A stretch of 61,102 bases of DNA from a virus. Taxonomy: Duplodnaviria; Caudoviricetes. The DNA lies in the IMG/VR virus record IMGVR_UViG_3300046171_000055, positions 1-61,102 of that record; one strand, written 5' to 3'. How positions within the stretch are numbered: the first letter of the stretch is position 1; each line of letters starts with the position of its first letter. The notes below the pieces were generated by a model, which did not search any database, was not told the origin of the DNA, and saw only the letters and a list, made by a program, of their open reading frames with translations. The position numbers and the translations under genes were made by a program. This document shows, one piece after another, positions 1 to 61,102 of this stretch.

Positions 1-592
1 CCGTTGGTCCTGTAGCACCTGTATTTCCTGTTTTTCCTTGAGGACCTTCATCACCTTGGTCTCCCTTTGGACCTTGAGGTCCTTGAGGACCTGTTAATCC
101 AATAGGACCTTGTGCACCGGTATCTCCTTTTACTCCTTGGTCACCTTGTTTTCCTTGTGGTCCTTCAGGACCTGTTGGTCCTGTAGAACCGGTATCTCCC
201 TTATCACCCTTACCTCCCTGAGGTCCTTGTGGACCTTCGGGACCTTCGGGACCGGTCAAACCTATTGGTCCTTGTGGACCTTCGGGACCTTCGGGACCGG
301 TGTCACCCTTATCACCCTTATCACCGGTTTTACCTTGAGGACCTTGTGGTCCGGTAGCACCTGTTAAGCCTGTTGGTCCTATTGGACCGGTGGCTCCGGT
401 ATCACCTTTGGGACCCTGAGGTCCGGTATTAGTTGGCATAGTAACTGAGTTACCATCACTAATACTAAGTGTTTGTCCGTTAACTGTTAATGATTGTTTT
501 GGGATAAAAGCACCGGTATCCAAACTCACCCCATCAACTTGTATGTCGGTAGAAACTGAGATTGGTTCCTTAAACTCGATGTATGATGCCAT
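1..592 (-). CDS. Collagen-like fibre protein, 5' part (continues across the window junction to 59844)
   Basis: Not in ORF track; ATG at 592 gives [13 protein letters not shown]... then 47 G-X-Y triplets from 424 to 2; base 1 + 61102 + 61101 forms GGT (Gly), keeping frame and G-X-Y register. Confidence 0.9.
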
Positions 593-595
593 TTA

Positions 596-2485
596 TTAGC
601 CTATTTTTTGAATCATATAATTTAATGCTGATGCTCCCGGATTCTTAGCTACTGAAATATCTACAATGTTTACAGTGCTTCTAGCAATTTTTACTTCCAC
701 ATTATCAAATGGAGATGTGTTACTGTAAACTTGTACCATAACATTTCTTGTATTGAAGTTGTGAGTAATTTGCCAAGTTGTAGCGTTGCCGATTGTACCT
801 GTTTTTTCTCTTGCAGTTTGACAAGAAACAACTTCAGTACAGAAATTGTTTACTTGTGATGCATCGATTGCAATAGCAACATCTGATGCTCCTGTGACAA
901 GACCTTTATCGTCTACAGTTATTTGTGATACTGTACCTGCTGCTCCGTATGTCGCTGCTTTTACTCCTGAATTTGGTATGCTTACTGCTCCTGCAGTAAC
1001 ACTTAATCCACCTGCAGTTGGGAAGTTAGCAATACCTTGAACTGTTGCAGTTGCAACATCAATGTTCTTGTTAATCTCAGTCCAATCTGCTGCACTTGTA
1101 GGATTATCTTGATTAGCAATAATTAAATCACCAATCTCTAAAGCAGGATTCCAAAAGTTTGCAGGATTTCCTGTACCACCTTTTGTTACTGCATAAGTAA
1201 ATCCTTTCTTAATTGAAGCTCCTGTTGGTGCTGCAGTTGATGCATCATATCCACCTTGATAGATTAATGAACCTGAACCTGCAAATGTAGTGTCTACATA
1301 ATTTTTTGTAGATGCATCTTGTGCTGACGTTGGGTCAGCCATATCAACAATCTTCTGACCATTCATATCCAAGCTTCCACTTGGTTTAGCAAAGTTATCT
1401 AGCTTAAGGTCGCCAATAGCAACTTGAGTATTTGTACTACCTATACATCCTACAAGAGTATCTACTGCAGGGTCTATATCTCCTTTTGGTGCAGGTAGTT
1501 CACATAGGTCTAGATTTACAGTTACGTTTCCTGTATTACTTGCTACTGTATCAATACCTGTACTTCCTGCAATAGTTAATGTATCACCATCTCCAATTGA
1601 TTGTGCAGCACCTGTATCACCTGCAGCCTTGAATGAAGACATTGTTCCTGCTCCACCTGTAGATGCTGCAGTTACTCTACCATACTTATCAATTGTAATG
1701 TTTGCTGAAGTATAGGCACCTGCAATTGCTTTAGAAACTTCTTCTAAATCTGCATCTACTGTTAATGCAGTAGCAGCATCGAATATAATAGTTCCTGCAG
1801 CCGAGGCAAATGTTACACCATTACCTGAAGCTACTGCAAATGAGTTTGTACCATCGCTAATATCAAATCCTGCGAATCCTGAAGGAATAGTTGCCCAAGT
1901 TCCATCACCCTTTAAATATTTAACATTGTCTGCTGCTGCCGGTTGAGGGACTGCACCACTTTTACCTGCAGCCGAACCGTTTGCACCTGTAAAGTCATTA
2001 ATACTAATAGCCGGTGAAGTACCTCCACTTGAAACTATTGGAGCAGTTCCTGATACTCCTGTTACTGTACCTGTGTTAGCAGTAAAAGGTAAGTCTTGTA
2101 CTGTTGCATAATTAACAACTGACTTTGAATCCGAATAAATAATGTGTGCTTCGGGAGGCACAGGTGTACCTGACAAGTTTGTTGCAGAAAGAATAATGTT
2201 TTTTGCAGTTGCATAATCAGGACTAATTGTAACAGAACCTGTTGAAGAGGATGCAGTAAGACCTGACCCTGCAGTGATTCCTGTAACACCACCTTGACCA
2301 TCTAACTCTACCCATTGGGTATTTACATCGTCATAATACTTTAATGTACCTGCTTGTGAGTCATAAACAATTTGACCACCACCTAAGGTAGCTGCTTGAC
2401 TTGGGGTACCTGCTGAACTTTGCAATAAAACATTTTGGATTTCTAGTCCCGTTAAGTCTATCGCATCTAAAAATTTTATTGCCAT
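596..2485 (-). CDS. Tail/capsid fibre-like structural protein (629 aa)
   Basis: G/A/S/T-rich; repeated fibre motif (AYTSANITIDKYGRVTAAS, SQITVDDKGLVTGAS); DPTSAQDASTKNYVD motif; C-terminal WQITHNF domain. Confidence 0.7.
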   Translation of the reverse strand: MAIKFLDAIDLTGLEIQNVLLQSSAGTPSQAATLGGGQIVYDSQAGTLKYYDDVNTQWVELDGQGGVTGITAGSGLTASSSTGSVTISPDYATAKNIILSATNLSGTPVPPEAHIIYSDSKSVVNYATVQDLPFTANTGTVTGVSGTAPIVSSGGTSPAISINDFTGANGSAAGKSGAVPQPAAADNVKYLKGDGTWATIPSGFAGFDISDGTNSFAVASGNGVTFASAAGTIIFDAATALTVDADLEEVSKAIAGAYTSANITIDKYGRVTAASTGGAGTMSSFKAAGDTGAAQSIGDGDTLTIAGSTGIDTVASNTGNVTVNLDLCELPAPKGDIDPAVDTLVGCIGSTNTQVAIGDLKLDNFAKPSGSLDMNGQKIVDMADPTSAQDASTKNYVDTTFAGSGSLIYQGGYDASTAAPTGASIKKGFTYAVTKGGTGNPANFWNPALEIGDLIIANQDNPTSAADWTEINKNIDVATATVQGIANFPTAGGLSVTAGAVSIPNSGVKAATYGAAGTVSQITVDDKGLVTGASDVAIAIDASQVNNFCTEVVSCQTAREKTGTIGNATTWQITHNFNTRNVMVQVYSNTSPFDNVEVKIARSTVNIVDISVAKNPGASALNYMIQKIG

Positions 2486-2505
2486 AATTTCTTTTTTTTT
2501 AATTT

Positions 2506-3237
2506 TTAATTACAATAAGCTTCACCTGAAAATGGTGCTGCAAATGTAATAGTTACTCTGTTTTTATTTATATAATCTACTTTACCAAATACTTCTTCGT
2601 TAAATGAGTTTACTGCAGTTACCGAAGGGAACTTGTTTAAATTGTGTGTAATGTCCCACTGATAAATTGGAGTTCCCTGTGAAAACACAAAGGTTTTATC
2701 ACCATCATTAGCAGAAGGATTCCACTGCAACAAAGATATAAAATATTCTTGATTCTTTTTTAATGTTCCTTGCCCTGCTACTAAGGTTAATCCTATATCC
2801 CAAAACTCAGGATTGCTACTTACTAATGCACTATCCCAATCATAAACTCCAAATTGAGATATGTCAACACAATCAGAAATGAATACTTGTGAACCAATTA
2901 AAGCACTGTAAAAACTTGAAATATCTACAGGTGTTCCTTGACTTACATATTTTAAACTTTTATTGCTTAATACAAATTCTGTTACATCCGTAAACAAAAC
3001 GTCATTACCTTGTGGTGGGTCAAAAGATAAAGAGCCTAACTCTAATGTATCACCCTGCTCAAGAACTTGAAACTTATATCTTAAAGTTTGCAAGTCAATT
3101 GCTGATGAATCATTAATATATTTAACGACTTCATTAACACTAAAGTTTTTGGTCTGCCCATTACCGGAATCAGTACCAATCCACTTATCTCCCCCACGGA
3201 CATTTTGGTCTATTGGATATAACTTTATTTTTGACAT
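2506..3237 (-). CDS. Fibre anchor/adaptor structural protein
   Basis: N-terminus resembles that of 57496..59517; C-terminal WDITHNLNKFPSV domain resembles C-terminus of 596..2485. Confidence 0.6.
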   Translation of the reverse strand: MSKIKLYPIDQNVRGGDKWIGTDSGNGQTKNFSVNEVVKYINDSSAIDLQTLRYKFQVLEQGDTLELGSLSFDPPQGNDVLFTDVTEFVLSNKSLKYVSQGTPVDISSFYSALIGSQVFISDCVDISQFGVYDWDSALVSSNPEFWDIGLTLVAGQGTLKKNQEYFISLLQWNPSANDGDKTFVFSQGTPIYQWDITHNLNKFPSVTAVNSFNEEVFGKVDYINKNRVTITFAAPFSGEAYCN

Positions 3238-3259
3238 TTACACAGATTTCTTAATGATA

Positions 3260-3267
3260 CAAAGGTA
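3260..3267 (-). promoter_or_regulatory. Bacteroidota -7 promoter box TACCTTTG
   Basis: Matches TAnnTTTG, ~23 nt upstream of ATG at 3237. Confidence 0.6.
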
Positions 3268-3285
3268 CTGAAATTATTTGATGGT

Positions 3286-3681
3286 TTATTTTTTTGAGTC
3301 AGCGTAAGAGTTCATCATCTTTTCTCCTGTCCTCCCGATTACATAACCACCTATACCTATCTGTAATAAATTCCAAAATTCATTTTCTAATTCAGGTATT
3401 CTTAAATCAAATAATGGTGCTACAAACTTTACATAAATAACTATAAAACCAAAAGCTAACATTAGTATTGGTCTCCAACTTCTTTGAAGCCAATTACCTT
3501 TTGCCTCTGTAACTATGATTTCAGTTTGCATTTTTTGCAACTCTAATTCTTTTTGAATTAAAATCTGCTTAATAACATTTTGTGCTTTGATTTTTTCCTC
3601 TTTAGAAGTAAAGAGATTGTCAAGTCCACCAAGAAGGTCTTTAACTACACTCCCCCCGAACCACTCTACTATTTTTTTCAT
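3286..3681 (-). CDS. Holin (3-TM, GTA-holin-like family)
   Basis: WLQRSWRP motif followed by hydrophobic segments and GIGGYVIGRTGEK; adjacent to endolysin. Confidence 0.75.
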   Translation of the reverse strand: MKKIVEWFGGSVVKDLLGGLDNLFTSKEEKIKAQNVIKQILIQKELELQKMQTEIIVTEAKGNWLQRSWRPILMLAFGFIVIYVKFVAPLFDLRIPELENEFWNLLQIGIGGYVIGRTGEKMMNSYADSKK

Positions 3682-4102
3682 ATTGTATTTCGCTTATATA
3701 TTTATACTCTTCCGTTGCATCGAAACTTGGACAAGCTTTATTTGCGAAATCTCTATGACCGTGAACAACACTATCAGTGTGAATTGCTTTTAAAGTCATA
3801 AGTAAACTTTCTAAACTTTCTTCTTGCTCACAAGTTCTTGTATCTTTTGGTGTTTTTCCATCAGACTCAACACCTCCGATATAACAAATTCCCAAACTGC
3901 TTTTATTGTACTGTTTACAATGAGCACCGGGAACATTATCTTCTCTTCCTTTTTTGATTGTACCGTCTAAATAAATGACGTAATGGTATCCCACATCTCT
4001 CCATCCTCTTCCATTAACGTGCCAATCTTTTATTGTATCTATTGTGATGTGTTGACCTTCACGAGTTGCAGAGCAGTGTACTATGAGTTTATCAATCTTC
4101 AT
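3641..4102 (-). CDS. Endolysin, N-acetylmuramoyl-L-alanine amidase (Amidase_2/T7 lysozyme-like)
   Basis: IVHCSAT, WHVNGRGWRDVGYH, GAHC, GICYIGG, GHRDF..KACPSFD zinc-amidase motifs. Confidence 0.92.
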   Translation of the reverse strand: MKIDKLIVHCSATREGQHITIDTIKDWHVNGRGWRDVGYHYVIYLDGTIKKGREDNVPGAHCKQYNKSSLGICYIGGVESDGKTPKDTRTCEQEESLESLLMTLKAIHTDSVVHGHRDFANKACPSFDATEEYKYISEIQYEKNSRVVRGECS

Positions 4103-4271
4103 TCTTCTTTTTAGACTCCTTGTTTAGCAAGTACCATCTTTGTGCCGTGTAACCTACCGACAAGATTAACAAGGTAATCTTTAATATCATATCTATATGC
4201 GACATTGAAATCGCAAGAGTACCTATATTCAATAGATACATTTTTATGTCACCCATCCAATTATTTATCAT
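4092..4271 (-). CDS. Small membrane protein, possible lysis accessory
   Basis: Hand-translated (MINNW)MGDIKMYLLNIGTLAISMSHIDMILKITLLILSVGYTAQRWYLLNKESKKKNED; hydrophobic; overlaps the amidase start; alternative start at 4256. Confidence 0.6.
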   Translation of the reverse strand: MINNWMGDIKMYLLNIGTLAISMSHIDMILKITLLILSVGYTAQRWYLLNKESKKKNED

Positions 4272-4376
4272 TACTAATGTAGTTATACACTATCGTTACT
4301 TCCATCACCTAAAGTTGATGACTGAACAAAATACTTATTCATATTCTTATTGATATGCCGATTACTAATTTTTTCA

Positions 4377-4874
4377 TTATCCCCAAAGTGCTATAATATC
4401 TCCTGCACCTTTCGCACCTAATTGCCAAACTTTATAAACTTGAACAGGGAAAAATCCAACAGGAACATTTTTAAATGTAACACCTGTACCTGAAAGGGTT
4501 GTTACTTTTAAGTCTCCTGCAGTTCCAATATATAATACACAACCATTAGCAGCTTTAGAATATCCACCATCTACGGCATTACCCTTGTAAATGTGATAGT
4601 TTTGATTCGCACCGGAGATAACATTCTTGTTTAGTCCAAGAGTGTTTGCATCTATTACAATAGTAACAGTTACTGATTCTATAGTTGTATCGTTATAAAC
4701 GATATCCCCTGCTTTTACACCAAGTGCAATAAAGTCAACATTAGTGTCAATTAGTTGGTCATTTGATTGTGCAGTGTTTTGACCTCTCACAACCTTAACC
4801 GGATAAGGAATATCAGCGTATTCAGAAGGATAAACTTCCTGTGCTAAATAACCTTGTAAAATATCTTGTGCCAT
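4377..4874 (-). CDS. Hypothetical structural protein
   Basis: Beta-rich; LYIGTAGDLKV...FKNVPVGFFPVQV motif typical of phage virion proteins. Confidence 0.55.
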   Translation of the reverse strand: MAQDILQGYLAQEVYPSEYADIPYPVKVVRGQNTAQSNDQLIDTNVDFIALGVKAGDIVYNDTTIESVTVTIVIDANTLGLNKNVISGANQNYHIYKGNAVDGGYSKAANGCVLYIGTAGDLKVTTLSGTGVTFKNVPVGFFPVQVYKVWQLGAKGAGDIIALWG

Positions 4875-4879
4875 AATTA

Positions 4880-5035
4880 TTATTTTTTATAAGGAAACTT
4901 CTCGTTTAAAACTCTTTTCCTTTTTCCACACCCACAGTCTTTATTTAATGCTTTTGCTCCTGCATCAACAATTTTTTTGATTCCGGTTGCAGTTGTTATT
5001 TTTTCTATTGTATCTCCTAAACCTTTTGATTTCAT
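4880..5035 (-). CDS. Small conserved-type phage protein (51 aa)
   Basis: Hand-translated MKSKGLGDTIEKITTATGIKKIVDAGAKALNKDCGCGKRKRVLNEKFPYKK; tightly packed between neighbours. Confidence 0.75.
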   Translation of the reverse strand: MKSKGLGDTIEKITTATGIKKIVDAGAKALNKDCGCGKRKRVLNEKFPYKK

Positions 5036-5181
5036 TTTGATTCTTTTTTACACATACATTGTGCAACAGGACATTCGTTTACATCAATGATTAGTTTTGA
5101 AATTAGCCAATTCCATTTGCAACATAGTTTACACCAAACCTTTTGCATCCACATCCCTAACCTTACAAATAACTTACCCAT
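5032..5181 (-). CDS. Small Cys/Trp-rich protein (49 aa)
   Basis: Hand-translated MGKLFVRLGMWMQKVWCKLCCKWNWLISKLIIDVNECPVAQCMCKKESK; ATGA overlap with the next gene. Confidence 0.6.
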   Translation of the reverse strand: MGKLFVRLGMWMQKVWCKLCCKWNWLISKLIIDVNECPVAQCMCKKESK

Positions 5182-5182
5182 C

Positions 5183-5386
5183 TTAGAAGTTGTGCTTTGT
5201 TACTTTTAGATTGTTAGAATGGTAACATCCTTGAGCAGAACCTTTGTTTCCTGAGTATGCTTTCTTGCCCATAGCTTTTTCCATACCTTTAGATTCATTT
5301 CTTCTTGATTTCATAGATTGAGATTTTTTTCCATTTCTCATTCCCATTGACTCATCGAGTCTTGAATTGTATCCTTGTTTTTTCAT
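5183..5386 (-). CDS. Small basic hypothetical protein
   Basis: 67-aa K/R/M-rich ORF packed in operon. Confidence 0.65.
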   Translation of the reverse strand: MKKQGYNSRLDESMGMRNGKKSQSMKSRRNESKGMEKAMGKKAYSGNKGSAQGCYHSNNLKVTKHNF

Positions 5387-5673
5387 TACGATTTCTTTTT
5401 TAAACTATTATTATAATCTCTTTTTTGAGTAGAACTTCCCATAAATCTTGGGTTTCCTCCTGAGCCTTTTACAACAGGCTTCTTTTTCTTTTTAATTTTG
5501 GTTACTGCTTTAGTAACTGTTTTTTTTATTTTGCCTCCTGCTTTTTTTAATGCAGTTACAACAGGTTTCTTACCTGAACCTGCTCTTATCAATCCTCCTT
5601 TTGCCATTTTTCTTTTGGCTCCGATTCCTGATGTTCTTTTTCTAGTATGTACTTTTCTTCCTCTTGGTGGCAT
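5386..5673 (-). CDS. Highly basic small protein
   Basis: 95 aa, K/R-rich with almost no acidic residues; TATATTTG promoter box at 5692-5699. Confidence 0.65.
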   Translation of the reverse strand: MPPRGRKVHTRKRTSGIGAKRKMAKGGLIRAGSGKKPVVTALKKAGGKIKKTVTKAVTKIKKKKKPVVKGSGGNPRFMGSSTQKRDYNNSLKKKS

Positions 5674-5699
5674 AACTTTTATTTTATTTTACAAATATA

Positions 5700-5993
5700 C
5701 TAATATTTTCCTTGTCTATTTTTTGGTGAAGACTTTGTGCTTCCACCCTTACCTGCCCATAGTTTTTTACAACTCCAATACCTAGCAGTTAGTTTTGATT
5801 TAGCAGTACCACATTTATGTCGTGCCTTAAAAGATTTTCTAGCTTTAGAAGAATAATTGTGCCCATATCCTTTTGCTCCAAAGTGAATTAGCTTTTCTTT
5901 TCCACCTTCACAAGCCTTAACCATTCTTTTTTTTCCCGGTCTTGTACTTGGTCTAGTGACATTGCATTTCATATTTTTTTTAGACACTGCCAT
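5700..5993 (-). CDS. Basic conserved-type phage protein
   Basis: KLIHFGAKGY...RKSFKARHKC...ARYWSCKKLW motif, recalled as a common phage hypothetical family. Confidence 0.7.
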   Translation of the reverse strand: MAVSKKNMKCNVTRPSTRPGKKRMVKACEGGKEKLIHFGAKGYGHNYSSKARKSFKARHKCGTAKSKLTARYWSCKKLWAGKGGSTKSSPKNRQGKY

Positions 5994-6494
5994 TTACTTT
6001 TTCTTTTTAAATGCGTTTCTGATTTTTTGTCCTGCAGCTTTTAGTTTAGCACCTTTTACAACTTCTTTACCATTGACAGTTCTAGTTCTTTCAACTTTTG
6101 GAGTTTTGTTTCTAACAGGTTTTGTTTTAGTTCCTGTTTTTTTATTATCTACCTTTTTAAGCTTACCGTCTGTGTAGCTTTTAGTTTTGGTAGTTGTAAC
6201 ACCTTTTCTAGTTTTGGTTTTAGTTAAGGTATTCTTATTACCATCACTTGTAAATGTTCTAGTTCTTTTAGGTGCTGCTTTCTTTTTAGTTGCAGAATTA
6301 GTTTGCATTCTTTTTCCTCTAGCTTCTTTACCTGCTTTACCAAGAACTCTTCCTGCTTCTTCTTTAGCTACTCCTCTTTTAGTTCTTTTCTTTAAACGAT
6401 TTGCTTTTCGTTTTGCTCTAATAGATTGTCTTCTACCTATTGCTCCTTGTCTAGTTTCAAGCTTTTGTTGTTTTGCTGACTTTTCTGTTGGCAT
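5994..6494 (-). CDS. Highly basic K/R/T-rich protein
   Basis: 166-aa histone/protamine-like composition. Confidence 0.65.
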   Translation of the reverse strand: MPTEKSAKQQKLETRQGAIGRRQSIRAKRKANRLKKRTKRGVAKEEAGRVLGKAGKEARGKRMQTNSATKKKAAPKRTRTFTSDGNKNTLTKTKTRKGVTTTKTKSYTDGKLKKVDNKKTGTKTKPVRNKTPKVERTRTVNGKEVVKGAKLKAAGQKIRNAFKKKK

Positions 6495-6589
6495 AATCTT
6501 TATTATTAGTATTAATATCTTTAACTTTAGCTACCCAATGTTTAGGTAATCTATTCCTATTGTATTGGTCAATCAACCACTTATCACTT

Positions 6590-6862
6590 CTATTTTCTTT
6601 TTTTACTGTGTGCTGCACTTTTAATTAACCTTTCTTCCATTTTAGCAACCTTAATTTTAAGATTGGTATTTTCTATAATTAATTCTTCAATCTTTAATTC
6701 TAAAGAATCAATTTTATCTTTTAACTCTTCAATTATCTTTAAAGATAATTTGTCAAGCTTATCTCCCTCTCTTTCATTTTGGTCCATCTTCTTTTTAATT
6801 ATAGACCAAATCTCTTTTACACCAAAAGCAGACAACAATGCTATGAGTAATCCGTCTTCCAC
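6590..6862 (-). CDS. Membrane-anchored coiled-coil protein
   Basis: N-terminal hydrophobic segment followed by heptad-like L/I/E/K pattern. Confidence 0.6.
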   Translation of the reverse strand: MEDGLLIALLSAFGVKEIWSIIKKKMDQNEREGDKLDKLSLKIIEELKDKIDSLELKIEELIIENTNLKIKVAKMEERLIKSAAHSKKRK

Positions 6863-7230
6863 TATGCTCGTCTAGTTCTTTTACGAACTGCACTTACCTT
6901 TCTACCACCTGCACCTTGCTTACCAACTCTAGCTTTTTCTCTTTGCTTAGAAGCTAATTTGCTTTTAGACATTTCGGACTTAGTAACCGGTGTCTTTGAA
7001 GACACTCTTTTAGATGGTCTACAGTATTCACTTCTGCCACCTGTACCACAAGGTTTGTTGGTTCTAGTATCTACCCATTTTTCCTTACCCCATCTTTTAA
7101 GGTTAGAACCTGCTTTGGATTTTTTAACCTTACCTTTTTTCTTTCTACACTTTGCAGTAGCCTGTGCTGCTCTAGCCGACCACTTGCCGTAGCTTCTCAT
7201 TACTTTTCTATAACACGCATCTTTTGGCAT
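6862..7230 (-). CDS. Basic protein, DUF5872-like
   Basis: LKRWGKEKWVD...KPCG...YCRPSKRVSSKTP motif. Confidence 0.6.
   Translation of the reverse strand: MPKDACYRKVMRSYGKWSARAAQATAKCRKKKGKVKKSKAGSNLKRWGKEKWVDTRTNKPCGTGGRSEYCRPSKRVSSKTPVTKSEMSKSKLASKQREKARVGKQGAGGRKVSAVRKRTRRA
6990..7005. repeat. 16-bp palindrome copy 1 (GTGTCTTTGAAGACAC)
   Basis: Exact match; inside CDS 6862..7230, read as VSSKT. Confidence 0.95.
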
Positions 7231-7355
7231 TATCTTCCTTGTCCTTTATATTTTTTCTTCCAACCCTTTTGATTCTTACTTGCGTTCTTTGAATGAACAC
7301 CGGGTCTTTTAGTGTTCTTTGTTTTACTATAAGATGACAGAGTAATCTTAGGCAT
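7230..7355 (-). CDS. Small basic protein (41 aa)
   Basis: Hand-translated MPKITLSSYSKTKNTKRPGVHSKNASKNQKGWKKKYKGQGR; overlaps both neighbours. Confidence 0.65.
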   Translation of the reverse strand: MPKITLSSYSKTKNTKRPGVHSKNASKNQKGWKKKYKGQGR

Positions 7356-7641
7356 TGCTTCTATTTCCTTTTTTTCTGTGTAACCTCATTTTAGTTCCAC
7401 CTCTTCCTTGAAGTTTCCTACCACCAAAAGAAATGTCACCACCACTAGAGGTTCTTCTTTTTCCACCCTTCTTAGACTTATCCCATTTCATAACATCTTT
7501 TGTTTTGAAATTTACTGCGTTGAGGTCTACGTTAGTATTCTCTTTAGCTTTGCCTTTGACATACTTATTTTTATCCTCTTGCTTGGCAGCTTTGGTTGTA
7601 GTCTTTTTCTTAGTGGTCTTCTTTTCTTTTGTGTCAGACAT
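7348..7641 (-). CDS. Highly basic small protein
   Basis: 97 aa, K-rich; first gene after the divergent promoter. Confidence 0.65.
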   Translation of the reverse strand: MSDTKEKKTTKKKTTTKAAKQEDKNKYVKGKAKENTNVDLNAVNFKTKDVMKWDKSKKGGKRRTSSGGDISFGGRKLQGRGGTKMRLHRKKGNRSNA

Positions 7642-7649
7642 AATTATAG

Positions 7650-7668
7650 TATCTTTGCTACAAAGATA
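7650..7668. promoter_or_regulatory. Back-to-back Bacteroidota promoter boxes TATCTTTG-cta-CAAAGATA
   Basis: TAnnTTTG on both strands, between divergent starts at 7641(-) and 7683(+). Confidence 0.7.
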
Positions 7669-7682
7669 TTAAATTTAATTCA

Positions 7683-8093
7683 ATGCTTGATTACTTGAAA
7701 TATTGGCGAGTAGTCAGATACTTTGTCAAAAGAAAGTATGGTCTATCCCAAGCCGAACTAGAGATGCTTCTGTTTCTCAGAAGCGAAAAATATTTTTCAA
7801 AAGATGACTTTGATGAGTTTGATGAACTGCTTAGTTGGGATAAGAATAGATTTGAAAAACTAAGACAGGAAGGTTGGATTGAAGTCTTTAGAAAAAAGAA
7901 AGGTCATCGTAGAGTTGTGTATGCTTTAACATATAAATCACAACGAGTTCTTACATCTGTATATAAAAAATTAGAGGGAGAGGAAATACCTGAAAGTAAA
8001 TCTTCTAACCCTCTATTCTTAGCTGATGTATCCTATAACGATAAAGTATATAGGAACTATATTAAAAAACTAAACAAGTCTATTCGACAATAA
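7683..8093 (+). CDS. Winged-helix (MarR-like) DNA-binding protein
   Basis: KYGLSQAELEMLLFL...FEKLRQEGWIEV...RRVVYALT pattern of MarR-type wHTH. Confidence 0.65.
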   Translation: MLDYLKYWRVVRYFVKRKYGLSQAELEMLLFLRSEKYFSKDDFDEFDELLSWDKNRFEKLRQEGWIEVFRKKKGHRRVVYALTYKSQRVLTSVYKKLEGEEIPESKSSNPLFLADVSYNDKVYRNYIKKLNKSIRQ

Positions 8094-8337
8094 CTACATC
8101 TCGTTCTGTGATAATAGTATATTGCTCACCTTTGATTACCATAGTATGACCTGCTCGTGAATCATAATATATAACATCATTTGATTTTATATTAGATACA
8201 TCTGTGCCGGGTTTTACTACATCTGCTTTCTTATACCTAATTTGTGATACGTCATCTGCAGATAGTAGTAATCCTGATTCGGTTTTAACTTCTTCCTTTA
8301 TCTGACGAATCAGAATATACTTTCCTATTGGTTTCAT
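8080..8337 (-). CDS. groES: Co-chaperonin GroES
   Basis: MKPIGKYILI...KTESGLLL mobile loop...VVKPG...YTIITERDV. Confidence 0.88.
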   Translation of the reverse strand: MKPIGKYILIRQIKEEVKTESGLLLSADDVSQIRYKKADVVKPGTDVSNIKSNDVIYYDSRAGHTMVIKGEQYTIITERDVVIVE

Positions 8338-8470
8338 TTTTTGTAATATGGTATTTGTCTTCTTTTAAATCTTTAATGTAGAATCCTTTATCCTTTAGCA
8401 ATTTAATTGCTTTATCAATCCTAGCTTGTTCATTTCGATAGTGTTCAAATATTTGATTATAAATTGGCAT
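8285..8470 (-). CDS. Hypothetical protein
   Basis: 61-aa ORF between groEL and groES. Confidence 0.5.
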   Translation of the reverse strand: MPIYNQIFEHYRNEQARIDKAIKLLKDKGFYIKDLKEDKYHITKNETNRKVYSDSSDKGRS

Positions 8471-8481
8471 TGTATTAGTAT

Positions 8482-10068
8482 TTAATTATTATTATCTTGA
8501 TAGGTTCTTGCCATTGTTATAATGGCATTGGTAGATAGAAGAGTAACTGCAACTGAAACTGCATTCTGTAAAGCAGTCTTAGTTACTTTCAATGGGTCAA
8601 TAATACCCATCTCATACATATCTCCATACTCATCGTTCTTAACATCATATCCACCTGAGAAGATATCACTCTCTCTAAACATACCATTATCATACTGCTC
8701 ACCTGCGTTTTCCCATATTTGTAATAGGGGTGCACGAAGTGCATCGTATAACATTTGTTGTGCTTTATTATCAGAGTCTTCATATTTAAATGATTGTCTA
8801 AATAAAGCAATACCTCCACCCGGAAGTATACCTTCTTCTAAAGCAGACCTGACTGCACATACTGCATCATCCACTCTATCATATAGTTCTTTTTGTTCTA
8901 AGTCAGTATTACCTCCAACATATATAACACCTACACCACCTGTTAATGTAGCAATCCTACTTAGTATAAATTCTTTATCGTCTTTTCTTTTAGTAGCTTT
9001 CAAAGCTTCTTTAAGTTCAGACACTCTTGTTTTAATAAGACTTTCATTATCTACATCGTCTTTGATGACGACAGTTGAGTCACGACCAACTATCACCTTG
9101 GCACAGTGACCCAAATCATTTACTGTCATCAATGATAAATCGTCACCGGTTTTTTCGCTAAAGTATGTAGCACCAACACTTGCTGCAATGTCTTGCATTA
9201 GTTCGTGTTGTTTATATCCAAAGGATGGAGGACCAATTGTACAAAGCTTCAAGTTGCTTTTCATTACATTGGCTGCTAAAGTATTTACAACATTAGATGA
9301 AGTAGGTGCAATAATTAAAAGTCTTTTACTTTCTGATATCACAGGCTTCAATATATTTTCAATACTTAAAATGTTTTCAATAGGTGCATCACTAACTAAT
9401 ACAAAACAATCTTCAAGAATACATTCATCTTTCTTTTGGTTGTTTACAAATAGTGGTGATTCATAACCTCTATCAATCTTAAGACCATTAGTGGTTTCAT
9501 AATACGTCTCAGATGTTTGAGATTTATCTACTGCAACGATTCCATCCTTTCCCACATTCCTATATACCTTTGCGATTATATCGCCTAGGTAAGAATCATT
9601 GTTAGCAGAAATAGTTGCTACATCTTTTAAAGTTTTATTATTAACTTTCTTTGACTTGGCTCTTAGGTTCTTTACAACCTTATTAGTTTCATTAACTAGG
9701 TCCCTTAATACTTGTGTCTTATTCTTGTCTAAATCTTTACCTGCGTTGACTAACGCTTCTGTGATTACAATTGCAGTTGTAGTTCCGTCTCCTGCTTGAG
9801 TAGCAGTTCTATCGGATGCTTCCTTCATAATCTTTACTGCAAGATTTTCTGTAGGGTCAAGTAATGCTACTGACTTAGCTACAGTAACTCCGTCTTTAGT
9901 TACAGTGATTCCGTTAGTGTGTTGTGGTGATTCTATTAGAACAGTTTGACCGGATGGTCCTAGTGTAGACTTAACTGCTTTAGATATTTTTTCAATCCCT
10001 TTGTAAAGTTTGTCTCTACCTTCTTCTTCAAATAAAAGATTCTTCGGACTGTATCCTAATTCTGACAT
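8482..10068 (-). CDS. groEL: Chaperonin GroEL
   Basis: STLGPSG, TKDGVTVAK, AGDGTTTA, DRVDDAVCA, GILPGGG, GIIDPLKV motifs; TATCTTTG promoter box at 10091-10098. Confidence 0.97.
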   Translation of the reverse strand: MSELGYSPKNLLFEEEGRDKLYKGIEKISKAVKSTLGPSGQTVLIESPQHTNGITVTKDGVTVAKSVALLDPTENLAVKIMKEASDRTATQAGDGTTTAIVITEALVNAGKDLDKNKTQVLRDLVNETNKVVKNLRAKSKKVNNKTLKDVATISANNDSYLGDIIAKVYRNVGKDGIVAVDKSQTSETYYETTNGLKIDRGYESPLFVNNQKKDECILEDCFVLVSDAPIENILSIENILKPVISESKRLLIIAPTSSNVVNTLAANVMKSNLKLCTIGPPSFGYKQHELMQDIAASVGATYFSEKTGDDLSLMTVNDLGHCAKVIVGRDSTVVIKDDVDNESLIKTRVSELKEALKATKRKDDKEFILSRIATLTGGVGVIYVGGNTDLEQKELYDRVDDAVCAVRSALEEGILPGGGIALFRQSFKYEDSDNKAQQMLYDALRAPLLQIWENAGEQYDNGMFRESDIFSGGYDVKNDEYGDMYEMGIIDPLKVTKTALQNAVSVAVTLLSTNAIITMARTYQDNNN

Positions 10069-10121
10069 AATGTATTTAATTTAATTTAGTCAAAGATACA
10101 AATTTATTTTATCTTAGCTTT

Positions 10122-10466
10122 ATGGACTATAACTCTAATTTTGAATACGACCTTGAACTTGGTAAAGTAAAAGAAAAAGAACTATATGATATTTTCTCAT
10201 ATAAAAAGATTGAAGTAAAAACTGACTTCAAAGCAAATGAAACAGGTAATGTATTTATTGAATATGAAAGCCGAGGAAAAAAAAGTGGTATAGCTACAAG
10301 CCTAGCAGATTATTATTGTATTGCTATTGGAGAATCATTTCATATAATGAAGCCTGAACTGTTAAAGAAAAAATGCAGGAAGTATTTAGGAACTAAAAGA
10401 GATGTCCTTGGTGGAGACAACAATACATCTAAAGGAATATTATTACCGGTAATTGAACTTGTTTAA
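10122..10466 (+). CDS. PD-(D/E)XK-fold putative nuclease
   Basis: IEVKTD...TGNVFIEYESRGKKSGI motif. Confidence 0.55.
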   Translation: MDYNSNFEYDLELGKVKEKELYDIFSYKKIEVKTDFKANETGNVFIEYESRGKKSGIATSLADYYCIAIGESFHIMKPELLKKKCRKYLGTKRDVLGGDNNTSKGILLPVIELV

Positions 10467-10559
10467 CTTTCGTCTAAATTATAATATTGCAATAATTCTC
10501 TCTCTATATAGTAGTAGTAGTAGTATTGAGACTTTAATATACTCTATCTATGATAGACT

Positions 10560-10650
10560 ATTTTTTAACATTTCAACATAAAAAAATATAAAGTATTAAT
10601 AATCAATAAGTTAGAAAAAATAAAGTAACATATAAAATAACATAGCTATG
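10560..10650. other. AT-rich origin-like module A
   Basis: AACAT repeats around an IHF-consensus match AATCAATAAGTTA (10601-10613); similar to 20350-20420. Confidence 0.45.
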
Positions 10651-10658
10651 TTGAATAT

Positions 10659-10732
10659 GCACCTATAGCTTAATTGGATAAAGCAACTGCCTTCTAAGCA
10701 GTAGAGTCTAGGTTCGAGTCCTAGTAGGTGTA
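10659..10732 (+). tRNA. tRNA-Arg (anticodon TCT)
   Basis: Cloverleaf: acceptor GCACCTA/TAGGTGT, D arm GCTT/AAGC, anticodon arm ACTGC-CTTCTAA-GCAGT, T arm CTAGG-TTCGAGT-CCTAG; CCA not encoded. Confidence 0.95.
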
Positions 10733-10765
10733 CAAAAAAAAAGAGGAACATATAGTTCCCCTTCC
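10733..10765 (-). terminator. Intrinsic terminator
   Basis: Minus strand GGGGAAC-TATAT-GTTCCTC followed by a T run, downstream of 10790..10984. Confidence 0.65.
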
Positions 10766-10789
10766 TCCAATCAATCAAATCAAAATCAA

Positions 10790-10984
10790 CTACATTCTGT
10801 AGAAGTTCTTTCGACCTTCTGCAAGGTCAATGCCATCAGCATACATATCTACTTTCTTTGCTCTTCTCATAGCTTTGCGTAGCATAGCTGCTTGTTCTAT
10901 TCCGGATACTCCGTTTGGTCTGTCATTGATAAGTCTTCCCTTCTCAACTCTAAGACCTCCCATACTTTGATATTTCATTTTCAT
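10790..10984 (-). CDS. Hypothetical protein (probable start MKMKYQ at 10984)
   Basis: ORF track 10790..11074; TATCTTTG box at 11002-11009 favours the shorter start. Confidence 0.6.
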   Translation of the reverse strand: MKMKYQSMGGLRVEKGRLINDRPNGVSGIEQAAMLRKAMRRAKKVDMYADGIDLAEGRKNFYRM

Positions 10985-11039
10985 ATCTAATCTGTTTTGT
11001 ACAAAGATACAAAAATATTTTAGATGTATATAGTCTTTA

Positions 11040-11106
11040 GGTTCCCCCCCGGTCCACGCTGACGGAGCCTCCACCGAAACCGATTTTTTTTCGAGGGGTG
11101 GGGTGC
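11040..11106. other. GC-rich island at the divergence of the two arms; candidate physical genome terminus
   Basis: C7 run (11044-11050) and GGGGTGGGG (11095-11103) in an AT-rich genome, within the largest non-coding gap. Confidence 0.4.
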
Positions 11107-11279
11107 AAGTTCCAAATCTGCAATCAGACTTTTTTAGCTTTTTCTAGCAGTACTTGTTGTCTACCTGTTGACACTGCAACAGGTAGTCACTGCATCCTCT
11201 GTAGACTCTACGATTATCCTAGTAAAGTCTACGATATAAAGAGCATTACCTCTCTGTTACTCTCTTATACAAGCAAAGA

Positions 11280-11295
11280 GTGTCTTTGAAGACAC
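11280..11295. repeat. 16-bp palindrome copy 2 (TG centre)
   Basis: Exact match, intergenic, upstream of the first early gene. Confidence 0.95.
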
Positions 11296-11543
11296 AAAGA
11301 GACTTTGCTCAACCTCTGTGCGAAAGTTTAGGACCATAAACAATAGTCAGTAATTAAACGAGAAAAAGAAAATTGCTTGAGGTAGTGAAAGAAAGATTAA
11401 ACATTTAGACAAAATATAGTCGAGAATTAGAAAGAATATTGTATATTGCAATCGATAAGGGAAGTTAAAAACAAGAGAAAACGACCCTAATGTGCTGAAA
11501 GTCAGCATTTTAACTTAAATTAAATAACTAAACAGACAAAATT

Positions 11544-12188
11544 ATGAGTCAATTATTAGAAATCGAAAGTGCATTCCTTAGTTCATCAGAGGTAAAAGAT
11601 GCATTAAAGCTAAACGAAGTGAAACGAGTTCAGCGAAGTATTAACAATGCCCACAAGACAAAATTTAACCATACGATGAAGTTGGCAAACCTCATCAACG
11701 ATGCAGTTAAATGGTTCGATAGTGAAGAAGGCAAAGAGAAATTAAGAGAGGAAGGTATCGAATGGTCAAAAGAGGAATTTGGAAAAAAGACATTTGGCTA
11801 TCAGAAGTCTTTCTTTTACAAACTAATTAAGTCTGCTAACCTAGACCCAAGAATACTTGAAGCATTCAACACTAAATGCGATGAGATAGGAACAGATGCT
11901 AACAGAAGTATAGCCGGTCTTCTAGAGTTCTCTAGAACAATAGATTTAGATTCTCTAGAGCATTCAGAAGATGCTACAGAAGAAGAAATTGCTCAAGCAG
12001 AGCAAGAGGTTATCGAGTCTACTGAAGTAGAGCAAGAGAGAACAAATTATTTATTTGTTATGACCTACAAAAATCCTCAAGGCAACAATCTATCTGTTAG
12101 AGTTGATGATGCTGGAAACGTATCTGGAAACAATTTAGAAGAAATAGCAAACGCAATTCAATTCTTACAAAATTCAATCAATAATTAA
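11544..12188 (+). CDS. First early protein, putative HTH DNA-binding protein
   Basis: WSKEEFGKKTFGYQKSFFYKLIK resembles ParB/DUF3102-type HTH segments; acidic linker; function inferred. Confidence 0.5.
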   Translation: MSQLLEIESAFLSSSEVKDALKLNEVKRVQRSINNAHKTKFNHTMKLANLINDAVKWFDSEEGKEKLREEGIEWSKEEFGKKTFGYQKSFFYKLIKSANLDPRILEAFNTKCDEIGTDANRSIAGLLEFSRTIDLDSLEHSEDATEEEIAQAEQEVIESTEVEQERTNYLFVMTYKNPQGNNLSVRVDDAGNVSGNNLEEIANAIQFLQNSINN

Positions 12189-12191
12189 TCA

Positions 12192-12207
12192 GTGTCTTCA
12201 AAGACAC
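12192..12207. repeat. 16-bp palindrome copy 3 (CA centre)
   Basis: Exact match 3 nt after the stop of 11544..12188. Confidence 0.95.
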
Positions 12208-12224
12208 ACAAAACCACAGAAAAA

Positions 12225-13178
12225 ATGAGTACAGAAATTCAATACGATAATTCAAATGATGCCGGTAGAAACCGAGTTCAGTCTTATCACAGAAGTCCTA
12301 GTCCGAGAGACCTCTCTAAAGGTGCAAAGTCTTCCGATATTAAAAATCTGAAGTCTGCATCCAAGAGAAACCTAATCGAGTTAGGCGATGGCAATACCGA
12401 GTCTAAATTTACTATCGGTATGGAAGTAGAAAAGCAACGACTCTCTAGAGGTGCAGTTAAAGAATATCCTTTGTTTGCCGGATTCGAGAGAGATTCCTCT
12501 TGTGGCTATGAAGCCATTACTAATATCATTCCTTTGTTACCTAGTGGACAATGGAGAAACAAAGTTTTCAATATGATGTTCCAAGCTAGGAAAATTATAG
12601 AAGACCAATACTCTCCTAGTTCTACTAGATGTGGTGGTCACATTACACTAGCAGTTCAAGGAATGACCGGTGCTGAAGTTATGAAAGCTATCAGAAAAAA
12701 TTGTGGGATTGTTTACTCTCTATTTTACAAGAGGTTGAACAATGGTTACTGCAATGGTAATATGACAATGTTAGATAAGAGTACTTTAGCATCTGATGAG
12801 GTTATGAGATACCAAAGAAGATACGATGTGTGTCTTGACAAGGGTAACACTATCGAGTTTAGGTTAGTTAGTAGATTCCAATCTGTAAAGCAGATGATGA
12901 GAAGATACGAATTGTTCTATGAGTTACTTGATTTCTCAATTAACAATCCTAATGGAAGTCACAATACATTCCTTAAGAAAATTACTCCAATCGTTAAGTC
13001 TATGTACAATGGAGATATGGACAAAGTGAATGAGAAGTTAACCTTAGCTAAATCATTTAGAACAATGATTCTTAAGAATAAAGTTAACCGAGATGTGATA
13101 AACTATGTTGACCCAATGCGAAGACTAGATGCAAGTAAATGGTACGACAGAGACCTTAATCGAAATGGTTACAATTAA
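12225..13178 (+). CDS. Putative amidoligase (Amidoligase_2 / COOH-NH2 ligase family)
   Basis: FTIGMEVE, ERDSS..YEAIT, CGGHITL, TIEFR motifs; ATG at 12225 preferred over the GTG inside the palindrome. Confidence 0.8.
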   Translation: MSTEIQYDNSNDAGRNRVQSYHRSPSPRDLSKGAKSSDIKNLKSASKRNLIELGDGNTESKFTIGMEVEKQRLSRGAVKEYPLFAGFERDSSCGYEAITNIIPLLPSGQWRNKVFNMMFQARKIIEDQYSPSSTRCGGHITLAVQGMTGAEVMKAIRKNCGIVYSLFYKRLNNGYCNGNMTMLDKSTLASDEVMRYQRRYDVCLDKGNTIEFRLVSRFQSVKQMMRRYELFYELLDFSINNPNGSHNTFLKKITPIVKSMYNGDMDKVNEKLTLAKSFRTMILKNKVNRDVINYVDPMRRLDASKWYDRDLNRNGYN

Positions 13179-13191
13179 AAATCAAAGGGTA

Positions 13192-13207
13192 GTGTCTTCA
13201 AAGACAC
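13192..13207. repeat. 16-bp palindrome copy 4 (CA centre), within an extended hairpin GGGTAGTGTCTT/AAGACACTATCC
   Basis: Exact match just after the amidoligase stop and immediately 5' of the hammerhead. Confidence 0.95.
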
Positions 13208-13212
13208 TATCC

Positions 13213-13263
13213 TCTGTCTATCGGTGTGTGCCGGTACTGATGAGTTCAAAAGAACGAAACAGA
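13213..13263 (+). ncRNA. Type III hammerhead ribozyme
   Basis: Stem III UCUGU/ACAGA; GUC cleavage triplet (cut after 13218); stem I UAUCGGU-GUGU-GCCGGUA; CUGAUGA core 13237-13243; stem II GUUC-AAAA-GAAC; GAAA 13256-13259. Confidence 0.92.
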
Positions 13264-13287
13264 AACATTAATTTAAATTCAATCAAG

Positions 13288-13524
13288 ATGAAAAATCAAA
13301 TCAGAAATTATGCAGAAACAATTCTGTATGTATCAGTAACACTAGGAGTCTTCTCAATGGTAGGTAGACTATTAATCCACATTATTTTTAACGATGCTAG
13401 AATGCTCATTCAGACATTCAGTGGAGCAGTATCAATGCTTGTAGTATTTGCATTCTTATTATTCTTAATGTATGCAACATTCACACTTATAGTAGCTGAC
13501 ATAAAAGAGAGACACAATGCATAG
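13288..13524 (+). CDS. Small membrane protein (2 TM)
   Basis: Start reassigned to MKNQIRNY at 13288, downstream of the ribozyme; two hydrophobic helices. Confidence 0.65.
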   Translation: MKNQIRNYAETILYVSVTLGVFSMVGRLLIHIIFNDARMLIQTFSGAVSMLVVFAFLLFLMYATFTLIVADIKERHNA

Positions 13525-13684
13525 AGAAAGAAAACACTACTACAAAGTTAGATATGCAGGTAAGCTAATTAAAGTCTTATCTGCTCATTCTAAATGGGAA
13601 GCAATCGACAGAATTTACAATGATAATATTGGTAGGTACAAGTGGATTGTCAGAGAAAAATTTACAGCAGTTAAATCTAAATAA
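13517..13684 (+). CDS. Small hypothetical protein (55 aa)
   Basis: Hand-translated MHRERKHYYKVRYAGKLIKVLSAHSKWEAIDRIYNDNIGRYKWIVREKFTAVKSK; fills the gap. Confidence 0.6.
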   Translation: MHRERKHYYKVRYAGKLIKVLSAHSKWEAIDRIYNDNIGRYKWIVREKFTAVKSK

Positions 13685-13694
13685 AATTAAAATT

Positions 13695-14048
13695 ATGTAT
13701 AAAGTAACATTACAATTCAATACTCATAAGATTACTTATGGGTCGAACAGAGGGCAGTGGGTCATAACTAAAGAGTTCAACGACCTAAGACACTGCAACA
13801 ATTTCATAGACTATATATGCAGAACAAAAGCATACTCACTTGATGAGATATGGTACGAGTCCGGTTATCCTTTCAAAGAGGGTGACAAATATTTCACCTT
13901 AGAGAAGAATCAAATCATTAGTTCTTGGTGGGATGATGTGTCAGAAGAATTGTTTGATAAGAATACCATCTACTTTGTGACACAAAAAGATGCAGAGAAT
14001 TATAGAGATAGTATGAAAGATGTAACAATCATAAATCTAAGACAATGA
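13695..14048 (+). CDS. Hypothetical protein
   Basis: ORF track 13620..14048; start MYKVTLQF after an A/T-rich leader. Confidence 0.65.
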   Translation: MYKVTLQFNTHKITYGSNRGQWVITKEFNDLRHCNNFIDYICRTKAYSLDEIWYESGYPFKEGDKYFTLEKNQIISSWWDDVSEELFDKNTIYFVTQKDAENYRDSMKDVTIINLRQ

Positions 14049-14563
14049 AAAAATTAATATTTATATCAGCATTATCTGTGGTTGGATATGTGAGTAGTTC
14101 TGTGTCTTCAAAGACACAAACTGCTCAGACAGAGGTAAGTCAACAGACAGACTCTGTTCTAGTGGTACGGGAGGAAGTAGTTCCTCCCAAGCCATTGGCG
14201 ATAGACACATTGCTAGTTGCAATTATGTATGTAGAATCTAGACTAGACTCAACGGCATATGCAAAGAATGAAAATGCCGTAGGAGTTTTACAGATAAGAC
14301 CAATAATGGTTCGTGAAGTTAATAGAGTTCTAAAAAAGATGGGCAAGGAAGATAGATATACATTGAAAGACAGATGGAGTTTAGTGAAGTCAGTCGAGAT
14401 GTTTAATGTCATACGAGACTATCACCATAAAGAATCAGACTATGAAACCATAGCAAGATGTTGGAATGGTGGAAGGAGAGGTGATAGAAAAAAATCTACA
14501 CTTGTGTATTGGGAACGAGTTCAAATACAAATAAATAATATCAATCAAATTTTAAATAAATAG
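14045..14563 (+). CDS. Secreted lysozyme-fold protein (transglycosylase/destabilase-like)
   Basis: Signal peptide; AIMYVES catalytic Glu, GVLQI, ARCWNGG motifs. Confidence 0.75.
   Translation: MKKLIFISALSVVGYVSSSVSSKTQTAQTEVSQQTDSVLVVREEVVPPKPLAIDTLLVAIMYVESRLDSTAYAKNENAVGVLQIRPIMVREVNRVLKKMGKEDRYTLKDRWSLVKSVEMFNVIRDYHHKESDYETIARCWNGGRRGDRKKSTLVYWERVQIQINNINQILNK
14102..14117. repeat. 16-bp palindrome copy 5 (CA centre)
   Basis: Exact match inside CDS, linker SVSSKTQ. Confidence 0.95.
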
Positions 14564-14565
14564 TT

Positions 14566-14865
14566 ATGACAAACAAAGAACAAATAATCAAAGAGTTAAG
14601 AAGAAGAATGCAGATAGCTAGAGACACTCAAGCTATAGGCAGAGAAAGATACCTAGCTACACTCATAGAGGGTGTGAAGAATGAATTCAAACCTGCGTAT
14701 GACGATGAGGGAAAAAAGTTTAGCACCTGCTTTGACAATATGGAATTAAGTGGAAGCTTTTCAATGCAGTTGAGTTGGTGGAATAATTTTGCAGACTATG
14801 TGCAAGAACATAGAAACACTTGCTACAACAATGCTTGTGAATACGCAGATGAAAAAGAAAGATAA
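14566..14865 (+). CDS. Hypothetical protein
   Basis: 99-aa ORF in operon. Confidence 0.65.
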   Translation: MTNKEQIIKELRRRMQIARDTQAIGRERYLATLIEGVKNEFKPAYDDEGKKFSTCFDNMELSGSFSMQLSWWNNFADYVQEHRNTCYNNACEYADEKER

Positions 14866-14872
14866 GATTAGA

Positions 14873-14904
14873 CTTGCGTATGTCTAAATTTAGTCTTATA
14901 TTTG
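14873..14904 (+). promoter_or_regulatory. Bacteroidota-type promoter (TTG...TATATTTG)
   Basis: TATATTTG at 14897-14904 with TTG about 20 nt upstream. Confidence 0.65.
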
Positions 14905-14930
14905 TCCAATCAATTATTAATCAGAGGTCT

Positions 14931-14946
14931 GTGTCTTCAAAGACAC
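14931..14946. repeat. 16-bp palindrome copy 6 (CA centre)
   Basis: Exact match in the 5' leader between promoter and ATG 14968; flanked by GAGG/CCTC. Confidence 0.95.
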
Positions 14947-14967
14947 TCCTCACAAATCAAATCAAAT

Positions 14968-16038
14968 ATGTGCGTAATTATTATTAAGCAGAAAAACAAT
15001 CAGATGTCAGAGGAAATAGCCAAGACCTCTGCAAGAATTAATCCTCACGGATTAGGAATTATTTGGCTAGATACTTTTGAAGTCGAGTATTATAAATCAA
15101 AAGACTATCGCAAGTTAATTACTAACCGACCTTTCATTGCTCACTTTAGATATGCAACTAAGGGTGCAGTCAACAAAGCAAACACTCATCCATTTGTATG
15201 TGGTAAAAACACAGATGAATTGCTTATGCACAATGGTACAATCAAAGGGTTAGGAGATGCTAAGATGTGCGACAGTAAAGTTCTAGCTAATAACTTAGGG
15301 TCAATGAATCGTATGCATTGGAAAAAACATTTAGAGCAGTATGACTCTCGATTTGTTTCAATCAATCTTCGTACTCGTTCATTTCAAATCTACAACAGAA
15401 ACCTATACACTTATCGAGATGGTATTTGGTATTCCAAAGCCAATGTATTACAAGACAATCTTATTGCAGTGTATGGTACACTAAAGAAAGGGTTTGGTAA
15501 CTACTACTCATACCTAACTAATGCAAAGCATTTAGGTAGAGGTAAGACTCAAGACAAATATCCTTTGTTGGTTGAGGGTTTACCATACTTGGTAGAAAAG
15601 AAAGATGTGGGTCACAATGTGGTGGTTGATGTGTTTAAGGTTAGTGATATGCAACTAAAGAATATTGACCAACTTGAAGGACATCCACGTTGGTACAAGC
15701 GAAAGCAAATACCAATTAAACTAAAGAATCGTACTCTAAATTGTTGGGTGTATTTCAATTCAAAAGACATCACAAACAAAGAGTATCACGAATCTTTTGA
15801 AAGAACCTACAGACAAGAACCACTCTTCACTTTTGAAGATGTTCAGCCAACTTATGATACCACTGAGTATCACGAGGCAATAGATATTGGTTGGTCTGAC
15901 ACAGACTTTCCAACTGAAACCACTCCAACTTGTGTCGATTGTTTCAGTGACTTGGAACACGATGCATTTCACAACTACTACTGCTCATCTTGTGGTGGTT
16001 GGTTCAAGGAAGATGAAGTATTAAAATTTAACGACTAA
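14968..16038 (+). CDS. Class II glutamine amidotransferase fused to gamma-glutamylcyclotransferase (AIG2-like) with C-terminal Zn ribbon
   Basis: N-terminal MCVII (Ntn Cys), NPHGLG, AHFRYATKG, NTHPF, MHNG; then AVYGTLKKG...LEGHPRWY; CVDC...CSSC. Confidence 0.88.
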   Translation: MCVIIIKQKNNQMSEEIAKTSARINPHGLGIIWLDTFEVEYYKSKDYRKLITNRPFIAHFRYATKGAVNKANTHPFVCGKNTDELLMHNGTIKGLGDAKMCDSKVLANNLGSMNRMHWKKHLEQYDSRFVSINLRTRSFQIYNRNLYTYRDGIWYSKANVLQDNLIAVYGTLKKGFGNYYSYLTNAKHLGRGKTQDKYPLLVEGLPYLVEKKDVGHNVVVDVFKVSDMQLKNIDQLEGHPRWYKRKQIPIKLKNRTLNCWVYFNSKDITNKEYHESFERTYRQEPLFTFEDVQPTYDTTEYHEAIDIGWSDTDFPTETTPTCVDCFSDLEHDAFHNYYCSSCGGWFKEDEVLKFND

Positions 16039-16055
16039 TTATAAATCAGAATCAA

Positions 16056-16298
16056 ATGAAAATAGAATTAAACAGAATCAAAAGAATAGCAGAAGACATA
16101 AAGTCAGATGATGAATGGGTAAACGATAGCCATACATCAGCAGAGCATAAAGGAATTAAAGAAGGACTTGATATGTTAATCAGACATCTTGAACAGACAA
16201 ACCATCCAAGAGAGAAATGGTTCCACAAGGCAGACAAGAAGTTAATTGGTGGGTATTGGTATGTCAAAATAGCAGATATAAAATTAGGTAATGTCTAA
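16056..16298 (+). CDS. Hypothetical protein
   Basis: 80-aa ORF with AATCAA leader. Confidence 0.65.
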   Translation: MKIELNRIKRIAEDIKSDDEWVNDSHTSAEHKGIKEGLDMLIRHLEQTNHPREKWFHKADKKLIGGYWYVKIADIKLGNV

Positions 16299-16336
16299 AT
16301 ATTTTACTACTTTAGTACAAATAAAAATCAAATCAA

Positions 16337-16579
16337 ATGGCAAGACTAATTAAAGCAAGTGGGGAGGTGCTACCAAACGTAGACATCTCCTCCCTAAAAA
16401 AAATGCAGGACTTAGTGCAGGGGTATATAGAGTTTATATATCTAAAAGACAATAGAGTCTTAATCTGTAACGAAGAAGGACTGCTTATGAATTTCCCACC
16501 AAATAAACAAGCAAGTAATATCTATGGTCATCGAGTCGTGGGCGATGTGGTAGTATGTGATATTACTGAAATCAAATAA
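16337..16579 (+). CDS. DUF3846-like protein
   Basis: LKKMQDLVQGYIE...ICNEEGLL..PPN..AS....VVGDVV. Confidence 0.75.
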   Translation: MARLIKASGEVLPNVDISSLKKMQDLVQGYIEFIYLKDNRVLICNEEGLLMNFPPNKQASNIYGHRVVGDVVVCDITEIK

Positions 16580-16585
16580 CACCTT

Positions 16586-16960
16586 ATGAAAAATATGATT
16601 CACCTACAACGTGAGCATCTCATCAGTCTAAAGCTAGACGGGGGAAGCAAAGAGGACATTCAAAAAGTACAACAAGCTATGGACAATGGCTCGTATGGAC
16701 ACAAAGAATTTAGATTAACTAGAAAGAAAATGAAACCAACAGAGTTTTTAAATATGTGGGGTAATCCACCGAACATTGAAGATAGTTGCGTTGAAGTTTA
16801 TTTATATCTAGGACTAAACTTTATTCAGAAATTACAACCCAATAAAGAAAAGAAAGAATATAAATATTATTGGGACAACCAAGAGAAGTCTAAAACTGCA
16901 AAGAAACTAGACACCGTAGAGAAAGGTATGTGCGAAGTTATCTTTGATAAATCTTATTAA
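16586..16960 (+). CDS. Hypothetical protein
   Basis: 124-aa ORF in operon. Confidence 0.6.
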   Translation: MKNMIHLQREHLISLKLDGGSKEDIQKVQQAMDNGSYGHKEFRLTRKKMKPTEFLNMWGNPPNIEDSCVEVYLYLGLNFIQKLQPNKEKKEYKYYWDNQEKSKTAKKLDTVEKGMCEVIFDKSY

Positions 16961-17204
16961 TATTATGACAATCAATTTTAAATCATTTCAGGAGTCAGGT
17001 CAGATTCAAAATGTAAAAGGAATAGATGAAGCAGATAAGCTTCATAGGTTAACAACCGATGTTATTATCTACGTCAACAATCATTACATTGAGATGCTGA
17101 AAGATGGTAATTTTTTATACCGACCATCAGGTATAGGTCAAGGCAAGAGGTCTAAGGTTCTTGCTAATGTTGAGAAATACATATACAATTTAATTTATGG
17201 CTAA
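16944..17204 (+). CDS. Hypothetical protein
   Basis: 86-aa ORF; start may be slightly downstream. Confidence 0.6.
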   Translation: MINLINIMTINFKSFQESGQIQNVKGIDEADKLHRLTTDVIIYVNNHYIEMLKDGNFLYRPSGIGQGKRSKVLANVEKYIYNLIYG

Positions 17205-17490
17205 GACAGAAGAGTTAATCAAAGAGGTAGGCAGAGAGGTAGTTATGCTATTGCTTGAAAAGAATAAAGCATATGGCGACACTGCAAACAAGCCACCGAA
17301 AATCTTCAGTAAACTTTCAGCGAAGGAAGGAATACTTGCAAGGATAGATGACAAGTTAAGCAGGATAAAAACTGTGGGTATCAATGACAAAACAGAAGAC
17401 ACCCTGCTTGACTTGATTGGCTATCTAATTCTGTACAGAGTACAGTGTAGGAAAGAAGAAGTGTCTTCAAAGACACAAGAAAAAAGTTAG
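17197..17490 (+). CDS. DUF1599 / nucleotide-modification-associated all-alpha domain protein
   Basis: EKNKAYGD...ARIDDKLSRI...EDTLLDLIGY. Confidence 0.75.
   Translation: MAKTEELIKEVGREVVMLLLEKNKAYGDTANKPPKIFSKLSAKEGILARIDDKLSRIKTVGINDKTEDTLLDLIGYLILYRVQCRKEEVSSKTQEKS
17461..17476. repeat. 16-bp palindrome copy 7 (CA centre)
   Basis: Exact match in the C-terminal tail of 17197..17490 (VSSKT). Confidence 0.95.
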
Positions 17491-17553
17491 ACGAAATTTG
17501 GAAAATTAATAAAAGTTTACTAAATTTACAGACAAATCAAAATCAAATCAATT

Positions 17554-17757
17554 ATGTCAAAAATGAAGCAAGTCTTCCAAGAAGAAAGGGAAGCAAACGT
17601 AGACCAAGATGGACTCTTGGATGCAGAATGGGAACAAATAAAAACCGTTCACGAAAGCCAAAGGCAAATGTTAAATCAAATCTTTGAAGCTTGGGGAGAA
17701 ATCTTTGGGGTCAAGGATGTTAAATCTAAATCAAATAATGAAGACGAAAATTTTTAA
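17554..17757 (+). CDS. Hypothetical protein
   Basis: 67-aa ORF after an AATCAA-repeat leader. Confidence 0.6.
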   Translation: MSKMKQVFQEEREANVDQDGLLDAEWEQIKTVHESQRQMLNQIFEAWGEIFGVKDVKSKSNNEDENF

Positions 17758-18034
17758 TTTATATGTGGATAGAGTTTGCTTTCTATTTGGAATAGAAAAA
17801 GAAACTTTGTTTACCAAAACCAAACGAAGAGATGTAGTAGATGCAAGGCATTTGTTATATTACCTTTGTCATCAACGACCAATGAGGTTGGTATACATTC
17901 AGGAGTATATGGCAGAGAACGGATACGTTATTAATCATTCATCAATTCATCACGGAATAGCACAAGTAAAGCAGAAAGTGAAGGATGATGTTGATTATAT
18001 AAACGCAGTAAGTGAAGTAGTAGATGAAGTATAG
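17738..18034 (+). CDS. DnaA C-terminal-like HTH protein
   Basis: KTKRRDVVDARHLLYYLC...NHSSIHHG matches the DnaA domain IV pattern; start reassigned to ATG 17738. Confidence 0.7.
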   Translation: MKTKIFNLYVDRVCFLFGIEKETLFTKTKRRDVVDARHLLYYLCHQRPMRLVYIQEYMAENGYVINHSSIHHGIAQVKQKVKDDVDYINAVSEVVDEV

Positions 18035-18476
18035 TTTGGATGACATATATAATCAGTCTGTTAATGATACTTTTGCATTACAACTAGATGGAGATGGATA
18101 TGAATCTCGAATGGTTTATGGTACAAAAATTATCAAAGACAAATTAGATGGTAGCATTCAGATACTTAACACTGCAAGAGGAGGCGATTATTATTCTCAC
18201 CTAACAACTGAACAACTAAATAATTTTTTAGAAAAAGGTTGGAGGTATGGAGTTTTTGTCTTATCTTTGTCTAACTATCGTTCAAAGCTTGACATCATTG
18301 AGCAACGAATTAAATTGTTTATCAATGAGAAAAAGTCTGAGAAGCAGATACTACAATTAAAAGCTAGTCGAGAAAGAATCTTGGCTAAGTATAGTGAAAT
18401 CAATTTTAAATTAAATCAATTAAATCAATTAAATTATGGCAACAAAGTCAACAACGAAGAAGCTAACAACATTTGA
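18024..18476 (+). CDS. Hypothetical protein
   Basis: 150-aa ORF in operon. Confidence 0.65.
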   Translation: MKYSLDDIYNQSVNDTFALQLDGDGYESRMVYGTKIIKDKLDGSIQILNTARGGDYYSHLTTEQLNNFLEKGWRYGVFVLSLSNYRSKLDIIEQRIKLFINEKKSEKQILQLKASRERILAKYSEINFKLNQLNQLNYGNKVNNEEANNI

Positions 18477-19074
18477 GAAGCTATCTTCAGTCAACGTAAA
18501 TAAATATGTTGAGAAGAAAAATGGTCTAACGTATTTGTCTTGGGCATTTGCGTGGGCAGAAACTAAGAAGCATTGTCCTGATGCTAAGTATGAAATCCTT
18601 GAAACAACTTATGATGATGCGATAGGTTTTATGTGTAACACACAAGTAACAATCGAAGGCGAAACCTTAGGTATGTGGTTACCCGTAATGGACACCAAGA
18701 ATCAATCAATGAAGAAGCATAAGTATTCTTACACAACTAGGTACGGAGAGAAAGAGGTAGCAGGAGCAACTACATTTGACATCAACAAAACTATGATGAG
18801 ATGTTTAGTTAAGAATCTAGCTATGTTTGGGTTGGGTATTTATATATATGCAGGAGAGGATATGCCAATGGAAGAAGAAAAGGTTGTGTCTTCAAAGACA
18901 CCAACGGCTAGTGGCAAACCAAAACTTGAAGTAGGAGATGAGAAGTGGGAGGCAATGGCTAACTTTTGTGTAGCTAATAAATCACTTGGTTACAAAAAGC
19001 TATGTGATAAGATTGGTACTAAGTATACATTGAGTGCAGGGGTTAAGAACGAAATCAAAAACTTAATCAAATGA
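18436..19074 (+). CDS. Sak/Rad52-like ssDNA annealing protein (DUF1071-like)
   Basis: EKKNGLTYLSWAFAW...MWLPVMD...INKTMMRCLVKNLAMFGLGIYIYAGED. Confidence 0.88.
   Translation: MATKSTTKKLTTFEKLSSVNVNKYVEKKNGLTYLSWAFAWAETKKHCPDAKYEILETTYDDAIGFMCNTQVTIEGETLGMWLPVMDTKNQSMKKHKYSYTTRYGEKEVAGATTFDINKTMMRCLVKNLAMFGLGIYIYAGEDMPMEEEKVVSSKTPTASGKPKLEVGDEKWEAMANFCVANKSLGYKKLCDKIGTKYTLSAGVKNEIKNLIK
18886..18901. repeat. 16-bp palindrome copy 8 (CA centre)
   Basis: Exact match in an interdomain linker (VVSSKTP). Confidence 0.95.
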
Positions 19075-19793
19075 AAGAGGTAATAGAGAAACTAAAAGAT
19101 GACACCCAATACTATGGGGAGTTTGGTAAGCAGTTCTTATCTAATTCAGACATCGGCACACTACTAAAGAATCCTAGAGAGTTTGGATTACCACAAGATG
19201 ATAACGTAAACTTTCATAAAGGCAGATACTTTCATCAACTAATACTAGAACCTGAGAAGGCAAAGGAAACTAAGTTTATTGATGTGTCATCTAGAAACAC
19301 GAAGGCATACAAAGAACAAGCGACCAATGGTATTATAATGTTGGACAAGGAAGGTCAGGAGATTCGTGATTGTGTTCAAGCAATGATGGAAAACTTACCA
19401 TTCTTTGAAGGCATTCGTCAGGCAGGTAATGAGTATGAAGTTCCTGCAATTGCAGACATAAAGGGAATGAAGTGGAAAGGTAAAGCAGATATAGTTTGTA
19501 CAGACAAACTGATTGACCTGAAAACTACAGGTTCAATCTCTGATTTTAAATGGTCAGCACGAAAGTATAATTATGATAGTCAATGCTATATATACCAACA
19601 ACTATTTGGTAAGCCATTAGTATTCTATGTGGTTGATAAGACATCTAAACAATTAGGTATCTTTAGACCATCACAAGAATTTGTAGAACGTGGCGAACAA
19701 AAAGTTATACAAGCTATTGAAGTTCACAGAAAGTTTTTTGGAGAGAATCCAACGTATGATATAAATGAATATTATGTTGAAGAGACTCTTTAA
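19071..19793 (+). CDS. RecE/exonuclease VIII-like PD-(D/E)XK exonuclease (DUF3799-like)
   Basis: LSNSDI...G..FH..ILEP...KGKAD...IDLKTT...YNYDSQ..IY. Confidence 0.85.
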   Translation: MKEVIEKLKDDTQYYGEFGKQFLSNSDIGTLLKNPREFGLPQDDNVNFHKGRYFHQLILEPEKAKETKFIDVSSRNTKAYKEQATNGIIMLDKEGQEIRDCVQAMMENLPFFEGIRQAGNEYEVPAIADIKGMKWKGKADIVCTDKLIDLKTTGSISDFKWSARKYNYDSQCYIYQQLFGKPLVFYVVDKTSKQLGIFRPSQEFVERGEQKVIQAIEVHRKFFGENPTYDINEYYVEETL

Positions 19794-19920
19794 TAAAGTA
19801 AGTAAAAAGCAAGTGTTATGGTTTCAAGTTCCAATGAATTGTAACACTCGCAGAGAAAAGGATTTCCTTATCTCAGATTTATTAAATCAATTGGAACAAA
19901 AAATTAAAATCAATAAATAA
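19774..19920 (+). CDS. Small hypothetical protein (48 aa)
   Basis: Hand-translated MLKRLFNKVSKKQVLWFQVPMNC...; TAATG overlap with the SSB start. Confidence 0.5.
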   Translation: MLKRLFNKVSKKQVLWFQVPMNCNTRREKDFLISDLLNQLEQKIKINK

Positions 19921-20192
19921 TGGCAGAAGAAAAAATTTTTGCAGATGGTTTCTCTTTTAAGAGAAACGACAATGCTCCCGAATTTGTAGTAGGGAAGCAG
20001 TCCATCAAGGTGGATGAAGCTATTGCGTTCTTAAAAAAGAATGCAAAGAACGGATGGGTAAACCTAGATATTAAACAAGCAAAAGGAGGCAACTACTATT
20101 GTGAGTTAGATACTTGGGTAGCTAAACCAAAAGCAGAACCTGCAGCAGCAGTCGCAGCAGACACTGCAAGTGGGGAAGACCTACCTTTCTAG
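19920..20192 (+). CDS. Single-stranded DNA-binding protein (putative)
   Basis: Follows the SSAP/exonuclease pair; acidic C-terminal EDLPF tail. Confidence 0.7.
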   Translation: MAEEKIFADGFSFKRNDNAPEFVVGKQSIKVDEAIAFLKKNAKNGWVNLDIKQAKGGNYYCELDTWVAKPKAEPAAAVAADTASGEDLPF

Positions 20193-20207
20193 TGTCTTTA
20201 AAGACAC
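20192..20207. repeat. 16-bp palindrome copy 9 (TA centre, perfect palindrome)
   Basis: AGTGTCTTTAAAGACACT overlapping the SSB stop codon. Confidence 0.95.
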
Positions 20208-20225
20208 TGATTGTTTGTGTGTGTA

Positions 20226-20256
20226 AGGAGGGGGATTTAGTTCCCCCTCTTTTTTA
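20226..20256 (+). terminator. Intrinsic terminator
   Basis: GAGGGGGA/TCCCCCTC hairpin followed by T6. Confidence 0.8.
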
Positions 20257-20349
20257 CACCAACAATGTCAGAATGAAAGCATTTATACTTTCTATCTACT
20301 TTATTTTTATATATAATATTTTTTTATTTTCTTTACATTATAAGAAAAA

Positions 20350-20420
20350 AAACAACATATCAACATTTAGTACTGATAATCAACGAGTTACAAAAATCAA
20401 ATCAACATTAAATCAACAGA
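20350..20420. other. AT-rich origin-like module B upstream of the primase-helicase
   Basis: CAACAT repeats around an IHF-consensus match AATCAACGAGTTA (20378-20390). Confidence 0.5.
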
Positions 20421-20423
20421 CAG

Positions 20424-22836
20424 ATGACAGAAAAGGTTACAATATTTAAAAACATTAAAGAAACAGAGACTCCATTTCATAAGGAAGTGGGTGTTGTACT
20501 AGAGAGAATCAAGGATGGTGCAACAAAGAACTTAGTTAAATCAATACGGCTTACTAAGGATAAATCAGAACGCAATGAACTAAAGAAAAGATTACCTGCG
20601 ATTTGTTTTAGTGGAACATTCACAAAGAGAAAAGATGATGCTATACAAGAACACTCAGGTATTATTTGTTTGGACTTTGATGGCTACGAAAAAAAGAAAT
20701 TACTTTTAGAACATAAAGAAAGATTAACTAAAGACCCATACACGTTTTCAGTTTTCATTTCACCATCAGGCAATGGACTTAAGGTATTGGTAAAGATACC
20801 TGCCAATACAGAAAACCATATAAACTATTTTAATTCACTCCAAAAATATTATGACTCACCTTACTTTGATAAGATGTGTAAGAATGTTTCAAGAGTTTGT
20901 TATGAATCATACGACCCATTACTTTATACCAACAAAGTATCACAACTGTGGGATACAGTAGCTGAACCTGAATACACTGAGGTAGATAAATACAATGACC
21001 CTCCAACAATACCAATCTCAGATGAGAATAAAATTGTAGAGATACTTGTTAAGTGGTGGGAGAAAAAATATCCAATGATTGAAGGTCAACGTAATCAGAA
21101 CTGCTATGTATTAGCTATGGCATTCAATGATTATGGAATCAATAAATCGTTGGCAGGTTATATACTTAATAGATATGTCACTAAAGATTTTAATCAAAAT
21201 GAAATCAACAGAACAATAGACTCTGCATATATTAATACTCAAAACTTTGGTACTAAGTATTACGAAGATGAAGAAAGACTTCAATCAATTAAGGATAAGT
21301 TTAGAAAGGGTATATCAAAAAAAGAAATACGCAGCCAACTAAGTGATGCAGGTATGGATTCAGAAGCGATAGATGGTGTAGTAAATAAAATAGAAAAGGA
21401 ACAAGCAAAGAAAACCTTTTGGGAAAAGAATGAAAAGGGAACCATAAAGATTGTACACTTCTCTTTTAAAAAGTTTTTAGAAGACAATGGTTTCTATAAG
21501 TATTGCCCTGAAGGTGGTAAGAACTATGTGTTTGTTAAGGTTACTAATAACCTAATAGACCACACATCAGAAAAAGAAATTAAAGGACTTTGTTTTAAAT
21601 TATCTACAAGACATTGATGACTTAAGTGTATACAATTACTTTGCAGACCAAGTTAGATTTTTTAGGGAAGAGTTTCTTACTCTACTAAATACCATTGATA
21701 TTTATTTTATCGAAGACACAAAAGAATCTGCTTACTATACTATCAAAACTGTGCAGTCAAGATAACTAAAGATTTAATTGAACCCATAGACTACTTAGAT
21801 TTAGGTGGTTATGTATGGTCAGACCATATCATATCAAGAAAGTTTAAAATATGTGATGAGTATCAAGTGTGACTATTCTATATTCATTGGAAACATTTGT
21901 GGTAATGATACAGACAGGGTAAAAACTATGGAAAGCACCATAGGTTTTATGATGCACGGGTATAAAAATTTATCATACTGTCCTGCAATCATATTGAATG
22001 ATGAGATTATATCAGACAACCCTGAGGGTGGAACAGGTAAAGGTTTGTTTATGAATGCACTGAGTCAAATGAAAAAGTTAGTAGTCATAGATGGTAAAGC
22101 TTTTGCTTTTGAGAAATCATTTCCATATCAGTTAGTATCAGCAGATACACAGATACTTTGTTTTGATGATGTAAAGAAGCACTTTGATTTTGAAAGATTG
22201 TTTAGTGTAGTAACAGAAGGATTAACACTAGAGAAGAAGAACAAGGATGCAATTAAGATACCATTTAGCAAGTCTCCTAAAATAGCTATCACAACTAACT
22301 ATGCTATCAAAGGTTCAGGTAATTCTTTTGAACGTAGAAAGTGGGAGGTAGAACTTCATCAACACTATACTAAAAACTTCACACCACTTGATGAATTTGA
22401 TAAGCACTTCTTTGCTGATTGGAATGAAGATGATTGGTGTTTGTTTGATAACTATATGACTTCGTGTTTACAGAACTATTTAACAACAGGATTAGTAAAG
22501 AGTAAGTTTGTTAATCTAAAGATTAGACAACTATCTGCCTCAACTTCACACGATTTTATTGAATGGTGTGGATTAATTGAAGGTCATCAGAAAAATAATA
22601 AATTAGTTTTAGATACAAGACTGTCTATGCAAGATTTATATTTTGATTTCATTGGGGAGTATCCTGACTATGGACCAAAAGCTAAGATGACTATTAGTAG
22701 AACTAGATTTTATAAATGGTTAATTCAGTATGGTTCATACATAACTAACAGACAACCATTAGAAGGAAGAGATATGAATGGTAGATGGTTTGAAATGCAG
22801 AACCCTAAACCGACTCAAGGCAGTCTTAGTATATGA
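20424..22836 (+). CDS. Primase-helicase (VirE-N/BT4734-like N-terminus, PriCT, SF3-like P-loop helicase), interrupted by three frameshifts in this sequence
   Basis: LDFD, FISPSGNGLK, EGQRNQ in 20424..21617; GGTGKG, CFDD, ITTNY in 21805..22836; the gap reads as protein via shifts near 21585, 21736 and 21860. Confidence 0.8.
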
Positions 22837-23066
22837 CAGAGGAAACACTTGACATAGCAATGATTAATTCTTTCAATGTAATAGTATTGGACTATGATTG
22901 GGAGGATATCATTGATGGCAAGACTCCTTACTTTGCTCATAATGTGGCAAGAAGAATACCAAGTAAAAGAGAGTTAGAAAATATATTAAAATACTTTATT
23001 GAAACAGAAGACTACGAAAGATGTGCATCGTTACAAAGATATATGAAGGAAGACCTGAAGGTGTAA
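22833..23066 (+). CDS. Hypothetical protein with UVR-like C-terminal motif
   Basis: YFIETEDYERCASLQ. Confidence 0.6.
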   Translation: MTEETLDIAMINSFNVIVLDYDWEDIIDGKTPYFAHNVARRIPSKRELENILKYFIETEDYERCASLQRYMKEDLKV

Positions 23067-24508
23067 CCGAAAGAGTTGCAGGTTACTCAGACGAAATGAT
23101 GTATCGTCAATGCAAACTTCTACACGATATAGTTTTTAAAACCAAACTTGTAAAGCAAGGCAGGGGGAAAAACGCAGTGATGGTAGAAAAAAGAATGTAT
23201 GAGATAGATGGTGTGGTAGAACATAGAGCAAAGATTAGTCTTGAATATTATAAAAATAGAATGGCAACACCAAGTAAAATTAAATTCAGAGAATATCAAA
23301 AGAAAATTATTGTACAAGGAGCAGAGCATTTAATTAAAAATGGATTTGTTTATTTAGCTATGGAGGTTAGAACAGGCAAGACATTGACAAGTCTAGGTAT
23401 GTGCCGTTTGATGAGAGACAAAAAAGTTCTATTCGTTACAAAGAAAAAAGCAATCAGCAGCATAGAATCTGATTATGATTTATTAAATGCAGATTTCAGT
23501 ATAACAATAATTAATTATGAATCTCTACATAAAATAACAGACAGGGATTTTAATACAATTATTTTAGATGAAGCACACAGTATGGGTGCGTTTCCTAAAC
23601 CAAGTAAAAGAGCCAAGCAAGTAAAAGAAATACTTACTGCTCATAACCCAAAGGTTATATTGTTATCAGGAACTCCAACACCTGAATCATACAGTCAAAT
23701 GTTTCATCAGGTTTATGGCATCAAGAACAATCCTTTCAAAGACTATGTAAACTTTTATAAATTCTCAAAGCGATATGTAAATGTCAAACAAAGAAAGATA
23801 AATGGTTTGTATATAAATGATTATCACAATGGACTACAATCTATACTTGATGAAATGAAACCACACACCATTGCTTACTCACAAAAGGAGGCAGGTTTTA
23901 AAGTAGACACAAGGGAGCACACGCTTGAGGTTGAACTTGAACCAATAAGCTATAAGCTTACGGCTCAGTTAAAGAAAACTTTAGTGGTTGAAGGAAAGGA
24001 TGAGGTCATACTTGGTGATACACCGGTGAAGTTAATGATGAAGCTGCATCAGTTATACTCCGGAACAATAAAGTTTGAATCAGGTAACTCAACTGTATTA
24101 GATTATAGTAAAGCAAAGTTTATTAAAGAAAAATTCAAGGGTAAGAAGATTGGAATCTTCTATAAGTTCAAAGAAGAATTAAATGCTCTGAAAGAAATCT
24201 TTGGAGATAATTTAACAACAGAACTTAGTGTCTTTGAAGACACAAGTAAGTCTATAGCTTTACAAATTGTATCAGGTCGTGAGGGTATCTCCTTACGAAA
24301 AGCAGATGCTCTTGTATATTATAATATAGATTTTTCTGCTACGTCATATTGGCAGAGCAGAGACAGAATGACAACTAAAGATAGACTAGAGTCAGACGTT
24401 TATTGGGTTTTCTCTAAAGGAGGAATTGAAAAAGATATTTACAAAGCAGTCTCCAAGAAGAAGGACTATACTGTGAATCATTTTAAAAAGGATTTGCTAT
24501 CTTTGTGA
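23021..24508 (+). CDS. SF2 (SNF2-like) helicase
   Basis: FREYQ, MEVRTGKT, INYESL, ILDEAH, LSGTP, GREGISL, QSRDR; true start uncertain. Confidence 0.88.
   Translation: MCIVTKIYEGRPEGVTERVAGYSDEMMYRQCKLLHDIVFKTKLVKQGRGKNAVMVEKRMYEIDGVVEHRAKISLEYYKNRMATPSKIKFREYQKKIIVQGAEHLIKNGFVYLAMEVRTGKTLTSLGMCRLMRDKKVLFVTKKKAISSIESDYDLLNADFSITIINYESLHKITDRDFNTIILDEAHSMGAFPKPSKRAKQVKEILTAHNPKVILLSGTPTPESYSQMFHQVYGIKNNPFKDYVNFYKFSKRYVNVKQRKINGLYINDYHNGLQSILDEMKPHTIAYSQKEAGFKVDTREHTLEVELEPISYKLTAQLKKTLVVEGKDEVILGDTPVKLMMKLHQLYSGTIKFESGNSTVLDYSKAKFIKEKFKGKKIGIFYKFKEELNALKEIFGDNLTTELSVFEDTSKSIALQIVSGREGISLRKADALVYYNIDFSATSYWQSRDRMTTKDRLESDVYWVFSKGGIEKDIYKAVSKKKDYTVNHFKKDLLSL
24228..24243. repeat. 16-bp palindrome copy 10 (TG centre)
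   Basis: Exact match inside the helicase (SVFEDT frame). Confidence 0.95.
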
Positions 24509-24509
24509 T

Positions 24510-24716
24510 ATGAGGTTTGTAAAGTTTACACTAATTTGGATTAGTCAGAACTTAGCCATACCTTTTTGGGTGGTTGGGCATATTCACCTTTCGATTCATA
24601 GCTTTCACGACCTAACAGAAATTATGTCTTCAGTGGGTATGAACGTGATTGTAGCAGTGGGATTTTATTTAGATTATAAAAGTGACCGAACAACAAATAC
24701 AGGCGAAAAGAATTAA
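24510..24716 (+). CDS. Small membrane protein
   Basis: Hydrophobic 68 aa; TATCTTTG box at 24498-24505. Confidence 0.55.
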   Translation: MRFVKFTLIWISQNLAIPFWVVGHIHLSIHSFHDLTEIMSSVGMNVIVAVGFYLDYKSDRTTNTGEKN

Positions 24717-24921
24717 GCAGTTAGAAGCTGAAGGTTACTATGTAATAAAACTAGTAAAGACAAACAAGAATGGAATACCTGACATAATTGCTATACCACC
24801 TAATTCAAATGTAATCTTTAGTGAAGTGAAGACACCAACAGGTAAAGTGTCAAAGCTTCAAGAGTATAGACTAAAAGAATTAGATGAATATGGATTTAGA
24901 ACTGAAGTTTTTAGAGGATGA
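24682..24921 (+). CDS. VRR-NUC nuclease (Holliday junction resolvase-like)
   Basis: EQQIQ...GIPD...FSEVK...GKVSKLQ. Confidence 0.85.
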   Translation: MTEQQIQAKRIKQLEAEGYYVIKLVKTNKNGIPDIIAIPPNSNVIFSEVKTPTGKVSKLQEYRLKELDEYGFRTEVFRG

Positions 24922-25297
24922 GTTGTTATATGAGATTGACGATTGGTTCTTTCAACAACTAAGCGACTACTCATTAACTGATGCATCTTTAATAGTAGCA
25001 CAGACTCTTGCGGTATTAAAAGAACTCCCTACAAAAAATGGATGGAGTCAAGAAGTAGCAGGTGTTATTACTGACAAAGGAACAGAGCCTATATTTTTTG
25101 TGATAGAATATTTGAAACAAGAAGATGACAGACCAATACTAATAGATATAAATGAAATTGAAGTAGATGAATACTTAGACTTTATAATAGAAAACAAATC
25201 AATCAAATCATACATAGATGAATCAAGAGTTAGAGACCTTATACTTAAAGGTGGAACAGTTCAGCCACTTAAAAGAAATAATAAAAACAATTCTTAA
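24884..25297 (+). CDS. Hypothetical acidic protein
   Basis: 137-aa ORF. Confidence 0.6.
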   Translation: MNMDLELKFLEDELLYEIDDWFFQQLSDYSLTDASLIVAQTLAVLKELPTKNGWSQEVAGVITDKGTEPIFFVIEYLKQEDDRPILIDINEIEVDEYLDFIIENKSIKSYIDESRVRDLILKGGTVQPLKRNNKNNS

Positions 25298-25769
25298 CGT
25301 AGACGTTAAGAAAGATAGGAATAGAATGCAGCATACAGTCAATTGTAAAATGATATATGCTAATGTACTTAGAGAATGTGGTTATGGGTGCAGTGTTATT
25401 TCTAAATCAATCTTAATGAACCACGCAACTATCCTCCATTACTTTAAAACATTTCCTTTCTACATAAAAACAGATGTAGTTCTTCGTAATAATTATGAAA
25501 GAATTAAATCAGAGTTTAATAAAGAGTATGACCCTGTTTATTATTTGTCAGAAAATGAACTAAAAAACGAAGTTTTTTCTTTGAAAATTAAAAATAAAGA
25601 TTTATCTTCGGATTTAGAGACGTGCCAATCTAGACTAACCGAACTTGAAAAGCACAAGGCTAGGTTTGAAACCATATTTAAATTGGTTGAAGAGAGAACT
25701 AAACCCGGTACAGAAGACCACGTTCTTAAAAAATTAAATCATTTTTTCAATGGTGTTTACACAAAATGA
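25218..25769 (+). CDS. DnaA C-terminal-like HTH plus coiled-coil protein
   Basis: RNRMQHTVNCKMIYANVLRECGY...ISKSILMNHATILHY. Confidence 0.6.
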   Translation: MNQELETLYLKVEQFSHLKEIIKTILNVDVKKDRNRMQHTVNCKMIYANVLRECGYGCSVISKSILMNHATILHYFKTFPFYIKTDVVLRNNYERIKSEFNKEYDPVYYLSENELKNEVFSLKIKNKDLSSDLETCQSRLTELEKHKARFETIFKLVEERTKPGTEDHVLKKLNHFFNGVYTK

Positions 25770-26004
25770 AATAGACAGAGTACTAGGCTATAAGAGTTGG
25801 TCTAATAAAAGAAAAGAAGACAAGCTTTTAAGAATGGACTGCTCTATGTATTGTCACCTTGGAACAGACTCTAATAAAAAAGAAAGAGAAGAAGTAACAA
25901 AAGCTTCTCGTAAAATTTATACTGCAATCAAATCTATAAATCATAATATGGGAACATTGTTTTTACAAACAATGGACAAGAATGTAACTAAAGAACCTTT
26001 ATAG
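25750..26004 (+). CDS. Hypothetical protein
   Basis: 84-aa ORF. Confidence 0.6.
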   Translation: MVFTQNEIDRVLGYKSWSNKRKEDKLLRMDCSMYCHLGTDSNKKEREEVTKASRKIYTAIKSINHNMGTLFLQTMDKNVTKEPL

Positions 26005-26006
26005 GA

Positions 26007-26201
26007 ATGACACAAGAGCCGTCATCGTATGACAAAGAACGTATTGCTCACATCAATCATTTGATGGAATCAATACACGGCTCTACCAACGAGATTTATG
26101 AAGCACTAATTGACAGAGACTTTGTTATCTTAAAGAAGGAAATAAAAGAACTTCAAGGCATCCTTAAGGACATATCTATATCTATAGAGGATGACATATG
26201 A
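26007..26201 (+). CDS. Hypothetical protein
   Basis: 64-aa ORF. Confidence 0.55.
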   Translation: MTQEPSSYDKERIAHINHLMESIHGSTNEIYEALIDRDFVILKKEIKELQGILKDISISIEDDI

Positions 26202-26625
26202 ATATAAGCAGTTTGCTACTGAGCAGCAGTTATTTGATTTTATAAAAGATAATTTTATAAACGACCTGAACCCAAGTGAATATTCAACATCGAGATACGA
26301 TTGTTTTTCTGAACGATATCAAATGGACATTGAACTTAAATGCAGGAGAAAGCATTACGATGGTTTAATAATAGAGAAAGGAAAGTATGATGCACTAATG
26401 AATCGTTGTAAAATACACGGGACTACACCCGTATATATTAACTCCACACCTGAAGGTGTTTGGGGTTTTTATTTGGAACAGTTTGATTTAGTATGGGAAC
26501 ACAGAGACTTGCCTAAACAAACAGATTTCTCAGACAGAAAAACCATATCAAAAGAAATAAGCTACCTAGAAGTATCCAAAGGTGTGGATTTACTTCTTCT
26601 TCTTTCTTCTTCTTCGACTCTTTGA
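26191..26625 (+). CDS. PD-(D/E)XK-fold putative nuclease
   Basis: SRYDC......IELKCR...LIIEKGKYD. Confidence 0.6.
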   Translation: MTYEYKQFATEQQLFDFIKDNFINDLNPSEYSTSRYDCFSERYQMDIELKCRRKHYDGLIIEKGKYDALMNRCKIHGTTPVYINSTPEGVWGFYLEQFDLVWEHRDLPKQTDFSDRKTISKEISYLEVSKGVDLLLLLSSSSTL

Positions 26626-26739
26626 TAGCTTTGATTTTTTAAATCCATCAGTAGCGTAATAAAGTTTTACTTGTTTATCAGTAAAGACTTTACCACTTGG
26701 ACTTACATTTTTATTTTTACCTACTTTTTTAAATGGCAT
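26590..26739 (-). CDS. Small basic protein (49 aa)
   Basis: Hand-translated MPFKKVGKNKNVSPSGKVFTDKQVKLYYATDGFKKSKLSKSRRRRKKKK; starts 3 nt after the giant gene stop. Confidence 0.6.
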   Translation of the reverse strand: MPFKKVGKNKNVSPSGKVFTDKQVKLYYATDGFKKSKLSKSRRRRKKKK

Positions 26740-26742
26740 ATC

Positions 26743-29700
26743 TTACTTCTTTAATTCTTCTCTAAGTTCTCTTTTCATTTTTCTTATCTCATAATCAGGA
26801 GTACCCGGTCCATACATTTCTTTGTATAGGTCAGGGTCTATATCTCTTAACAACGACTTAGACATTCCCTTGTCTTTACTTGAACTTTTCTTTTCCTTAA
26901 TACCATATCCCGGTCTGTATGATGTACTTACACCTGTAAGGTCATACATATTTTCTTCACTAAAGTCTCCACCTAAAGCTTTAAACAATGCTAAAGGAGC
27001 ATCGAGTTGCATACCTAAAGATATTTCAAATATTGGTTGTACATAATTAAGCACGGTACCACCCTCTTCTACTTTCTTATGCATCTTATCCATCTTTCTA
27101 ATAACAGAACTAAGAGGATTAACTCCATCGCTTACAGGCTTTCTGCTACCCTCAATTTTAGAAACCAATTGTTCCATAGCAGAACCAACTAAAGGTATAC
27201 CATATATTAAGTTAAGACCTAAAGCAGCATCTCTTAATGCCTTCATTGCTCTGTCTTTCTCCTCATCATTTTTTCCGTGTAACAAAGCAGGTGCATAAGA
27301 TGCTAGTGTAAACATTACGTTTGCTGCAGAATAGTTTAGAACAAACTTTCTTAAATCAGAAGCTTTTATTTCACTTGGTTTGCCTTTAGCTATACTACTA
27401 AAAACGGCTCTACTTGATTGGCTTACGTTGTTCATCATTAGGTATAATGAACTACCGAACATAGTAAAGAACCTATTATAAAAACTTGTCTTTTGTTGGA
27501 TAGGAGATTTCTCTGTACTTCTTCTTGTCTGTTGAGTTGCATTGTATTCATTGAATAATCTTAAAGCTTCAGCATCAGTCATACCATTTTTCTTGGCTCT
27601 ATTATATAGTGCCTTATATCCTAGTACACCAAGTATATCACCTGCTACTGTAGTAAAACCTGCTGCTCTCTGAACACCCCTAGTAAATCTACCTCTTTTT
27701 GTTTGCTTTGCTCTTGCTTTCTTGAATGTTCTACCACCTGATTCAAGACCAAATATATCTCCCTCTAAACCTTTTTTGATACGAGCATCAAATGTAGCTG
27801 ACATTTCTCTAGCCTCTCTAATTTGTTTTGGTAGAGTCATTATCACTTCAGCATAGTCTCTAATAAATGTAAGCAAGTCTGCTCCCGGCATCTTGTATCC
27901 TGAATCATACTTTTCAAAAGCCTGTACAAAAGATGAAGCCTGTTTAGGAATTTGAATTAGTTTGAAAGCTAATGCAAAACCTGTAAATCTAGTTTGTAGT
28001 TTTGTAAGTAGGTTATTTGAAACTTCAGGACCTGACTCAGGATTTATAGCATAGTTTAAATTTTGTTTGAAGAGTGACGATAAACCTGATTGTTCTAATA
28101 GAGTAGCAATCTGTTCGTCTTTTAATATTTCATTCATCTCTTTAACTCCAAGAGCATAAGACTTGTACTTCTCCATTGACTTAACGTGGTCTTCCATAAC
28201 CTCACTAAACGATAAGCCAATCTCAACATCACCTGTCAAATCAGTTCTTTCTTTTAAAGCAGGTGAATATTCTGCAGTAAATATTTTATCAAACTGTCCT
28301 TGTCCAATCATCTCTGATGTTATATCACCCTTCGATAAAGTTCTAGTAGGAAAATAATTTTCTACATATCCTAGGTTTACATCATTAACTTGAGAATAAA
28401 CTTCATTAGTTTCTTCAAAGTATTTATTACTTAAGAAATCTACAACTTGGTCAACCAACTCTACATTCTCAGGACCGATAAAGTCTTTGACTGCATCCAT
28501 ATTAATCCCTTGGTCTTCAAGCTTTTTTCTTTGCACATCATTTTTACTTAGTGCGTACAACCTCATCGCTTGGTCTACATTGAGAGTTTCTGTATATACA
28601 TTTCCTGTCTTAGTGTCTATAGCCGTAAACTCTGCAGTGTCTTCGCCTAATGAGTATTTCCAATTCTCCCACGTTTTATTGTGAGTAGATTCAGTCATAG
28701 CATTCATTTTGTTTTCAGTACGTCTTACACCTTGTAGATTGTTTTCATCAAAATCATTTAATCTATTATAAAAGGTTTCACTAAACATACCCTCACTGTT
28801 TCTGTCTAACAGTCTAGTAACTGAACCAAGATGGCTTATGTTATTTTGTAAAAACTTAGCGATACCATTGTAAGATAGCTTTTGGTCTTCCATAAAATTG
28901 TTAAGGAAAGTTTTAACTCCTTTCCAAAGACCTTCACTAAACGCTTTTCTAATTCTTTGGCTTCTATTTCTTAGTGCATTTTTGCCTAAAGGTTTACCAT
29001 TCTCATCATAAAGTTCTGAGTAATCATTTGATATTTGTTCTTGGAACTTTTGTTTTTGTTCTTCAATTTTTTGTCTTCTTAATTCTCTCCTGTTATTTAG
29101 TCTAGCAATGGACTCACCTCGTGTAGTTTTTACATCTTCAAATAATTCCTCCACTTGTTCTAGTTCCATACTAAGAACATCAGCGAATGAATCCAACGCA
29201 AGTCTTCTGTCAATTAACTGTTGTTCTTTAGTTGTAAGATTTATATTATTCGCAACCTTTGTTTCTATTGCAGACATAACATTAGGAGTTACAGTAGATT
29301 CAAGTTCACTTAAAGCTTCTGTATTATTTTCTTTTACTGCTTTTAAAACTCTGTTTACTTCAGCAAAATAAGCCTGACCTGCAGCATCTAAACCTGAAGA
29401 CCTTCTCTTACCTGATGTAGTCTTTTTTGTTTTAGATTTCTTTTTAACCAAATTAATTATCTTATCTATCAATTGATTCTTGATAACACCCCTTTGCTTT
29501 TCAACTTCAGTTAAAACCTCTGATATTTTACCATCAAAGTTTTTAGGATTAGTTTCGTTAACGACTTTTAAAAGTTTGTTTACTGAACGGTTATTATAAT
29601 TTTTAGACTTAGGTAAAAGTTTTCTTATAATCATTCTCATTCTACGTTGAGCATCAGTAATATTATCTTCACTGATTCTTCTCTGACGTAAGTTGTTTCT

Positions 29701-32700
29701 GATGTCAGCTATTTCTCTTCTTACATTTGGATTGGCTCTAATACCAAGTACTCTATCAAACGCATTCTCTAGTTCAAGTTGAGTTTGTTCAGGTTGTACT
29801 TTATATATAGGGTTTTCTCTAAGCAAGTCTAATGCTTTCTGTCTTATCTCGGCAAATGATTTAGTCCTTACACCTGTTTTACCTTTACCACCTCTAGGTC
29901 CTTGAATAGCAAAAGCATTTACTGCATCTCTAGTTTCAGTAAATAATCTTTGACCTACAATGGCACCACCTTCAACATTACCAAACTCTCTTGGCATAGG
30001 TTTTAATAAATCAAGTTGAACTGTTAGTGCATTAGTTATATCCTTTGGTTTGAATCCTCTGTTTTTTAGTACCACTCTAATAGATTCATCACTAAATCCT
30101 TCTCTTCTTCCTTGTTCTACAATACTATCAATAGACAAGCCTGTGCTAAAAGCAGCATCAGGGTTCTTTAGCATCTTCATTTGCTTGTCGGTCATCTTAA
30201 TTTCTTGACCTGCAAAAATATCAGCAAGTGCTACACCTAAGAATTTGTCAAGTGACAAGTCTTGAATTTCCTCTGCACTAAGGTCGGCTGACCTAGTTGA
30301 AAAGTTGTTCTTGATATAATTCCACATACCAAGAAGCCACTCTTGAAACTTAGCTTTCAATGATGCGTTAGCTATGGTCTCACCTTTGTTACCAATAAGT
30401 ATAGCCATTGCTTCGTTAGTAGCTTTCTCTACATCCCCGTCAAATCTTTTTAGTTGTTCTTTAAAGGTGTCAGTTTCCTGCACTAATTCTGCACCTTTTT
30501 CATATACCTTTCTACCTTGTTCAGTAGTTTTTAAGTAGTCGGTCCAAACGTGACCCATCTCGTGAATTGCAGTATTGAACAACTGTGATTCAGAGTTATG
30601 AACCTCAGGGTTAATATAAATATCCCCGTCTACAGTAACACCATAAACAACCTCATCACCTTTTAGATATACTCTTACATTATCTGATGCTAGTATATTA
30701 TTAAATGTGTCTGTATCAGAATTAATTACTACACCCGGAAATGCAATATTCATAAATGAGTTTAGTTTATCTACATTGCTTGGACTTTCATTAGATATAA
30801 TACCTACATAATCAAATGAAGGTATACCAATACCAAAACCTAATTGTTGTGCTCTTAATGTGTTTATTTGACTCGGTTTGCTTTCCGGTGTAATTGTTTC
30901 TTCTTTCTCAATAAGCTTGGCAAATACTTTTTGATAAGCTTTTGGATATACCGTTTCCATTCTTTGTGGATTTTCAAGTATACCAATTGACCTTCCTCTC
31001 ACACCATACTTATAATTAGGGTGTGTTGTTTCTACTATACCGGGATTCAATACATCTACACCAACAACAGAAACAACATTACCACCGGGTACATCCCTTA
31101 GTTGTGGGTCAGTAACTACATCTGTAATCATACTAATGTTTATTAGATTGGTATTAGGTAGTCCTTTTAATAGTGTAGTTGGAACTGCCTTAGTTGTAGG
31201 TGTAACTTTTTGATTAGTTCTTTTAGACTTTTGTAAAGGCTTGTTAGCTTTACTTGTTGTCATCAGCTTTACTAAATGACTACGCACAGGAAGTGGTAGT
31301 TTTTGAATTACATCATTAGCTAATAGTTGGTCTACGCTAGTTGGATTTAATTCTTCTATTGTTTCTAATAATTGTTTGTACTCACCCAAGTCTTTTGGTG
31401 GTTTTGCTTTAGTTTCTAGGAAATCAATATTTTTTTGAATAGCTTCTTTTAATACAGGTACTGCAGCCTTTCTATTCTTTAATGGAATCTTCTGCATATT
31501 ATCTAACAAGACTCGTATTACTGCTTCATTAGAAACCATAGCTTGTTCTCCCATCTTCACAATGTTCATAGGAACAAGACCATTCATCTCAGGATTCTTT
31601 GCCCAAAACTCATCAAATAAATTTTTATTATTTTGATATACTTGGTCTGCTTTATTTACAATAGACTGTGCTTCTTTCTCCGTGACGTTTGCCCAAGCTG
31701 CTTGTTCATTACCAACAGTTCCATTAAAACCAATGGCACCTTTTAGGTTATCTATAGTTGTATTGGTTTGTGGATTAACAACTGTACCTGTAGTAAGTTG
31801 GTCTGTAATACTAAATATAGTAGGAAGACCTTTTATTACTTCAAGCTTAGTAACTTTTAAATTATTATCTGTTCTTGTGTTAAGTTCTTCAACATCAATC
31901 TTAGATGTTCCTTCTTGGCTTTCTACAGTGGTATCTACGTTTGGAGATTCTATTTCATTAATCTCTGTAGTAATTTCAATCTCATCAGGACCAATATTAT
32001 CTGTGTTGTTTTCGTTGGTTGTTTCTAATTTAAAATCTACTTTAGGTTTTGTTCCTGATTCTTTTTCTTGAAGAGATTGTTCTAGGTCAGTTACTTCCTG
32101 TACTGCTGCATCATTATTGGTAACTGCTTCTTCAGTTTCGAGTGTCTTCAAAGACACTCCATCTTCTGCAGTTTGTTCTTGTATTTGAGTAGGAGTTTCT
32201 ACTGAAGGTGTTGTAGTTTCTGTTGTAGGTGTAGTGGTTTCAGTAACCTCACCTTGTTCTACTGTTACATTTCCATCAGATGCTGCTTGTGCAACTGCTT
32301 GTGCAGGTGCAACTTTAGCTTCAACTAATTTGTTTGCTACCATTTGAGAAACCTCATCATCATTTTCAATGGATGCATTTAGTCTACCTATATTTTTCGG
32401 GTCTAAACCATTTATATATTTTACAAACTCATCTTTGCTTACCTCTGTAAACTGACCAAGCTTTCCTCTAAATCCTTTTCTTATTTTGTAGGTAGGTTTT
32501 CCTGCTCTCAAATCTGTTCCTGTAGCTTGTTCTTGAACAGATAGCACACCTGTACCTGCTAACAGTGTTTGTTGCTCAGGTGTTCTTAATTCTTTTGTGG
32601 TCAGTATTTCTGACAACTCTGTATTTATTTCTTTAATCTTTGGTCCAAAAACTTCTTTTCTATTTTGTGAAGATGACAATTCGTTTTTAGCAGAAAGGAG

Positions 32701-35511
32701 TGTCATTACTCTTTGTTCTAAAGCCAAAGCATTTTTACCTTTAAATCTTTGACCAAACTTTCCTGTCTTTAAAAGTTCTCTTGCAGTCTTTCTATATCCT
32801 ACATTTTCTTGGATAGATTGATTTGTTTGAGCATCAATCTTACCAAGCTTTTCCATATTGTTTGCCCAAGCAGAAATCTTTGAATCGCTTGACAATTCTT
32901 TAGACATAAAGTTTATGTTGGATAAGTTGGTTGCTAACTCTAAATCATTTTTTGCTCTTACTTCAAGTGCTAAGTTAATAGCCATATTAGAAGTATTGTT
33001 TCCAATACCACCCCCCATTTCAGCAACAATTTCTTTCCAATTTAAATCATCACCAACATTCATTTGTGCAAGATATTCTCCTGTACCTTCACCAATAGGG
33101 TCAGCTATTAATCTTTCTGCAGTAAGTGCTGCTACTCTTTTACCTCTACTAGCAATCGAACCTGTTCTAAAAAGATTACCTGCTAGTTTTGCAGTAATTA
33201 AATCTACAACTGCAATCGGAACACCTCTTTTTAAACCACGTTCTTTTCCTTCTGCCCAAACATTTTCATCTGATAATGCTGCTGCAACTGATTCAGGGTC
33301 TGTAATATTATAACCTTGACTACTTATAGCATCAATAACTGCATTGGTATATTCCATAGCTATACTTGTAGCTGCAAACCCTGTTCTAAATCCCCACGTT
33401 GCACCTGCTGCAGTACCTGCACCGGGAACAAAACTACCTACTGCTGCACCACCTGCCGTTGAACTAGCTATAATCTTAGAACCATAAGGTAGCATCATTG
33501 ATAAACTTTGACCTGCCAAAGTTGTTGCCCACTCAAAAGGATTATCAGATATAACATCCCAAGTCTCGTCAAAACCATTAGCTTTCTGCCATCTAGACAA
33601 TACTCTTGATTTTGTATTAGACCTATCTTGTAAATAATCTACTATTTTTTTAGCAGCTTTTTTAGTTGACTCAGGGTCATCTAAATCATATCCACCTAAT
33701 AGTTCAGGGAACATAGATGCCATTAATATAATATCACCTGCCTTACCTCTATTTAATCCGTTATTCCATTCATCTAAAAACCCATTCCAATTTTCTGAGT
33801 ACTCCATCTGAGACATCTTATCGTGCTTCATATCATAATAAAGCTTGGCATTCTGATATACATCAGCAGCTTTTTCAGATTCAGATAAAGCCACAACATA
33901 TCTTTCTTGTAGTCTGTTTATGTTAAACGCATCTTGTTCGTCTGTTGGCACAATAGTTCTAAGGTCATTAGCTTTTACACCATAACTTAGTAATGATTGT
34001 TTTTCTATTTCATCTTGTACTATTCTTGCATCATTGTTTACACGGATGGCATTACCAATATCTCTTTGGTATCTCTTATTTAAGTATAAATCAAAATCTT
34101 CTCTTGCTAGTTCGGATTCATCATTAAGATAATCGTCTTTTAATTCTTCGTGAATAGCTAAAGTTTCATCATATATATCTTTATAATCTTGACGAAGCTT
34201 ACCATTTACATATAGTTGAGCATATTTTTCTTGGTCTTCAGGTGCTAAATCTTTAAGCCTAAAAAGAGGTCCTCTTTCTAAGTAATCCATTAAGGATTTA
34301 TTTTCCTCGTACCTTTGAACTATGTCTGTTTCCTTGTCATAACTTAATCCTCTCTCTTGAAAAAATTGTTTAGCTTCAGCATCGTGAGTGTTAACTTCTT
34401 TCCAAGAACCTTCAGCAAAAGCCTGTGCCTCTTCTTCAGTTTCAAATTCAAATATTTCTCCTCGTTCTTGTGCTTTAGCTAAAGCCTCTTCAAAAGGCAA
34501 CTCTTCCCAATATCTAGAATTGGATGTATACTTGTTAGGGTCAATAGGAAATAGTGTTGGTACTACTACCTGTTTGCCATCTACTTCACCCGATGCAAAT
34601 AAAACTGTAGATATAGTTCCGTCTTCATTTTCTCTACCTACCTCTCTTAAATTTTTAGCTTTTAAAGATTGAGTAACTTTATCTGTTATATTAGATTCAC
34701 CGGAAAGGTCGGCAGATAAATTATTCTTAATAAAATTTTTCAGCCTTTTTGATTCAGCTATCTCAGTGCCTGATGTAAAAGGGTCTAGGTCAATAGTAAC
34801 ACTAGTGCTACCATCAGGAGCAGTAACAATTACTGCATCACCTATTCCTGTTTCTTCAAACACAAAACCATACTTAGCAAAGTTGTCTCTCAAAAAAGGA
34901 ACAACCTCTTCTTCTGCTTTGGCTATAAGATTTTTATCAATCTTAGAAATATCAGAAGCAAACACTTCACTTGATTGAATACCAATTAACTTAGCAGCAT
35001 CTAACTCTTGTCGTTGCTGCTCTGCTAACTGCTCAATCTGTTGTTGTCTTTCTAAATCAGGCTGCTCAGACTTCATAATAGAGTCTGTGTATTCAGCATC
35101 AGCAAATGTTTGTTTTATGCCTCTATCTATTTGCTCTTGAGTTGGATACATACCCATACTCATTGGGTCTCTGTAACCGTCTTCTCTAGTATCTTGAGGG
35201 TTTATTTTGTTTGGGTCGTAGTTAGCAAAGAAAGTTTCTGCATCAAATTCTGATGATGCCGAAGAACCATCTTCCGAAGACAAACCCATACTTCCTTGAG
35301 GTTGGTCTTTTTTTTTTAATGGGTTAACTACACCCATCAGCTTTGCGAAATCTTCATCACTACCCTTATAACCGGTGCTAGTAAAAGCACCATAACCGTC
35401 ACTGAAAGCATTAGGGTTTGTTTGAAGTAAAACCTTGAAATCAGCTTTAGAGCCTCTGTATCCTGTGTTTACAAACTCTTTATATAAATCGTCAAATGCT
35501 TGTTCGTTCAT
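26743..35511 (-). CDS. Giant internal virion/ejection protein (polyvalent-type) with a zincin HExxH domain
   Basis: 2922 aa, last of three ejection-locus genes; GDIYINP...TAIHEMGHVW at ~30550; G/A-rich hydrophobic segment; helical C-terminal region. Confidence 0.75.
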   Translation of the reverse strand: MNEQAFDDLYKEFVNTGYRGSKADFKVLLQTNPNAFSDGYGAFTSTGYKGSDEDFAKLMGVVNPLKKKDQPQGSMGLSSEDGSSASSEFDAETFFANYDPNKINPQDTREDGYRDPMSMGMYPTQEQIDRGIKQTFADAEYTDSIMKSEQPDLERQQQIEQLAEQQRQELDAAKLIGIQSSEVFASDISKIDKNLIAKAEEEVVPFLRDNFAKYGFVFEETGIGDAVIVTAPDGSTSVTIDLDPFTSGTEIAESKRLKNFIKNNLSADLSGESNITDKVTQSLKAKNLREVGRENEDGTISTVLFASGEVDGKQVVVPTLFPIDPNKYTSNSRYWEELPFEEALAKAQERGEIFEFETEEEAQAFAEGSWKEVNTHDAEAKQFFQERGLSYDKETDIVQRYEENKSLMDYLERGPLFRLKDLAPEDQEKYAQLYVNGKLRQDYKDIYDETLAIHEELKDDYLNDESELAREDFDLYLNKRYQRDIGNAIRVNNDARIVQDEIEKQSLLSYGVKANDLRTIVPTDEQDAFNINRLQERYVVALSESEKAADVYQNAKLYYDMKHDKMSQMEYSENWNGFLDEWNNGLNRGKAGDIILMASMFPELLGGYDLDDPESTKKAAKKIVDYLQDRSNTKSRVLSRWQKANGFDETWDVISDNPFEWATTLAGQSLSMMLPYGSKIIASSTAGGAAVGSFVPGAGTAAGATWGFRTGFAATSIAMEYTNAVIDAISSQGYNITDPESVAAALSDENVWAEGKERGLKRGVPIAVVDLITAKLAGNLFRTGSIASRGKRVAALTAERLIADPIGEGTGEYLAQMNVGDDLNWKEIVAEMGGGIGNNTSNMAINLALEVRAKNDLELATNLSNINFMSKELSSDSKISAWANNMEKLGKIDAQTNQSIQENVGYRKTARELLKTGKFGQRFKGKNALALEQRVMTLLSAKNELSSSQNRKEVFGPKIKEINTELSEILTTKELRTPEQQTLLAGTGVLSVQEQATGTDLRAGKPTYKIRKGFRGKLGQFTEVSKDEFVKYINGLDPKNIGRLNASIENDDEVSQMVANKLVEAKVAPAQAVAQAASDGNVTVEQGEVTETTTPTTETTTPSVETPTQIQEQTAEDGVSLKTLETEEAVTNNDAAVQEVTDLEQSLQEKESGTKPKVDFKLETTNENNTDNIGPDEIEITTEINEIESPNVDTTVESQEGTSKIDVEELNTRTDNNLKVTKLEVIKGLPTIFSITDQLTTGTVVNPQTNTTIDNLKGAIGFNGTVGNEQAAWANVTEKEAQSIVNKADQVYQNNKNLFDEFWAKNPEMNGLVPMNIVKMGEQAMVSNEAVIRVLLDNMQKIPLKNRKAAVPVLKEAIQKNIDFLETKAKPPKDLGEYKQLLETIEELNPTSVDQLLANDVIQKLPLPVRSHLVKLMTTSKANKPLQKSKRTNQKVTPTTKAVPTTLLKGLPNTNLINISMITDVVTDPQLRDVPGGNVVSVVGVDVLNPGIVETTHPNYKYGVRGRSIGILENPQRMETVYPKAYQKVFAKLIEKEETITPESKPSQINTLRAQQLGFGIGIPSFDYVGIISNESPSNVDKLNSFMNIAFPGVVINSDTDTFNNILASDNVRVYLKGDEVVYGVTVDGDIYINPEVHNSESQLFNTAIHEMGHVWTDYLKTTEQGRKVYEKGAELVQETDTFKEQLKRFDGDVEKATNEAMAILIGNKGETIANASLKAKFQEWLLGMWNYIKNNFSTRSADLSAEEIQDLSLDKFLGVALADIFAGQEIKMTDKQMKMLKNPDAAFSTGLSIDSIVEQGRREGFSDESIRVVLKNRGFKPKDITNALTVQLDLLKPMPREFGNVEGGAIVGQRLFTETRDAVNAFAIQGPRGGKGKTGVRTKSFAEIRQKALDLLRENPIYKVQPEQTQLELENAFDRVLGIRANPNVRREIADIRNNLRQRRISEDNITDAQRRMRMIIRKLLPKSKNYNNRSVNKLLKVVNETNPKNFDGKISEVLTEVEKQRGVIKNQLIDKIINLVKKKSKTKKTTSGKRRSSGLDAAGQAYFAEVNRVLKAVKENNTEALSELESTVTPNVMSAIETKVANNINLTTKEQQLIDRRLALDSFADVLSMELEQVEELFEDVKTTRGESIARLNNRRELRRQKIEEQKQKFQEQISNDYSELYDENGKPLGKNALRNRSQRIRKAFSEGLWKGVKTFLNNFMEDQKLSYNGIAKFLQNNISHLGSVTRLLDRNSEGMFSETFYNRLNDFDENNLQGVRRTENKMNAMTESTHNKTWENWKYSLGEDTAEFTAIDTKTGNVYTETLNVDQAMRLYALSKNDVQRKKLEDQGINMDAVKDFIGPENVELVDQVVDFLSNKYFEETNEVYSQVNDVNLGYVENYFPTRTLSKGDITSEMIGQGQFDKIFTAEYSPALKERTDLTGDVEIGLSFSEVMEDHVKSMEKYKSYALGVKEMNEILKDEQIATLLEQSGLSSLFKQNLNYAINPESGPEVSNNLLTKLQTRFTGFALAFKLIQIPKQASSFVQAFEKYDSGYKMPGADLLTFIRDYAEVIMTLPKQIREAREMSATFDARIKKGLEGDIFGLESGGRTFKKARAKQTKRGRFTRGVQRAAGFTTVAGDILGVLGYKALYNRAKKNGMTDAEALRLFNEYNATQQTRRSTEKSPIQQKTSFYNRFFTMFGSSLYLMMNNVSQSSRAVFSSIAKGKPSEIKASDLRKFVLNYSAANVMFTLASYAPALLHGKNDEEKDRAMKALRDAALGLNLIYGIPLVGSAMEQLVSKIEGSRKPVSDGVNPLSSVIRKMDKMHKKVEEGGTVLNYVQPIFEISLGMQLDAPLALFKALGGDFSEENMYDLTGVSTSYRPGYGIKEKKSSSKDKGMSKSLLRDIDPDLYKEMYGPGTPDYEIRKMKRELREELKK
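32142..32157. repeat. 16-bp palindrome copy 11
   Basis: GAGTGTCTTCAAAGACACTC in a low-complexity linker of the giant protein (VSLKT). Confidence 0.95.
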
Positions 35512-35516
35512 CCTTC

Positions 35517-37526
35517 TTAATTATAATTTGCACCGTTAACTCCACCACTTGTGTTACCTCCTTGTGGGGTATTGGTATTATTACTTCTTAGGGTAGTTCT
35601 ATTTGCTTTAGTACTTGTACCTCTCTTACCTTGTGTAACTAACAACTTATCATCTTGACTAGCCGTAGCAGAAACTGCTTGAATTATCTCATCTATAGCC
35701 GTAGCCTCGTCAAAATTGTCATCACTCATTAGAACCGTATATAAAACCTTACCATCAGCATCTTGTATTTGTAAACTATTTCTTGTGTTGCTATCATTAA
35801 CTACCTGCAGACCTTTTTGTGCTCCCGGTATTTGAGCAATTAATGACTGTACTTTTGGAAGTACTGCTTCATCATCAGTACTAATAAATACCTCGTTAGC
35901 TTTAACATCCTTAGTAGCCTCTGCAACTACTGCTTCGTATGCTTCAGGAATTGATTGTGTTTCTTCTTCTGTAGTTGTAATAAATCCTCTACTTGTAGAG
36001 TTAAATGGTTTATTATAATCTACTCCTGATTTTTTAGACACATCATTTATGTCTTTAATCTTGTCATCTTCACCTAAGAAGAAATTAGCTGAACCTTCTA
36101 CCCATCCTTGTTGACCTAATGTAGTACCATCTGTACCGGTAAAGTCCATAGGTTGTGTTGTGCCATCTTTAAATCTAATTATCGCACCTTGTCCATCTCT
36201 TTCAATATCAGTAATATTACCATTAATAGATTTCAAATATTTAACTGCTTCGTCAACTTGAGCATCATCACCGTAGTAAAGCTTCGCAACATTACTCATA
36301 ACATTCTTTTGAACCTTAAGCCTGTCTAATCTCTCATTCTCATCTTGAGTAGGTGGTCTAGCTTCTTTTTTCATTTGCTTAGTATCCACAGTGTTCTCAA
36401 TATCTAATTGGATATTAGACTGCGTAATTAAAGACCTTTCAGCGTTGTTTCTTTGTACATCTGTAAGTTCAGAGGTAACTCTACCGTTCTCTTCTTTTAA
36501 AAATATAATATGCTCAGTTCCGTCTTTTCTTTTACCGTTAGCATCAAAAACTTCACTCTTATCAAATGTAGTTTTATATTGTTCCCCGTCTTCAGTAAAC
36601 TTATTAAAGTCCATTAATACGGATGCACCTGAAAAATCTCCACTTGCTAATTGACTTTGTGCCCATTTAGTTTGTGCTTCTTGGAACGTGCTGAATGCCT
36701 GTAAGTCAGCAACCTCTACACCAAGTTCAAGTGCCAATGCTTGTTTATCTGCATCACTCATTTCATTTATACCACCATCTCTATTACGAATGTCTGATAT
36801 TTTTTGTATCTGACCTGCAGATAATGTAGTACCCATACTTGTTACTTTTGACACCACATCTTTACCTAAGGTATCTGTCCACTGTTGTGCATTAGCAACT
36901 ACATCAAACTTAGTTATGTTTGTTTTTATTCTGTTTCTAAGATTTGCTACAGAAACAAGTTGATTTGGGTCAGGAACTAAAATACCATCTGCATTTCTAA
37001 CCATTTTTGACATCATAACCCTACCTGTATTAGGGTCAATATTTAACTCAGCTTGATTAAAATTAGCAAACCCTTCAGCGTTAGCCATTATCTGTACATC
37101 AATTTCAGAAAGTTGCTCACCAACAGGTAAGTCTGCTCTCATCATTTCCATTTTCTTAGAGTACTCGTCATTATAATCTTGCATCAAATTAAAACCAATG
37201 TCAGTACCATCAGTAAGGTTTTGCCTCATTATGGTATATTGTTTTGGATTTAATTGTCCTGACTTTAACAACTGTTCTTGCATCAACATTTGTTGTTGAA
37301 CTTTGTCGGCATAGCCTAAAGCAAATTCATTAAGTTCTCTGTTTTCTCCTTGAGGAACATTGTTTAGAATTTCATTAAATTCTCTTGTAGCTGCATCTAT
37401 TGAAGATTTTTTCTCCTCACGAACACGAACTTCTTCTTGTAGCATATTGGAAAAATTCTTTCCAACTTCTGCCCAATTAATATTGTCTTCTGCTTTTCTT
37501 TCAACGTATTTATATGCTGTTGCCAT
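35517..37526 (-). CDS. Putative ejection/internal virion protein
   Basis: 669 aa helical Q/E/N-rich protein; position upstream of the giant gene. Confidence 0.6.
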   Translation of the reverse strand: MATAYKYVERKAEDNINWAEVGKNFSNMLQEEVRVREEKKSSIDAATREFNEILNNVPQGENRELNEFALGYADKVQQQMLMQEQLLKSGQLNPKQYTIMRQNLTDGTDIGFNLMQDYNDEYSKKMEMMRADLPVGEQLSEIDVQIMANAEGFANFNQAELNIDPNTGRVMMSKMVRNADGILVPDPNQLVSVANLRNRIKTNITKFDVVANAQQWTDTLGKDVVSKVTSMGTTLSAGQIQKISDIRNRDGGINEMSDADKQALALELGVEVADLQAFSTFQEAQTKWAQSQLASGDFSGASVLMDFNKFTEDGEQYKTTFDKSEVFDANGKRKDGTEHIIFLKEENGRVTSELTDVQRNNAERSLITQSNIQLDIENTVDTKQMKKEARPPTQDENERLDRLKVQKNVMSNVAKLYYGDDAQVDEAVKYLKSINGNITDIERDGQGAIIRFKDGTTQPMDFTGTDGTTLGQQGWVEGSANFFLGEDDKIKDINDVSKKSGVDYNKPFNSTSRGFITTTEEETQSIPEAYEAVVAEATKDVKANEVFISTDDEAVLPKVQSLIAQIPGAQKGLQVVNDSNTRNSLQIQDADGKVLYTVLMSDDNFDEATAIDEIIQAVSATASQDDKLLVTQGKRGTSTKANRTTLRSNNTNTPQGGNTSGGVNGANYN

Positions 37527-37536
37527 TCTTTATTTT

Positions 37537-38373
37537 TTAGTTACCGTTTGCCGTAAGAGTTGGTTGAGGAAGATAAACACTCATAGGATTCTGATAGTTA
37601 TTTAAATAGCTTTGATTTTGAAACAACATATTTTGTTGATTAGGATTAAGTGATTTTTTAAACTGTCTAAACTCTCTGTTTGAATAATTAGATACATTAC
37701 TAAAGTCAGTCATATTGTCTGCTAAACCTGTGTTCTTGTTAAAAGCAGCCATATCTACACCACCCTTTGATGGGTCGTTTCCAATAGAAGCAACTGCACC
37801 TTTTTGTGCAGTCATATTTTGTTGGTATAAAGGAACCATTTGTGCTGCTTGACCAACTGCTGAAATTGTAGATTCAATTCCCTGTTGTTTAGCCATCTCT
37901 GATGCTCTTTGTGCATCAGCAGCTTTTTGTTGATTACCTGCTACTTCTTCTAAATCTAACGCTACATCTAAATCTCTTAATCTTGAGTCTTCTTCAATGA
38001 TTGCATTTTCAATGTTCGTCATTTCATCTGCTTGTGCTGACCTTACTTGTTGTTGACCTGCTTGTTGTGCAGCGTATACTCTACCTGCAGAAGCTGCTGA
38101 ACCTCTTTCACTTTCTACCCCTGCTTGTGTAGCCATTGCACCTTGAACTAACAATGCCTCTCTTTCAGCATCGTATGCCTCTTTCTTAATAGACATTTGT
38201 TCTGCGTAATTTACATCAAGCTTTCCTCTAGCTTCAGCCATTGCTTTATCAGCATCACGTTCTGCTTGTTGTTGTAATTTTTTTTGTTTAGATGCTTGGG
38301 AGAAAGACATACCGGCAGATGTTACTGTACCTGCTATGGCTACTCCTGCTGCTACTGTTGTTAATGCTGCCAT
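37537..38373 (-). CDS. Putative ejection protein
   Basis: A/G-rich hydrophobic N-terminus and A/Q-rich coiled coil, like small podoviral ejection proteins. Confidence 0.65.
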   Translation of the reverse strand: MAALTTVAAGVAIAGTVTSAGMSFSQASKQKKLQQQAERDADKAMAEARGKLDVNYAEQMSIKKEAYDAEREALLVQGAMATQAGVESERGSAASAGRVYAAQQAGQQQVRSAQADEMTNIENAIIEEDSRLRDLDVALDLEEVAGNQQKAADAQRASEMAKQQGIESTISAVGQAAQMVPLYQQNMTAQKGAVASIGNDPSKGGVDMAAFNKNTGLADNMTDFSNVSNYSNREFRQFKKSLNPNQQNMLFQNQSYLNNYQNPMSVYLPQPTLTANGN

Positions 38374-38374
38374 A

Positions 38375-38785
38375 TTATAATCCTTTTATCATTTCTTTTG
38401 TGTACGAATCTCCTTCAGTATAACCTAGTTTTTTATAAGTATCTATTAAGGATGGGTGCTTTAATAATGCATAACTATATTTTGCTCCTGACCTTGTACA
38501 CAAATTTGTTAATGTTTCAATAAGTAAACCAATTGCATTTTGGCGATTTGGTTTTTTTCTATATTTTTTATTAGATATAATCCAATCAACCCAAGCTACA
38601 CCTGAGTTAGTTAGATATATATAACCTGCACATACAGGAATATCACCGTCTAAAACAATCATTCCTCCTTTACCATTGTCAGGTAGGAAGTCACGAGTTG
38701 GAGGTGTCCATCCCCAATCTTTCCACCAATCCACAAGAATGGTGTCATAATCGTCTAATTCAAGTGGTCTAATATTAAATACCAT
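38375..38785 (-). CDS. GNAT-fold virion assembly protein (putative)
   Basis: FNIRPL...VCAGYIY...YKKLGY; position before the ejection genes; promoter box 38793-38800. Confidence 0.55.
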   Translation of the reverse strand: MVFNIRPLELDDYDTILVDWWKDWGWTPPTRDFLPDNGKGGMIVLDGDIPVCAGYIYLTNSGVAWVDWIISNKKYRKKPNRQNAIGLLIETLTNLCTRSGAKYSYALLKHPSLIDTYKKLGYTEGDSYTKEMIKGL

Positions 38786-38806
38786 TCAACAACAAAGATA
38801 CTAAAA

Positions 38807-39661
38807 TTAAGGAAATGATTTCATCACTTCACTTTCTACTGCAAATAATTCAACCTTCTCTGTATTTCTGTTCTCTAAAGTGAATAAAGCATAATGACCT
38901 AATATTCCGTGAGATTCAGAAATAGAGTTTTTAATGTACAATATAAATTCTGTACCTGTAGGTGGTATTTGTGCACCGGCTATAGTATTATCTACAATAA
39001 TTTGATTTATACCGGAAGGTTTATTTACATTTACTTCTTGAACCTGACCCAATAAAAGTGGTGTAGGATTACCAAAGTATAACATATCACCATCATTATT
39101 TGCAGGTGAACCTACAGAAATTATACTACCAATATCTACAGATATAGGAAAACTAACAATAGTTAAACCTGCTACAGGAAAATTATTTTGAATATTTGAA
39201 CTTGTAGCAATACCATTTAAAGAACGTAAAGCGTATTCATCAATCTGAGCAGGTACACTTCCTGCATTTCTTAAGAAAGCATAGTAAGAACCTTCCTTTT
39301 TTTCATACCAATTTTCTATAGTATTTTGTCCTCCCCAAATAAATCCTGAATCTTGTTGGTCGCTTTGTAACAATGTATCCCAACTATCATCACCCTCTAA
39401 GTTTATAGTTTTAAATAACTTATTTTCTAATGGCATATCATTAAAAACAGATTGCAACTTTGAAGGATGGTTTTCACCATAGTATCTATTTCTAATTGGA
39501 TTAGTATTATGACGATAGATATTACCCTGATGAAATGTATAAAAATAGTTATTCATACCAATTAACCAATCAGCATAGTACGAATAAAATGAAGGAAATC
39601 CTTTGACTCCATCATCGTAGCTTAACGTATAGTTTTCTCCTTTTGTTACATCGTTACTCAT
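38807..39661 (-). CDS. Tail nozzle/stabilisation-related protein
   Basis: YTLSYDDGVKGFPSFYSY...YTFHQGNIYRHN...KLFKTINLEGD. Confidence 0.6.
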   Translation of the reverse strand: MSNDVTKGENYTLSYDDGVKGFPSFYSYYADWLIGMNNYFYTFHQGNIYRHNTNPIRNRYYGENHPSKLQSVFNDMPLENKLFKTINLEGDDSWDTLLQSDQQDSGFIWGGQNTIENWYEKKEGSYYAFLRNAGSVPAQIDEYALRSLNGIATSSNIQNNFPVAGLTIVSFPISVDIGSIISVGSPANNDGDMLYFGNPTPLLLGQVQEVNVNKPSGINQIIVDNTIAGAQIPPTGTEFILYIKNSISESHGILGHYALFTLENRNTEKVELFAVESEVMKSFP

Positions 39662-39672
39662 ATATTATTTTT

Positions 39673-40869
39673 TTATGGACAGTGTGTTGTATCTCCACAA
39701 GAATAACTGACTGCTCCTTCTTGTATTGCATTAACATCTGTCCCTGTTCCTAGTGCAGTTATAGTACCACAATAAATCTGTGGGTCTACAGTGTTGTTAA
39801 TAAAATTAACTCTTTTATATTGTATTACATCTCCCACTGCATTTGCTCCATTAAACCTATCGTTCATAGTATAAAATTGTCCTGTAGTACAATCCTCAAG
39901 AGTTATAGTATTACAAGTATCAAACTTTTGGTCTACAATACCATTGGTTGTATGAACCACAAAACCACCGGGACATAAATAGTAGTTGTCAAATACTTCA
40001 GTTTGTCCGAAACCATCAGTAAAAAGATAGTCGTGTAAGTTAACATTGTTTTGAGTTGATTGACCATTTACCGGAACGTGATAATATAATTCAGTATCAC
40101 TAAACTTTCCTTTACACGCACCGGTTTGAGATGTTGCCATAACACCTAACATAGATGGAATCATTGTAGGACAAGCTACTTCTATACTCCATTGTGTTCC
40201 TCCACAAGGTGCATAAACCGAAACCTCTAATAATTCAGGTTGACCCGTTGTTTTTGGAATAACCATAACACAATCACCCGGTTGACCGGCAGTCAATTGG
40301 TCGTTGTCTGAGGTAATAACTTCTTGAATTGTTGCTCCTGTAGGTGTAAAAGCACCTGCTAAATATTCATTTTCATTTAACTGATAGGTACCTTCAATTT
40401 GGTTTGGCAAACCTCCTCCACATTGTCCTACACTACCTGCACTTCCAAGATAAGTTCTTCCACTAACAGGTTGACCTCCTCCGTTTTGTGCTTGTAACCA
40501 ACCAAATTGTGGTGAACTTACTTTATTGTAAGCAGTTCCATTGAACTGAACCTCAATACCATCAGGTACACCTTGAGGGTCGAATTTAATTATTACGGCT
40601 CCAACATCTGTAGGAGTTCCACCAAGACTAATATTAAGTCTAAATATACCACCTGCACCACTTGCATTTAAACTTCCACCACAAGGCTCATAACAAGTAG
40701 GACAAGGTTGTGGAGGATTTAAAACACAAGTATTACCTGTACATACTTGTTGCCTAACCACAACTCCGTCTGAATAGTATGATGCTGCAGCAAATGTTGT
40801 CAAAGCAGCATCCATATAAATGCCATTTGAATTGCTTAATGTTGTTCCGTCTATATAAAATATTGCCAT
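39673..40869 (-). CDS. Cys/Gly-rich structural protein
   Basis: 398 aa, beta-rich with many Cys; lies in the tail locus. Confidence 0.55.
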   Translation of the reverse strand: MAIFYIDGTTLSNSNGIYMDAALTTFAAASYYSDGVVVRQQVCTGNTCVLNPPQPCPTCYEPCGGSLNASGAGGIFRLNISLGGTPTDVGAVIIKFDPQGVPDGIEVQFNGTAYNKVSSPQFGWLQAQNGGGQPVSGRTYLGSAGSVGQCGGGLPNQIEGTYQLNENEYLAGAFTPTGATIQEVITSDNDQLTAGQPGDCVMVIPKTTGQPELLEVSVYAPCGGTQWSIEVACPTMIPSMLGVMATSQTGACKGKFSDTELYYHVPVNGQSTQNNVNLHDYLFTDGFGQTEVFDNYYLCPGGFVVHTTNGIVDQKFDTCNTITLEDCTTGQFYTMNDRFNGANAVGDVIQYKRVNFINNTVDPQIYCGTITALGTGTDVNAIQEGAVSYSCGDTTHCP

Positions 40870-40879
40870 AATTAAATTT

Positions 40880-43800
40880 TTACGATGGTGTTTGTATACA
40901 ACAACAAGCAGTTTGTATATCTACTCCTGAACATAAATCAATTGTTGTTGGTTTTCTTAAATCCCAAATTAAATATAAAAAATCTCCATCATTACCTGCA
41001 GGAATTGTAAAGTTCCCTTTATAATATTCACCCGGTGTAACCTCTACTGTTGCCATTGCCGTAGATGCAGAAATTAATTGCTGCATTGCAGGTGATGTTT
41101 GAGCATAGTTTACGTTAGTTCTTAGGTATCTAAAACTATTTGTATTATTATCCCAAGTTGCAGTATCGTTCTGCCATTTTGCCCATACTAAATCCTGTTG
41201 GTCTCCTGTGCTTGGTATTGACCCTTGACCTTGTTCTCCTGTTTGAGAAGAGAAATAACTAATAATAGGATTAGTTTGTCCATCATCAAACTGAACGAAT
41301 GTAGTAGTTAAAGGAGATTGATATCCACCGGGAAAAGGTGGAGCATAAAATCTTTTCTGTGTATGTATAACCTCAAATGCTTCATTAGCACCTGTTAAAA
41401 CTACATCTACTACAGTTAAAGTTTTAGCATCAGGACATTCAACTGATAAAACTAAAGTAGTAATACTACCACCTAATGGTGTAATTTTTACTTCAACTTC
41501 AGTTATACTTTGACTATTTTTATTAACCGTTATATCTCCACCCCCTGATTGATTTGTTGCAGTTTGAGTATTACCTGCATAGGTAACTTCTACATCAAAC
41601 AAACCTGATGTTGTAACAGAACTCCAAGAAACTTTTAATGGTCCAATAGAACTGCCCATTTCAAAACAAGAATCAAAAGGAATATTTGGTGTGATTGTAA
41701 TTTCTTGAGTTATTCCACAAGCAGTACAAGGTATATCAACAGGAACTTTTTGTTGGTTTGATGTTAATACAAACTCATTCATATAAGGGTCAAAACCTCC
41801 TAGCTTCTGAGTTTCAAACTCTATGTTAAATAAATCCCTGAACCAAGTTCTCATACCATAACTTGAAACAACTTCAAGTTGGTCGTTTTGATAACTTGTT
41901 CCACTTAATTTTAAAACTGAACCTCTTTTAGAATCTGTAAAATATTTATCCGGACCCCACTGTGCAAAGCTTTCAGGATTGTGACTAATACCAAACTCTT
42001 CAATTCTAGCTATTTGAGTTCCTAAAACTTCAGGTACTGATTGTAGTAGGTTTCCTGTTCCTGCATCGGACAATAAGTTTTTACCTGCTAATACATAAGA
42101 TATTTTATCTTCTTGTAAAGTAAGCACATCTGTTTCTCTAGCAAATAACTTTTGTATTGGTCCAAATGATTCTTCTAAAGCTTTAAAGTTTAGTAGTCCA
42201 AAGTTAAACTCATTGAGTTTGTTTACATTAGACTCATCATTGAATATACCACTATAAGTAATGTCAGAAAATCTTCTCACTTCTTTATAGTCAATTGCTT
42301 GAGTTGATGTAACTCTATTACCTAACTCAAAATCTTTTCCTAAAATACTATCACGAATCTTATAACTTTCAACACCATTACCAAAAGCATAGCAATTGAA
42401 AAACTTAGTATCAATGATAGCAGGTTGAGTATCAGTTTGGTCTTGAATATTACCCAAGTGCAGACCCGGTGTTAAATTTACTTGACCAACATTTATATCT
42501 GTAGGGTCAACAGGTGGTGTGGTTGGGTTCAGTTGTGCACTACCACATTCAGCAACAAAAGTCACTGTAGTTCCTGACCCTGCCGTTCCTTTACCTAAAA
42601 TAAGTATCTGTTGTGGTTGTCCATCTAAATCTATATAGTCAAACACCACATCGTTTATGTCATCGTTTTCAATTGTATATAAACAATTATTAGTTCCGTT
42701 ATTGATTTGATAAGTTTCAGGACCTTCATACCATATATCCGGTGAAGCATCTAATGGCTCACTTTCAAAAATACAAGTATTGTCTGCTCTAAACACAGTG
42801 ATACACATACGGATAACAGACCTTCTCTTTTTACTACTACCACAGGCTCTAGTACCTCTACCCATAAGCTTTAATTGGTTTGTAGCAGCATTTCTATAGA
42901 AGCCAAAATATATAACACATAAATCTTCAGGTAAAGTCTGTGAGCCTTGCATACCTTCATAAGAAACTGTAAAATCACAACCATCACCCGGATTACCTAT
43001 AGACTGAATACCTAATGTTTCAAAAGCATCATCTACATTGTCACCTTCAAACCAATCATAAAAATTATCGTAGTCTTGTGAAGATGTAAGTGTCTTTTCA
43101 AAATCCCATCTTCTTCCTTCACACTTATTACCCGAACCTTTTCTTTCAACTTTAATATCAAAAACAATTCTTGAGTTAGCAGGTATAGTATAATCAGTAT
43201 ACGAAGAACCTGCTATATTTGGGTCAGGTTGTTCTAGGTTTACAGGGTATGTGACCAAAGGATAACTACCTGAACTTTTTCTAGTAGTTTGTTTACAACC
43301 AAAATCTACAATAGCATTCTCCCCTTGTTCAGTACTAAATTGATTTGGTCTAATCTTCATATACGTTCCCGAAGGAATTGGTATATTACCATCTTCATCA
43401 CCACCTCCACCTTCAGAAGGTATATCTAGAAATCCCTTTTGTTGTGCTTCTTTTTGTAGCACCGTTGCAAAGACACATCCTGATGTAGGACCATCTGCAT
43501 CTCTCTTTACAATTAACCTTTGACCTTCTGTAATTTTTTGAGAGTTCTCTCCTTCTAATAGAAAGTGTGTTTCTTGTGTTTCGGGGTCGTTAAAAAATAT
43601 ACTTGAAAAAATAGTATCATACTTTTCTCTGTCAGGTTTAATTGCAAACTTATAATTAGTTGCCCAAACAGGTGCTAGTTGTGATTCAGGTATTTCTACA
43701 TATATACTGTTTGCAGTATCAGAATCATCACATAAAAATTGTTGTGCATTAAACTCACTAACTAATGCAGGTGTTGAACGACCAAACTCATCCATATATA

Positions 43801-45556
43801 AAATACCAATCTCATATCCTCTGTTACTGTGTAAGCTTTCTCCTGAACCTAATTTACTATAGTCAGCTTCAGCAGTTTGTATTTTAAAATATTCAGTAAC
43901 AATTTGTGTAGGTGTAGCTATATCATCAGCATATTGAACTGCAGGGAATGTAAATGTAACTACACTTGACCCCGGTATACTTGATACTTCAATAGCTTGT
44001 TCAATGGCTGATATACCACTGTTATATATAAATAGGGTTCCATCTAAATCAGCTTTCCATATTCTATTATATGCATCTGTCATAGTTGAACCATTCTCTC
44101 TGTCTGCCATAGGCTCTATATTACCTCCCGGTAATGATGTTCCTATTTGTGCAACAGTTTGAGAATTAGTAATCCATTCAAATACAGAACCAAAATCTTG
44201 GTTTATACCAAATGTAAATTGTAATGATTGTTCTTCATTTGTTTCTATAGGAGGGTTATTACCTGAAAATTGAGAGTGTTCAAAATCTACTATCAATGTT
44301 ACAGTCGCACCACTAACTAAATCAATACCACCAAAATCAAATTCTGCTACACCATCATTAACATTTACAACCCCTTGTATTGTGTAATTGGCATCATCTA
44401 GTTCAGCTTCAATATTTATAGCTTCAAAAGATTCCATTACTTTTTCTGTTGTAAAATCTAGTCTTACAGGATTACCTAAATAATTAATTAAATCATATCC
44501 TTCAACATAGTTTCCAAACATTAATCTATTACCCATTAAAGTTTGTGCTTGAGCAAACCTTGGGACATTATCATATAGCCTTAAAATTTCAGCTTCTGAT
44601 AAAATTGTAAATATTTTACTATTAGTAAATGAATAAGTTACATTTTGAAAGTCAGTGTAGCCTTGTTTACTTTTATCTAGCTTTTCAATAACTTTAATTA
44701 TAGGACTATTAGCTTCTTTAAATAACAAGTCAATACCTTTAACTAATGAACCACCTGTATTGAAAGTAACAAGTGCAGTATTGTACAGGTTTGTCATACC
44801 TTCGTTTAGGTAACTCTCTCCTGAAAATAAAAATGTACCCGGTGAAAAAGCAGGGTTAGTAAAAATTGATGTAGCTGAATACTCGTCATCATCATACCTA
44901 TATCTATAAGCAAAACATATAAATCTTTCTTCTAAAAAATTTTCTTGACTTCCTGTTTGAATTAGTTGTATTGAAGGAGGCTGAATTGGTGGCTTTTTAA
45001 TTACCAATATATCCTCAGCTAAGAAACCATCTAAACCATTAGCATCAGGGTCAGCATAATTTTTTAGTATATTAATTTTTCTTGGTGGATTAAAATTATC
45101 TGTAAAAAATAAAAGTTTATTATCTACTAAATCTATTCCTGTATGTAGATATAATTCATCAAAGTTTAAGGTGGTATTAACACCACCACCATCATCCATA
45201 CTAATAAGATGGTATACTACAATATTATTGTTTTGATTCCAAGAAACTACAAGGTCTAATTTTTGAGTAGGACTAGGAGCAAAGTTTGGGTCGTGAACCA
45301 TCCAATACAAAGTCTCATTACTTCCATCTTCAAATGCTCCTATACATCTAGCTTGATTAGATAATGGAGTTCCATCATACTGTAAAGTTGTTACTCTAAG
45401 GTTACCTTTTGAGTTTTCAATAACTCCAATCTCAGCACCTTCAGTTGAACCCATACGAACATTTAATGCATCAACGTACTCCCCATTAGTAATGAGTCGT
45501 TCATCAACCATTTTATTCATTTTACCCTGAGTAAAGTTCCTTGTTAAATTTGCCAT
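40880..45556 (-). CDS. Tail stabilisation (nozzle/muzzle) protein
   Basis: NFTQGKMNKMVDERL...EYVDALNVR, FFTDNFNPPRKIN, FAYRYRY, NRLMFGNYVEG, FGISHNPESFA motifs of Bacteroidota podophage tail proteins. Confidence 0.78.
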   Translation of the reverse strand: MANLTRNFTQGKMNKMVDERLITNGEYVDALNVRMGSTEGAEIGVIENSKGNLRVTTLQYDGTPLSNQARCIGAFEDGSNETLYWMVHDPNFAPSPTQKLDLVVSWNQNNNIVVYHLISMDDGGGVNTTLNFDELYLHTGIDLVDNKLLFFTDNFNPPRKINILKNYADPDANGLDGFLAEDILVIKKPPIQPPSIQLIQTGSQENFLEERFICFAYRYRYDDDEYSATSIFTNPAFSPGTFLFSGESYLNEGMTNLYNTALVTFNTGGSLVKGIDLLFKEANSPIIKVIEKLDKSKQGYTDFQNVTYSFTNSKIFTILSEAEILRLYDNVPRFAQAQTLMGNRLMFGNYVEGYDLINYLGNPVRLDFTTEKVMESFEAINIEAELDDANYTIQGVVNVNDGVAEFDFGGIDLVSGATVTLIVDFEHSQFSGNNPPIETNEEQSLQFTFGINQDFGSVFEWITNSQTVAQIGTSLPGGNIEPMADRENGSTMTDAYNRIWKADLDGTLFIYNSGISAIEQAIEVSSIPGSSVVTFTFPAVQYADDIATPTQIVTEYFKIQTAEADYSKLGSGESLHSNRGYEIGILYMDEFGRSTPALVSEFNAQQFLCDDSDTANSIYVEIPESQLAPVWATNYKFAIKPDREKYDTIFSSIFFNDPETQETHFLLEGENSQKITEGQRLIVKRDADGPTSGCVFATVLQKEAQQKGFLDIPSEGGGGDEDGNIPIPSGTYMKIRPNQFSTEQGENAIVDFGCKQTTRKSSGSYPLVTYPVNLEQPDPNIAGSSYTDYTIPANSRIVFDIKVERKGSGNKCEGRRWDFEKTLTSSQDYDNFYDWFEGDNVDDAFETLGIQSIGNPGDGCDFTVSYEGMQGSQTLPEDLCVIYFGFYRNAATNQLKLMGRGTRACGSSKKRRSVIRMCITVFRADNTCIFESEPLDASPDIWYEGPETYQINNGTNNCLYTIENDDINDVVFDYIDLDGQPQQILILGKGTAGSGTTVTFVAECGSAQLNPTTPPVDPTDINVGQVNLTPGLHLGNIQDQTDTQPAIIDTKFFNCYAFGNGVESYKIRDSILGKDFELGNRVTSTQAIDYKEVRRFSDITYSGIFNDESNVNKLNEFNFGLLNFKALEESFGPIQKLFARETDVLTLQEDKISYVLAGKNLLSDAGTGNLLQSVPEVLGTQIARIEEFGISHNPESFAQWGPDKYFTDSKRGSVLKLSGTSYQNDQLEVVSSYGMRTWFRDLFNIEFETQKLGGFDPYMNEFVLTSNQQKVPVDIPCTACGITQEITITPNIPFDSCFEMGSSIGPLKVSWSSVTTSGLFDVEVTYAGNTQTATNQSGGGDITVNKNSQSITEVEVKITPLGGSITTLVLSVECPDAKTLTVVDVVLTGANEAFEVIHTQKRFYAPPFPGGYQSPLTTTFVQFDDGQTNPIISYFSSQTGEQGQGSIPSTGDQQDLVWAKWQNDTATWDNNTNSFRYLRTNVNYAQTSPAMQQLISASTAMATVEVTPGEYYKGNFTIPAGNDGDFLYLIWDLRKPTTIDLCSGVDIQTACCCIQTPS

Positions 45557-45557
45557 A

Positions 45558-46481
45558 TTATTTTAACCACTTATCCCTACCTCTCATATTCATTAAGAGT
45601 CTTCCGGGATGTATATTACTAATTCTAATTTTTGCATTTCTAAGTAAAGCTGCTCTCTTCTTTCTTGAACGTGCAACAATGTATTCTTGTACTCCAACTT
45701 TAGAACTTAATATTTCAAATTCTACTGCAGCATAGATGTATTTTTCAAATAGTTTATTTACAGTAACTAAACTGTCATCACCATTCTCCATACCATCTGA
45801 TACATACTCAAGAATACACAACTCATCTGCCATTCCTGAACTAAAATTAATAACACCACCTTTGGGGTTTATTTTAAAAGTGGGATTAGCATTGGCAGTT
45901 TCTGTATTCAATCCATAACGTGCTCCAATACCGTATTCAAAATACCAAGCACCATCAACACACCAACCTGCTCTACCATAGTATTCTGAGTTTTGGTTTA
46001 AATAGATACTTTGTTTTTGACCTTTTATTCTATCATAATCAATATCTGAAAATTGTGGAGATATTGCGTTACCATCTATATCAAAAAGTATTCTACATTC
46101 GTTGTCTTGCAAATAAGCTGAAGACCAATTTGTTTGAATGTTTTCTGTTAATGGCATAAGTAATCCATCTCTATACATAGATATTCTAACCCAATTCACA
46201 TAGTCAGATGGAAGCACATATCTTAATGTGTCACACACACTAAGTTCTAATATTTTAATTTCTTTAAAGGCATCATAATTTAATTCCTGTATTGCTCGTT
46301 TAGCGTGGAATAAAATCTTATACCTTTCTTCGTTGTTTACAAGACTGTGATTACCTTGATACATTAACATAAAATTGTTAACTATATCTTCCAAAGAAAC
46401 ATATTGATATGAACCCCAATTAGCATTCTCAGGTGGATTACCTCCATTCTCGTAATATTGATATTGTGTTATATAACTCAT
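45558..46481 (-). CDS. Tail ring/adaptor structural protein
   Basis: AKRAIQELNYD...LPSDYVNWVRIS...LEYVSDG; position in the tail locus. Confidence 0.65.
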   Translation of the reverse strand: MSYITQYQYYENGGNPPENANWGSYQYVSLEDIVNNFMLMYQGNHSLVNNEERYKILFHAKRAIQELNYDAFKEIKILELSVCDTLRYVLPSDYVNWVRISMYRDGLLMPLTENIQTNWSSAYLQDNECRILFDIDGNAISPQFSDIDYDRIKGQKQSIYLNQNSEYYGRAGWCVDGAWYFEYGIGARYGLNTETANANPTFKINPKGGVINFSSGMADELCILEYVSDGMENGDDSLVTVNKLFEKYIYAAVEFEILSSKVGVQEYIVARSRKKRAALLRNAKIRISNIHPGRLLMNMRGRDKWLK

Positions 46482-46483
46482 AA

Positions 46484-47452
46484 TTATTTCTCTGTTTGCA
46501 TATTTTTAGCTTCCTCTGCTCCACCAAATTGTGCTGCTGACATTTCTCTAATAGACATACCTGCATATTGTAATATCTTATTGACAAGATTTGGCTCGTC
46601 ATCTTTAGGTAATTCAAAGTCTTGAAAATCATTTGCTGATTGATTGAATGCAGGTTCACCACTAACTAGGTCTACATAAGTCCACTTAGGAACTTTAGGA
46701 AATCTGATGTATTGACATTCTACTGCTCCAAATTGATTTATAGAATCAGGAAACAAAGACAATGTTGGTTCTTGCTGACTATAAGCAGGGAACATTAAAT
46801 TAGGTGCAGTTAACAATGAATTGTTTAGCATTGTTATTTTACTATTAGTAACCTTTTCTGCTTCTTTAACAGGTTTAACTGAATATATCAAGTACTGCAT
46901 TTGTGGATTTAGGAAAGTATCGAAAGGATTTCCATCACCGTCAACTAATGTTAACTCAGTTTCTGCTACCACTACTGATACATATCCTACTTCTGCAGGG
47001 TTAGATGATAAGTTAACAACTATATCTCCTACCTGAACACCATCTGATATAAAGGTTGCCGTATTATCAACTAATGATTGTACCTGAATAACATCGTTAG
47101 TACCACTAGCAAGTTGCTTTGTGTATATTAAAACTTTATTTAAGAGGTAATAACTATCTCCTGTGGTTGTAGGACTAGGGGTAAAAAACTTATTACTATA
47201 TTGATGAAACAAAAATTTAGTTTCAGAAAAAGTATTTATAACTTCTTCTAAACCTTTTGTTATATCAGCATACTCAGTACCCGACTGCCTTGCATTCTCC
47301 TTAACAATTTGATAGTTGTACGAATAAAAATAATTTTCAAATAAATCTAACTGTGCTTGTTTTGCAAATAAGTTAAAGTCAGATGGGGATATATACCCGT
47401 AATTATTCTTGTTCAGTACGGACATCACCGTTTGTCTTACTGAATTTATCAT
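46484..47452 (-). CDS. Tail tubular/adaptor structural protein
   Basis: LNKNNYGYISPSDFNLFAKQAQ...YIRFPKVPKW...DFELP; promoter box 47469-47476. Confidence 0.65.
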   Translation of the reverse strand: MINSVRQTVMSVLNKNNYGYISPSDFNLFAKQAQLDLFENYFYSYNYQIVKENARQSGTEYADITKGLEEVINTFSETKFLFHQYSNKFFTPSPTTTGDSYYLLNKVLIYTKQLASGTNDVIQVQSLVDNTATFISDGVQVGDIVVNLSSNPAEVGYVSVVVAETELTLVDGDGNPFDTFLNPQMQYLIYSVKPVKEAEKVTNSKITMLNNSLLTAPNLMFPAYSQQEPTLSLFPDSINQFGAVECQYIRFPKVPKWTYVDLVSGEPAFNQSANDFQDFELPKDDEPNLVNKILQYAGMSIREMSAAQFGGAEEAKNMQTEK

Positions 47453-47479
47453 CTGTATTTCTTTTCTACAAAGATAATG

Positions 47480-47516
47480 AAAAAAAAAGACCCCTTCATT
47501 TTTGAAGAGGTCTCTT
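47480..47516 (-). terminator. Intrinsic terminator
   Basis: Minus strand GACCTCTTCA-AAAA-TGAAGGGGTC followed by a T run. Confidence 0.75.
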
Positions 47517-47537
47517 AATTATGGTCAATTATAGGGT

Positions 47538-48290
47538 TTAATCTAACAAAGATTCTAAGTATTTTAAAATCTCAAGACCTTCGTCATCTGATAGAAATTG
47601 TGCAACCATATCTAAAGCTTCAGCACCGAATGGTACGTTAAGCATTTTGGTTTTATTTGATGGTGTATTAAACCATACTTCTTTTCCACTCTTTCTAGTT
47701 TTCAATAATCCTTCTTCAAAGAATCTTTGAATCGTACCCATAAGTTTTAATTCAGGGTCACTAATTACTTCTAAGAAATCTTGAGGATTACTTCTAGCAT
47801 ATACTAATACATCTCTTTTAAGTTCTGCAGTAGACATAGTAGTTACGTCTTTACCAAACAATACTCTACATACATTTTCAAGTTGGTCAAGAGTAAGCTT
47901 CTTAGCTTCAACTAAAGCATCAGCTTCAACCATAAGGTCTTCTACCTCTTCTGCTGCATCTTTTGCTTTGTCAACTTGTACAAACTTTCTACCATTTAAT
48001 GGATGATAGTGTAGGAACTCTTGTAATACTTGATTTTCTTTTGGAACGTATAAGAAACCATCTTCAAAAATAATTGGTTCAAGTAATGCATTTTTATCTT
48101 GTTCATCTACAAAACAAGACTTTTGATTTCTTGCATAACGTAACTCTCTATTGGTTCCGGTTTTCTCATCAAAGTGTAAAAGTGAAAATCTCTTTGTGTG
48201 TCTCACAGGTAGCATAAAGGAAAGAGGTGCTACTCCTCTTGTTAGTTTGTAACTCTTAGCTACAAACACACTTGTTTTTGCTTTCGCCAT
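47538..48290 (-). CDS. Hypothetical protein downstream of the capsid gene
   Basis: 250-aa ORF in the head module. Confidence 0.65.
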   Translation of the reverse strand: MAKAKTSVFVAKSYKLTRGVAPLSFMLPVRHTKRFSLLHFDEKTGTNRELRYARNQKSCFVDEQDKNALLEPIIFEDGFLYVPKENQVLQEFLHYHPLNGRKFVQVDKAKDAAEEVEDLMVEADALVEAKKLTLDQLENVCRVLFGKDVTTMSTAELKRDVLVYARSNPQDFLEVISDPELKLMGTIQRFFEEGLLKTRKSGKEVWFNTPSNKTKMLNVPFGAEALDMVAQFLSDDEGLEILKYLESLLD

Positions 48291-48315
48291 TTTATTTATA
48301 ATTTAATTAAAGTTT

Positions 48316-48352
48316 AAAAAAAAGGAGGAGTGTCTTCAAAGACACTCCCCCA
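48316..48352 (-). terminator. Intrinsic terminator after the capsid gene, with the palindrome as its stem
   Basis: Minus strand GGGGGAGTGTCTTTGAAGACACTCCTCC followed by T8. Confidence 0.8.
48330..48345. repeat. 16-bp palindrome copy 12
   Basis: Exact match 18 nt past the MCP stop. Confidence 0.95.
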
Positions 48353-48363
48353 ATATAATAATC

Positions 48364-49797
48364 TTACTCTTGGAACAAGAAGAAGTTATTAGCACCTAAA
48401 GTACATACTGCTCTTTCAGATAGGAAGTGAACCTCCATAGCATCTAAGCTAGAAGTTTCTGCTCCACCTGCAGAACCTGTAATCCAAGTTTTATATCTTC
48501 TATCTTCTGTTTCAGAAGCACGGTATCTAACGTGTAAGAAAGGTCTCTTAGCGTTTTTACCTAAGATTTGGTCATATACTGATGTAGAACCTGCAGGAAC
48601 TAAAAGTCCATTAACTCTACCTGACCCTGCACCTGTAGGTAATCCACCTCTCATTGTTGGGTCGTTTAGATATTTCCAATCAGACTTATAGAAGTCGTAA
48701 CCTCTTCTAAATCCTGTGAATCCTAAGTTCAATGCCATTTCTCTTTCATTGTCAAATAGACCATAAGAAACACCACCTGCAGCATTGCTAGATTGTTGAG
48801 CCAACATATCGTCAATGTCAAAAGAGAAATCTCTATCAACAAAAACTACGTTCTCTTCAATAGCACCTTGCTTGTCAAGTCTTGAAATAACTGTATCCCA
48901 CTCAGGAAGAGTAGTTGGATTTCCACCACCCCATACGTTACCTCTTTGCTCTACAACATAGAAGATACCTTCGGAACCTTTGTTACCAACTTGGTCATCA
49001 GTTACTTGTGTAGCAACACCACCTGCTGCTGCAGCCGGTACTGCTTCAATCATTGCAGTTTCCAAGTAATCATCGAATCTAAGTCTTGTTTCGTGCTCAG
49101 ACTTTAGATACCATAGGTATCCGTTTGCTCCGTTCTCAGTTGTAATTTCTACCCAACCGATTTGAGCCATATCTGAACCTGATACTGCGTACTTATCTTT
49201 AATGATAATTGGTGAATTTTCAAAGATAAAGTCATCTGCTTCCAAAGAATTTTTCATTCCTTCAGTTCCTTTTTTAAATTCAGAACCATAAATGAATACA
49301 GTAAACTTAGCACCTGCACCTGCAACAGGAATACCTGTATCAGGATAAGTTGCTACTTTGAAAGTTTTGTTAGCATAATCTACTTCTACTACAATACACT
49401 TTACTGAACCACCACCTGCATTATCAGATACCATTACAGTTTGTCCAACTCTAATTGCAATAGAATTAGATGCACCGAAAGCAGGGTTACCTGCATCGTT
49501 CACTGCAATTGTAAACTCAATGTCATTGATTAATGCTGCAGTAGAACAGTCTACATATTTAGTATGCAATCTTCCTTGTTCTGCCCATTTGATAAGGTCA
49601 GAGTTAGACGGCATTTCTGCTCCTACCATTCTTAAGAATGAGGAGATTGTTCTGTTTCCATATCTTTCAAATTCCTTCTCATAAGTATCAGGAAGATACT
49701 GATTAAGAAAGTCAAAGTTAGATATGTAGTTCGACTTCAACGGCACTCTTTGTGCACTTGGTTGTAAGTCAAATCCGGGTACGTTTTGTACACTCAT
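48364..49797 (-). CDS. Major capsid protein
   Basis: 477 aa after portal and scaffold, followed by a strong terminator; QYLPDTYEKEFERYGNR and KWAEQGRLH motifs. Confidence 0.82.
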   Translation of the reverse strand: MSVQNVPGFDLQPSAQRVPLKSNYISNFDFLNQYLPDTYEKEFERYGNRTISSFLRMVGAEMPSNSDLIKWAEQGRLHTKYVDCSTAALINDIEFTIAVNDAGNPAFGASNSIAIRVGQTVMVSDNAGGGSVKCIVVEVDYANKTFKVATYPDTGIPVAGAGAKFTVFIYGSEFKKGTEGMKNSLEADDFIFENSPIIIKDKYAVSGSDMAQIGWVEITTENGANGYLWYLKSEHETRLRFDDYLETAMIEAVPAAAAGGVATQVTDDQVGNKGSEGIFYVVEQRGNVWGGGNPTTLPEWDTVISRLDKQGAIEENVVFVDRDFSFDIDDMLAQQSSNAAGGVSYGLFDNEREMALNLGFTGFRRGYDFYKSDWKYLNDPTMRGGLPTGAGSGRVNGLLVPAGSTSVYDQILGKNAKRPFLHVRYRASETEDRRYKTWITGSAGGAETSSLDAMEVHFLSERAVCTLGANNFFLFQE

Positions 49798-49825
49798 AAT
49801 AATTTACTTTTTAATAGTTTAACAT

Positions 49826-50965
49826 TTATTTATTTTTACTCCTAATCTTTAAACCTCGACCTGAGTCAGGACTTAAAGACTTTATCTGCAACCCACTGTT
49901 TGACTTAGTAACTTCAGGAGCATTCCTAGTTGACATATTTACATTTTTCAACTTTTTCATAGTTTCATCTGCTGATGCAGATTTCCCTTGCTCATAAAAA
50001 AACTTCGCAAACTTATTAGGATGCATCGCCATCGCTAGTGACCTGTGGTATCCTGCTGCATCGCTTATTAAACCATCATCATCCAAAAACTTATTAATAA
50101 AGTTTTGTGGACTTAGTTGAGACTTTTTAAGTTCTGCTGCATCCCCCGGTGAAAAATAAACTTTGTTGTCTTCTAACGTAAACTCAAAACCTTTGAACTC
50201 ACTAAACACATCGTCAGTTTTCTTTTGGAACATCTCGCCCTTACGAGCATTCTGTTCATTAACTGTCTTCGCTTCAGCTATATATTGTCTATAAGCTTGA
50301 TATTCTTCCTCATCTTCTCTAGGAGAAGAATCCCTACTCGACTCAAGAGGGACACTATATTTCTCCTTTTGTTCAGTGAAATAGTCTCTTGCTTTAGCAA
50401 TAGTCTTTTTCTTTTTTAACTTAAGTTTCTTAACTTGCTTCTCATCATCAACATCTTCATCATAAGCAAACTCATCCATTAAGTCTTCAATATCCTCTGC
50501 ATCTAAACCTTTTTCAGTTGCAGTAAGATATTCTTTTAAAAGTTGGTCGGAATCCATTTCATCGTAATCCTTATTAAGCTTTACGAAATCATCGAAACCT
50601 CGACCTGTTTCTTTTTTAAACTGTAGATACTTTGAAACATCTTCAGGTAGAGGATTTTCCTCTCTCTGTTCTGTCAGTTCATCAAGAGATTTAATCTCTT
50701 TTCCGTATCTATTACCAATAAATTTAAGAACATCTTCCTCTTTTAACTCAGAGGATGTAGTTTTAATTTCTTCTTTAACCTTTTGCTCTTCAGCTTTTGG
50801 TTCTTCTTTTATAGTTGTCTCCTCTTGTACTTGTACTTTTGGAGTATCTTTTTGTTCGGACTCAGTGCCCTCAAGCTTTTGCTCGTGCTTGTCAAGCAAA
50901 TCTTGTTCTACTTGTTGCACAGACTTTTCTTCAGTCGCACCAACTGCTCTTACTTTTATTTCCAT
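49826..50965 (-). CDS. Capsid scaffolding protein (putative)
   Basis: Acidic and helical, between portal and MCP; TAACTTTG box at 50989-50996. Confidence 0.7.
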   Translation of the reverse strand: MEIKVRAVGATEEKSVQQVEQDLLDKHEQKLEGTESEQKDTPKVQVQEETTIKEEPKAEEQKVKEEIKTTSSELKEEDVLKFIGNRYGKEIKSLDELTEQREENPLPEDVSKYLQFKKETGRGFDDFVKLNKDYDEMDSDQLLKEYLTATEKGLDAEDIEDLMDEFAYDEDVDDEKQVKKLKLKKKKTIAKARDYFTEQKEKYSVPLESSRDSSPREDEEEYQAYRQYIAEAKTVNEQNARKGEMFQKKTDDVFSEFKGFEFTLEDNKVYFSPGDAAELKKSQLSPQNFINKFLDDDGLISDAAGYHRSLAMAMHPNKFAKFFYEQGKSASADETMKKLKNVNMSTRNAPEVTKSNSGLQIKSLSPDSGRGLKIRSKNK

Positions 50966-51024
50966 ATTATATTAGATTTAATTATATACAAAGTTACACA
51001 AAAATTATTAGTCTTTTAGACCAT

Positions 51025-53460
51025 TTATCTAGGTTCAAATTCTGCCAAATCAAAACCATCTAAACTATCTTCGTTTGACTCAAAATTTATTGGTGGCAAA
51101 TTATTCTTTCTCTGATTAATCATTTTTGATTGCTCAGAGTTAGCTTGACTAATTCTTTTTGACTTAGCATCTTCTTTCATAGTCTCTCTAGAACCAAGTG
51201 CTTCGGCATCAGCTTGTCTTAATTGCATATTCAAATCAAACTCTTGTTGCATTAGTCTAGATTTCAATTCAGCTTCAGCTTTTAATTTTTCTATTTCAAA
51301 AGCTATGTCTGCTTGTCGATATTGCATCTTAGCTTGAGTTTCCATTTGAACTTTTTGCATTGCAGTTTGAGCAGCCATCTCCTGAGATTTCAATTGTTGT
51401 TGAGATTGCATAGCTTGTTGTTGCATTGCCATCTTCTCTTCTCTTTCTTGTTTAGCAACTCTTTTCATTTTTAAAAGTTGATTAGCAAGTTTTAGATTTT
51501 TAATCTCACGAATATCAATTGCATCTTCTAAGTTTATATCGTTCTTAGATAATGCCATTTGAACATTAGCTTCTAGTTGTGCTTTTTGCTCCTCATCAGG
51601 AGATAGTTCAATAAAAATACCAAAGTCATAAATATATAAATCACTTATATCCTCTAGAATAGCTACATTGTATTTACCAATTTGATTTATAAACTCTTCT
51701 TTAAAGTCTGAATATTCTAATATATCTCCAACTCTATAAGTTATAGCTTCAGCTAAAGTTCTGTATATGTATAAACTACCATCAAGTATATGTCTAGTTG
51801 CTACATTAGAATTTAAAGCTGCTAATTTTTGTAGACCCACTAATGAATTAGGGTCAGGTGAACTACCATCTCTAGCCTCATTTAAACCTGTAACAGTTCT
51901 AATTTGGTTTAAGTAATGATTGTAGTTACCAATTAGCATTTGTGTTTTAGAAGCACCTGAGTTAGAGGTTAATTCTTTTATAGGCATCTTACCTTGATTG
52001 TAATCGCCTTCTTGAGTATAGCTTCTACCTATAACAGAACCTGTTTGAAAATATAATCTCAAAGCATCTTCAGGGTTATAAGCATTACCCGTACCGATAT
52101 CCACTTCATTTAATCCATCAGCATCAATAAAGACACCATCAGGTACAACTCTTGATATTACTTGTTGTAATTTTAAATGTGTTATTTGTATTAGGTCTGC
52201 GAATGGAATCATTCTTCTAACCAAAGATTCAATTACACCTTTATACATTCTAGGTGCAACTGCTACATAATTTGGCATAGCGTGTTGTGTAGCTGATTGT
52301 GGTCTTACCATATTCTCCATAAGCTTCCACTGAAGCATTATGTTAGTACCCATAACCATTACACCCTCATACCATACATCAATTGTTTTTTGAACTTTTT
52401 CAAAGTTACCCTCTTCTTGCATCTCTTGAGGTGGATTGAATGTATCATCTTTTTCAATCATACTTACATTCCCATTATCTTTTACTTTTCTTTTATAAGT
52501 TACTTTTTTAGTAGTCTTATAATTAAAGTACATTAATGTAGCAGTGTCTTTATAAAAGATGTCGTTCTCATAAAACTGAGCAACATTAAAATAATTAAAC
52601 CAACTTTGAGAGTATTGAGATATTTCTTCTAAATCTGAATTAGTTAAAGTAGGGTCAATTTTTACTAGTTCTGTTATCGGAACAGTTTTAATTTCACCCC
52701 AATAAAAACAATCTTTAAAATGTGGGTCTTCTGTATAGCTATAAACAATATTGGCAGGGTCAACATATTTTATGTTTACACCATCTCCGGGTTGAAACTC
52801 GTGTTTAGCACAAGCAATACCTAAAACAGTCATATCATAATCTAACTGTTTTCTTATATCAACATATTTGTTGGTTTCAAATAAAGTATTAATAGCTTCT
52901 TCTTCTGCAATTTCAATAGCAGGTTTATAGTTTAGTTGCATATACAACTTTAGTTCTTCATCAGTAGTCGGTAAATCATCGGGACTTACAGTGAAAGGAT
53001 TAACTCCTGTCTTCTCTTGTATAGTTTCTAGCATTGGTTTAGCAACCATCTGCCCTTCAATCATTTGTTGATACTTACTTCTTTTAGATTGAGACATAGC
53101 ATCTTGAGCATAAGCTAATACCTTAAACTCTCTGTCTTGCATACCGTTGACTACGATGTCAACAAATTTTGGTAGGATAGGTACAGGGGTCCAATCTAAA
53201 TTTAGATAAGACAAATCTCCGTCTATAGCTAATTCATTTTTATACTTACCCGTTCCTTGCTCTCCTCTTGCGTATAATTTAAGTCTATGAAAGTCTCTCC
53301 ATTGACTATAGTATCTGCAACTATTTCCATCTTTTTTGAACCACTCATATTGAATAGCTTGACCAATTTCTAAACCAAACTCGTCAGTAGCTTTTTCAGC
53401 ATCTGATACAAATTGACTAGGAAACCCTGCAGATGATATGTTTATATTTACTTTTTTCAT
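51025..53460 (-). CDS. Portal protein
   Basis: 811 aa directly after terminase; PVPILPKFVDIVVNG, TGLNEARDG, Q-rich C-terminal barrel as in podoviral portals. Confidence 0.85.
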   Translation of the reverse strand: MKKVNINISSAGFPSQFVSDAEKATDEFGLEIGQAIQYEWFKKDGNSCRYYSQWRDFHRLKLYARGEQGTGKYKNELAIDGDLSYLNLDWTPVPILPKFVDIVVNGMQDREFKVLAYAQDAMSQSKRSKYQQMIEGQMVAKPMLETIQEKTGVNPFTVSPDDLPTTDEELKLYMQLNYKPAIEIAEEEAINTLFETNKYVDIRKQLDYDMTVLGIACAKHEFQPGDGVNIKYVDPANIVYSYTEDPHFKDCFYWGEIKTVPITELVKIDPTLTNSDLEEISQYSQSWFNYFNVAQFYENDIFYKDTATLMYFNYKTTKKVTYKRKVKDNGNVSMIEKDDTFNPPQEMQEEGNFEKVQKTIDVWYEGVMVMGTNIMLQWKLMENMVRPQSATQHAMPNYVAVAPRMYKGVIESLVRRMIPFADLIQITHLKLQQVISRVVPDGVFIDADGLNEVDIGTGNAYNPEDALRLYFQTGSVIGRSYTQEGDYNQGKMPIKELTSNSGASKTQMLIGNYNHYLNQIRTVTGLNEARDGSSPDPNSLVGLQKLAALNSNVATRHILDGSLYIYRTLAEAITYRVGDILEYSDFKEEFINQIGKYNVAILEDISDLYIYDFGIFIELSPDEEQKAQLEANVQMALSKNDINLEDAIDIREIKNLKLANQLLKMKRVAKQEREEKMAMQQQAMQSQQQLKSQEMAAQTAMQKVQMETQAKMQYRQADIAFEIEKLKAEAELKSRLMQQEFDLNMQLRQADAEALGSRETMKEDAKSKRISQANSEQSKMINQRKNNLPPINFESNEDSLDGFDLAEFEPR

Positions 53461-55685
53461 CTAATTATTTCACTATATTTGCCCTTGTTACTATACCTTG
53501 CAAAGTTAACTTTTATTTTTGAAAGTTTTTGTTCAGGTAAATAAAGGTGTTTTTGTGTAGCCATTATAGCTAAACCCGAACTTATAGAAGCATCAAACTT
53601 AGTTCTGTTACTAATATCAAACTTTGCCCAATCTTCTAAAGTTCTTGTAAACACCATATCTCCCATCTCCATATTGTCCTTCATTCCTATATGATTTTCA
53701 ATATAAGATTCAATAGCAGAAGCGTGTGCTTGTTTAACATCTTCACTTGAATTAGGTATACCACCTAACTCTTTTTCAGTCTTAGAAAGTTTAGTATAAA
53801 TCTTATCAGGTCTATTCATACAAAAACCTCTATATCCTCTGTTTTTAAAATGGTATAATAATCTAGGTTTGTTATTCTCTATTAATATTGGCATACCATA
53901 AAACACACAAGCCATAAGAACATCTTCAAAAAATAACTCAGCAGTTTGTGGTCTTGCTATATACTCTAAAAAAAATTCATTACTTGGTGCTTCATCCATA
54001 TTAAATTTTGTCTTTCCGTGTAATGCACCATTAGAACCTCCACCTCCAACTACACCTGATATATCATAACTGTCACATCCGAATGCACCTATATGCTCAT
54101 TACCCGGATGTTTGATTCCTCTTTTAATAGTTATTTTATTTTGCAATTGTTTGGCAGGTGTCCAAGACACTAAAAACCTTCCTCTATTATTTGGAGAAAA
54201 AATTACTTCACTATCTTTTATTCCATTCTTCCAACTTAATGAACCTCTTGTAACGTGATGGTCCATAATAATAGAATCATTATAATCTATTTGTTGATAT
54301 ATTCTAGTTAGATTAAATAATGACTGTTTACTTTCATCTCTAAATGCGTGTGATTCAGTTCTTGGAAACTGTCGGTAAAATTCATTTAATGCATCAGCAT
54401 CATTCTTTAAAGACTCAACTTCATTTTTCCAATAGTTTACTGCACCTTGATAAATTATTTCATTATCAATACCTATCATTTCTTTTTCAGGATTTTCTAA
54501 AACCGGCATACCATATCTATCAATAAACCCTTCCATATTCCATTCCATAGGAATAAACAAACTATATAATCCACTTTTAGTTTGACCGTTTGCATTTCGT
54601 TTTGTTACATCTGAATCAGTATATAAATTTTTAAAATTACCACCACCTTTTTCTAATGCATTAGATGTGGAACCCATCATACATTTACCTATAATTTTAC
54701 TACCAAGTCTTAAACAAGTTTTAGTTACTCTCCAATTGTTTAAGATATTATTTGGCTTAATCCATTTACCACTCTCATCGTGTACTAACAATAAAAGTTT
54801 TTCCCCGTCATAAGAGTTGTCATCTGTGTTCTTCCAATCAATCGTAGTATCTAATCCATACAACTCATCATCAGTTGTATCATACATATTTTTTTTAGTA
54901 ATCTTGGCAGCCGGAATCCTAAAAGCTAATTCTGTTTTAGGTTTATCCATACCATCCATAATAGGTTTGAAAAAGAATGGCAATCTACTATTGATTGGAA
55001 CAACCTTATCAGTAAACATTTTTTTAGCATCTGAACCTGTTTTGGATAGTATGCCAACTCTAGAATCTTTAGCTAAAGTTCCTGTGTTTACGCACTCAGA
55101 AGATGACATAAAAGAAAAACCTGAACGTCTTATCTTTAGATAAATCATTCCAAAACTTCTTGTGTCAGCTTTACAAGCTTCCCAATATAAAAACAGTATT
55201 CTGTTTGCTTCTCTAAAATCAGGATATCCAATGTCAATACTTGTCCATTGTAGATACATATAGTGTGCTCCTGTTATATAAGTAGGAATACCGTTGGACA
55301 TAAACCATAACCCTTGTTCCCTTCTATCAAACTCTTCTTCAATATAATCTACCCACCTGTTCTTAAATTCAGAAGTCATTTCATTCCATTGAAATATAGA
55401 TTGAATTTTTGATAACGCTTTAGGTAACTCCTCACGTTCCCAATATTGTTCTTCTTTTTTTGAGTGTCTTTGAAGACACTTTTTAGGCTCAAGTGGTAAG
55501 GCAATTCTTAATCCACTAATATTAATTATATTACCTATCTGACCGTTCTTAGATATTACAACAAAGTTATACTTTGAATCATAGCCGTATTTCCACGTTT
55601 TAGCCTTGTTTTTAGACGTTAAAACATTTTTTGGTACTACACCTTCAATTACCGTATATAAGTTATTTAGACCTTCGTTCTGCAA
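53457..55685 (-). CDS. terL: Terminase large subunit
   Basis: LKIRRSGFS Walker A, LLVHDESGK Walker B, GSTSN, GCDSYD nuclease motif, IENN. Confidence 0.9.
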   Translation of the reverse strand: MQNEGLNNLYTVIEGVVPKNVLTSKNKAKTWKYGYDSKYNFVVISKNGQIGNIINISGLRIALPLEPKKCLQRHSKKEEQYWEREELPKALSKIQSIFQWNEMTSEFKNRWVDYIEEEFDRREQGLWFMSNGIPTYITGAHYMYLQWTSIDIGYPDFREANRILFLYWEACKADTRSFGMIYLKIRRSGFSFMSSSECVNTGTLAKDSRVGILSKTGSDAKKMFTDKVVPINSRLPFFFKPIMDGMDKPKTELAFRIPAAKITKKNMYDTTDDELYGLDTTIDWKNTDDNSYDGEKLLLLVHDESGKWIKPNNILNNWRVTKTCLRLGSKIIGKCMMGSTSNALEKGGGNFKNLYTDSDVTKRNANGQTKSGLYSLFIPMEWNMEGFIDRYGMPVLENPEKEMIGIDNEIIYQGAVNYWKNEVESLKNDADALNEFYRQFPRTESHAFRDESKQSLFNLTRIYQQIDYNDSIIMDHHVTRGSLSWKNGIKDSEVIFSPNNRGRFLVSWTPAKQLQNKITIKRGIKHPGNEHIGAFGCDSYDISGVVGGGGSNGALHGKTKFNMDEAPSNEFFLEYIARPQTAELFFEDVLMACVFYGMPILIENNKPRLLYHFKNRGYRGFCMNRPDKIYTKLSKTEKELGGIPNSSEDVKQAHASAIESYIENHIGMKDNMEMGDMVFTRTLEDWAKFDISNRTKFDASISSGLAIMATQKHLYLPEQKLSKIKVNFARYSNKGKYSEIIR
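55464..55479. repeat. 16-bp palindrome copy 13 (TG centre)
   Basis: Exact match in the terL N-terminal region (CLQRH frame). Confidence 0.95.
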
Positions 55686-55944
55686 ATCCTTGTTTAGTAT
55701 CAGTTTTGTTTACTCCTTTTTCTAAAGAATCAATAGCCTCTTTCTCAGCTTCAATTCTATTTAATATTTCAAACGCATCAAAGATTGCTAACTTCTTTGT
55801 AGCTGCTGCATTCTTTAATCTATCGGCAGATAAATCATCTTCCGGGTCGTGCTTAATAATCGCTTCCTTTGCCACCTTTATCAGTTGTTCCACTGCTCTG
55901 TGACCTGCTTCTATTATCTTTAATTTTATTTCTTTTGATTTCAT
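55663..55944 (-). CDS. Terminase small subunit (putative)
   Basis: Helical ~93-aa protein overlapping the terL start; start reassigned to MKSKEIK. Confidence 0.55.
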   Translation of the reverse strand: MKSKEIKLKIIEAGHRAVEQLIKVAKEAIIKHDPEDDLSADRLKNAAATKKLAIFDAFEILNRIEAEKEAIDSLEKGVNKTDTKQGFAERRSK

Positions 55945-56030
55945 TTTTAATTCTTTTTGATTTTCTAACAGGAATAGGTGAACCATCGTGCTCATTCCAT
56001 TCATCATTGAAATACATCCAATCCCATTCT

Positions 56031-56507
56031 CTACTCATTATTTAACTTTTTTAAAAAACAAACTTGTATTAATCTAGCTTTTATTTCGTGTCCAAAGTTT
56101 TCGTAAATATTTCGAGAATGATATAAGTGAGATGGAAAAACAACCAACCTATTATATCTCGACCTTAATATACACATTTTTTCTCCTTTGTAATACAAGG
56201 TAGTTCCTGCTTTTTCAGGATGCTCTTTATTTAAATAAAGTATAGCAGTAAGGTCCCCCATCATTTCATCAGTATGAATCCAATTAGGTTCTTCTTGATT
56301 AAGTGGTGAACGTCTTACAAAATTCAAAGCTGCAGAGTACATTGGGTAATGCTTATGCAAAAACATAACCAACTTATCTACACTTCTACTCATTACACTT
56401 TTAAATAAATCTTCCCCTATTTGCACATCCTCAAAACCTATTTGATGTATTTCTTCTACATAAGAATCTACATCTTTTATAACGTCATTGTATATAGAAA
56501 TATTCAT
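56031..56507 (-). CDS. 2OG-Fe(II) oxygenase
   Basis: HTD (HxD), AILYLN, GTTLY, NRLVVFPSHLYHSR, distal Arg. Confidence 0.85.
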   Translation of the reverse strand: MNISIYNDVIKDVDSYVEEIHQIGFEDVQIGEDLFKSVMSRSVDKLVMFLHKHYPMYSAALNFVRRSPLNQEEPNWIHTDEMMGDLTAILYLNKEHPEKAGTTLYYKGEKMCILRSRYNRLVVFPSHLYHSRNIYENFGHEIKARLIQVCFLKKLNNE

Positions 56508-57067
56508 AGTACCATAGTTATTTGATGGTCAAACATTCTATACATCTTACTATCATCTACAGTAAACTCATATTCACTGTTGGGTTTGTAACACACTTTA
56601 TCTCCTCTTGTAACCCCTTTTGATTTTAAATATTCATTTGGATATTCCATAATACCTACTAAAGGTTCTTCACTAAGTGGTTTGTAAATATAAGAATCTT
56701 CTACAGGTGCAGGTTTTACAAAACAAAATCTTCCATATGAATGCCATTCATCATTTCTTTTATACATATAATATTGGTCTTCCTCTACAAAAAATAAATC
56801 ATCTTTAAAATAACTCTTACCACTTCTTTGCATTCCCTTCATATCATTATAATATTTAAAAACATTATGATGTACTAACAAAATATCTCCCACCTGTATT
56901 GGACCTTTATATCCTAGGGGGAGTTCTATTACAATAGCTTCTCTATTTGAGAATCTAAAATCTTCCTGTGATGTGCTTATGATTATATCTAATCCGGAAA
57001 TTTTTTTTGTATTGTTGTATCGTTTACCTTTTAAAGGTTTTACAATAAAAGAAAAAGGTGATTTCAT
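56504..57067 (-). CDS. Tandem GroES-like fold protein (putative)
   Basis: Two repeats of a FxVKP...GxV...xxGDxV pattern typical of GroES folds. Confidence 0.5.
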   Translation of the reverse strand: MKSPFSFIVKPLKGKRYNNTKKISGLDIIISTSQEDFRFSNREAIVIELPLGYKGPIQVGDILLVHHNVFKYYNDMKGMQRSGKSYFKDDLFFVEEDQYYMYKRNDEWHSYGRFCFVKPAPVEDSYIYKPLSEEPLVGIMEYPNEYLKSKGVTRGDKVCYKPNSEYEFTVDDSKMYRMFDHQITMVL

Positions 57068-57075
57068 AATTTAAT

Positions 57076-57261
57076 TTATGAGCCACAACCAATACAATCT
57101 ATATGAGAATCGGTTGGTTTGACTCCATTTAATTTCATTTCAATATTGTGAGCAGCATCCCTTAGTTCAAGACTTTTTTCCCAAGACAAACTTTCGTCTT
57201 GCAGTTCTTTATTTATAAGTGCCAACTCAGAAGTTAACTCTGCTCTTTCTTGAATACTCAT
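57076..57261 (-). CDS. Small protein with C-terminal CxxC
   Basis: Ends DCIGCGS. Confidence 0.6.
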   Translation of the reverse strand: MSIQERAELTSELALINKELQDESLSWEKSLELRDAAHNIEMKLNGVKPTDSHIDCIGCGS

Positions 57262-57268
57262 TTCTTTT

Positions 57269-57496
57269 CTATAGAAAATTTATGTTATACTCAATTGATA
57301 CGGGCATAGAAGATGTAAACTCTTTCCAAACCATTATCTCATCTTCACTAATAATATATATTAATATAGAATCTTTTTCTTCTATATACTTAATAAGATG
57401 TATATGATAGTTACCATTAAGAACGGGTTGACCTACAATATAATGCATTGCACCTGATTTGTAATCAGGACCTATTGAAATCTTTCTAATATCCAT
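57269..57496 (-). CDS. Hypothetical protein
   Basis: IRKISIGPDYKSGAMHY...; 75 aa. Confidence 0.65.
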   Translation of the reverse strand: MDIRKISIGPDYKSGAMHYIVGQPVLNGNYHIHLIKYIEEKDSILIYIISEDEIMVWKEFTSSMPVSIEYNINFL

Positions 57497-59517
57497 TACG
57501 ATAATTTATGAATAGCAATCCACGAACTTGGTGCATCAGGCATAGTTCCCACACCTGTTACTGTTGTTGTTGCTTGTGCTTGAAGATTAGACATTGTTGC
57601 AAGTAACTGCATTCTAACATTATCAATTGTAGTTTCTAAAGGAAAACTAACTTCCCAACCTGAAGCTACTGTATCAGATACTTGTTGAATCCAAGTTTGC
57701 AAATAAGGAACTCCTCCCAATGTTGCCGTAAATGCAGCATATTGAGTTGTAATATCTTGATTAGCAATATTAACACCTATATTAACAATGAACTTTCCGG
57801 GAGTATTAAATGTAATATCACCTCCGTTACTAATAGTTACTTCAGGAGTTGTTTGTCCTTTACCAAAAAGTATTACTGTTGATGCACCGGGACTAATTGC
57901 TTGATTATTGTTTTCTGCATCTTCAATAACCTTGTTCATTTGGAAAGGTGTACTGTTAACTGTAACTGCACCTAAACCTGAAGGGGGACTAATACTTACA
58001 TTTGTTCCCGGAACAATTTGAGTTACTCCTCCACCTCCTGAAGAAACTTCCCATTGTGTTGCAACTTCAGAGCCACTAATGCTTTTGACTGCTAGTACTT
58101 GAGATTGAAGAGTTGGTAAAGTATCGGGTAATGTAATTGTTTGTGCACCTCCTGAAGCCGGTGCTTGTAAAATTATATCTACAGGAGAACCTTTTCCGGC
58201 TCCTGTTTGTAATTTAACTTTACCACCTTCTGTACTTCCGTTACCTTTAACGTAAATAATACCTTCTTGATTAGTAGGAGCAGTTTCTTTTCCAACTGTT
58301 AAAATATTACTTGAGGTGTCCCAATTTAAATTTGTATCTCCATTGAAAGCACCATTGTCATTAAATTGTATTTGACCATTAGAGCCTCCCGGAGTACCTC
58401 CTCCTCCTCCTGCAAAATTAATAGTAGTTGGAGTAGTAGTAGTATCCATAGTCACACCTGAACCTGTAAACTCAAAGAGTCCTGATTCTGTAGTATTACC
58501 TACTTTAATACTATTTACTGTATTAACTGATTGAGCACTTATAGTTATTGTTTTAATACCCTGTGCATCAGTATTGACTGAAGCTGATAAACCTGAACCT
58601 ATTGTTACTTTATCACTCCAATATCCTGCTTGAGTATCTGCTGCATCATATTTGAATTTGTCATTACTGCCACCACCTGTTGGGGTTGGTATCCAATTTA
58701 ATTGACCATTACCATCAGTTTCTAAAATTTGTTGTGCTCCACCTTGCTTTGTTGGAAAGTGTATATAATAATCATCACCTGCACCTGCCTCAGTAGAACC
58801 TGCTAAGTGTACATAGTTTCCTCCTCTGTGTTCTAGTGCTGCATTACCATAATTAATGGCATCACCTATACCATAAGTATCAAGAGTTACCTGACCGGCT
58901 TTCTCTTTTCCACCAAGTGTATGTTCTGAAAAAGTACCACCTAATACATAAGTGTTATATTGATTACCATCAAAAGCACCACCGTTATTATACTGAACAG
59001 AAGTATCAATACCTCCCGGAGTACCACCACCACCACCACTTCCATTGGAAGCTGCAGTAATAATACCTTGGTCATTAACAGTTATATCAGCATTCGTATA
59101 AGAACCTGATACACCTTGACTATTCAAATTAAACTCAAAAGTACCGGGGGTACTTCCTTGTATAACTAAATCATTAGACTTAAATGTTAATTGGTCTTGA
59201 GATTCAGTTATAGACTCAGTTAAACCTGAATTACCTGTTACATCAAACTTTGTAAGAAAACCTTTACCTGAATCAGTAATAGTTATTTCATTAGTGTTAG
59301 GGTCTGCACTAATACTAATGCCACCTGCACCAACTAAATTAATAATTCCTGTTAATCCGTTTAAAGATTGTACAGAACTTGAACCTCCGGGTACCAACGC
59401 TATGATGTCCCCAATGGTATAATTCATTGTAATATCGGCATCATCTACGTTTGTGCCAATTACTTTGTCATTTACCGTTGGTATTCCATCTATTGCGTAA
59501 GTACTTATTCTTGCCAT
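57496..59517 (-). CDS. Tail fibre-like protein
   Basis: VQSLNGLTG, repeated GGGGTPGG..(S/Q)(V/I)Q(Y/F)N..GAF.G units, LETDGNGQLNW. Confidence 0.72.
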   Translation of the reverse strand: MARISTYAIDGIPTVNDKVIGTNVDDADITMNYTIGDIIALVPGGSSSVQSLNGLTGIINLVGAGGISISADPNTNEITITDSGKGFLTKFDVTGNSGLTESITESQDQLTFKSNDLVIQGSTPGTFEFNLNSQGVSGSYTNADITVNDQGIITAASNGSGGGGGTPGGIDTSVQYNNGGAFDGNQYNTYVLGGTFSEHTLGGKEKAGQVTLDTYGIGDAINYGNAALEHRGGNYVHLAGSTEAGAGDDYYIHFPTKQGGAQQILETDGNGQLNWIPTPTGGGSNDKFKYDAADTQAGYWSDKVTIGSGLSASVNTDAQGIKTITISAQSVNTVNSIKVGNTTESGLFEFTGSGVTMDTTTTPTTINFAGGGGGTPGGSNGQIQFNDNGAFNGDTNLNWDTSSNILTVGKETAPTNQEGIIYVKGNGSTEGGKVKLQTGAGKGSPVDIILQAPASGGAQTITLPDTLPTLQSQVLAVKSISGSEVATQWEVSSGGGGVTQIVPGTNVSISPPSGLGAVTVNSTPFQMNKVIEDAENNNQAISPGASTVILFGKGQTTPEVTISNGGDITFNTPGKFIVNIGVNIANQDITTQYAAFTATLGGVPYLQTWIQQVSDTVASGWEVSFPLETTIDNVRMQLLATMSNLQAQATTTVTGVGTMPDAPSSWIAIHKLS

Positions 59518-59765
59518 TAGTCTACTTTTTCTAGTTCTTTCTTTTTAATCTCTCCCGATTTAACATCTACAGAAACATCGGCTCCATATTTGTCTGCTAA
59601 TTTTTTTTCAATATTAGCGTAATCTTTTTTAAGTGTTTCAATCTGTTTAATGATTGAAGCTTTCTGCAATTCAGTATCACCTAGTTGCATTTTTAATTGA
59701 TTAAAAGCATTCAGCATTGTTTGTACTGATGTCAATTCTTCTTTTGTCAATTTCTTTTTTGCCAT
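59517..59765 (-). CDS. Small coiled-coil protein (possible fibre chaperone)
   Basis: 82 aa; TATCTTTG box at 59799-59806. Confidence 0.6.
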   Translation of the reverse strand: MAKKKLTKEELTSVQTMLNAFNQLKMQLGDTELQKASIIKQIETLKKDYANIEKKLADKYGADVSVDVKSGEIKKKELEKVD

Positions 59766-59843
59766 TTTAATAAAATTTAATTAAGATTTATATAATCACA
59801 AAGATAGTAAATTTTCATTTACATTATCATCTGCACAATGCTA

Positions 59844-61102
59844 TTAGAATTCACATCGGGTTAGCAGTATACAAGTAGTGCTTCCATCTTCAAAGGTAAT
59901 CATAAGGTATGGAGTTTTACCATTAGTAAAAAACTCTTGACTTGATATTGTTGTTGCACTTCCATTTAGAAAAATATCTCCACCACCAGACGCACCTGCA
60001 GGACCTTGTGGACCTTGTGGTCCCTGTGGTCCTTGTGGTCCCGTTGACCCGGTATTACCTTGTTTACCTTGTGGTCCCTCAGGTCCCTGTGGACCTGTAG
60101 GACCTGTTGCTCCGGTATCCCCGGTTTTTCCCTGTGGTCCCTCAGGTCCCTGTGGACCTGTAGGACCTGTAGGTCCTGTACTTCCTGTATCCCCTTTTAC
60201 TCCTTGTGAGCCTGTATCCCCTTTAGGTCCCTCATCTCCTTGGTCACCTTTAGGTCCTTGTGGTCCAACACCTCCTGTTGACCCTGTATCTCCCTTTGGT
60301 CCTTGAGGTCCTTCAGGACCAACACCTCCGGTACTACCTGTATCTCCCTTTGGTCCTTGTGGTCCAACACCACCGGTGTCTCCTGTTTTACCTTGTGGTC
60401 CTTCCGGTCCTTCAGGTCCTTGAGGTCCCGTTGCTCCCGTACTTCCGGTATCACCCTTAGGTCCTTGCGAACCGGTATCACCCTTAGGACCCTGAGGTCC
60501 CTCAGGTCCTACTGCACCCGTATCTCCTTTCGGACCCTGTGCACCCGTATCTCCTGTTTTACCCTGAGGTCCTTCAGGTCCCTCCGGTCCTTGTGGTCCG
60601 GTGTTTCCTGTATCTCCTTTGGGTCCTTCAGGTCCGGTACTTCCTGTATCTCCTTTGGGTCCCTGAGGACCTGTAGCACCCGTGTCTCCTTTATCACCTT
60701 GAGGACCTTTTGGTCCCTCCGGTCCGGTACTTCCGGTATCTCCTTTTGCACCTTGAGGTCCTGTAGCACCTGTATCTCCTGTGTCCCCTTTCGGACCTTG
60801 TGGACCCTCCGGTCCTTCCGGTCCTACTGCACCTGTATCTCCTTTTGGACCTTGAGGTCCCGTAGCACCCGTGTCTCCTTTATCGCCTTTTGCACCTGCC
60901 GGACCTTGAGGTCCGATAGGACCCGTAGCACCTGTGTCACCGGTCTTACCCTGAGGACCTTCCGGTCCCTCAGGACCTGTTGCTCCTGTGTCGCCCTTAA
61001 CTCCTTGTGGACCTTGAGAACCTGTATCACCCTTTGGACCTTGAGAACCTGTGTCCCCCTTTGGTCCTTCAGGACCTTCCGGTCCTTGTGGTCCTTCAGG
61101 AC
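59844..61102 (-). CDS. Collagen-like fibre protein, 3' part (616 aa in total when joined with 1..592)
   Basis: G-X-Y register kept from the junction to ~59990, then [15 protein letters not shown]...[12 protein letters not shown] at 59844-59846; 592+1259=1851 nt. Confidence 0.9.

What the first reader, a model, noticed from the sequence alone, without database searches (positions are those of the whole stretch)
6990..55479. Thirteen copies of a 16-bp palindrome GTGTCTT-YR-AAGACAC dispersed through the genome
Seen: copies start at 6990, 11280, 12192, 13192, 14102, 14931, 17461, 18886, 20192, 24228, 32142, 48330 and 55464. All 14 arm positions are invariant; only the central 2 nt vary (CA, TG or TA). 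Seven copies are inside genes, in four different reading frames (VSSKT, CLQRH, VSLKT, VFEDT), mostly in linkers or tails, and both orientations occur. Selection is therefore on the nucleic acid rather than the peptide. A rough chance expectation at ~1/3 GC is far below one copy. Inference: these are binding sites for a dimeric protein. Length and symmetry recall parS, Noc or matS sites and phage operators/stoperators, but the sequence matches none I know, and no integrase or classical repressor switch is visible. Candidate undescribed phage DNA-organising, protection or transcription-control system.
Basis: partly seen in the sequence, partly recalled or inferred. Interest (0 to 1): 0.92.

Follow-up and report, generated by a model that had tools for sequence, protein, structure and literature searches.

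The report
Dispersed operator palindrome of marine phage
A marine phage carries thirteen identical copies of a 16-letter mirror-image DNA word that most likely serve as docking sites for the phage's own first early protein, and many copies double as the tips of RNA hairpins that punctuate its early message.

Summary
There are 13 exact copies and none with 1-2 mismatches, against 0 expected. The window is a whole 61-kb phage genome. An independent seawater DNA run keeps the sites.

The word is a family trait. The nearest relative has 14 copies of a variant changed symmetrically at positions 6 and 11. All 12 related records searched first (11 of them at least 99% complete) carry 8-17 copies, and a later batch reaches 21.

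Presence tracks one orphan early gene, 11544-12188 (P0001):
- 19 of 20 near-complete relatives with the gene have 2-21 sites.
- 7 of 8 without it have none.
- The two kinds are interleaved on a primase tree.
- P0001 is predicted to form a symmetric homodimer (0.70 against 0.00). Its best fold matches, KorB/ParB DNA-binding domains, are weak.

The constraints on the word are two-fold symmetric, and the two half-sites vary independently.

Intergenic copies also form the tips of covarying RNA hairpins. These sit just after stop codons, next to type III hammerheads and in a terminator.

Best reading (about 0.5): DNA operators of a dimeric early regulator, lodged where hairpins or protein linkers tolerate them. 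An RNA-level function is the main rival (about 0.27). Earlier AI notes of this scan describe a similar pairing in another phage; I did not check them.

The parts
6990..7005 (.). Palindrome copy 1. The centre reads TG on + and CA on the sense (-) strand. It lies inside ORF 6862-7230 (-), which matches DUF5872.
11280..11295 (.). Palindrome copy 2, in the 470-nt non-coding gap between the divergent arms, 248 nt before the P0001 start. The nearest relative has a copy in the same gap, about 106 nt before its homologue's start.
11544..12188 (+). P0001, the first gene of the early arm (214 aa) and an orphan family. It is the candidate reader of the palindrome. Layout: helical N-domain, acidic linker, small beta C-domain. 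Predicted symmetric homodimer.
12192..12207 (.). Palindrome copy 3, intergenic: 3 nt after the P0001 stop and 17 nt before the next ATG.
13192..13207 (.). Palindrome copy 4, 13 nt after the stop of 12225-13178. It is the tip of the hairpin AGGGUA..UAUCCU, and the hammerhead match begins 3 nt after the palindrome.
13211..13266 (+). Type III hammerhead ribozyme: GUC site, CUGAUGAG, stem II and CGAAAC are all present.
   Evidence: Rfam Hammerhead_3 38.6 bits, below its gathering score of 48.5, E 8e-5. My own model R1 scores 77.4 bits, but this sequence was one of the 12 it was built from.
14102..14117 (.). Palindrome copy 5, inside ORF 14045-14563 (weak SLT match, just at the cut-off). It lies just after the hydrophobic N-terminal stretch and encodes VSSKT.
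14897..14904 (+). TATATTTG, a Bacteroidota-type -7 promoter box (consensus recalled, not from a call). It is conserved upstream of the GATase/GGACT gene in relatives and puts copy 6 in the 5' UTR, about 20-35 nt after the likely start site.
14931..14946 (.). Palindrome copy 6, the tip of a 5'-UTR hairpin (outer stem GAGG/CCUC, internal loop UCU/U), 21 nt before the ATG of 14968-16038.
17461..17476 (.). Palindrome copy 7, in the C-terminal tail of ORF 17197-17490 and 77 nt before the next ATG.
18886..18901 (.). Palindrome copy 8, in the hypervariable linker of the Sak-like annealing protein (18436-19074). The nearest relative has a copy at a similar place and in the same frame.
   Evidence: place and frame worked out from the coordinates
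20192..20207 (.). Palindrome copy 9 (centre TA). Its first base overlaps the stop codon of 19920-20192. A separate strong hairpin with a U-tract follows at about 20225-20257.
24228..24243 (.). Palindrome copy 10, inside the helicase gene 23021-24508 (encodes VFEDT). It arose by substitution relative to the nearest relative.
32142..32157 (.). Palindrome copy 11, inside the 2922-aa virion-module gene 26743-35511 (-), in a poorly conserved segment.
48316..48351 (-). Terminator-like hairpin after the major capsid gene (48364-49797): GGGGGA + palindrome copy 12 (48330-48345) + UCCUCC, followed by U8. Folding energy -21.5 kcal/mol, z -6.0.
55464..55479 (.). Palindrome copy 13, inside the terminase large subunit gene 53457-55685 (-), encoding CLQRH. 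The relatives have another sequence of the same length there.
12225..16038 (+). Early genes that co-occur with the palindromes: 12225-13178 (no family found) and 14968-16038 (class-II GATase + GGACT).

Best explanation
The 16-bp word GTGTCTT-YR-AAGACAC is the DNA operator of a phage-encoded dimeric protein, the product of the first early gene (P0001, 11544-12188).

Proposed mechanism (inferred, not shown):
- P0001 is made first and binds as a symmetric dimer. One subunit reads each half-site GTGTCYT across a flexible central CA/TG step.
- Nine of the 13 sites lie in the 15-kb early arm, mostly at gene boundaries. One sits about 20-35 nt downstream of a host-type promoter.
- Bound dimers would therefore block or tune host RNA polymerase at each early cistron. 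They would also regulate P0001 itself, since sites bracket its gene.

Why the sites sit where they do: a DNA palindrome is also an RNA hairpin once transcribed. The sites survive where a hairpin is already wanted or a peptide is tolerated. These places are the tips of intercistronic hairpins, including those just 5' of hammerhead ribozymes, a terminator stem, and protein linkers and tails.

Shown here: the motif family, its symmetry, its co-occurrence with P0001, the predicted dimer, and the RNA-hairpin context. Inferred: binding, and the regulatory effect.
For: 1. Sequence constraints
- There are 13 exact copies and no degenerate ones.
- All 14 copies in the nearest relative carry the same symmetric change at positions 6 and 11.

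2. Two-fold symmetry without a pairing constraint
- Position 6 is T or C and position 11 is A or G.
- In 16 polymorphic loci the two half-sites assort independently: 38 hybrid sites seen against 33.1 expected, of 114.
- Of 80 site clusters the centre is CA in 48, TG in 19, TA in 11 and CG in 2. The two commonest forms are reverse complements of each other.

3. Co-occurrence with P0001, in 28 related records at least 93% complete
- P0001 is present in 20; 19 of these have 2-21 sites.
- P0001 is absent in 8; 7 of these have 0 sites.
- The reversed-pattern control gave 0 everywhere.
- On a primase tree the label needs 6 changes, at least 2 of them forced by well-supported branches.

4. P0001 itself
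- The homodimer score is 0.70 (median of three runs) against a best control of 0.00.
- The runs agree in at least 95% of contacts, and the partner pLDDT is at least 83.
- This mark was reached by 20 of 30 proteins solved as pairs of one chain and by 1 of 23 solved as single chains; my own alignment was used, so these counts hold only roughly.

5. Placement
- Sites bracket the P0001 gene in the window. A site also lies upstream of its homologue in the nearest relative.
- The TerL and helicase copies arose in place by substitution: no indel in TerL, one 1-residue gap beside the helicase site.

6. Fold
- KorB and Spo0J/ParB DNA-binding domains recur among the best weak matches.
- Scores: 1r71 Z 5.4-5.5; 1vz0 Z 5.0-5.4; 8qa8 Z 4.8-5.0; 6s6h Z 4.5.
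Against: - No binding data exist.
- The fold matches are in the noise range for helical proteins, and Foldseek finds nothing.
- No Pfam family matches any of the 17 family members scanned.
- The centre is biased towards CA on the + strand of the loci, which is the strand of most early genes: 48 against 19 site clusters. A symmetric duplex reader does not predict this. A TGA stop in one frame of the TG form accounts for part of the bias in coding copies.
- Hybrid half-site types are skewed within genomes. In G029 all 9 hybrids are of one type.
- The co-occurrence could partly reflect swapping of a whole early module that carries both P0001 and many of the sites.
- P0002 and P0003 co-occur with the motif about as well in the flank-limited test.
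- One P0001-positive record has no site, and one P0001-negative record has two.
- I found no simple rule linking the putative recognition helix to the motif variant.
Confidence: 0.5

Rival explanations
1. The element works in the transcript. It is a standardised stem-loop, GUGUC(U)/(A)GACAC with a UYRA loop. It marks the 3' end of each early cistron, protects the upstream fragment after cleavage by the adjacent hammerhead, a tRNA-like element or a host RNase, and is read by an RNA-binding factor that might be P0001.
For: - Position: of 175 copies in 34 loci, 56 are intergenic. The preceding stop codon is most often -1 to 5 nt away and the next ATG 16-22 nt away.
- Covariation of the 5'-UTR hairpin before the GATase gene: 98.6% of cells pair, 8 of 10 pairs change on both sides, and 0 of 500 shuffles reach this.
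- In the outer stem, U-G is the commonest type at one pair (10 of 22 sequences), which fits only the sense strand.
- Relatives without the word have unrelated hairpins at the same spot.
- Hammerheads: all 37 hits are on the sense strand. 23 of 35 distinct upstream contexts have a GUGUC/GUCUC-arm hairpin ending right at stem III.
- About ten copies abut tRNA-like acceptor/T-arm minihelices.
- One copy is the tip of the capsid-gene terminator.
- The centre is biased towards CA on the + strand of the loci.
- Perreault et al. 2011 proposed that phage hammerheads cut long transcripts into gene-length pieces (PMC3088659, passages read).
Against: - These points show that a hairpin is wanted at those places. 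They do not show that this particular sequence is read as RNA.
- More than half of the copies lie inside genes, on either strand, including late genes.
- Positions 6 and 11 do not need to pair. C-A combinations are as common as independent assortment predicts.
- UCAA and UUGA loops have nothing in common as RNA, yet they are the two favoured forms.
- Low-depth contigs from RNA libraries run across copies 12192, 14931 and 18886. This is weak, because DNA carry-over is possible.
Confidence: 0.27
2. It is a selfish or recombination-driven micro-repeat, like REP or PeSL elements. It spreads by copy-and-paste or gene conversion at cassette boundaries and has no dedicated reader.
For: - Copies sit at gene-cassette boundaries.
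- Variant types are skewed within genomes, for example all 9 hybrids of G029 are of one type.
- Another relative has its own repeated hairpin, GGGGAGC-N5-GCTCCCC, in 5 copies.
Against: - The window has no decayed copies.
- The TerL and helicase copies arose by substitution: no indel in TerL, one 1-residue gap beside the helicase site.
- No Y1 transposase, integrase or resolvase is present.
- The word is kept across relatives whose primase is only about 70% identical.
- The link with P0001 would be left unexplained.
Confidence: 0.07
3. It is a hairpin promoter for a phage RNA polymerase, as in the early promoters of phage N4.
For: - All copies are identical.
- Many lie 16-22 nt before start codons.
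- The virion module includes a 2922-aa protein.
Against: - No RNA polymerase was found. The giant protein has no PHROG match, and PF00940 gave no hit, although its control was not informative.
- Relatives without the word keep the giant protein.
- Many copies lie mid-gene or after the last gene of a block.
- A host-type -7 box lies upstream of copy 6.
Confidence: 0.03

Closest known systems
KorB and its OB operators on plasmid RK2 (ParB family); more broadly ParB-parS and Noc-NBS
   Same: - A short palindrome occurs in a dozen dispersed copies on one replicon and is read by a dimeric HTH protein encoded on the same replicon. The number and sequence of OB sites are recalled, not from a call.
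- KorB acts as a global repressor (PMC11790492, abstract seen in the listing).
- KorB and Spo0J DNA-binding domains are among the best weak fold matches of P0001.
   Different: - No ParB_N/CTPase domain and no ParA partner were found.
- P0001 has no detectable sequence family.
- This replicon is an apparently non-temperate phage.
- The sites concentrate at early-gene boundaries and double as RNA hairpin tips.
Stoperators of Cluster A mycobacteriophages
   Same: Many copies of one short site are spread over a phage genome. The phage's own repressor binds them and stops elongating polymerase (PMC9283540, abstract seen in the listing).
   Different: - Stoperators are asymmetric and are read by a monomeric repressor (title and abstract of PMC9283540).
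- Those phages are temperate. Here the site is palindromic and no integrase is present.
17-bp palindrome TGTTCGGNNNCCGAACA of Cluster O mycobacteriophages
   Same: - It has invariant 7-bp arms and a variable centre, with more than 30 copies per genome.
- Copies lie partly between genes and partly inside them.
- Its function is unknown (PMC4351075, passages read).
   Different: - The sequence, spacer length and host phylum differ.
- The passages I read name no candidate reader and no link to ribozymes.
Clustered hammerhead ribozymes that flank genes in phages and prophages
   Same: Self-cleaving type III hammerheads lie on the sense strand between early genes. Processing of long transcripts was proposed for them (PMC3088659, passages read).
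   Different: The palindrome is not part of the ribozyme core. It caps a separate hairpin that abuts stem III, and it also occurs far from any ribozyme.

Membership tests
ParB/KorB-type operator system | ParB_N (CTPase/Srx-like) domain in the binding protein | tested here: not met
   Pfam finds no family in any of the 17 P0001-family members scanned. PF02195 gives no hit anywhere in the genome, while 11 of 14 control genomes ring.
ParB/KorB-type operator system | HTH DNA-binding domain with the KorB/Spo0J fold | tested here: inconclusive
   VIA-align gives 1r71_A Z 5.4-5.5 (83-98 residues aligned), 1vz0_A Z 5.0-5.4, 8qa8_A Z 4.8-5.0 and 6s6h_B Z 4.5. The tool itself warns that Z under 8 is common for helical models. 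Foldseek gives no match at E <= 0.001.
ParB/KorB-type operator system | Multiple copies of a 13-16 bp palindromic site on the same replicon | tested here: met
   13 exact copies in the window; 8-21 per related genome.
ParB/KorB-type operator system | Dimeric binder | tested here: met
   This is a prediction only. Homodimer score 0.70 against a best control of 0.00. The mark was reached by 20 of 30 proteins solved as pairs of one chain and 1 of 23 solved as single chains.
ParB/KorB-type operator system | ParA-type ATPase partner (partition systems only) | tested here: not met
   PF13614 gives no hit in the genome, while 14 of 14 controls ring.
ParB/KorB-type operator system | The protein binds the site | not testable with these tools
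   Needs EMSA, DAP-seq or ChIP.
Mycobacteriophage stoperators | Asymmetric site read by a monomeric immunity repressor of a temperate phage | tested here: not met
   The site is palindromic. No integrase or resolvase is present. The candidate reader is predicted to be a dimer.
Type III hammerhead ribozyme (for the element next to copy 4) | Conserved core (CUGAUGA, GAAA, cleavage triplet) with stems I-III in type III order | tested here: met
   All core elements align to RF00008. The score of 38.6 bits is below the family's gathering score of 48.5 (E 8e-5). My own model finds 37 such elements in 87 sources; the window's element was among the 12 sequences the model was built from.
REP elements with RAYT transposase | Y1 (HUH) transposase partner, with copies that are extragenic and variably decayed | tested here: not met
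   PF01797 gives no hit, although only 6 of 14 controls ring. Seven of the 13 copies are inside genes and none is decayed.

The most novel reading that the evidence does not exclude
The word is dual-coded. On DNA it is the operator of a new, CTPase-less, KorB-like global regulator that a large clade of abundant marine Bacteroidota phages uses to time its early genes. On RNA the same 16 letters cap the hairpins that end each cistron, beside hammerhead or tRNA-like cleavage modules. One sequence would then couple transcriptional roadblocks to ribozyme-based message punctuation, and operator and protein would co-evolve into separate specificity groups (T, C or G at position 6; GTCTC arms).
Probability: 0.25. 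Interest if true: 0.8.

Novelty: new variant of a known kind. Interest (0 to 1): 0.62.

Why it matters
- The phage family is common: 402 relatives in IMG/VR, and 16 of 24 listed public runs hold at least half of the sampled words of this stretch. Almost nothing is known about how phages of marine Bacteroidota control their genes.
- This work yields a testable cis-trans pair: one orphan protein and one 16-bp site with natural specificity variants.
- It shows that a DNA operator can share its letters with RNA processing hairpins.
- If confirmed, the pair would give a compact, orthogonal set of repressor and operator parts.
- It would also offer an explanation for the unexplained dispersed palindromes of other phages.

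Tried and rejected
Leads that went nowhere or were rejected
- Artefact or adapter: rejected.
- Known RNA family at the palindromes: Rfam at E <= 1 found only the tRNA, the hammerhead and a chance plastid match on the tRNA.
Of the 80 rows shown, 78 had a single match, in unrelated taxa.
- Only two contigs held several copies: a 56-kb contig of a Cytophagales MAG, listed twice with 4 and 1 matches, and a 32-kb contig of a Flavobacteriaceae MAG with 2. Both are likely phage contigs.
- Megablast of the early arm against GenBank phages: no match.
- elemoF and Panino phages: no such palindrome family.
- Other candidate readers: the DnaA-type HTH protein 17684-18034 (Bac_DnaA_C 31.3 bits, cut-off 31.5), the VRR-NUC nuclease 24682-24921, 25218-25769 and 7683-8093 also occur in relatives without the motif.
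- P0001 in the PDB by sequence: nothing below E 0.3. P0002: nothing.
- P0001 homologues: 201 proteins, none with a Pfam domain among the 120 listed. The only names given are 'hypothetical protein' or bare gene coordinates.
- The Atlas look-alikes are DUF3102 clusters (score 0.92, 148 shared features, below the 170 the tool advises). HMMER does not confirm DUF3102 in any of the 17 members.
- RNA evidence: the RNA libraries X17-X19 gave only short low-depth contigs. No starts or ends can be read from contigs, so nothing follows for or against processing.
- A one-residue rule between the P0001 helix and the motif variant: not found.
- The flank-pairing test over all copies gave modest signals (intergenic p 3e-4, in-gene p 0.016). 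The contexts are not independent, so these p-values are inflated.
- Literature: a search for Elemovirus / vB_FspP_elemo / BAL314 found 5 papers, none about repeats by title. A search for conserved inverted repeats in phage genomes found 76 papers holding 4 of 6 terms; none of the 15 listed concerns this clade. I did not see supplements, which could hold repeat tables.

Rows dropped
- The 5'-UTR alignment A1 used 22 of 29 distinct upstream regions. Left out were 5 without any hairpin (L038, L062, L071, L076, L078) and 2 near-identical to rows kept (L007, L011). Two duplicates (L025, L072) and two unplaced starts (L050, L069) had been set aside earlier.
- The hammerhead model A2 used 12 of the 13 composite elements; L008 was dropped as the same as L007.


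Full report
**The observation.** The pattern GTGTCTTNNAAGACAC occurs 13 times, at the stated coordinates. Centres are CA (8), TG (4) and TA (1). None of 100 dinucleotide-preserving shuffles gave a match. Allowing up to two mismatches adds no further copy, so the family is all-or-none. The window is the whole record, a 61,102-bp virus genome rated 100% complete.

The stretch 11200-20500 is held by 20 of 24 listed public runs, and 16 of them hold at least half of its sampled words. An independent DNA run covers 11709-17378 in one contig, and none of the differences shown falls in a palindrome. The copies are therefore real.

**What the genome is.** Capsid and portal proteins place it with Flavobacterium 'elemo' podophages, Maribacter phage Panino and Cellulophaga phages. 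The nearest record is MW202828.1, at 67% (capsid) and 76% (portal) amino-acid identity. There are two gene arms:
- an early arm on the + strand, about 11.5-26.6 kb. It holds a Sak-like annealing protein, an exonuclease, a primase/helicase, a helicase and a GATase/GGACT enzyme;
- late and lysis genes on the - strand.

No tyrosine or serine recombinase was found.

**The word is a family trait.**
- MW202828.1 has 14 exact copies of GTGTCGTTAACGACAC, all in its early arm. It differs from the window's word only at the mirror positions 6 and 11.
- A primase query found 402 relatives in IMG/VR, and 80 loci were kept.
- Perfect palindromes of this shape in those loci number 166 with GTGTCTT arms, 19 with GTGTCCT, 4 with GTCTCTT and 2 others. 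34 loci have at least two copies and 46 have at most one.
- In whole records, 12 of the first 12 relatives searched have 8-17 matches to the relaxed pattern GTSTCNTNNANGASAC. In 44 further records, 23 have matches (up to 21). The reversed pattern gave 0 everywhere.
- elemoF and Panino have no such family.

**Where the copies sit.** In the window, nine of the 13 lie in the early arm.
- Six are outside ORFs: 11280, 12192, 13192, 14931, 20192 and 48330.
- Seven are inside ORFs, in linkers, tails or poorly conserved segments.

Across 34 loci, 56 of 175 copies are intergenic. Their commonest layout is a stop codon -1 to 5 nt before the word and the next ATG 16-22 nt after it.

**The RNA layer.** Upstream of the GATase/GGACT gene lies a conserved Bacteroidota-type -7 box (TATATTTG; the consensus is recalled, not from a call). 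A hairpin follows it, made of:
- a 4-bp outer stem;
- a UCU/U internal loop;
- an apical stem-loop, which is the 16-mer.

In 22 aligned relatives, 98.6% of cells pair, 8 of 10 pairs change on both sides, and none of 500 shuffles reaches this. The outer stem is not part of the word. It covaries (A-U 14 against G-C 6 at one pair), and another pair is most often U-G, which fits only the sense strand. Relatives without the word have unrelated apical hairpins at the same place, and five have no hairpin at all.

Copy 13192 sits 3 nt before a type III hammerhead (Rfam 38.6 bits, below the gathering score of 48.5). A model built from 12 such elements finds 37 in 87 sources, all on the sense strand. 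In 23 of 35 distinct upstream contexts, a GUGUC- or GUCUC-arm hairpin ends right at stem III; six others have a different GC-rich hairpin.

About ten copies in relatives abut tRNA-like acceptor/T-arm minihelices. Copy 48330 is the tip of the terminator-like hairpin after the capsid gene (-21.5 kcal/mol, z -6.0, followed by U8). Hairpins are clearly wanted at these places. This fits the proposal that phage hammerheads cut long transcripts (PMC3088659, passages read).

**The DNA layer.** The hairpin context does not explain why these 16 letters are kept, for four reasons.
- First, the constraints are mirror-symmetric without being pairing constraints. Position 6 is T or C and position 11 is A or G. 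In 16 polymorphic loci the two half-sites assort independently: 38 hybrids seen, 33.1 expected, of 114. Sense-strand C-A combinations are common.
- Second, the centre is CA or TG in 67 of 80 site clusters, TA in 11 and CG in 2. The two favoured forms are reverse complements, as expected for a property of the duplex and not of an RNA loop.
- Third, more than half of all copies are inside genes, on either strand. The copies in TerL and the helicase arose by substitution in place: no indel in TerL, one 1-residue gap beside the helicase site.
- Fourth, all copies within a genome change in concert.

**The candidate reader.** Among window genes shared with MW202828.1 but absent from elemoF and Panino, three track the motif in 33 loci with enough flank:

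| Gene | Loci with the motif | Loci without |
|---|---|---|
| P0003 | 18/18 | 3/15 |
| P0002 | 17/18 | 3/15 |
| P0001 | 14/18 | 2/15 |

The DnaA-type HTH protein, the VRR-NUC nuclease, Sak, the exonuclease and the helicase are present in all 33.

Whole records remove the flank limit. Of 28 records at least 93% complete, the P0001 profile hits 20. Of those, 19 have 2-21 sites and one has none. Of the 8 records without P0001, 7 have no site and one has two. On a primase tree the two kinds are interleaved: 6 changes by parsimony, at least 2 of them forced by well-supported branches. The link is therefore not one clade against another, although swapping of a whole early module could contribute.

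P0001 is the first early gene and is bracketed by sites. Its model (pLDDT 84; 89 for the N-domain alone) has a helical N-domain, an acidic linker and a small beta-rich C-domain. Two copies dock with a score of 0.70 against a best control of 0.00. That mark was reached by 20 of 30 proteins solved as pairs of one chain and by 1 of 23 solved as single chains.

KorB and Spo0J/ParB DNA-binding domains recur among the best fold matches (Z 4.5-5.5). That range is noise for helical models, and Foldseek finds nothing. No Pfam family, no ParB_N domain and no ParA were found. The family has 201 members; none of the 120 listed has a Pfam domain or an informative name.

**Synthesis.** The reading that covers both layers is this. 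The word is the operator of the P0001 dimer. It persists where a transcribed palindrome does no harm or is useful, namely on the tips of existing intercistronic hairpins, in a terminator, and in protein linkers.

The likely effect is control of host polymerase at early-gene boundaries, plus autoregulation. This resembles stoperators (PMC9283540, abstract) or KorB (PMC11790492, abstract) in outline, but I infer it only from position. I put this reading at about 0.5.

**What speaks against it.** There are no binding data and the fold evidence is weak. The centre is biased towards CA on the + strand of the loci, 48 against 19 clusters. This is only partly explained by the TGA that the TG form places in one reading frame. 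Hybrid types are skewed within genomes. P0002 and P0003 co-occur about as well in the flank-limited test.

A selfish micro-repeat is at about 0.07 and a hairpin promoter at about 0.03.

**Comparison and novelty.** The closest described observation is the 17-bp palindrome of Cluster O mycobacteriophages: 34 copies, invariant 7-bp arms, function unknown (PMC4351075, passages read). The closest mechanisms are the KorB operators and the stoperators. This system is a member of neither family: it has no ParB_N domain and no ParA, its site is not asymmetric, and the phage is not temperate.

My searches found no paper on such repeats in this phage group. Notes of this scan, which are AI notes and not independent evidence, report the same candidate on this window. 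They also report a similar 'operator palindrome plus KorB-like early protein, some copies on RNA hairpin tips' in an SP6-like phage, and hairpin-then-hammerhead cassettes elsewhere.

I rate the finding a new variant of a known kind, with interest 0.62.

Noticed in passing
window 13211-13266 (+); relatives L003-L084: Type III hammerheads are common in the early arms of this phage group: 37 hits in 87 sources, all on the sense strand. Nearly all have a hairpin ending 0-2 nt before the 5' strand of a very short stem III (3-4 bp). This suggests coaxial stacking and fast product release.
   Followed up: partly
for example L038:485-560, L052:5384-5460, L070:1378-1450, L073:3101-3175, L076:1718-1790: In relatives, tRNA-like minihelices follow the palindrome directly: a 6-7 bp acceptor-like stem enclosing a GGTTCGAnTCC T-arm, with no anticodon or D arm. 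ARAGORN does not call them, apart from one 'tRNA-???' in L073. They could be RNase P-type processing signals.
   Followed up: partly
window 20424-21617 and 21805-22836: The primase/helicase (phrog_28855, one 2445-bp gene in MW202828.1) is split into two ORFs in different frames here. A related strain in DNA run X3 has three 1-nt indels in this linker (21586, 21734, 21867). MW202828.1 has a palindrome copy in the same linker.
   Followed up: partly
window 12225-16038: An early enzyme module of 12225-13178 (no family found) and a class-II GATase + GGACT fusion that starts Met-Cys. It co-occurs with the palindromes as strongly as P0001 does in the flank-limited test (17/18 and 18/18 against 3/15).
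   Followed up: partly
L016:711-2610: A relative without the GTGTC word and without P0001 has its own repeated hairpin, GGGGAGC-N5-GCTCCCC, five times within 2 kb of its early arm. The hairpin before L020's hammerhead is of this kind.
   Followed up: no
G037 (L093-L095): One relative keeps the GTGTCTT/AAGACAC arms but lets the central two letters vary freely (AT, AC, GC, CT). This is unlike the Y-R rule elsewhere.
   Followed up: no
window 2-592 and 59844-61100 (-): Repeats such as GGACCACAAGGACC and GGACCTTCGGGACC (4-10 copies) look like collagen-type Gly-X-Y coding repeats. They lie in a gene that runs across the record's ends, so the record is cut inside a gene.
   Followed up: no
L110/L139 (WTJX01000555.1) and L162 (JBMZDR010000022.1): A 56-kb contig in a Cytophagales MAG holds at least five copies of the exact word, and a 32-kb contig in a Flavobacteriaceae MAG holds two. 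They are probably phage contigs binned with their hosts, which gives a weak hint about the host.
   Followed up: no
window 10659-10732 (+) and 11040-11110: A tRNA-Arg(TCT) and a GC-rich island (C7, GGGGTGGGG) lie in the divergent non-coding region that also holds palindrome copy 2.
   Followed up: no

What the first reader, a model, noticed from the sequence alone, without database searches (positions are those of the whole stretch)
13213..13263. Complete type III hammerhead ribozyme inside the early operon
Seen: every hammerhead element is present in order on the sense strand. These are UCUGUC (GUC cleavage site, cut after 13218), stem I UAUCGGU/GCCGGUA with a GUGU loop, CUGAUGA, stem II GUUC/GAAC with an AAAA loop, GAAA, and ACAGA closing stem III. 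It fills the gap between the amidoligase gene and the membrane-protein gene that starts at 13288; the ORF track hides it by extending that ORF to 13129. Established: hammerheads do occur in some phage intergenic regions, but their role there is poorly understood. Inference: it cuts the first early transcript into two separately stabilised mRNAs, the downstream one with a 5'-OH end.
Basis: partly seen in the sequence, partly recalled or inferred. Interest (0 to 1): 0.85.

Follow-up and report, generated by a model that had tools for sequence, protein, structure and literature searches.

The report
Hammerhead ribozyme between phage early genes
A genuine, evolutionarily conserved self-cutting hammerhead RNA lies between two genes of this marine phage and probably cuts the long message there; this is a good but fairly ordinary example of something known in phages since 2011.

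Summary
Window 13213-13263 (+) contains every element of a type III hammerhead, with the cut predicted after C13218. Rfam's Hammerhead_3 model matches end to end: 38.6 bits, E 8e-05 for the whole window. That is below Rfam's curated cut-off of 48.5.

The same element follows the same upstream gene in 24 of 31 genomes (window plus 30 IMG/VR relatives). All three stems covary: 95.9% of cells are paired against about 40% in slid controls, and 11 of 16 pairs show compensatory changes. All 35 copies are intergenic and on the sense strand. They lie 20-53 nt after a stop codon and 15-43 nt before an ATG. A stable hairpin ends just before stem III.

At this junction 4 relatives carry a tRNA-like minihelix, 1 a type I hammerhead-like element and 2 an uncatalogued hairpin motif. 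This fits the junction being an RNA-cutting site.

Cleavage itself is untested. One RNA-library contig bridges the site, which is inconclusive.

Phage hammerheads flanking genes were described in 2011 (PMC3088659). This scan has reported the same layout, and the mini-tRNA swap, on other phage DNA. Verdict: new member of a known kind.

The parts
12225..13178 (+). The listed ORF starts at GTG 12192 inside a palindrome copy; ATG 12225 is the likelier start.
   Evidence: Homologues in 30 IMG/VR loci. No Pfam or PHROGs family.
13187..13212 (+). Hairpin of 11 pairs with a 4-nt loop. It contains one copy of the 16-nt palindrome (13192-13207) and ends one base before stem III. It is the predicted 3' cap of the upstream cleavage product.
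   Evidence: Folds. A stable hairpin (<= -10 kcal/mol within the 50 nt upstream) precedes 137 of 166 related hammerhead copies, with many different sequences.
13213..13218 (+). Stem III 5' strand UCUGU plus the cleavage-site nucleotide C17 (13218). The predicted cut is between 13218 and 13219.
13219..13236 (+). Stem I (7 pairs) closed by loop GUGU.
   Evidence: Six of its 7 pairs show compensatory changes in relatives. Loop positions U, G and U are conserved.
13237..13243 (+). Catalytic core strand CUGAUGA (C3-A9).
   Evidence: It is invariant in 23 of 23 sequences except position 7, which is the known variable position.
13244..13255 (+). Stem II (4 pairs, G10.1-C11.1 first) closed by loop AAAA.
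13256..13263 (+). Core GAA (G12-A14), then ACAGA, the 3' strand of stem III (A15.1 at 13259).
13264..13287 (+). A/U-rich leader without an obvious Shine-Dalgarno sequence, between the ribozyme and the start codon.
   Evidence: Similar leaders follow related copies; the distance to the ATG is 15-43 nt in 35 of 35.
13288..13524 (+). Downstream gene: a 78-aa hydrophobic small protein. Its true start is ATG 13288, not 13129.

Best explanation
This is an active-type, canonical type III hammerhead ribozyme. It is transcribed as part of the plus-strand replication/early gene arm of a complete 61-kb marine phage genome.

When RNA polymerase passes the junction, the RNA folds into an upstream hairpin followed directly by the three-stem hammerhead, and it cuts itself after C13218. 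The upstream message then ends in a 2',3'-cyclic phosphate five bases after an 11-pair hairpin, which would give a 3' end protected from exonucleases. The downstream message starts with a 5'-OH and keeps the folded ribozyme, followed by a 24-nt A/U-rich leader and the start codon of a small membrane protein. The junction is thus a host-independent RNA processing site that uncouples the two messages.

Shown here: sequence, fold, conservation, covariation, position, and the presence of other processing-type RNA elements in the same slot in relatives. Inferred: that cleavage happens in vivo, the chemistry of the ends (from the established hammerhead mechanism), and the effect on stability or translation.
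For: 1. All core nucleotides and all three helices are present. RF00008 matches full length, with E 8e-05 for the whole window.

2. Conservation. The covariance model R1 finds 35 strong copies (E <= 5.6e-09) in the window and in 26 of 30 related loci. In 23 distinct sequences the core is invariant except N7. In the same set 95.9% of pair cells are standard pairs against 37.7-43.7% when partners are slid, 11 of 16 pairs have changes on both sides, and 0 of 500 shuffles reach the covariation score. In 120 distinct sequences from a wider scan 95.5% are paired and 14 of 16 pairs are compensatory. That alignment is fitted to the model and its loci were picked by a pattern.

3. Position. All 35 of 35 copies are on the coding strand between ORFs, 20-53 nt after a stop and 15-43 nt before an ATG.

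4. Hairpin. The hammerhead-constrained fold keeps the hairpin and costs only 1.8 kcal/mol over the MFE (-29.2 against -31.0). In 137 of 166 related copies there is a stable hairpin just upstream, against 33 of 166 in shuffles.

5. Same slot, other devices. After the homologous upstream gene, 24 of 31 genomes have this hammerhead and 4 of 31 have a tRNA-like acceptor/T-arm minihelix (11 of 12 pairs compensatory). One of 31 has a type I hammerhead-like element (RAGATH-1 hammerhead model, weak, E 0.034). Two of 31 have a conserved long hairpin motif. On a tree of the upstream protein the tRNA-like state needs 3 changes, at least 2 of them forced by well-supported branches.

6. Literature. Perreault et al. 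2011 (PMC3088659, passages read) showed in vitro and in E. coli cleavage of clustered prophage hammerheads and proposed processing of long phage transcripts.
Against: No cleavage product or RNA end was observed. The four RNA-library runs that hold the region are low-depth assembled contigs. One of them (X17, 151 nt, 13157-13307) bridges the predicted cut, so it is either uncleaved RNA or DNA carry-over.

The Rfam score is below the curated cut-off (38.6 against 48.5). Stems II and III are short (4 and 5 pairs). The loop-loop contact needed for fast cleavage at cellular Mg2+ is only inferred from conserved loop bases.

The window has a single copy, so 'punctuation' of the whole operon does not apply to this genome. 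Other junctions here carry the hairpin alone.

The type I element and the tRNA-like elements at the same slot would leave different structures on the downstream RNA. That weakens the idea that the retained ribozyme fold itself is the stabiliser.
Confidence: 0.7

Rival explanations
1. The ribozyme is active, but its job is to give the downstream gene a defined, context-free 5' leader. In this reading it acts as an insulator of translation (as engineered ribozyme insulators do; recalled, not looked up), not as a stabiliser of either product.
For: The distance from ribozyme to ATG is short and constant, 15-43 nt in 35 of 35 copies, and the leaders are similar and A/U-rich. The ribozyme stays attached to the downstream product in the type III topology.
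Against: At the same junction, relatives use a type I-like hammerhead, which stays with the upstream product, or a tRNA-like element. The conserved feature is therefore the cut and not a particular 5' structure. Junctions in the window with the hairpin alone have the same kind of leader.
Confidence: 0.15
2. The upstream hairpin is the main signal. It would be a terminator or a protein-binding site, since the 16-nt palindrome occurs 13 times in the genome. The hammerhead would then only clean up read-through transcripts, or be a passenger.
For: There are 13 exact palindrome copies, in genes and between them (expected 0.87). Some related copies have a hairpin plus a T-run directly before the hammerhead, for example L040 and L051. 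The copy at 48330 reads as a terminator on the minus strand.
Against: At 13187-13212 no T-run follows the hairpin. Upstream hairpins of related hammerheads have many unrelated sequences; only 45 of 166 carry the palindrome-type motif. A passenger would not keep an invariant core and compensatory stem changes across 120 distinct copies.
Confidence: 0.1
3. Chance resemblance or a dead relic with no activity.
For: The score is below Rfam's gathering cut-off. One RNA-library contig spans the site.
Against: E 8e-05 for the whole window. Positional conservation in 24 of 31 genomes. Strong covariation.
Confidence: 0.03
4. The cut ends are used for ligation. RNA between two ribozymes would be circularised or spliced by an RtcB-type ligase.
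For: Relatives have 2-5 same-strand copies 0.3-2 kb apart. Perreault et al. raised this possibility.
Against: This genome has only one copy. No RNA ligase or kinase family was found among the 18 proteins scanned with Pfam. Perreault et al. did not detect such products.
Confidence: 0.02

Closest known systems
Clustered hammerhead ribozymes flanking genes in phages and prophages (Perreault et al. 2011, PLoS Comput Biol, PMC3088659; passages read)
   Same: Canonical hammerhead in a phage intergenic region on the sense strand. Relatives carry several copies that flank single genes or short blocks. The same proposal applies: processing of long transcripts into gene-length mRNAs.
   Different: Here there is one copy per genome. 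It is always preceded by a hairpin that abuts stem III, and it sits at a junction where relatives carry a tRNA-like minihelix or other elements instead. I could not see that paper's supplementary alignments, so I cannot say whether these marine sequences were already in them.
HHphage of haloviruses HF1/HF2 (described in PMC3088659)
   Same: A hammerhead a few nucleotides upstream (13 nt there, 24 nt here) of the start codon of a gene in the early region. There a mapped 5' end lies within 3 nt of the cut.
   Different: HHphage is a core variant that needs high salt or Mg2+ and heads the first gene of the transcript. This one has a canonical core and sits between two genes.
Rfam RF00008 Hammerhead_3 (clan CL00010)
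   Same: Full-length alignment to the model and the same topology (stems I and II closed, III open).
   Different: It scores 38.6 bits. Nine relatives score 30.2-44.7, all below the gathering score of 48.5, so Rfam-based annotation misses this subfamily.
RNase III processing sites between the early genes of phage T7 (recalled from textbook knowledge, not looked up here)
   Same: An early polycistronic phage message is cut between genes, leaving hairpin-capped 3' ends.
   Different: T7 relies on a host enzyme and a long double-stranded hairpin. Here the RNA would cut itself.
t-elements / tRNA punctuation in plant mitochondria (Forner et al. 2007, PMC1920247; only the search listing and the start of the abstract were seen)
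   Same: Relatives of this phage have tRNA-like structures at mRNA junctions in the slot that the hammerhead fills here.
   Different: Those are organellar and are cut by RNase P/Z. The window itself has no such element.

Membership tests
Hammerhead ribozyme class, type III topology | Conserved core: CUGANGA, GAAA, and a cleavage triplet NUH with A15.1-U16.1 | tested here: met
   The core is invariant in 23 of 23 relatives except N7. H17 is C here, and C, A or U in relatives, never G (the pattern that fetched many of those rows required H).
Hammerhead ribozyme class, type III topology | Three helices around the core, stems I and II closed by loops, stem III open to the flanks | tested here: met
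Hammerhead ribozyme class, type III topology | Helices supported by compensatory changes in relatives | tested here: met
   11 of 16 pairs, 95.9% paired against about 40% slid; 14 of 16 pairs.
Hammerhead ribozyme class, type III topology | Tertiary contact between loop I and loop II for activity at cellular Mg2+ | tested here: inconclusive
   Loop bases are conserved in an alignment not selected on loops: U, G and U in loop I, AAA in loop II. No structural or kinetic test was possible.
Hammerhead ribozyme class, type III topology | Site-specific self-cleavage giving 2',3'-cyclic phosphate and 5'-OH | not testable with these tools
   Only low-depth RNA contigs were available; one spans the site.
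Rfam RF00008 (database family, curated threshold) | Score at or above the gathering cut-off of 48.5 bits. This is a database inclusion rule, not a biochemical feature. | tested here: not met
   38.6 bits, E 8e-05 for the window.
Gene-flanking phage/prophage hammerhead arrays (Perreault 2011) | Intergenic, sense strand, in phage DNA | tested here: met
   (35 of 35). The window is a complete virus record.
Gene-flanking phage/prophage hammerhead arrays (Perreault 2011) | Several ribozymes close together, flanking single genes | tested here: not met
   One copy in this genome. Relatives have 3 per genome and up to 5 within 2.5 kb (L087).

The most novel reading that the evidence does not exclude
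The junction after this gene is a slot for interchangeable RNA cutters. In this phage lineage the same hairpin-led slot is filled by a type III hammerhead (this window), a type I hammerhead, a tRNA-like minihelix (presumably cut by host RNase P/Z), or an uncatalogued ~60-nt hairpin motif with a conserved 3' arm. The swaps happened more than once. If true, phage hammerheads are one of several equivalent 'punctuation marks' for operon mRNA. The uncatalogued motif could then be a new self-cleaving RNA or nuclease site.
Probability: 0.5. Interest if true: 0.6.

Novelty: new member of a known kind. Interest (0 to 1): 0.4.

Why it matters
The biological role of bacterial and phage hammerheads is still described as unproven (review PMC6765202, passages read). 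This lineage offers a clean natural experiment: one junction, the same flanking genes, and four different RNA elements in related genomes. Swapping them in a reporter would test directly whether 'a cut here' is the selected function.

It also shows that a large marine and environmental subfamily falls below Rfam's threshold and is therefore missed by standard annotation. The subfamily gave at least 119 IMG/VR stretches, with the scan stopped at its limit. For this genome, the finding corrects the start of the downstream gene from 13129 to 13288.

Tried and rejected
A search of GenBank phages with 11500-15000 gave one weak hit under a hypothetical protein and nothing useful.

RNA evidence: 4 RNA-labelled runs were laid (X17-X20). 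All are assembled contigs at depth 2-9, with patchy cover and no starts or ends. X17 record 6 bridges the site. This neither shows nor excludes cleavage.

Promoter and terminator consensus scan of 10700-17700: 31 promoter-like sites against 25.6 expected, which is not informative.

Trans-acting or 'one ribozyme, many sites' idea, raised by earlier notes on other genomes: rejected here. Stem I is closed by a loop, so the enzyme strand cannot bind a separate substrate. The flanks of the other 12 palindrome copies also show no hammerhead half-site.

N4-like hairpin promoter idea for the palindrome: not pursued. The 2922-aa ORF has no PHROGs hit, and its only Pfam hit is weak and below cut-off (DUF6861, 19 bits against 28). 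Upstream hairpins of related hammerheads are not sequence-conserved.

ARAGORN at default settings calls none of the 8 tRNA-like elements a tRNA. Calls at relaxed settings swallowed the upstream hairpin and were ignored.

Rfam on the L009/L013-type motif (L156 4770-4885) found no plus-strand family.

Literature searches listed no paper that describes a hairpin-plus-hammerhead cassette or a hammerhead/mini-tRNA swap in phages. This rests on listings and the passages read. Supplements are closed.

Full report
**What is there**

- UCUGU (13213-13217) is the 5' strand of stem III, and C17 is at 13218.
- Stem I has seven pairs (13219-13225 with 13230-13236) and is closed by GUGU.
- CUGAUGA is at 13237-13243.
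- Stem II has four pairs (13244-13247 with 13252-13255) and is closed by AAAA.
- GAA is at 13256-13258, and ACAGA (13259-13263) closes stem III.

This is the type III topology.

Rfam's default scan of the window lists only a tRNA-Arg(TCT) at 10659-10732. With E-value reporting, RF00008 Hammerhead_3 aligns over its full length at 13211-13265. It scores 38.6 bits, with E 2.2e-07 on 171 nt and 8e-05 on the whole window. That is below the curated 48.5 bits.

A loose descriptor finds one site in the window. It found at least one site in 5 of 300 random resamples. No second copy exists in the window.

The window is a complete 61,102-bp virus record. At least half of the sampled words of the searched stretch (11000-16000) are held by 16 marine or seawater runs, one of which may be the source.

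**Conservation**

The upstream protein recovered 30 related IMG/VR loci at 38-84% identity. An alignment of 23 distinct hammerheads from these loci (A1) has an invariant core except position 7. It also has conserved loop bases: U, G and U in loop I, and AAA in loop II.

On the stated structure, 95.9% of cells are standard pairs, against 37.7-43.7% when the 3' partners are slid. Eleven of 16 pairs change on both sides, and no shuffle out of 500 reaches the covariation score.

A covariance model built from A1 (R1) finds 35 strong copies in the window and 26 of 30 loci. It finds none in L009, L013, L016 or L017. Searched over whole records, it finds 1 copy in three related genomes and 3 copies in two others.

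A pattern scan of IMG/VR returned at least 119 stretches and stopped at its limit. R1 found 128 copies in the 80 listed loci, with up to five within 2.5 kb in L087. In these, 95.5% of cells are paired and 14 of 16 pairs are compensatory. That set was selected by a pattern and aligned to the model, so it leans towards the structure.

**Position**

All 35 copies lie on the coding strand, 20-53 nt after the stop of an ORF and 15-43 nt before an ATG. In 28 of 35 the downstream frame is closed within or after the ribozyme. The window is one of the 7 where it happens to stay open, which explains the misleading ORF 13129..13524.

Homologues of the small hydrophobic protein align from Met 13288.

The plus-strand arm also carries an SLT-type transglycosylase and a GATase/GGCT fusion. 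It further carries a DnaA-type HTH protein, a Sak annealing protein, a PDDEXK nuclease, primase-helicase pieces and a helicase. An early or middle operon is therefore plausible, but timing is not shown. The name 'amidoligase' found no support in Pfam or PHROGs.

**The hairpin**

Directly 5' of stem III lies an 11-pair hairpin (13187-13212). The fold constrained to the hammerhead keeps it, and costs 1.8 kcal/mol more than the MFE.

Among 166 distinct related copies, 137 have a stable fold (<= -10 kcal/mol) in the 50 nt upstream. The mean is -16.0 against -7.5 kcal/mol for shuffles. The sequences are many and unrelated, and only 45 carry the palindrome-type motif. The hairpin is therefore conserved as RNA structure.

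After the cut, the upstream product would end five bases beyond this hairpin.

**Same slot, other devices**

After the stop of the homologous upstream gene, the 31 genomes divide as follows:
- 24 carry this hammerhead.
- 4 (L016, L017, L020, L025) carry a roughly 45-nt fold with an acceptor-like stem, a T-arm with the usual T-loop sequence, and a conserved GG. Eleven of its 12 pairs are compensatory. ARAGORN at default settings does not call it a tRNA. A model of it finds 12 copies in 64 sources and none in the window.
- 1 (L029) has a type I hammerhead by my reading, with weak support from the RAGATH-1 hammerhead model (E 0.034).
- 2 (L009, L013) share a long hairpin with a conserved 3' arm. 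Five further IMG/VR contigs have it after a stop codon and before an ATG, with a covarying inner stem. No Rfam family matches it.

On a tree of the upstream protein (29 rows; two truncated rows were dropped), the tRNA-like state needs 3 changes, at least 2 of them forced by well-supported branches.

I reached this result before consulting the scan's notes. Those notes report the same hammerhead/mini-tRNA swap in other phages.

**How it most likely works**

The message is cut co-transcriptionally at 13218/13219. This gives a hairpin-capped upstream mRNA, and a downstream mRNA with a 5'-OH, the folded ribozyme and a short A/U-rich leader.

Relatives use devices that leave different structures on the downstream RNA. 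The selected function is therefore more likely the cut itself (uncoupling of the two messages) than a specific 5' cap.

The chemistry of the ends follows from the established hammerhead mechanism. The effects on stability and translation are inference.

**What speaks against**

No cleavage was seen. The RNA-library data are sparse contigs, and one bridges the site. The score is under Rfam's cut-off. The stems are short. This genome has one copy only, and other junctions here have the hairpin alone.

**Comparison and novelty**

Perreault et al. 2011 (passages read) described hammerheads flanking genes in prophages. They showed cleavage in vitro and in E. coli, and proposed processing of long phage RNAs. 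They also noted a halovirus hammerhead 13 nt before a start codon with a mapped 5' end.

A 2019 review and a 2026 paper still call the roles unproven.

The element is thus a new member of a known kind. The junction-swap context is the more interesting part, and it lies mostly in relatives.

The scan has already reported similar cases on other DNA.

Noticed in passing
window 6990, 11280, 12192, 13192, 14102, 14931, 17461, 18886, 20192, 24228, 32142, 48330, 55464: There are 13 copies of a 16-nt palindrome, twelve exact and one with a single central change. Fewer than one is expected by chance. They lie in genes and between them, on both strands. One is the core of the hairpin before the hammerhead. 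Its sequence conservation suggests a DNA- or protein-level role in addition to RNA folding.
   Followed up: partly
L009 3951-4012, L013 3963-4030, L151, L153-L156: An uncatalogued ~60-nt RNA motif sits in the hammerhead's slot, after a stop codon and 20-30 nt before an ATG. It has an outer stem with a conserved 3' arm, a covarying inner stem and an A-rich loop. There is no Rfam match on that strand. It is a candidate nuclease site or a new self-cleaving RNA. The 3' arm was fixed by my search pattern.
   Followed up: partly
L016 3907-3957, L017 2931-2979 and 3915-3965, L019 2910-2962, L020 4004-4051, L022 2926-2974, L025 2923-2970 and 3925-3991, L075 4848-4895, L058 9923-9969: tRNA-like minihelices (acceptor stem plus T-arm, no anticodon arm) lie at gene junctions of related phages. 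Most directly follow the same palindromic hairpin.
   Followed up: yes
alignment A2 (120 distinct hammerheads from IMG/VR loci): There are two subclasses. C17 goes with a G10.1-C11.1 pair (42 rows). A17 goes with a U10.1/U11.1 mismatch (49 rows). Another 9 rows have A/A at that pair. A non-pair at 10.1-11.1 in about half of a large natural subfamily is unusual. It may be lineage history or a functional coupling.
   Followed up: partly
window 12192 and 14902: Two listed ORF starts (GTG 12192, TTG 14902) begin at or just before palindrome copies and are probably artefacts. The likely starts are ATG 12225 and ATG 14968. The latter gives Met-Cys, as expected for an N-terminal-nucleophile amidotransferase.
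   Followed up: partly
L021 and L026 5968-6022; L029 4081-4154 and 5971-6020; L020 about 4870: Type I hammerhead-like elements occur in the same relatives (RF00163 32.7 bits against a cut-off of 34 in L021). This phage group therefore uses more than one hammerhead topology.
   Followed up: partly
window 26743-35511 (-): A 2922-aa ORF has no PHROGs family and only a weak, below-cut-off Pfam hit (DUF6861, 19 bits against 28).
   Followed up: no
window 8482-10068 (-): A phage-encoded GroEL-type chaperonin (Pfam Cpn60_TCP1, E 4e-50).
   Followed up: no
L087 546-2598: Five hammerheads about 500 nt apart on one strand: a dense array with roughly one ribozyme per small gene.
   Followed up: no
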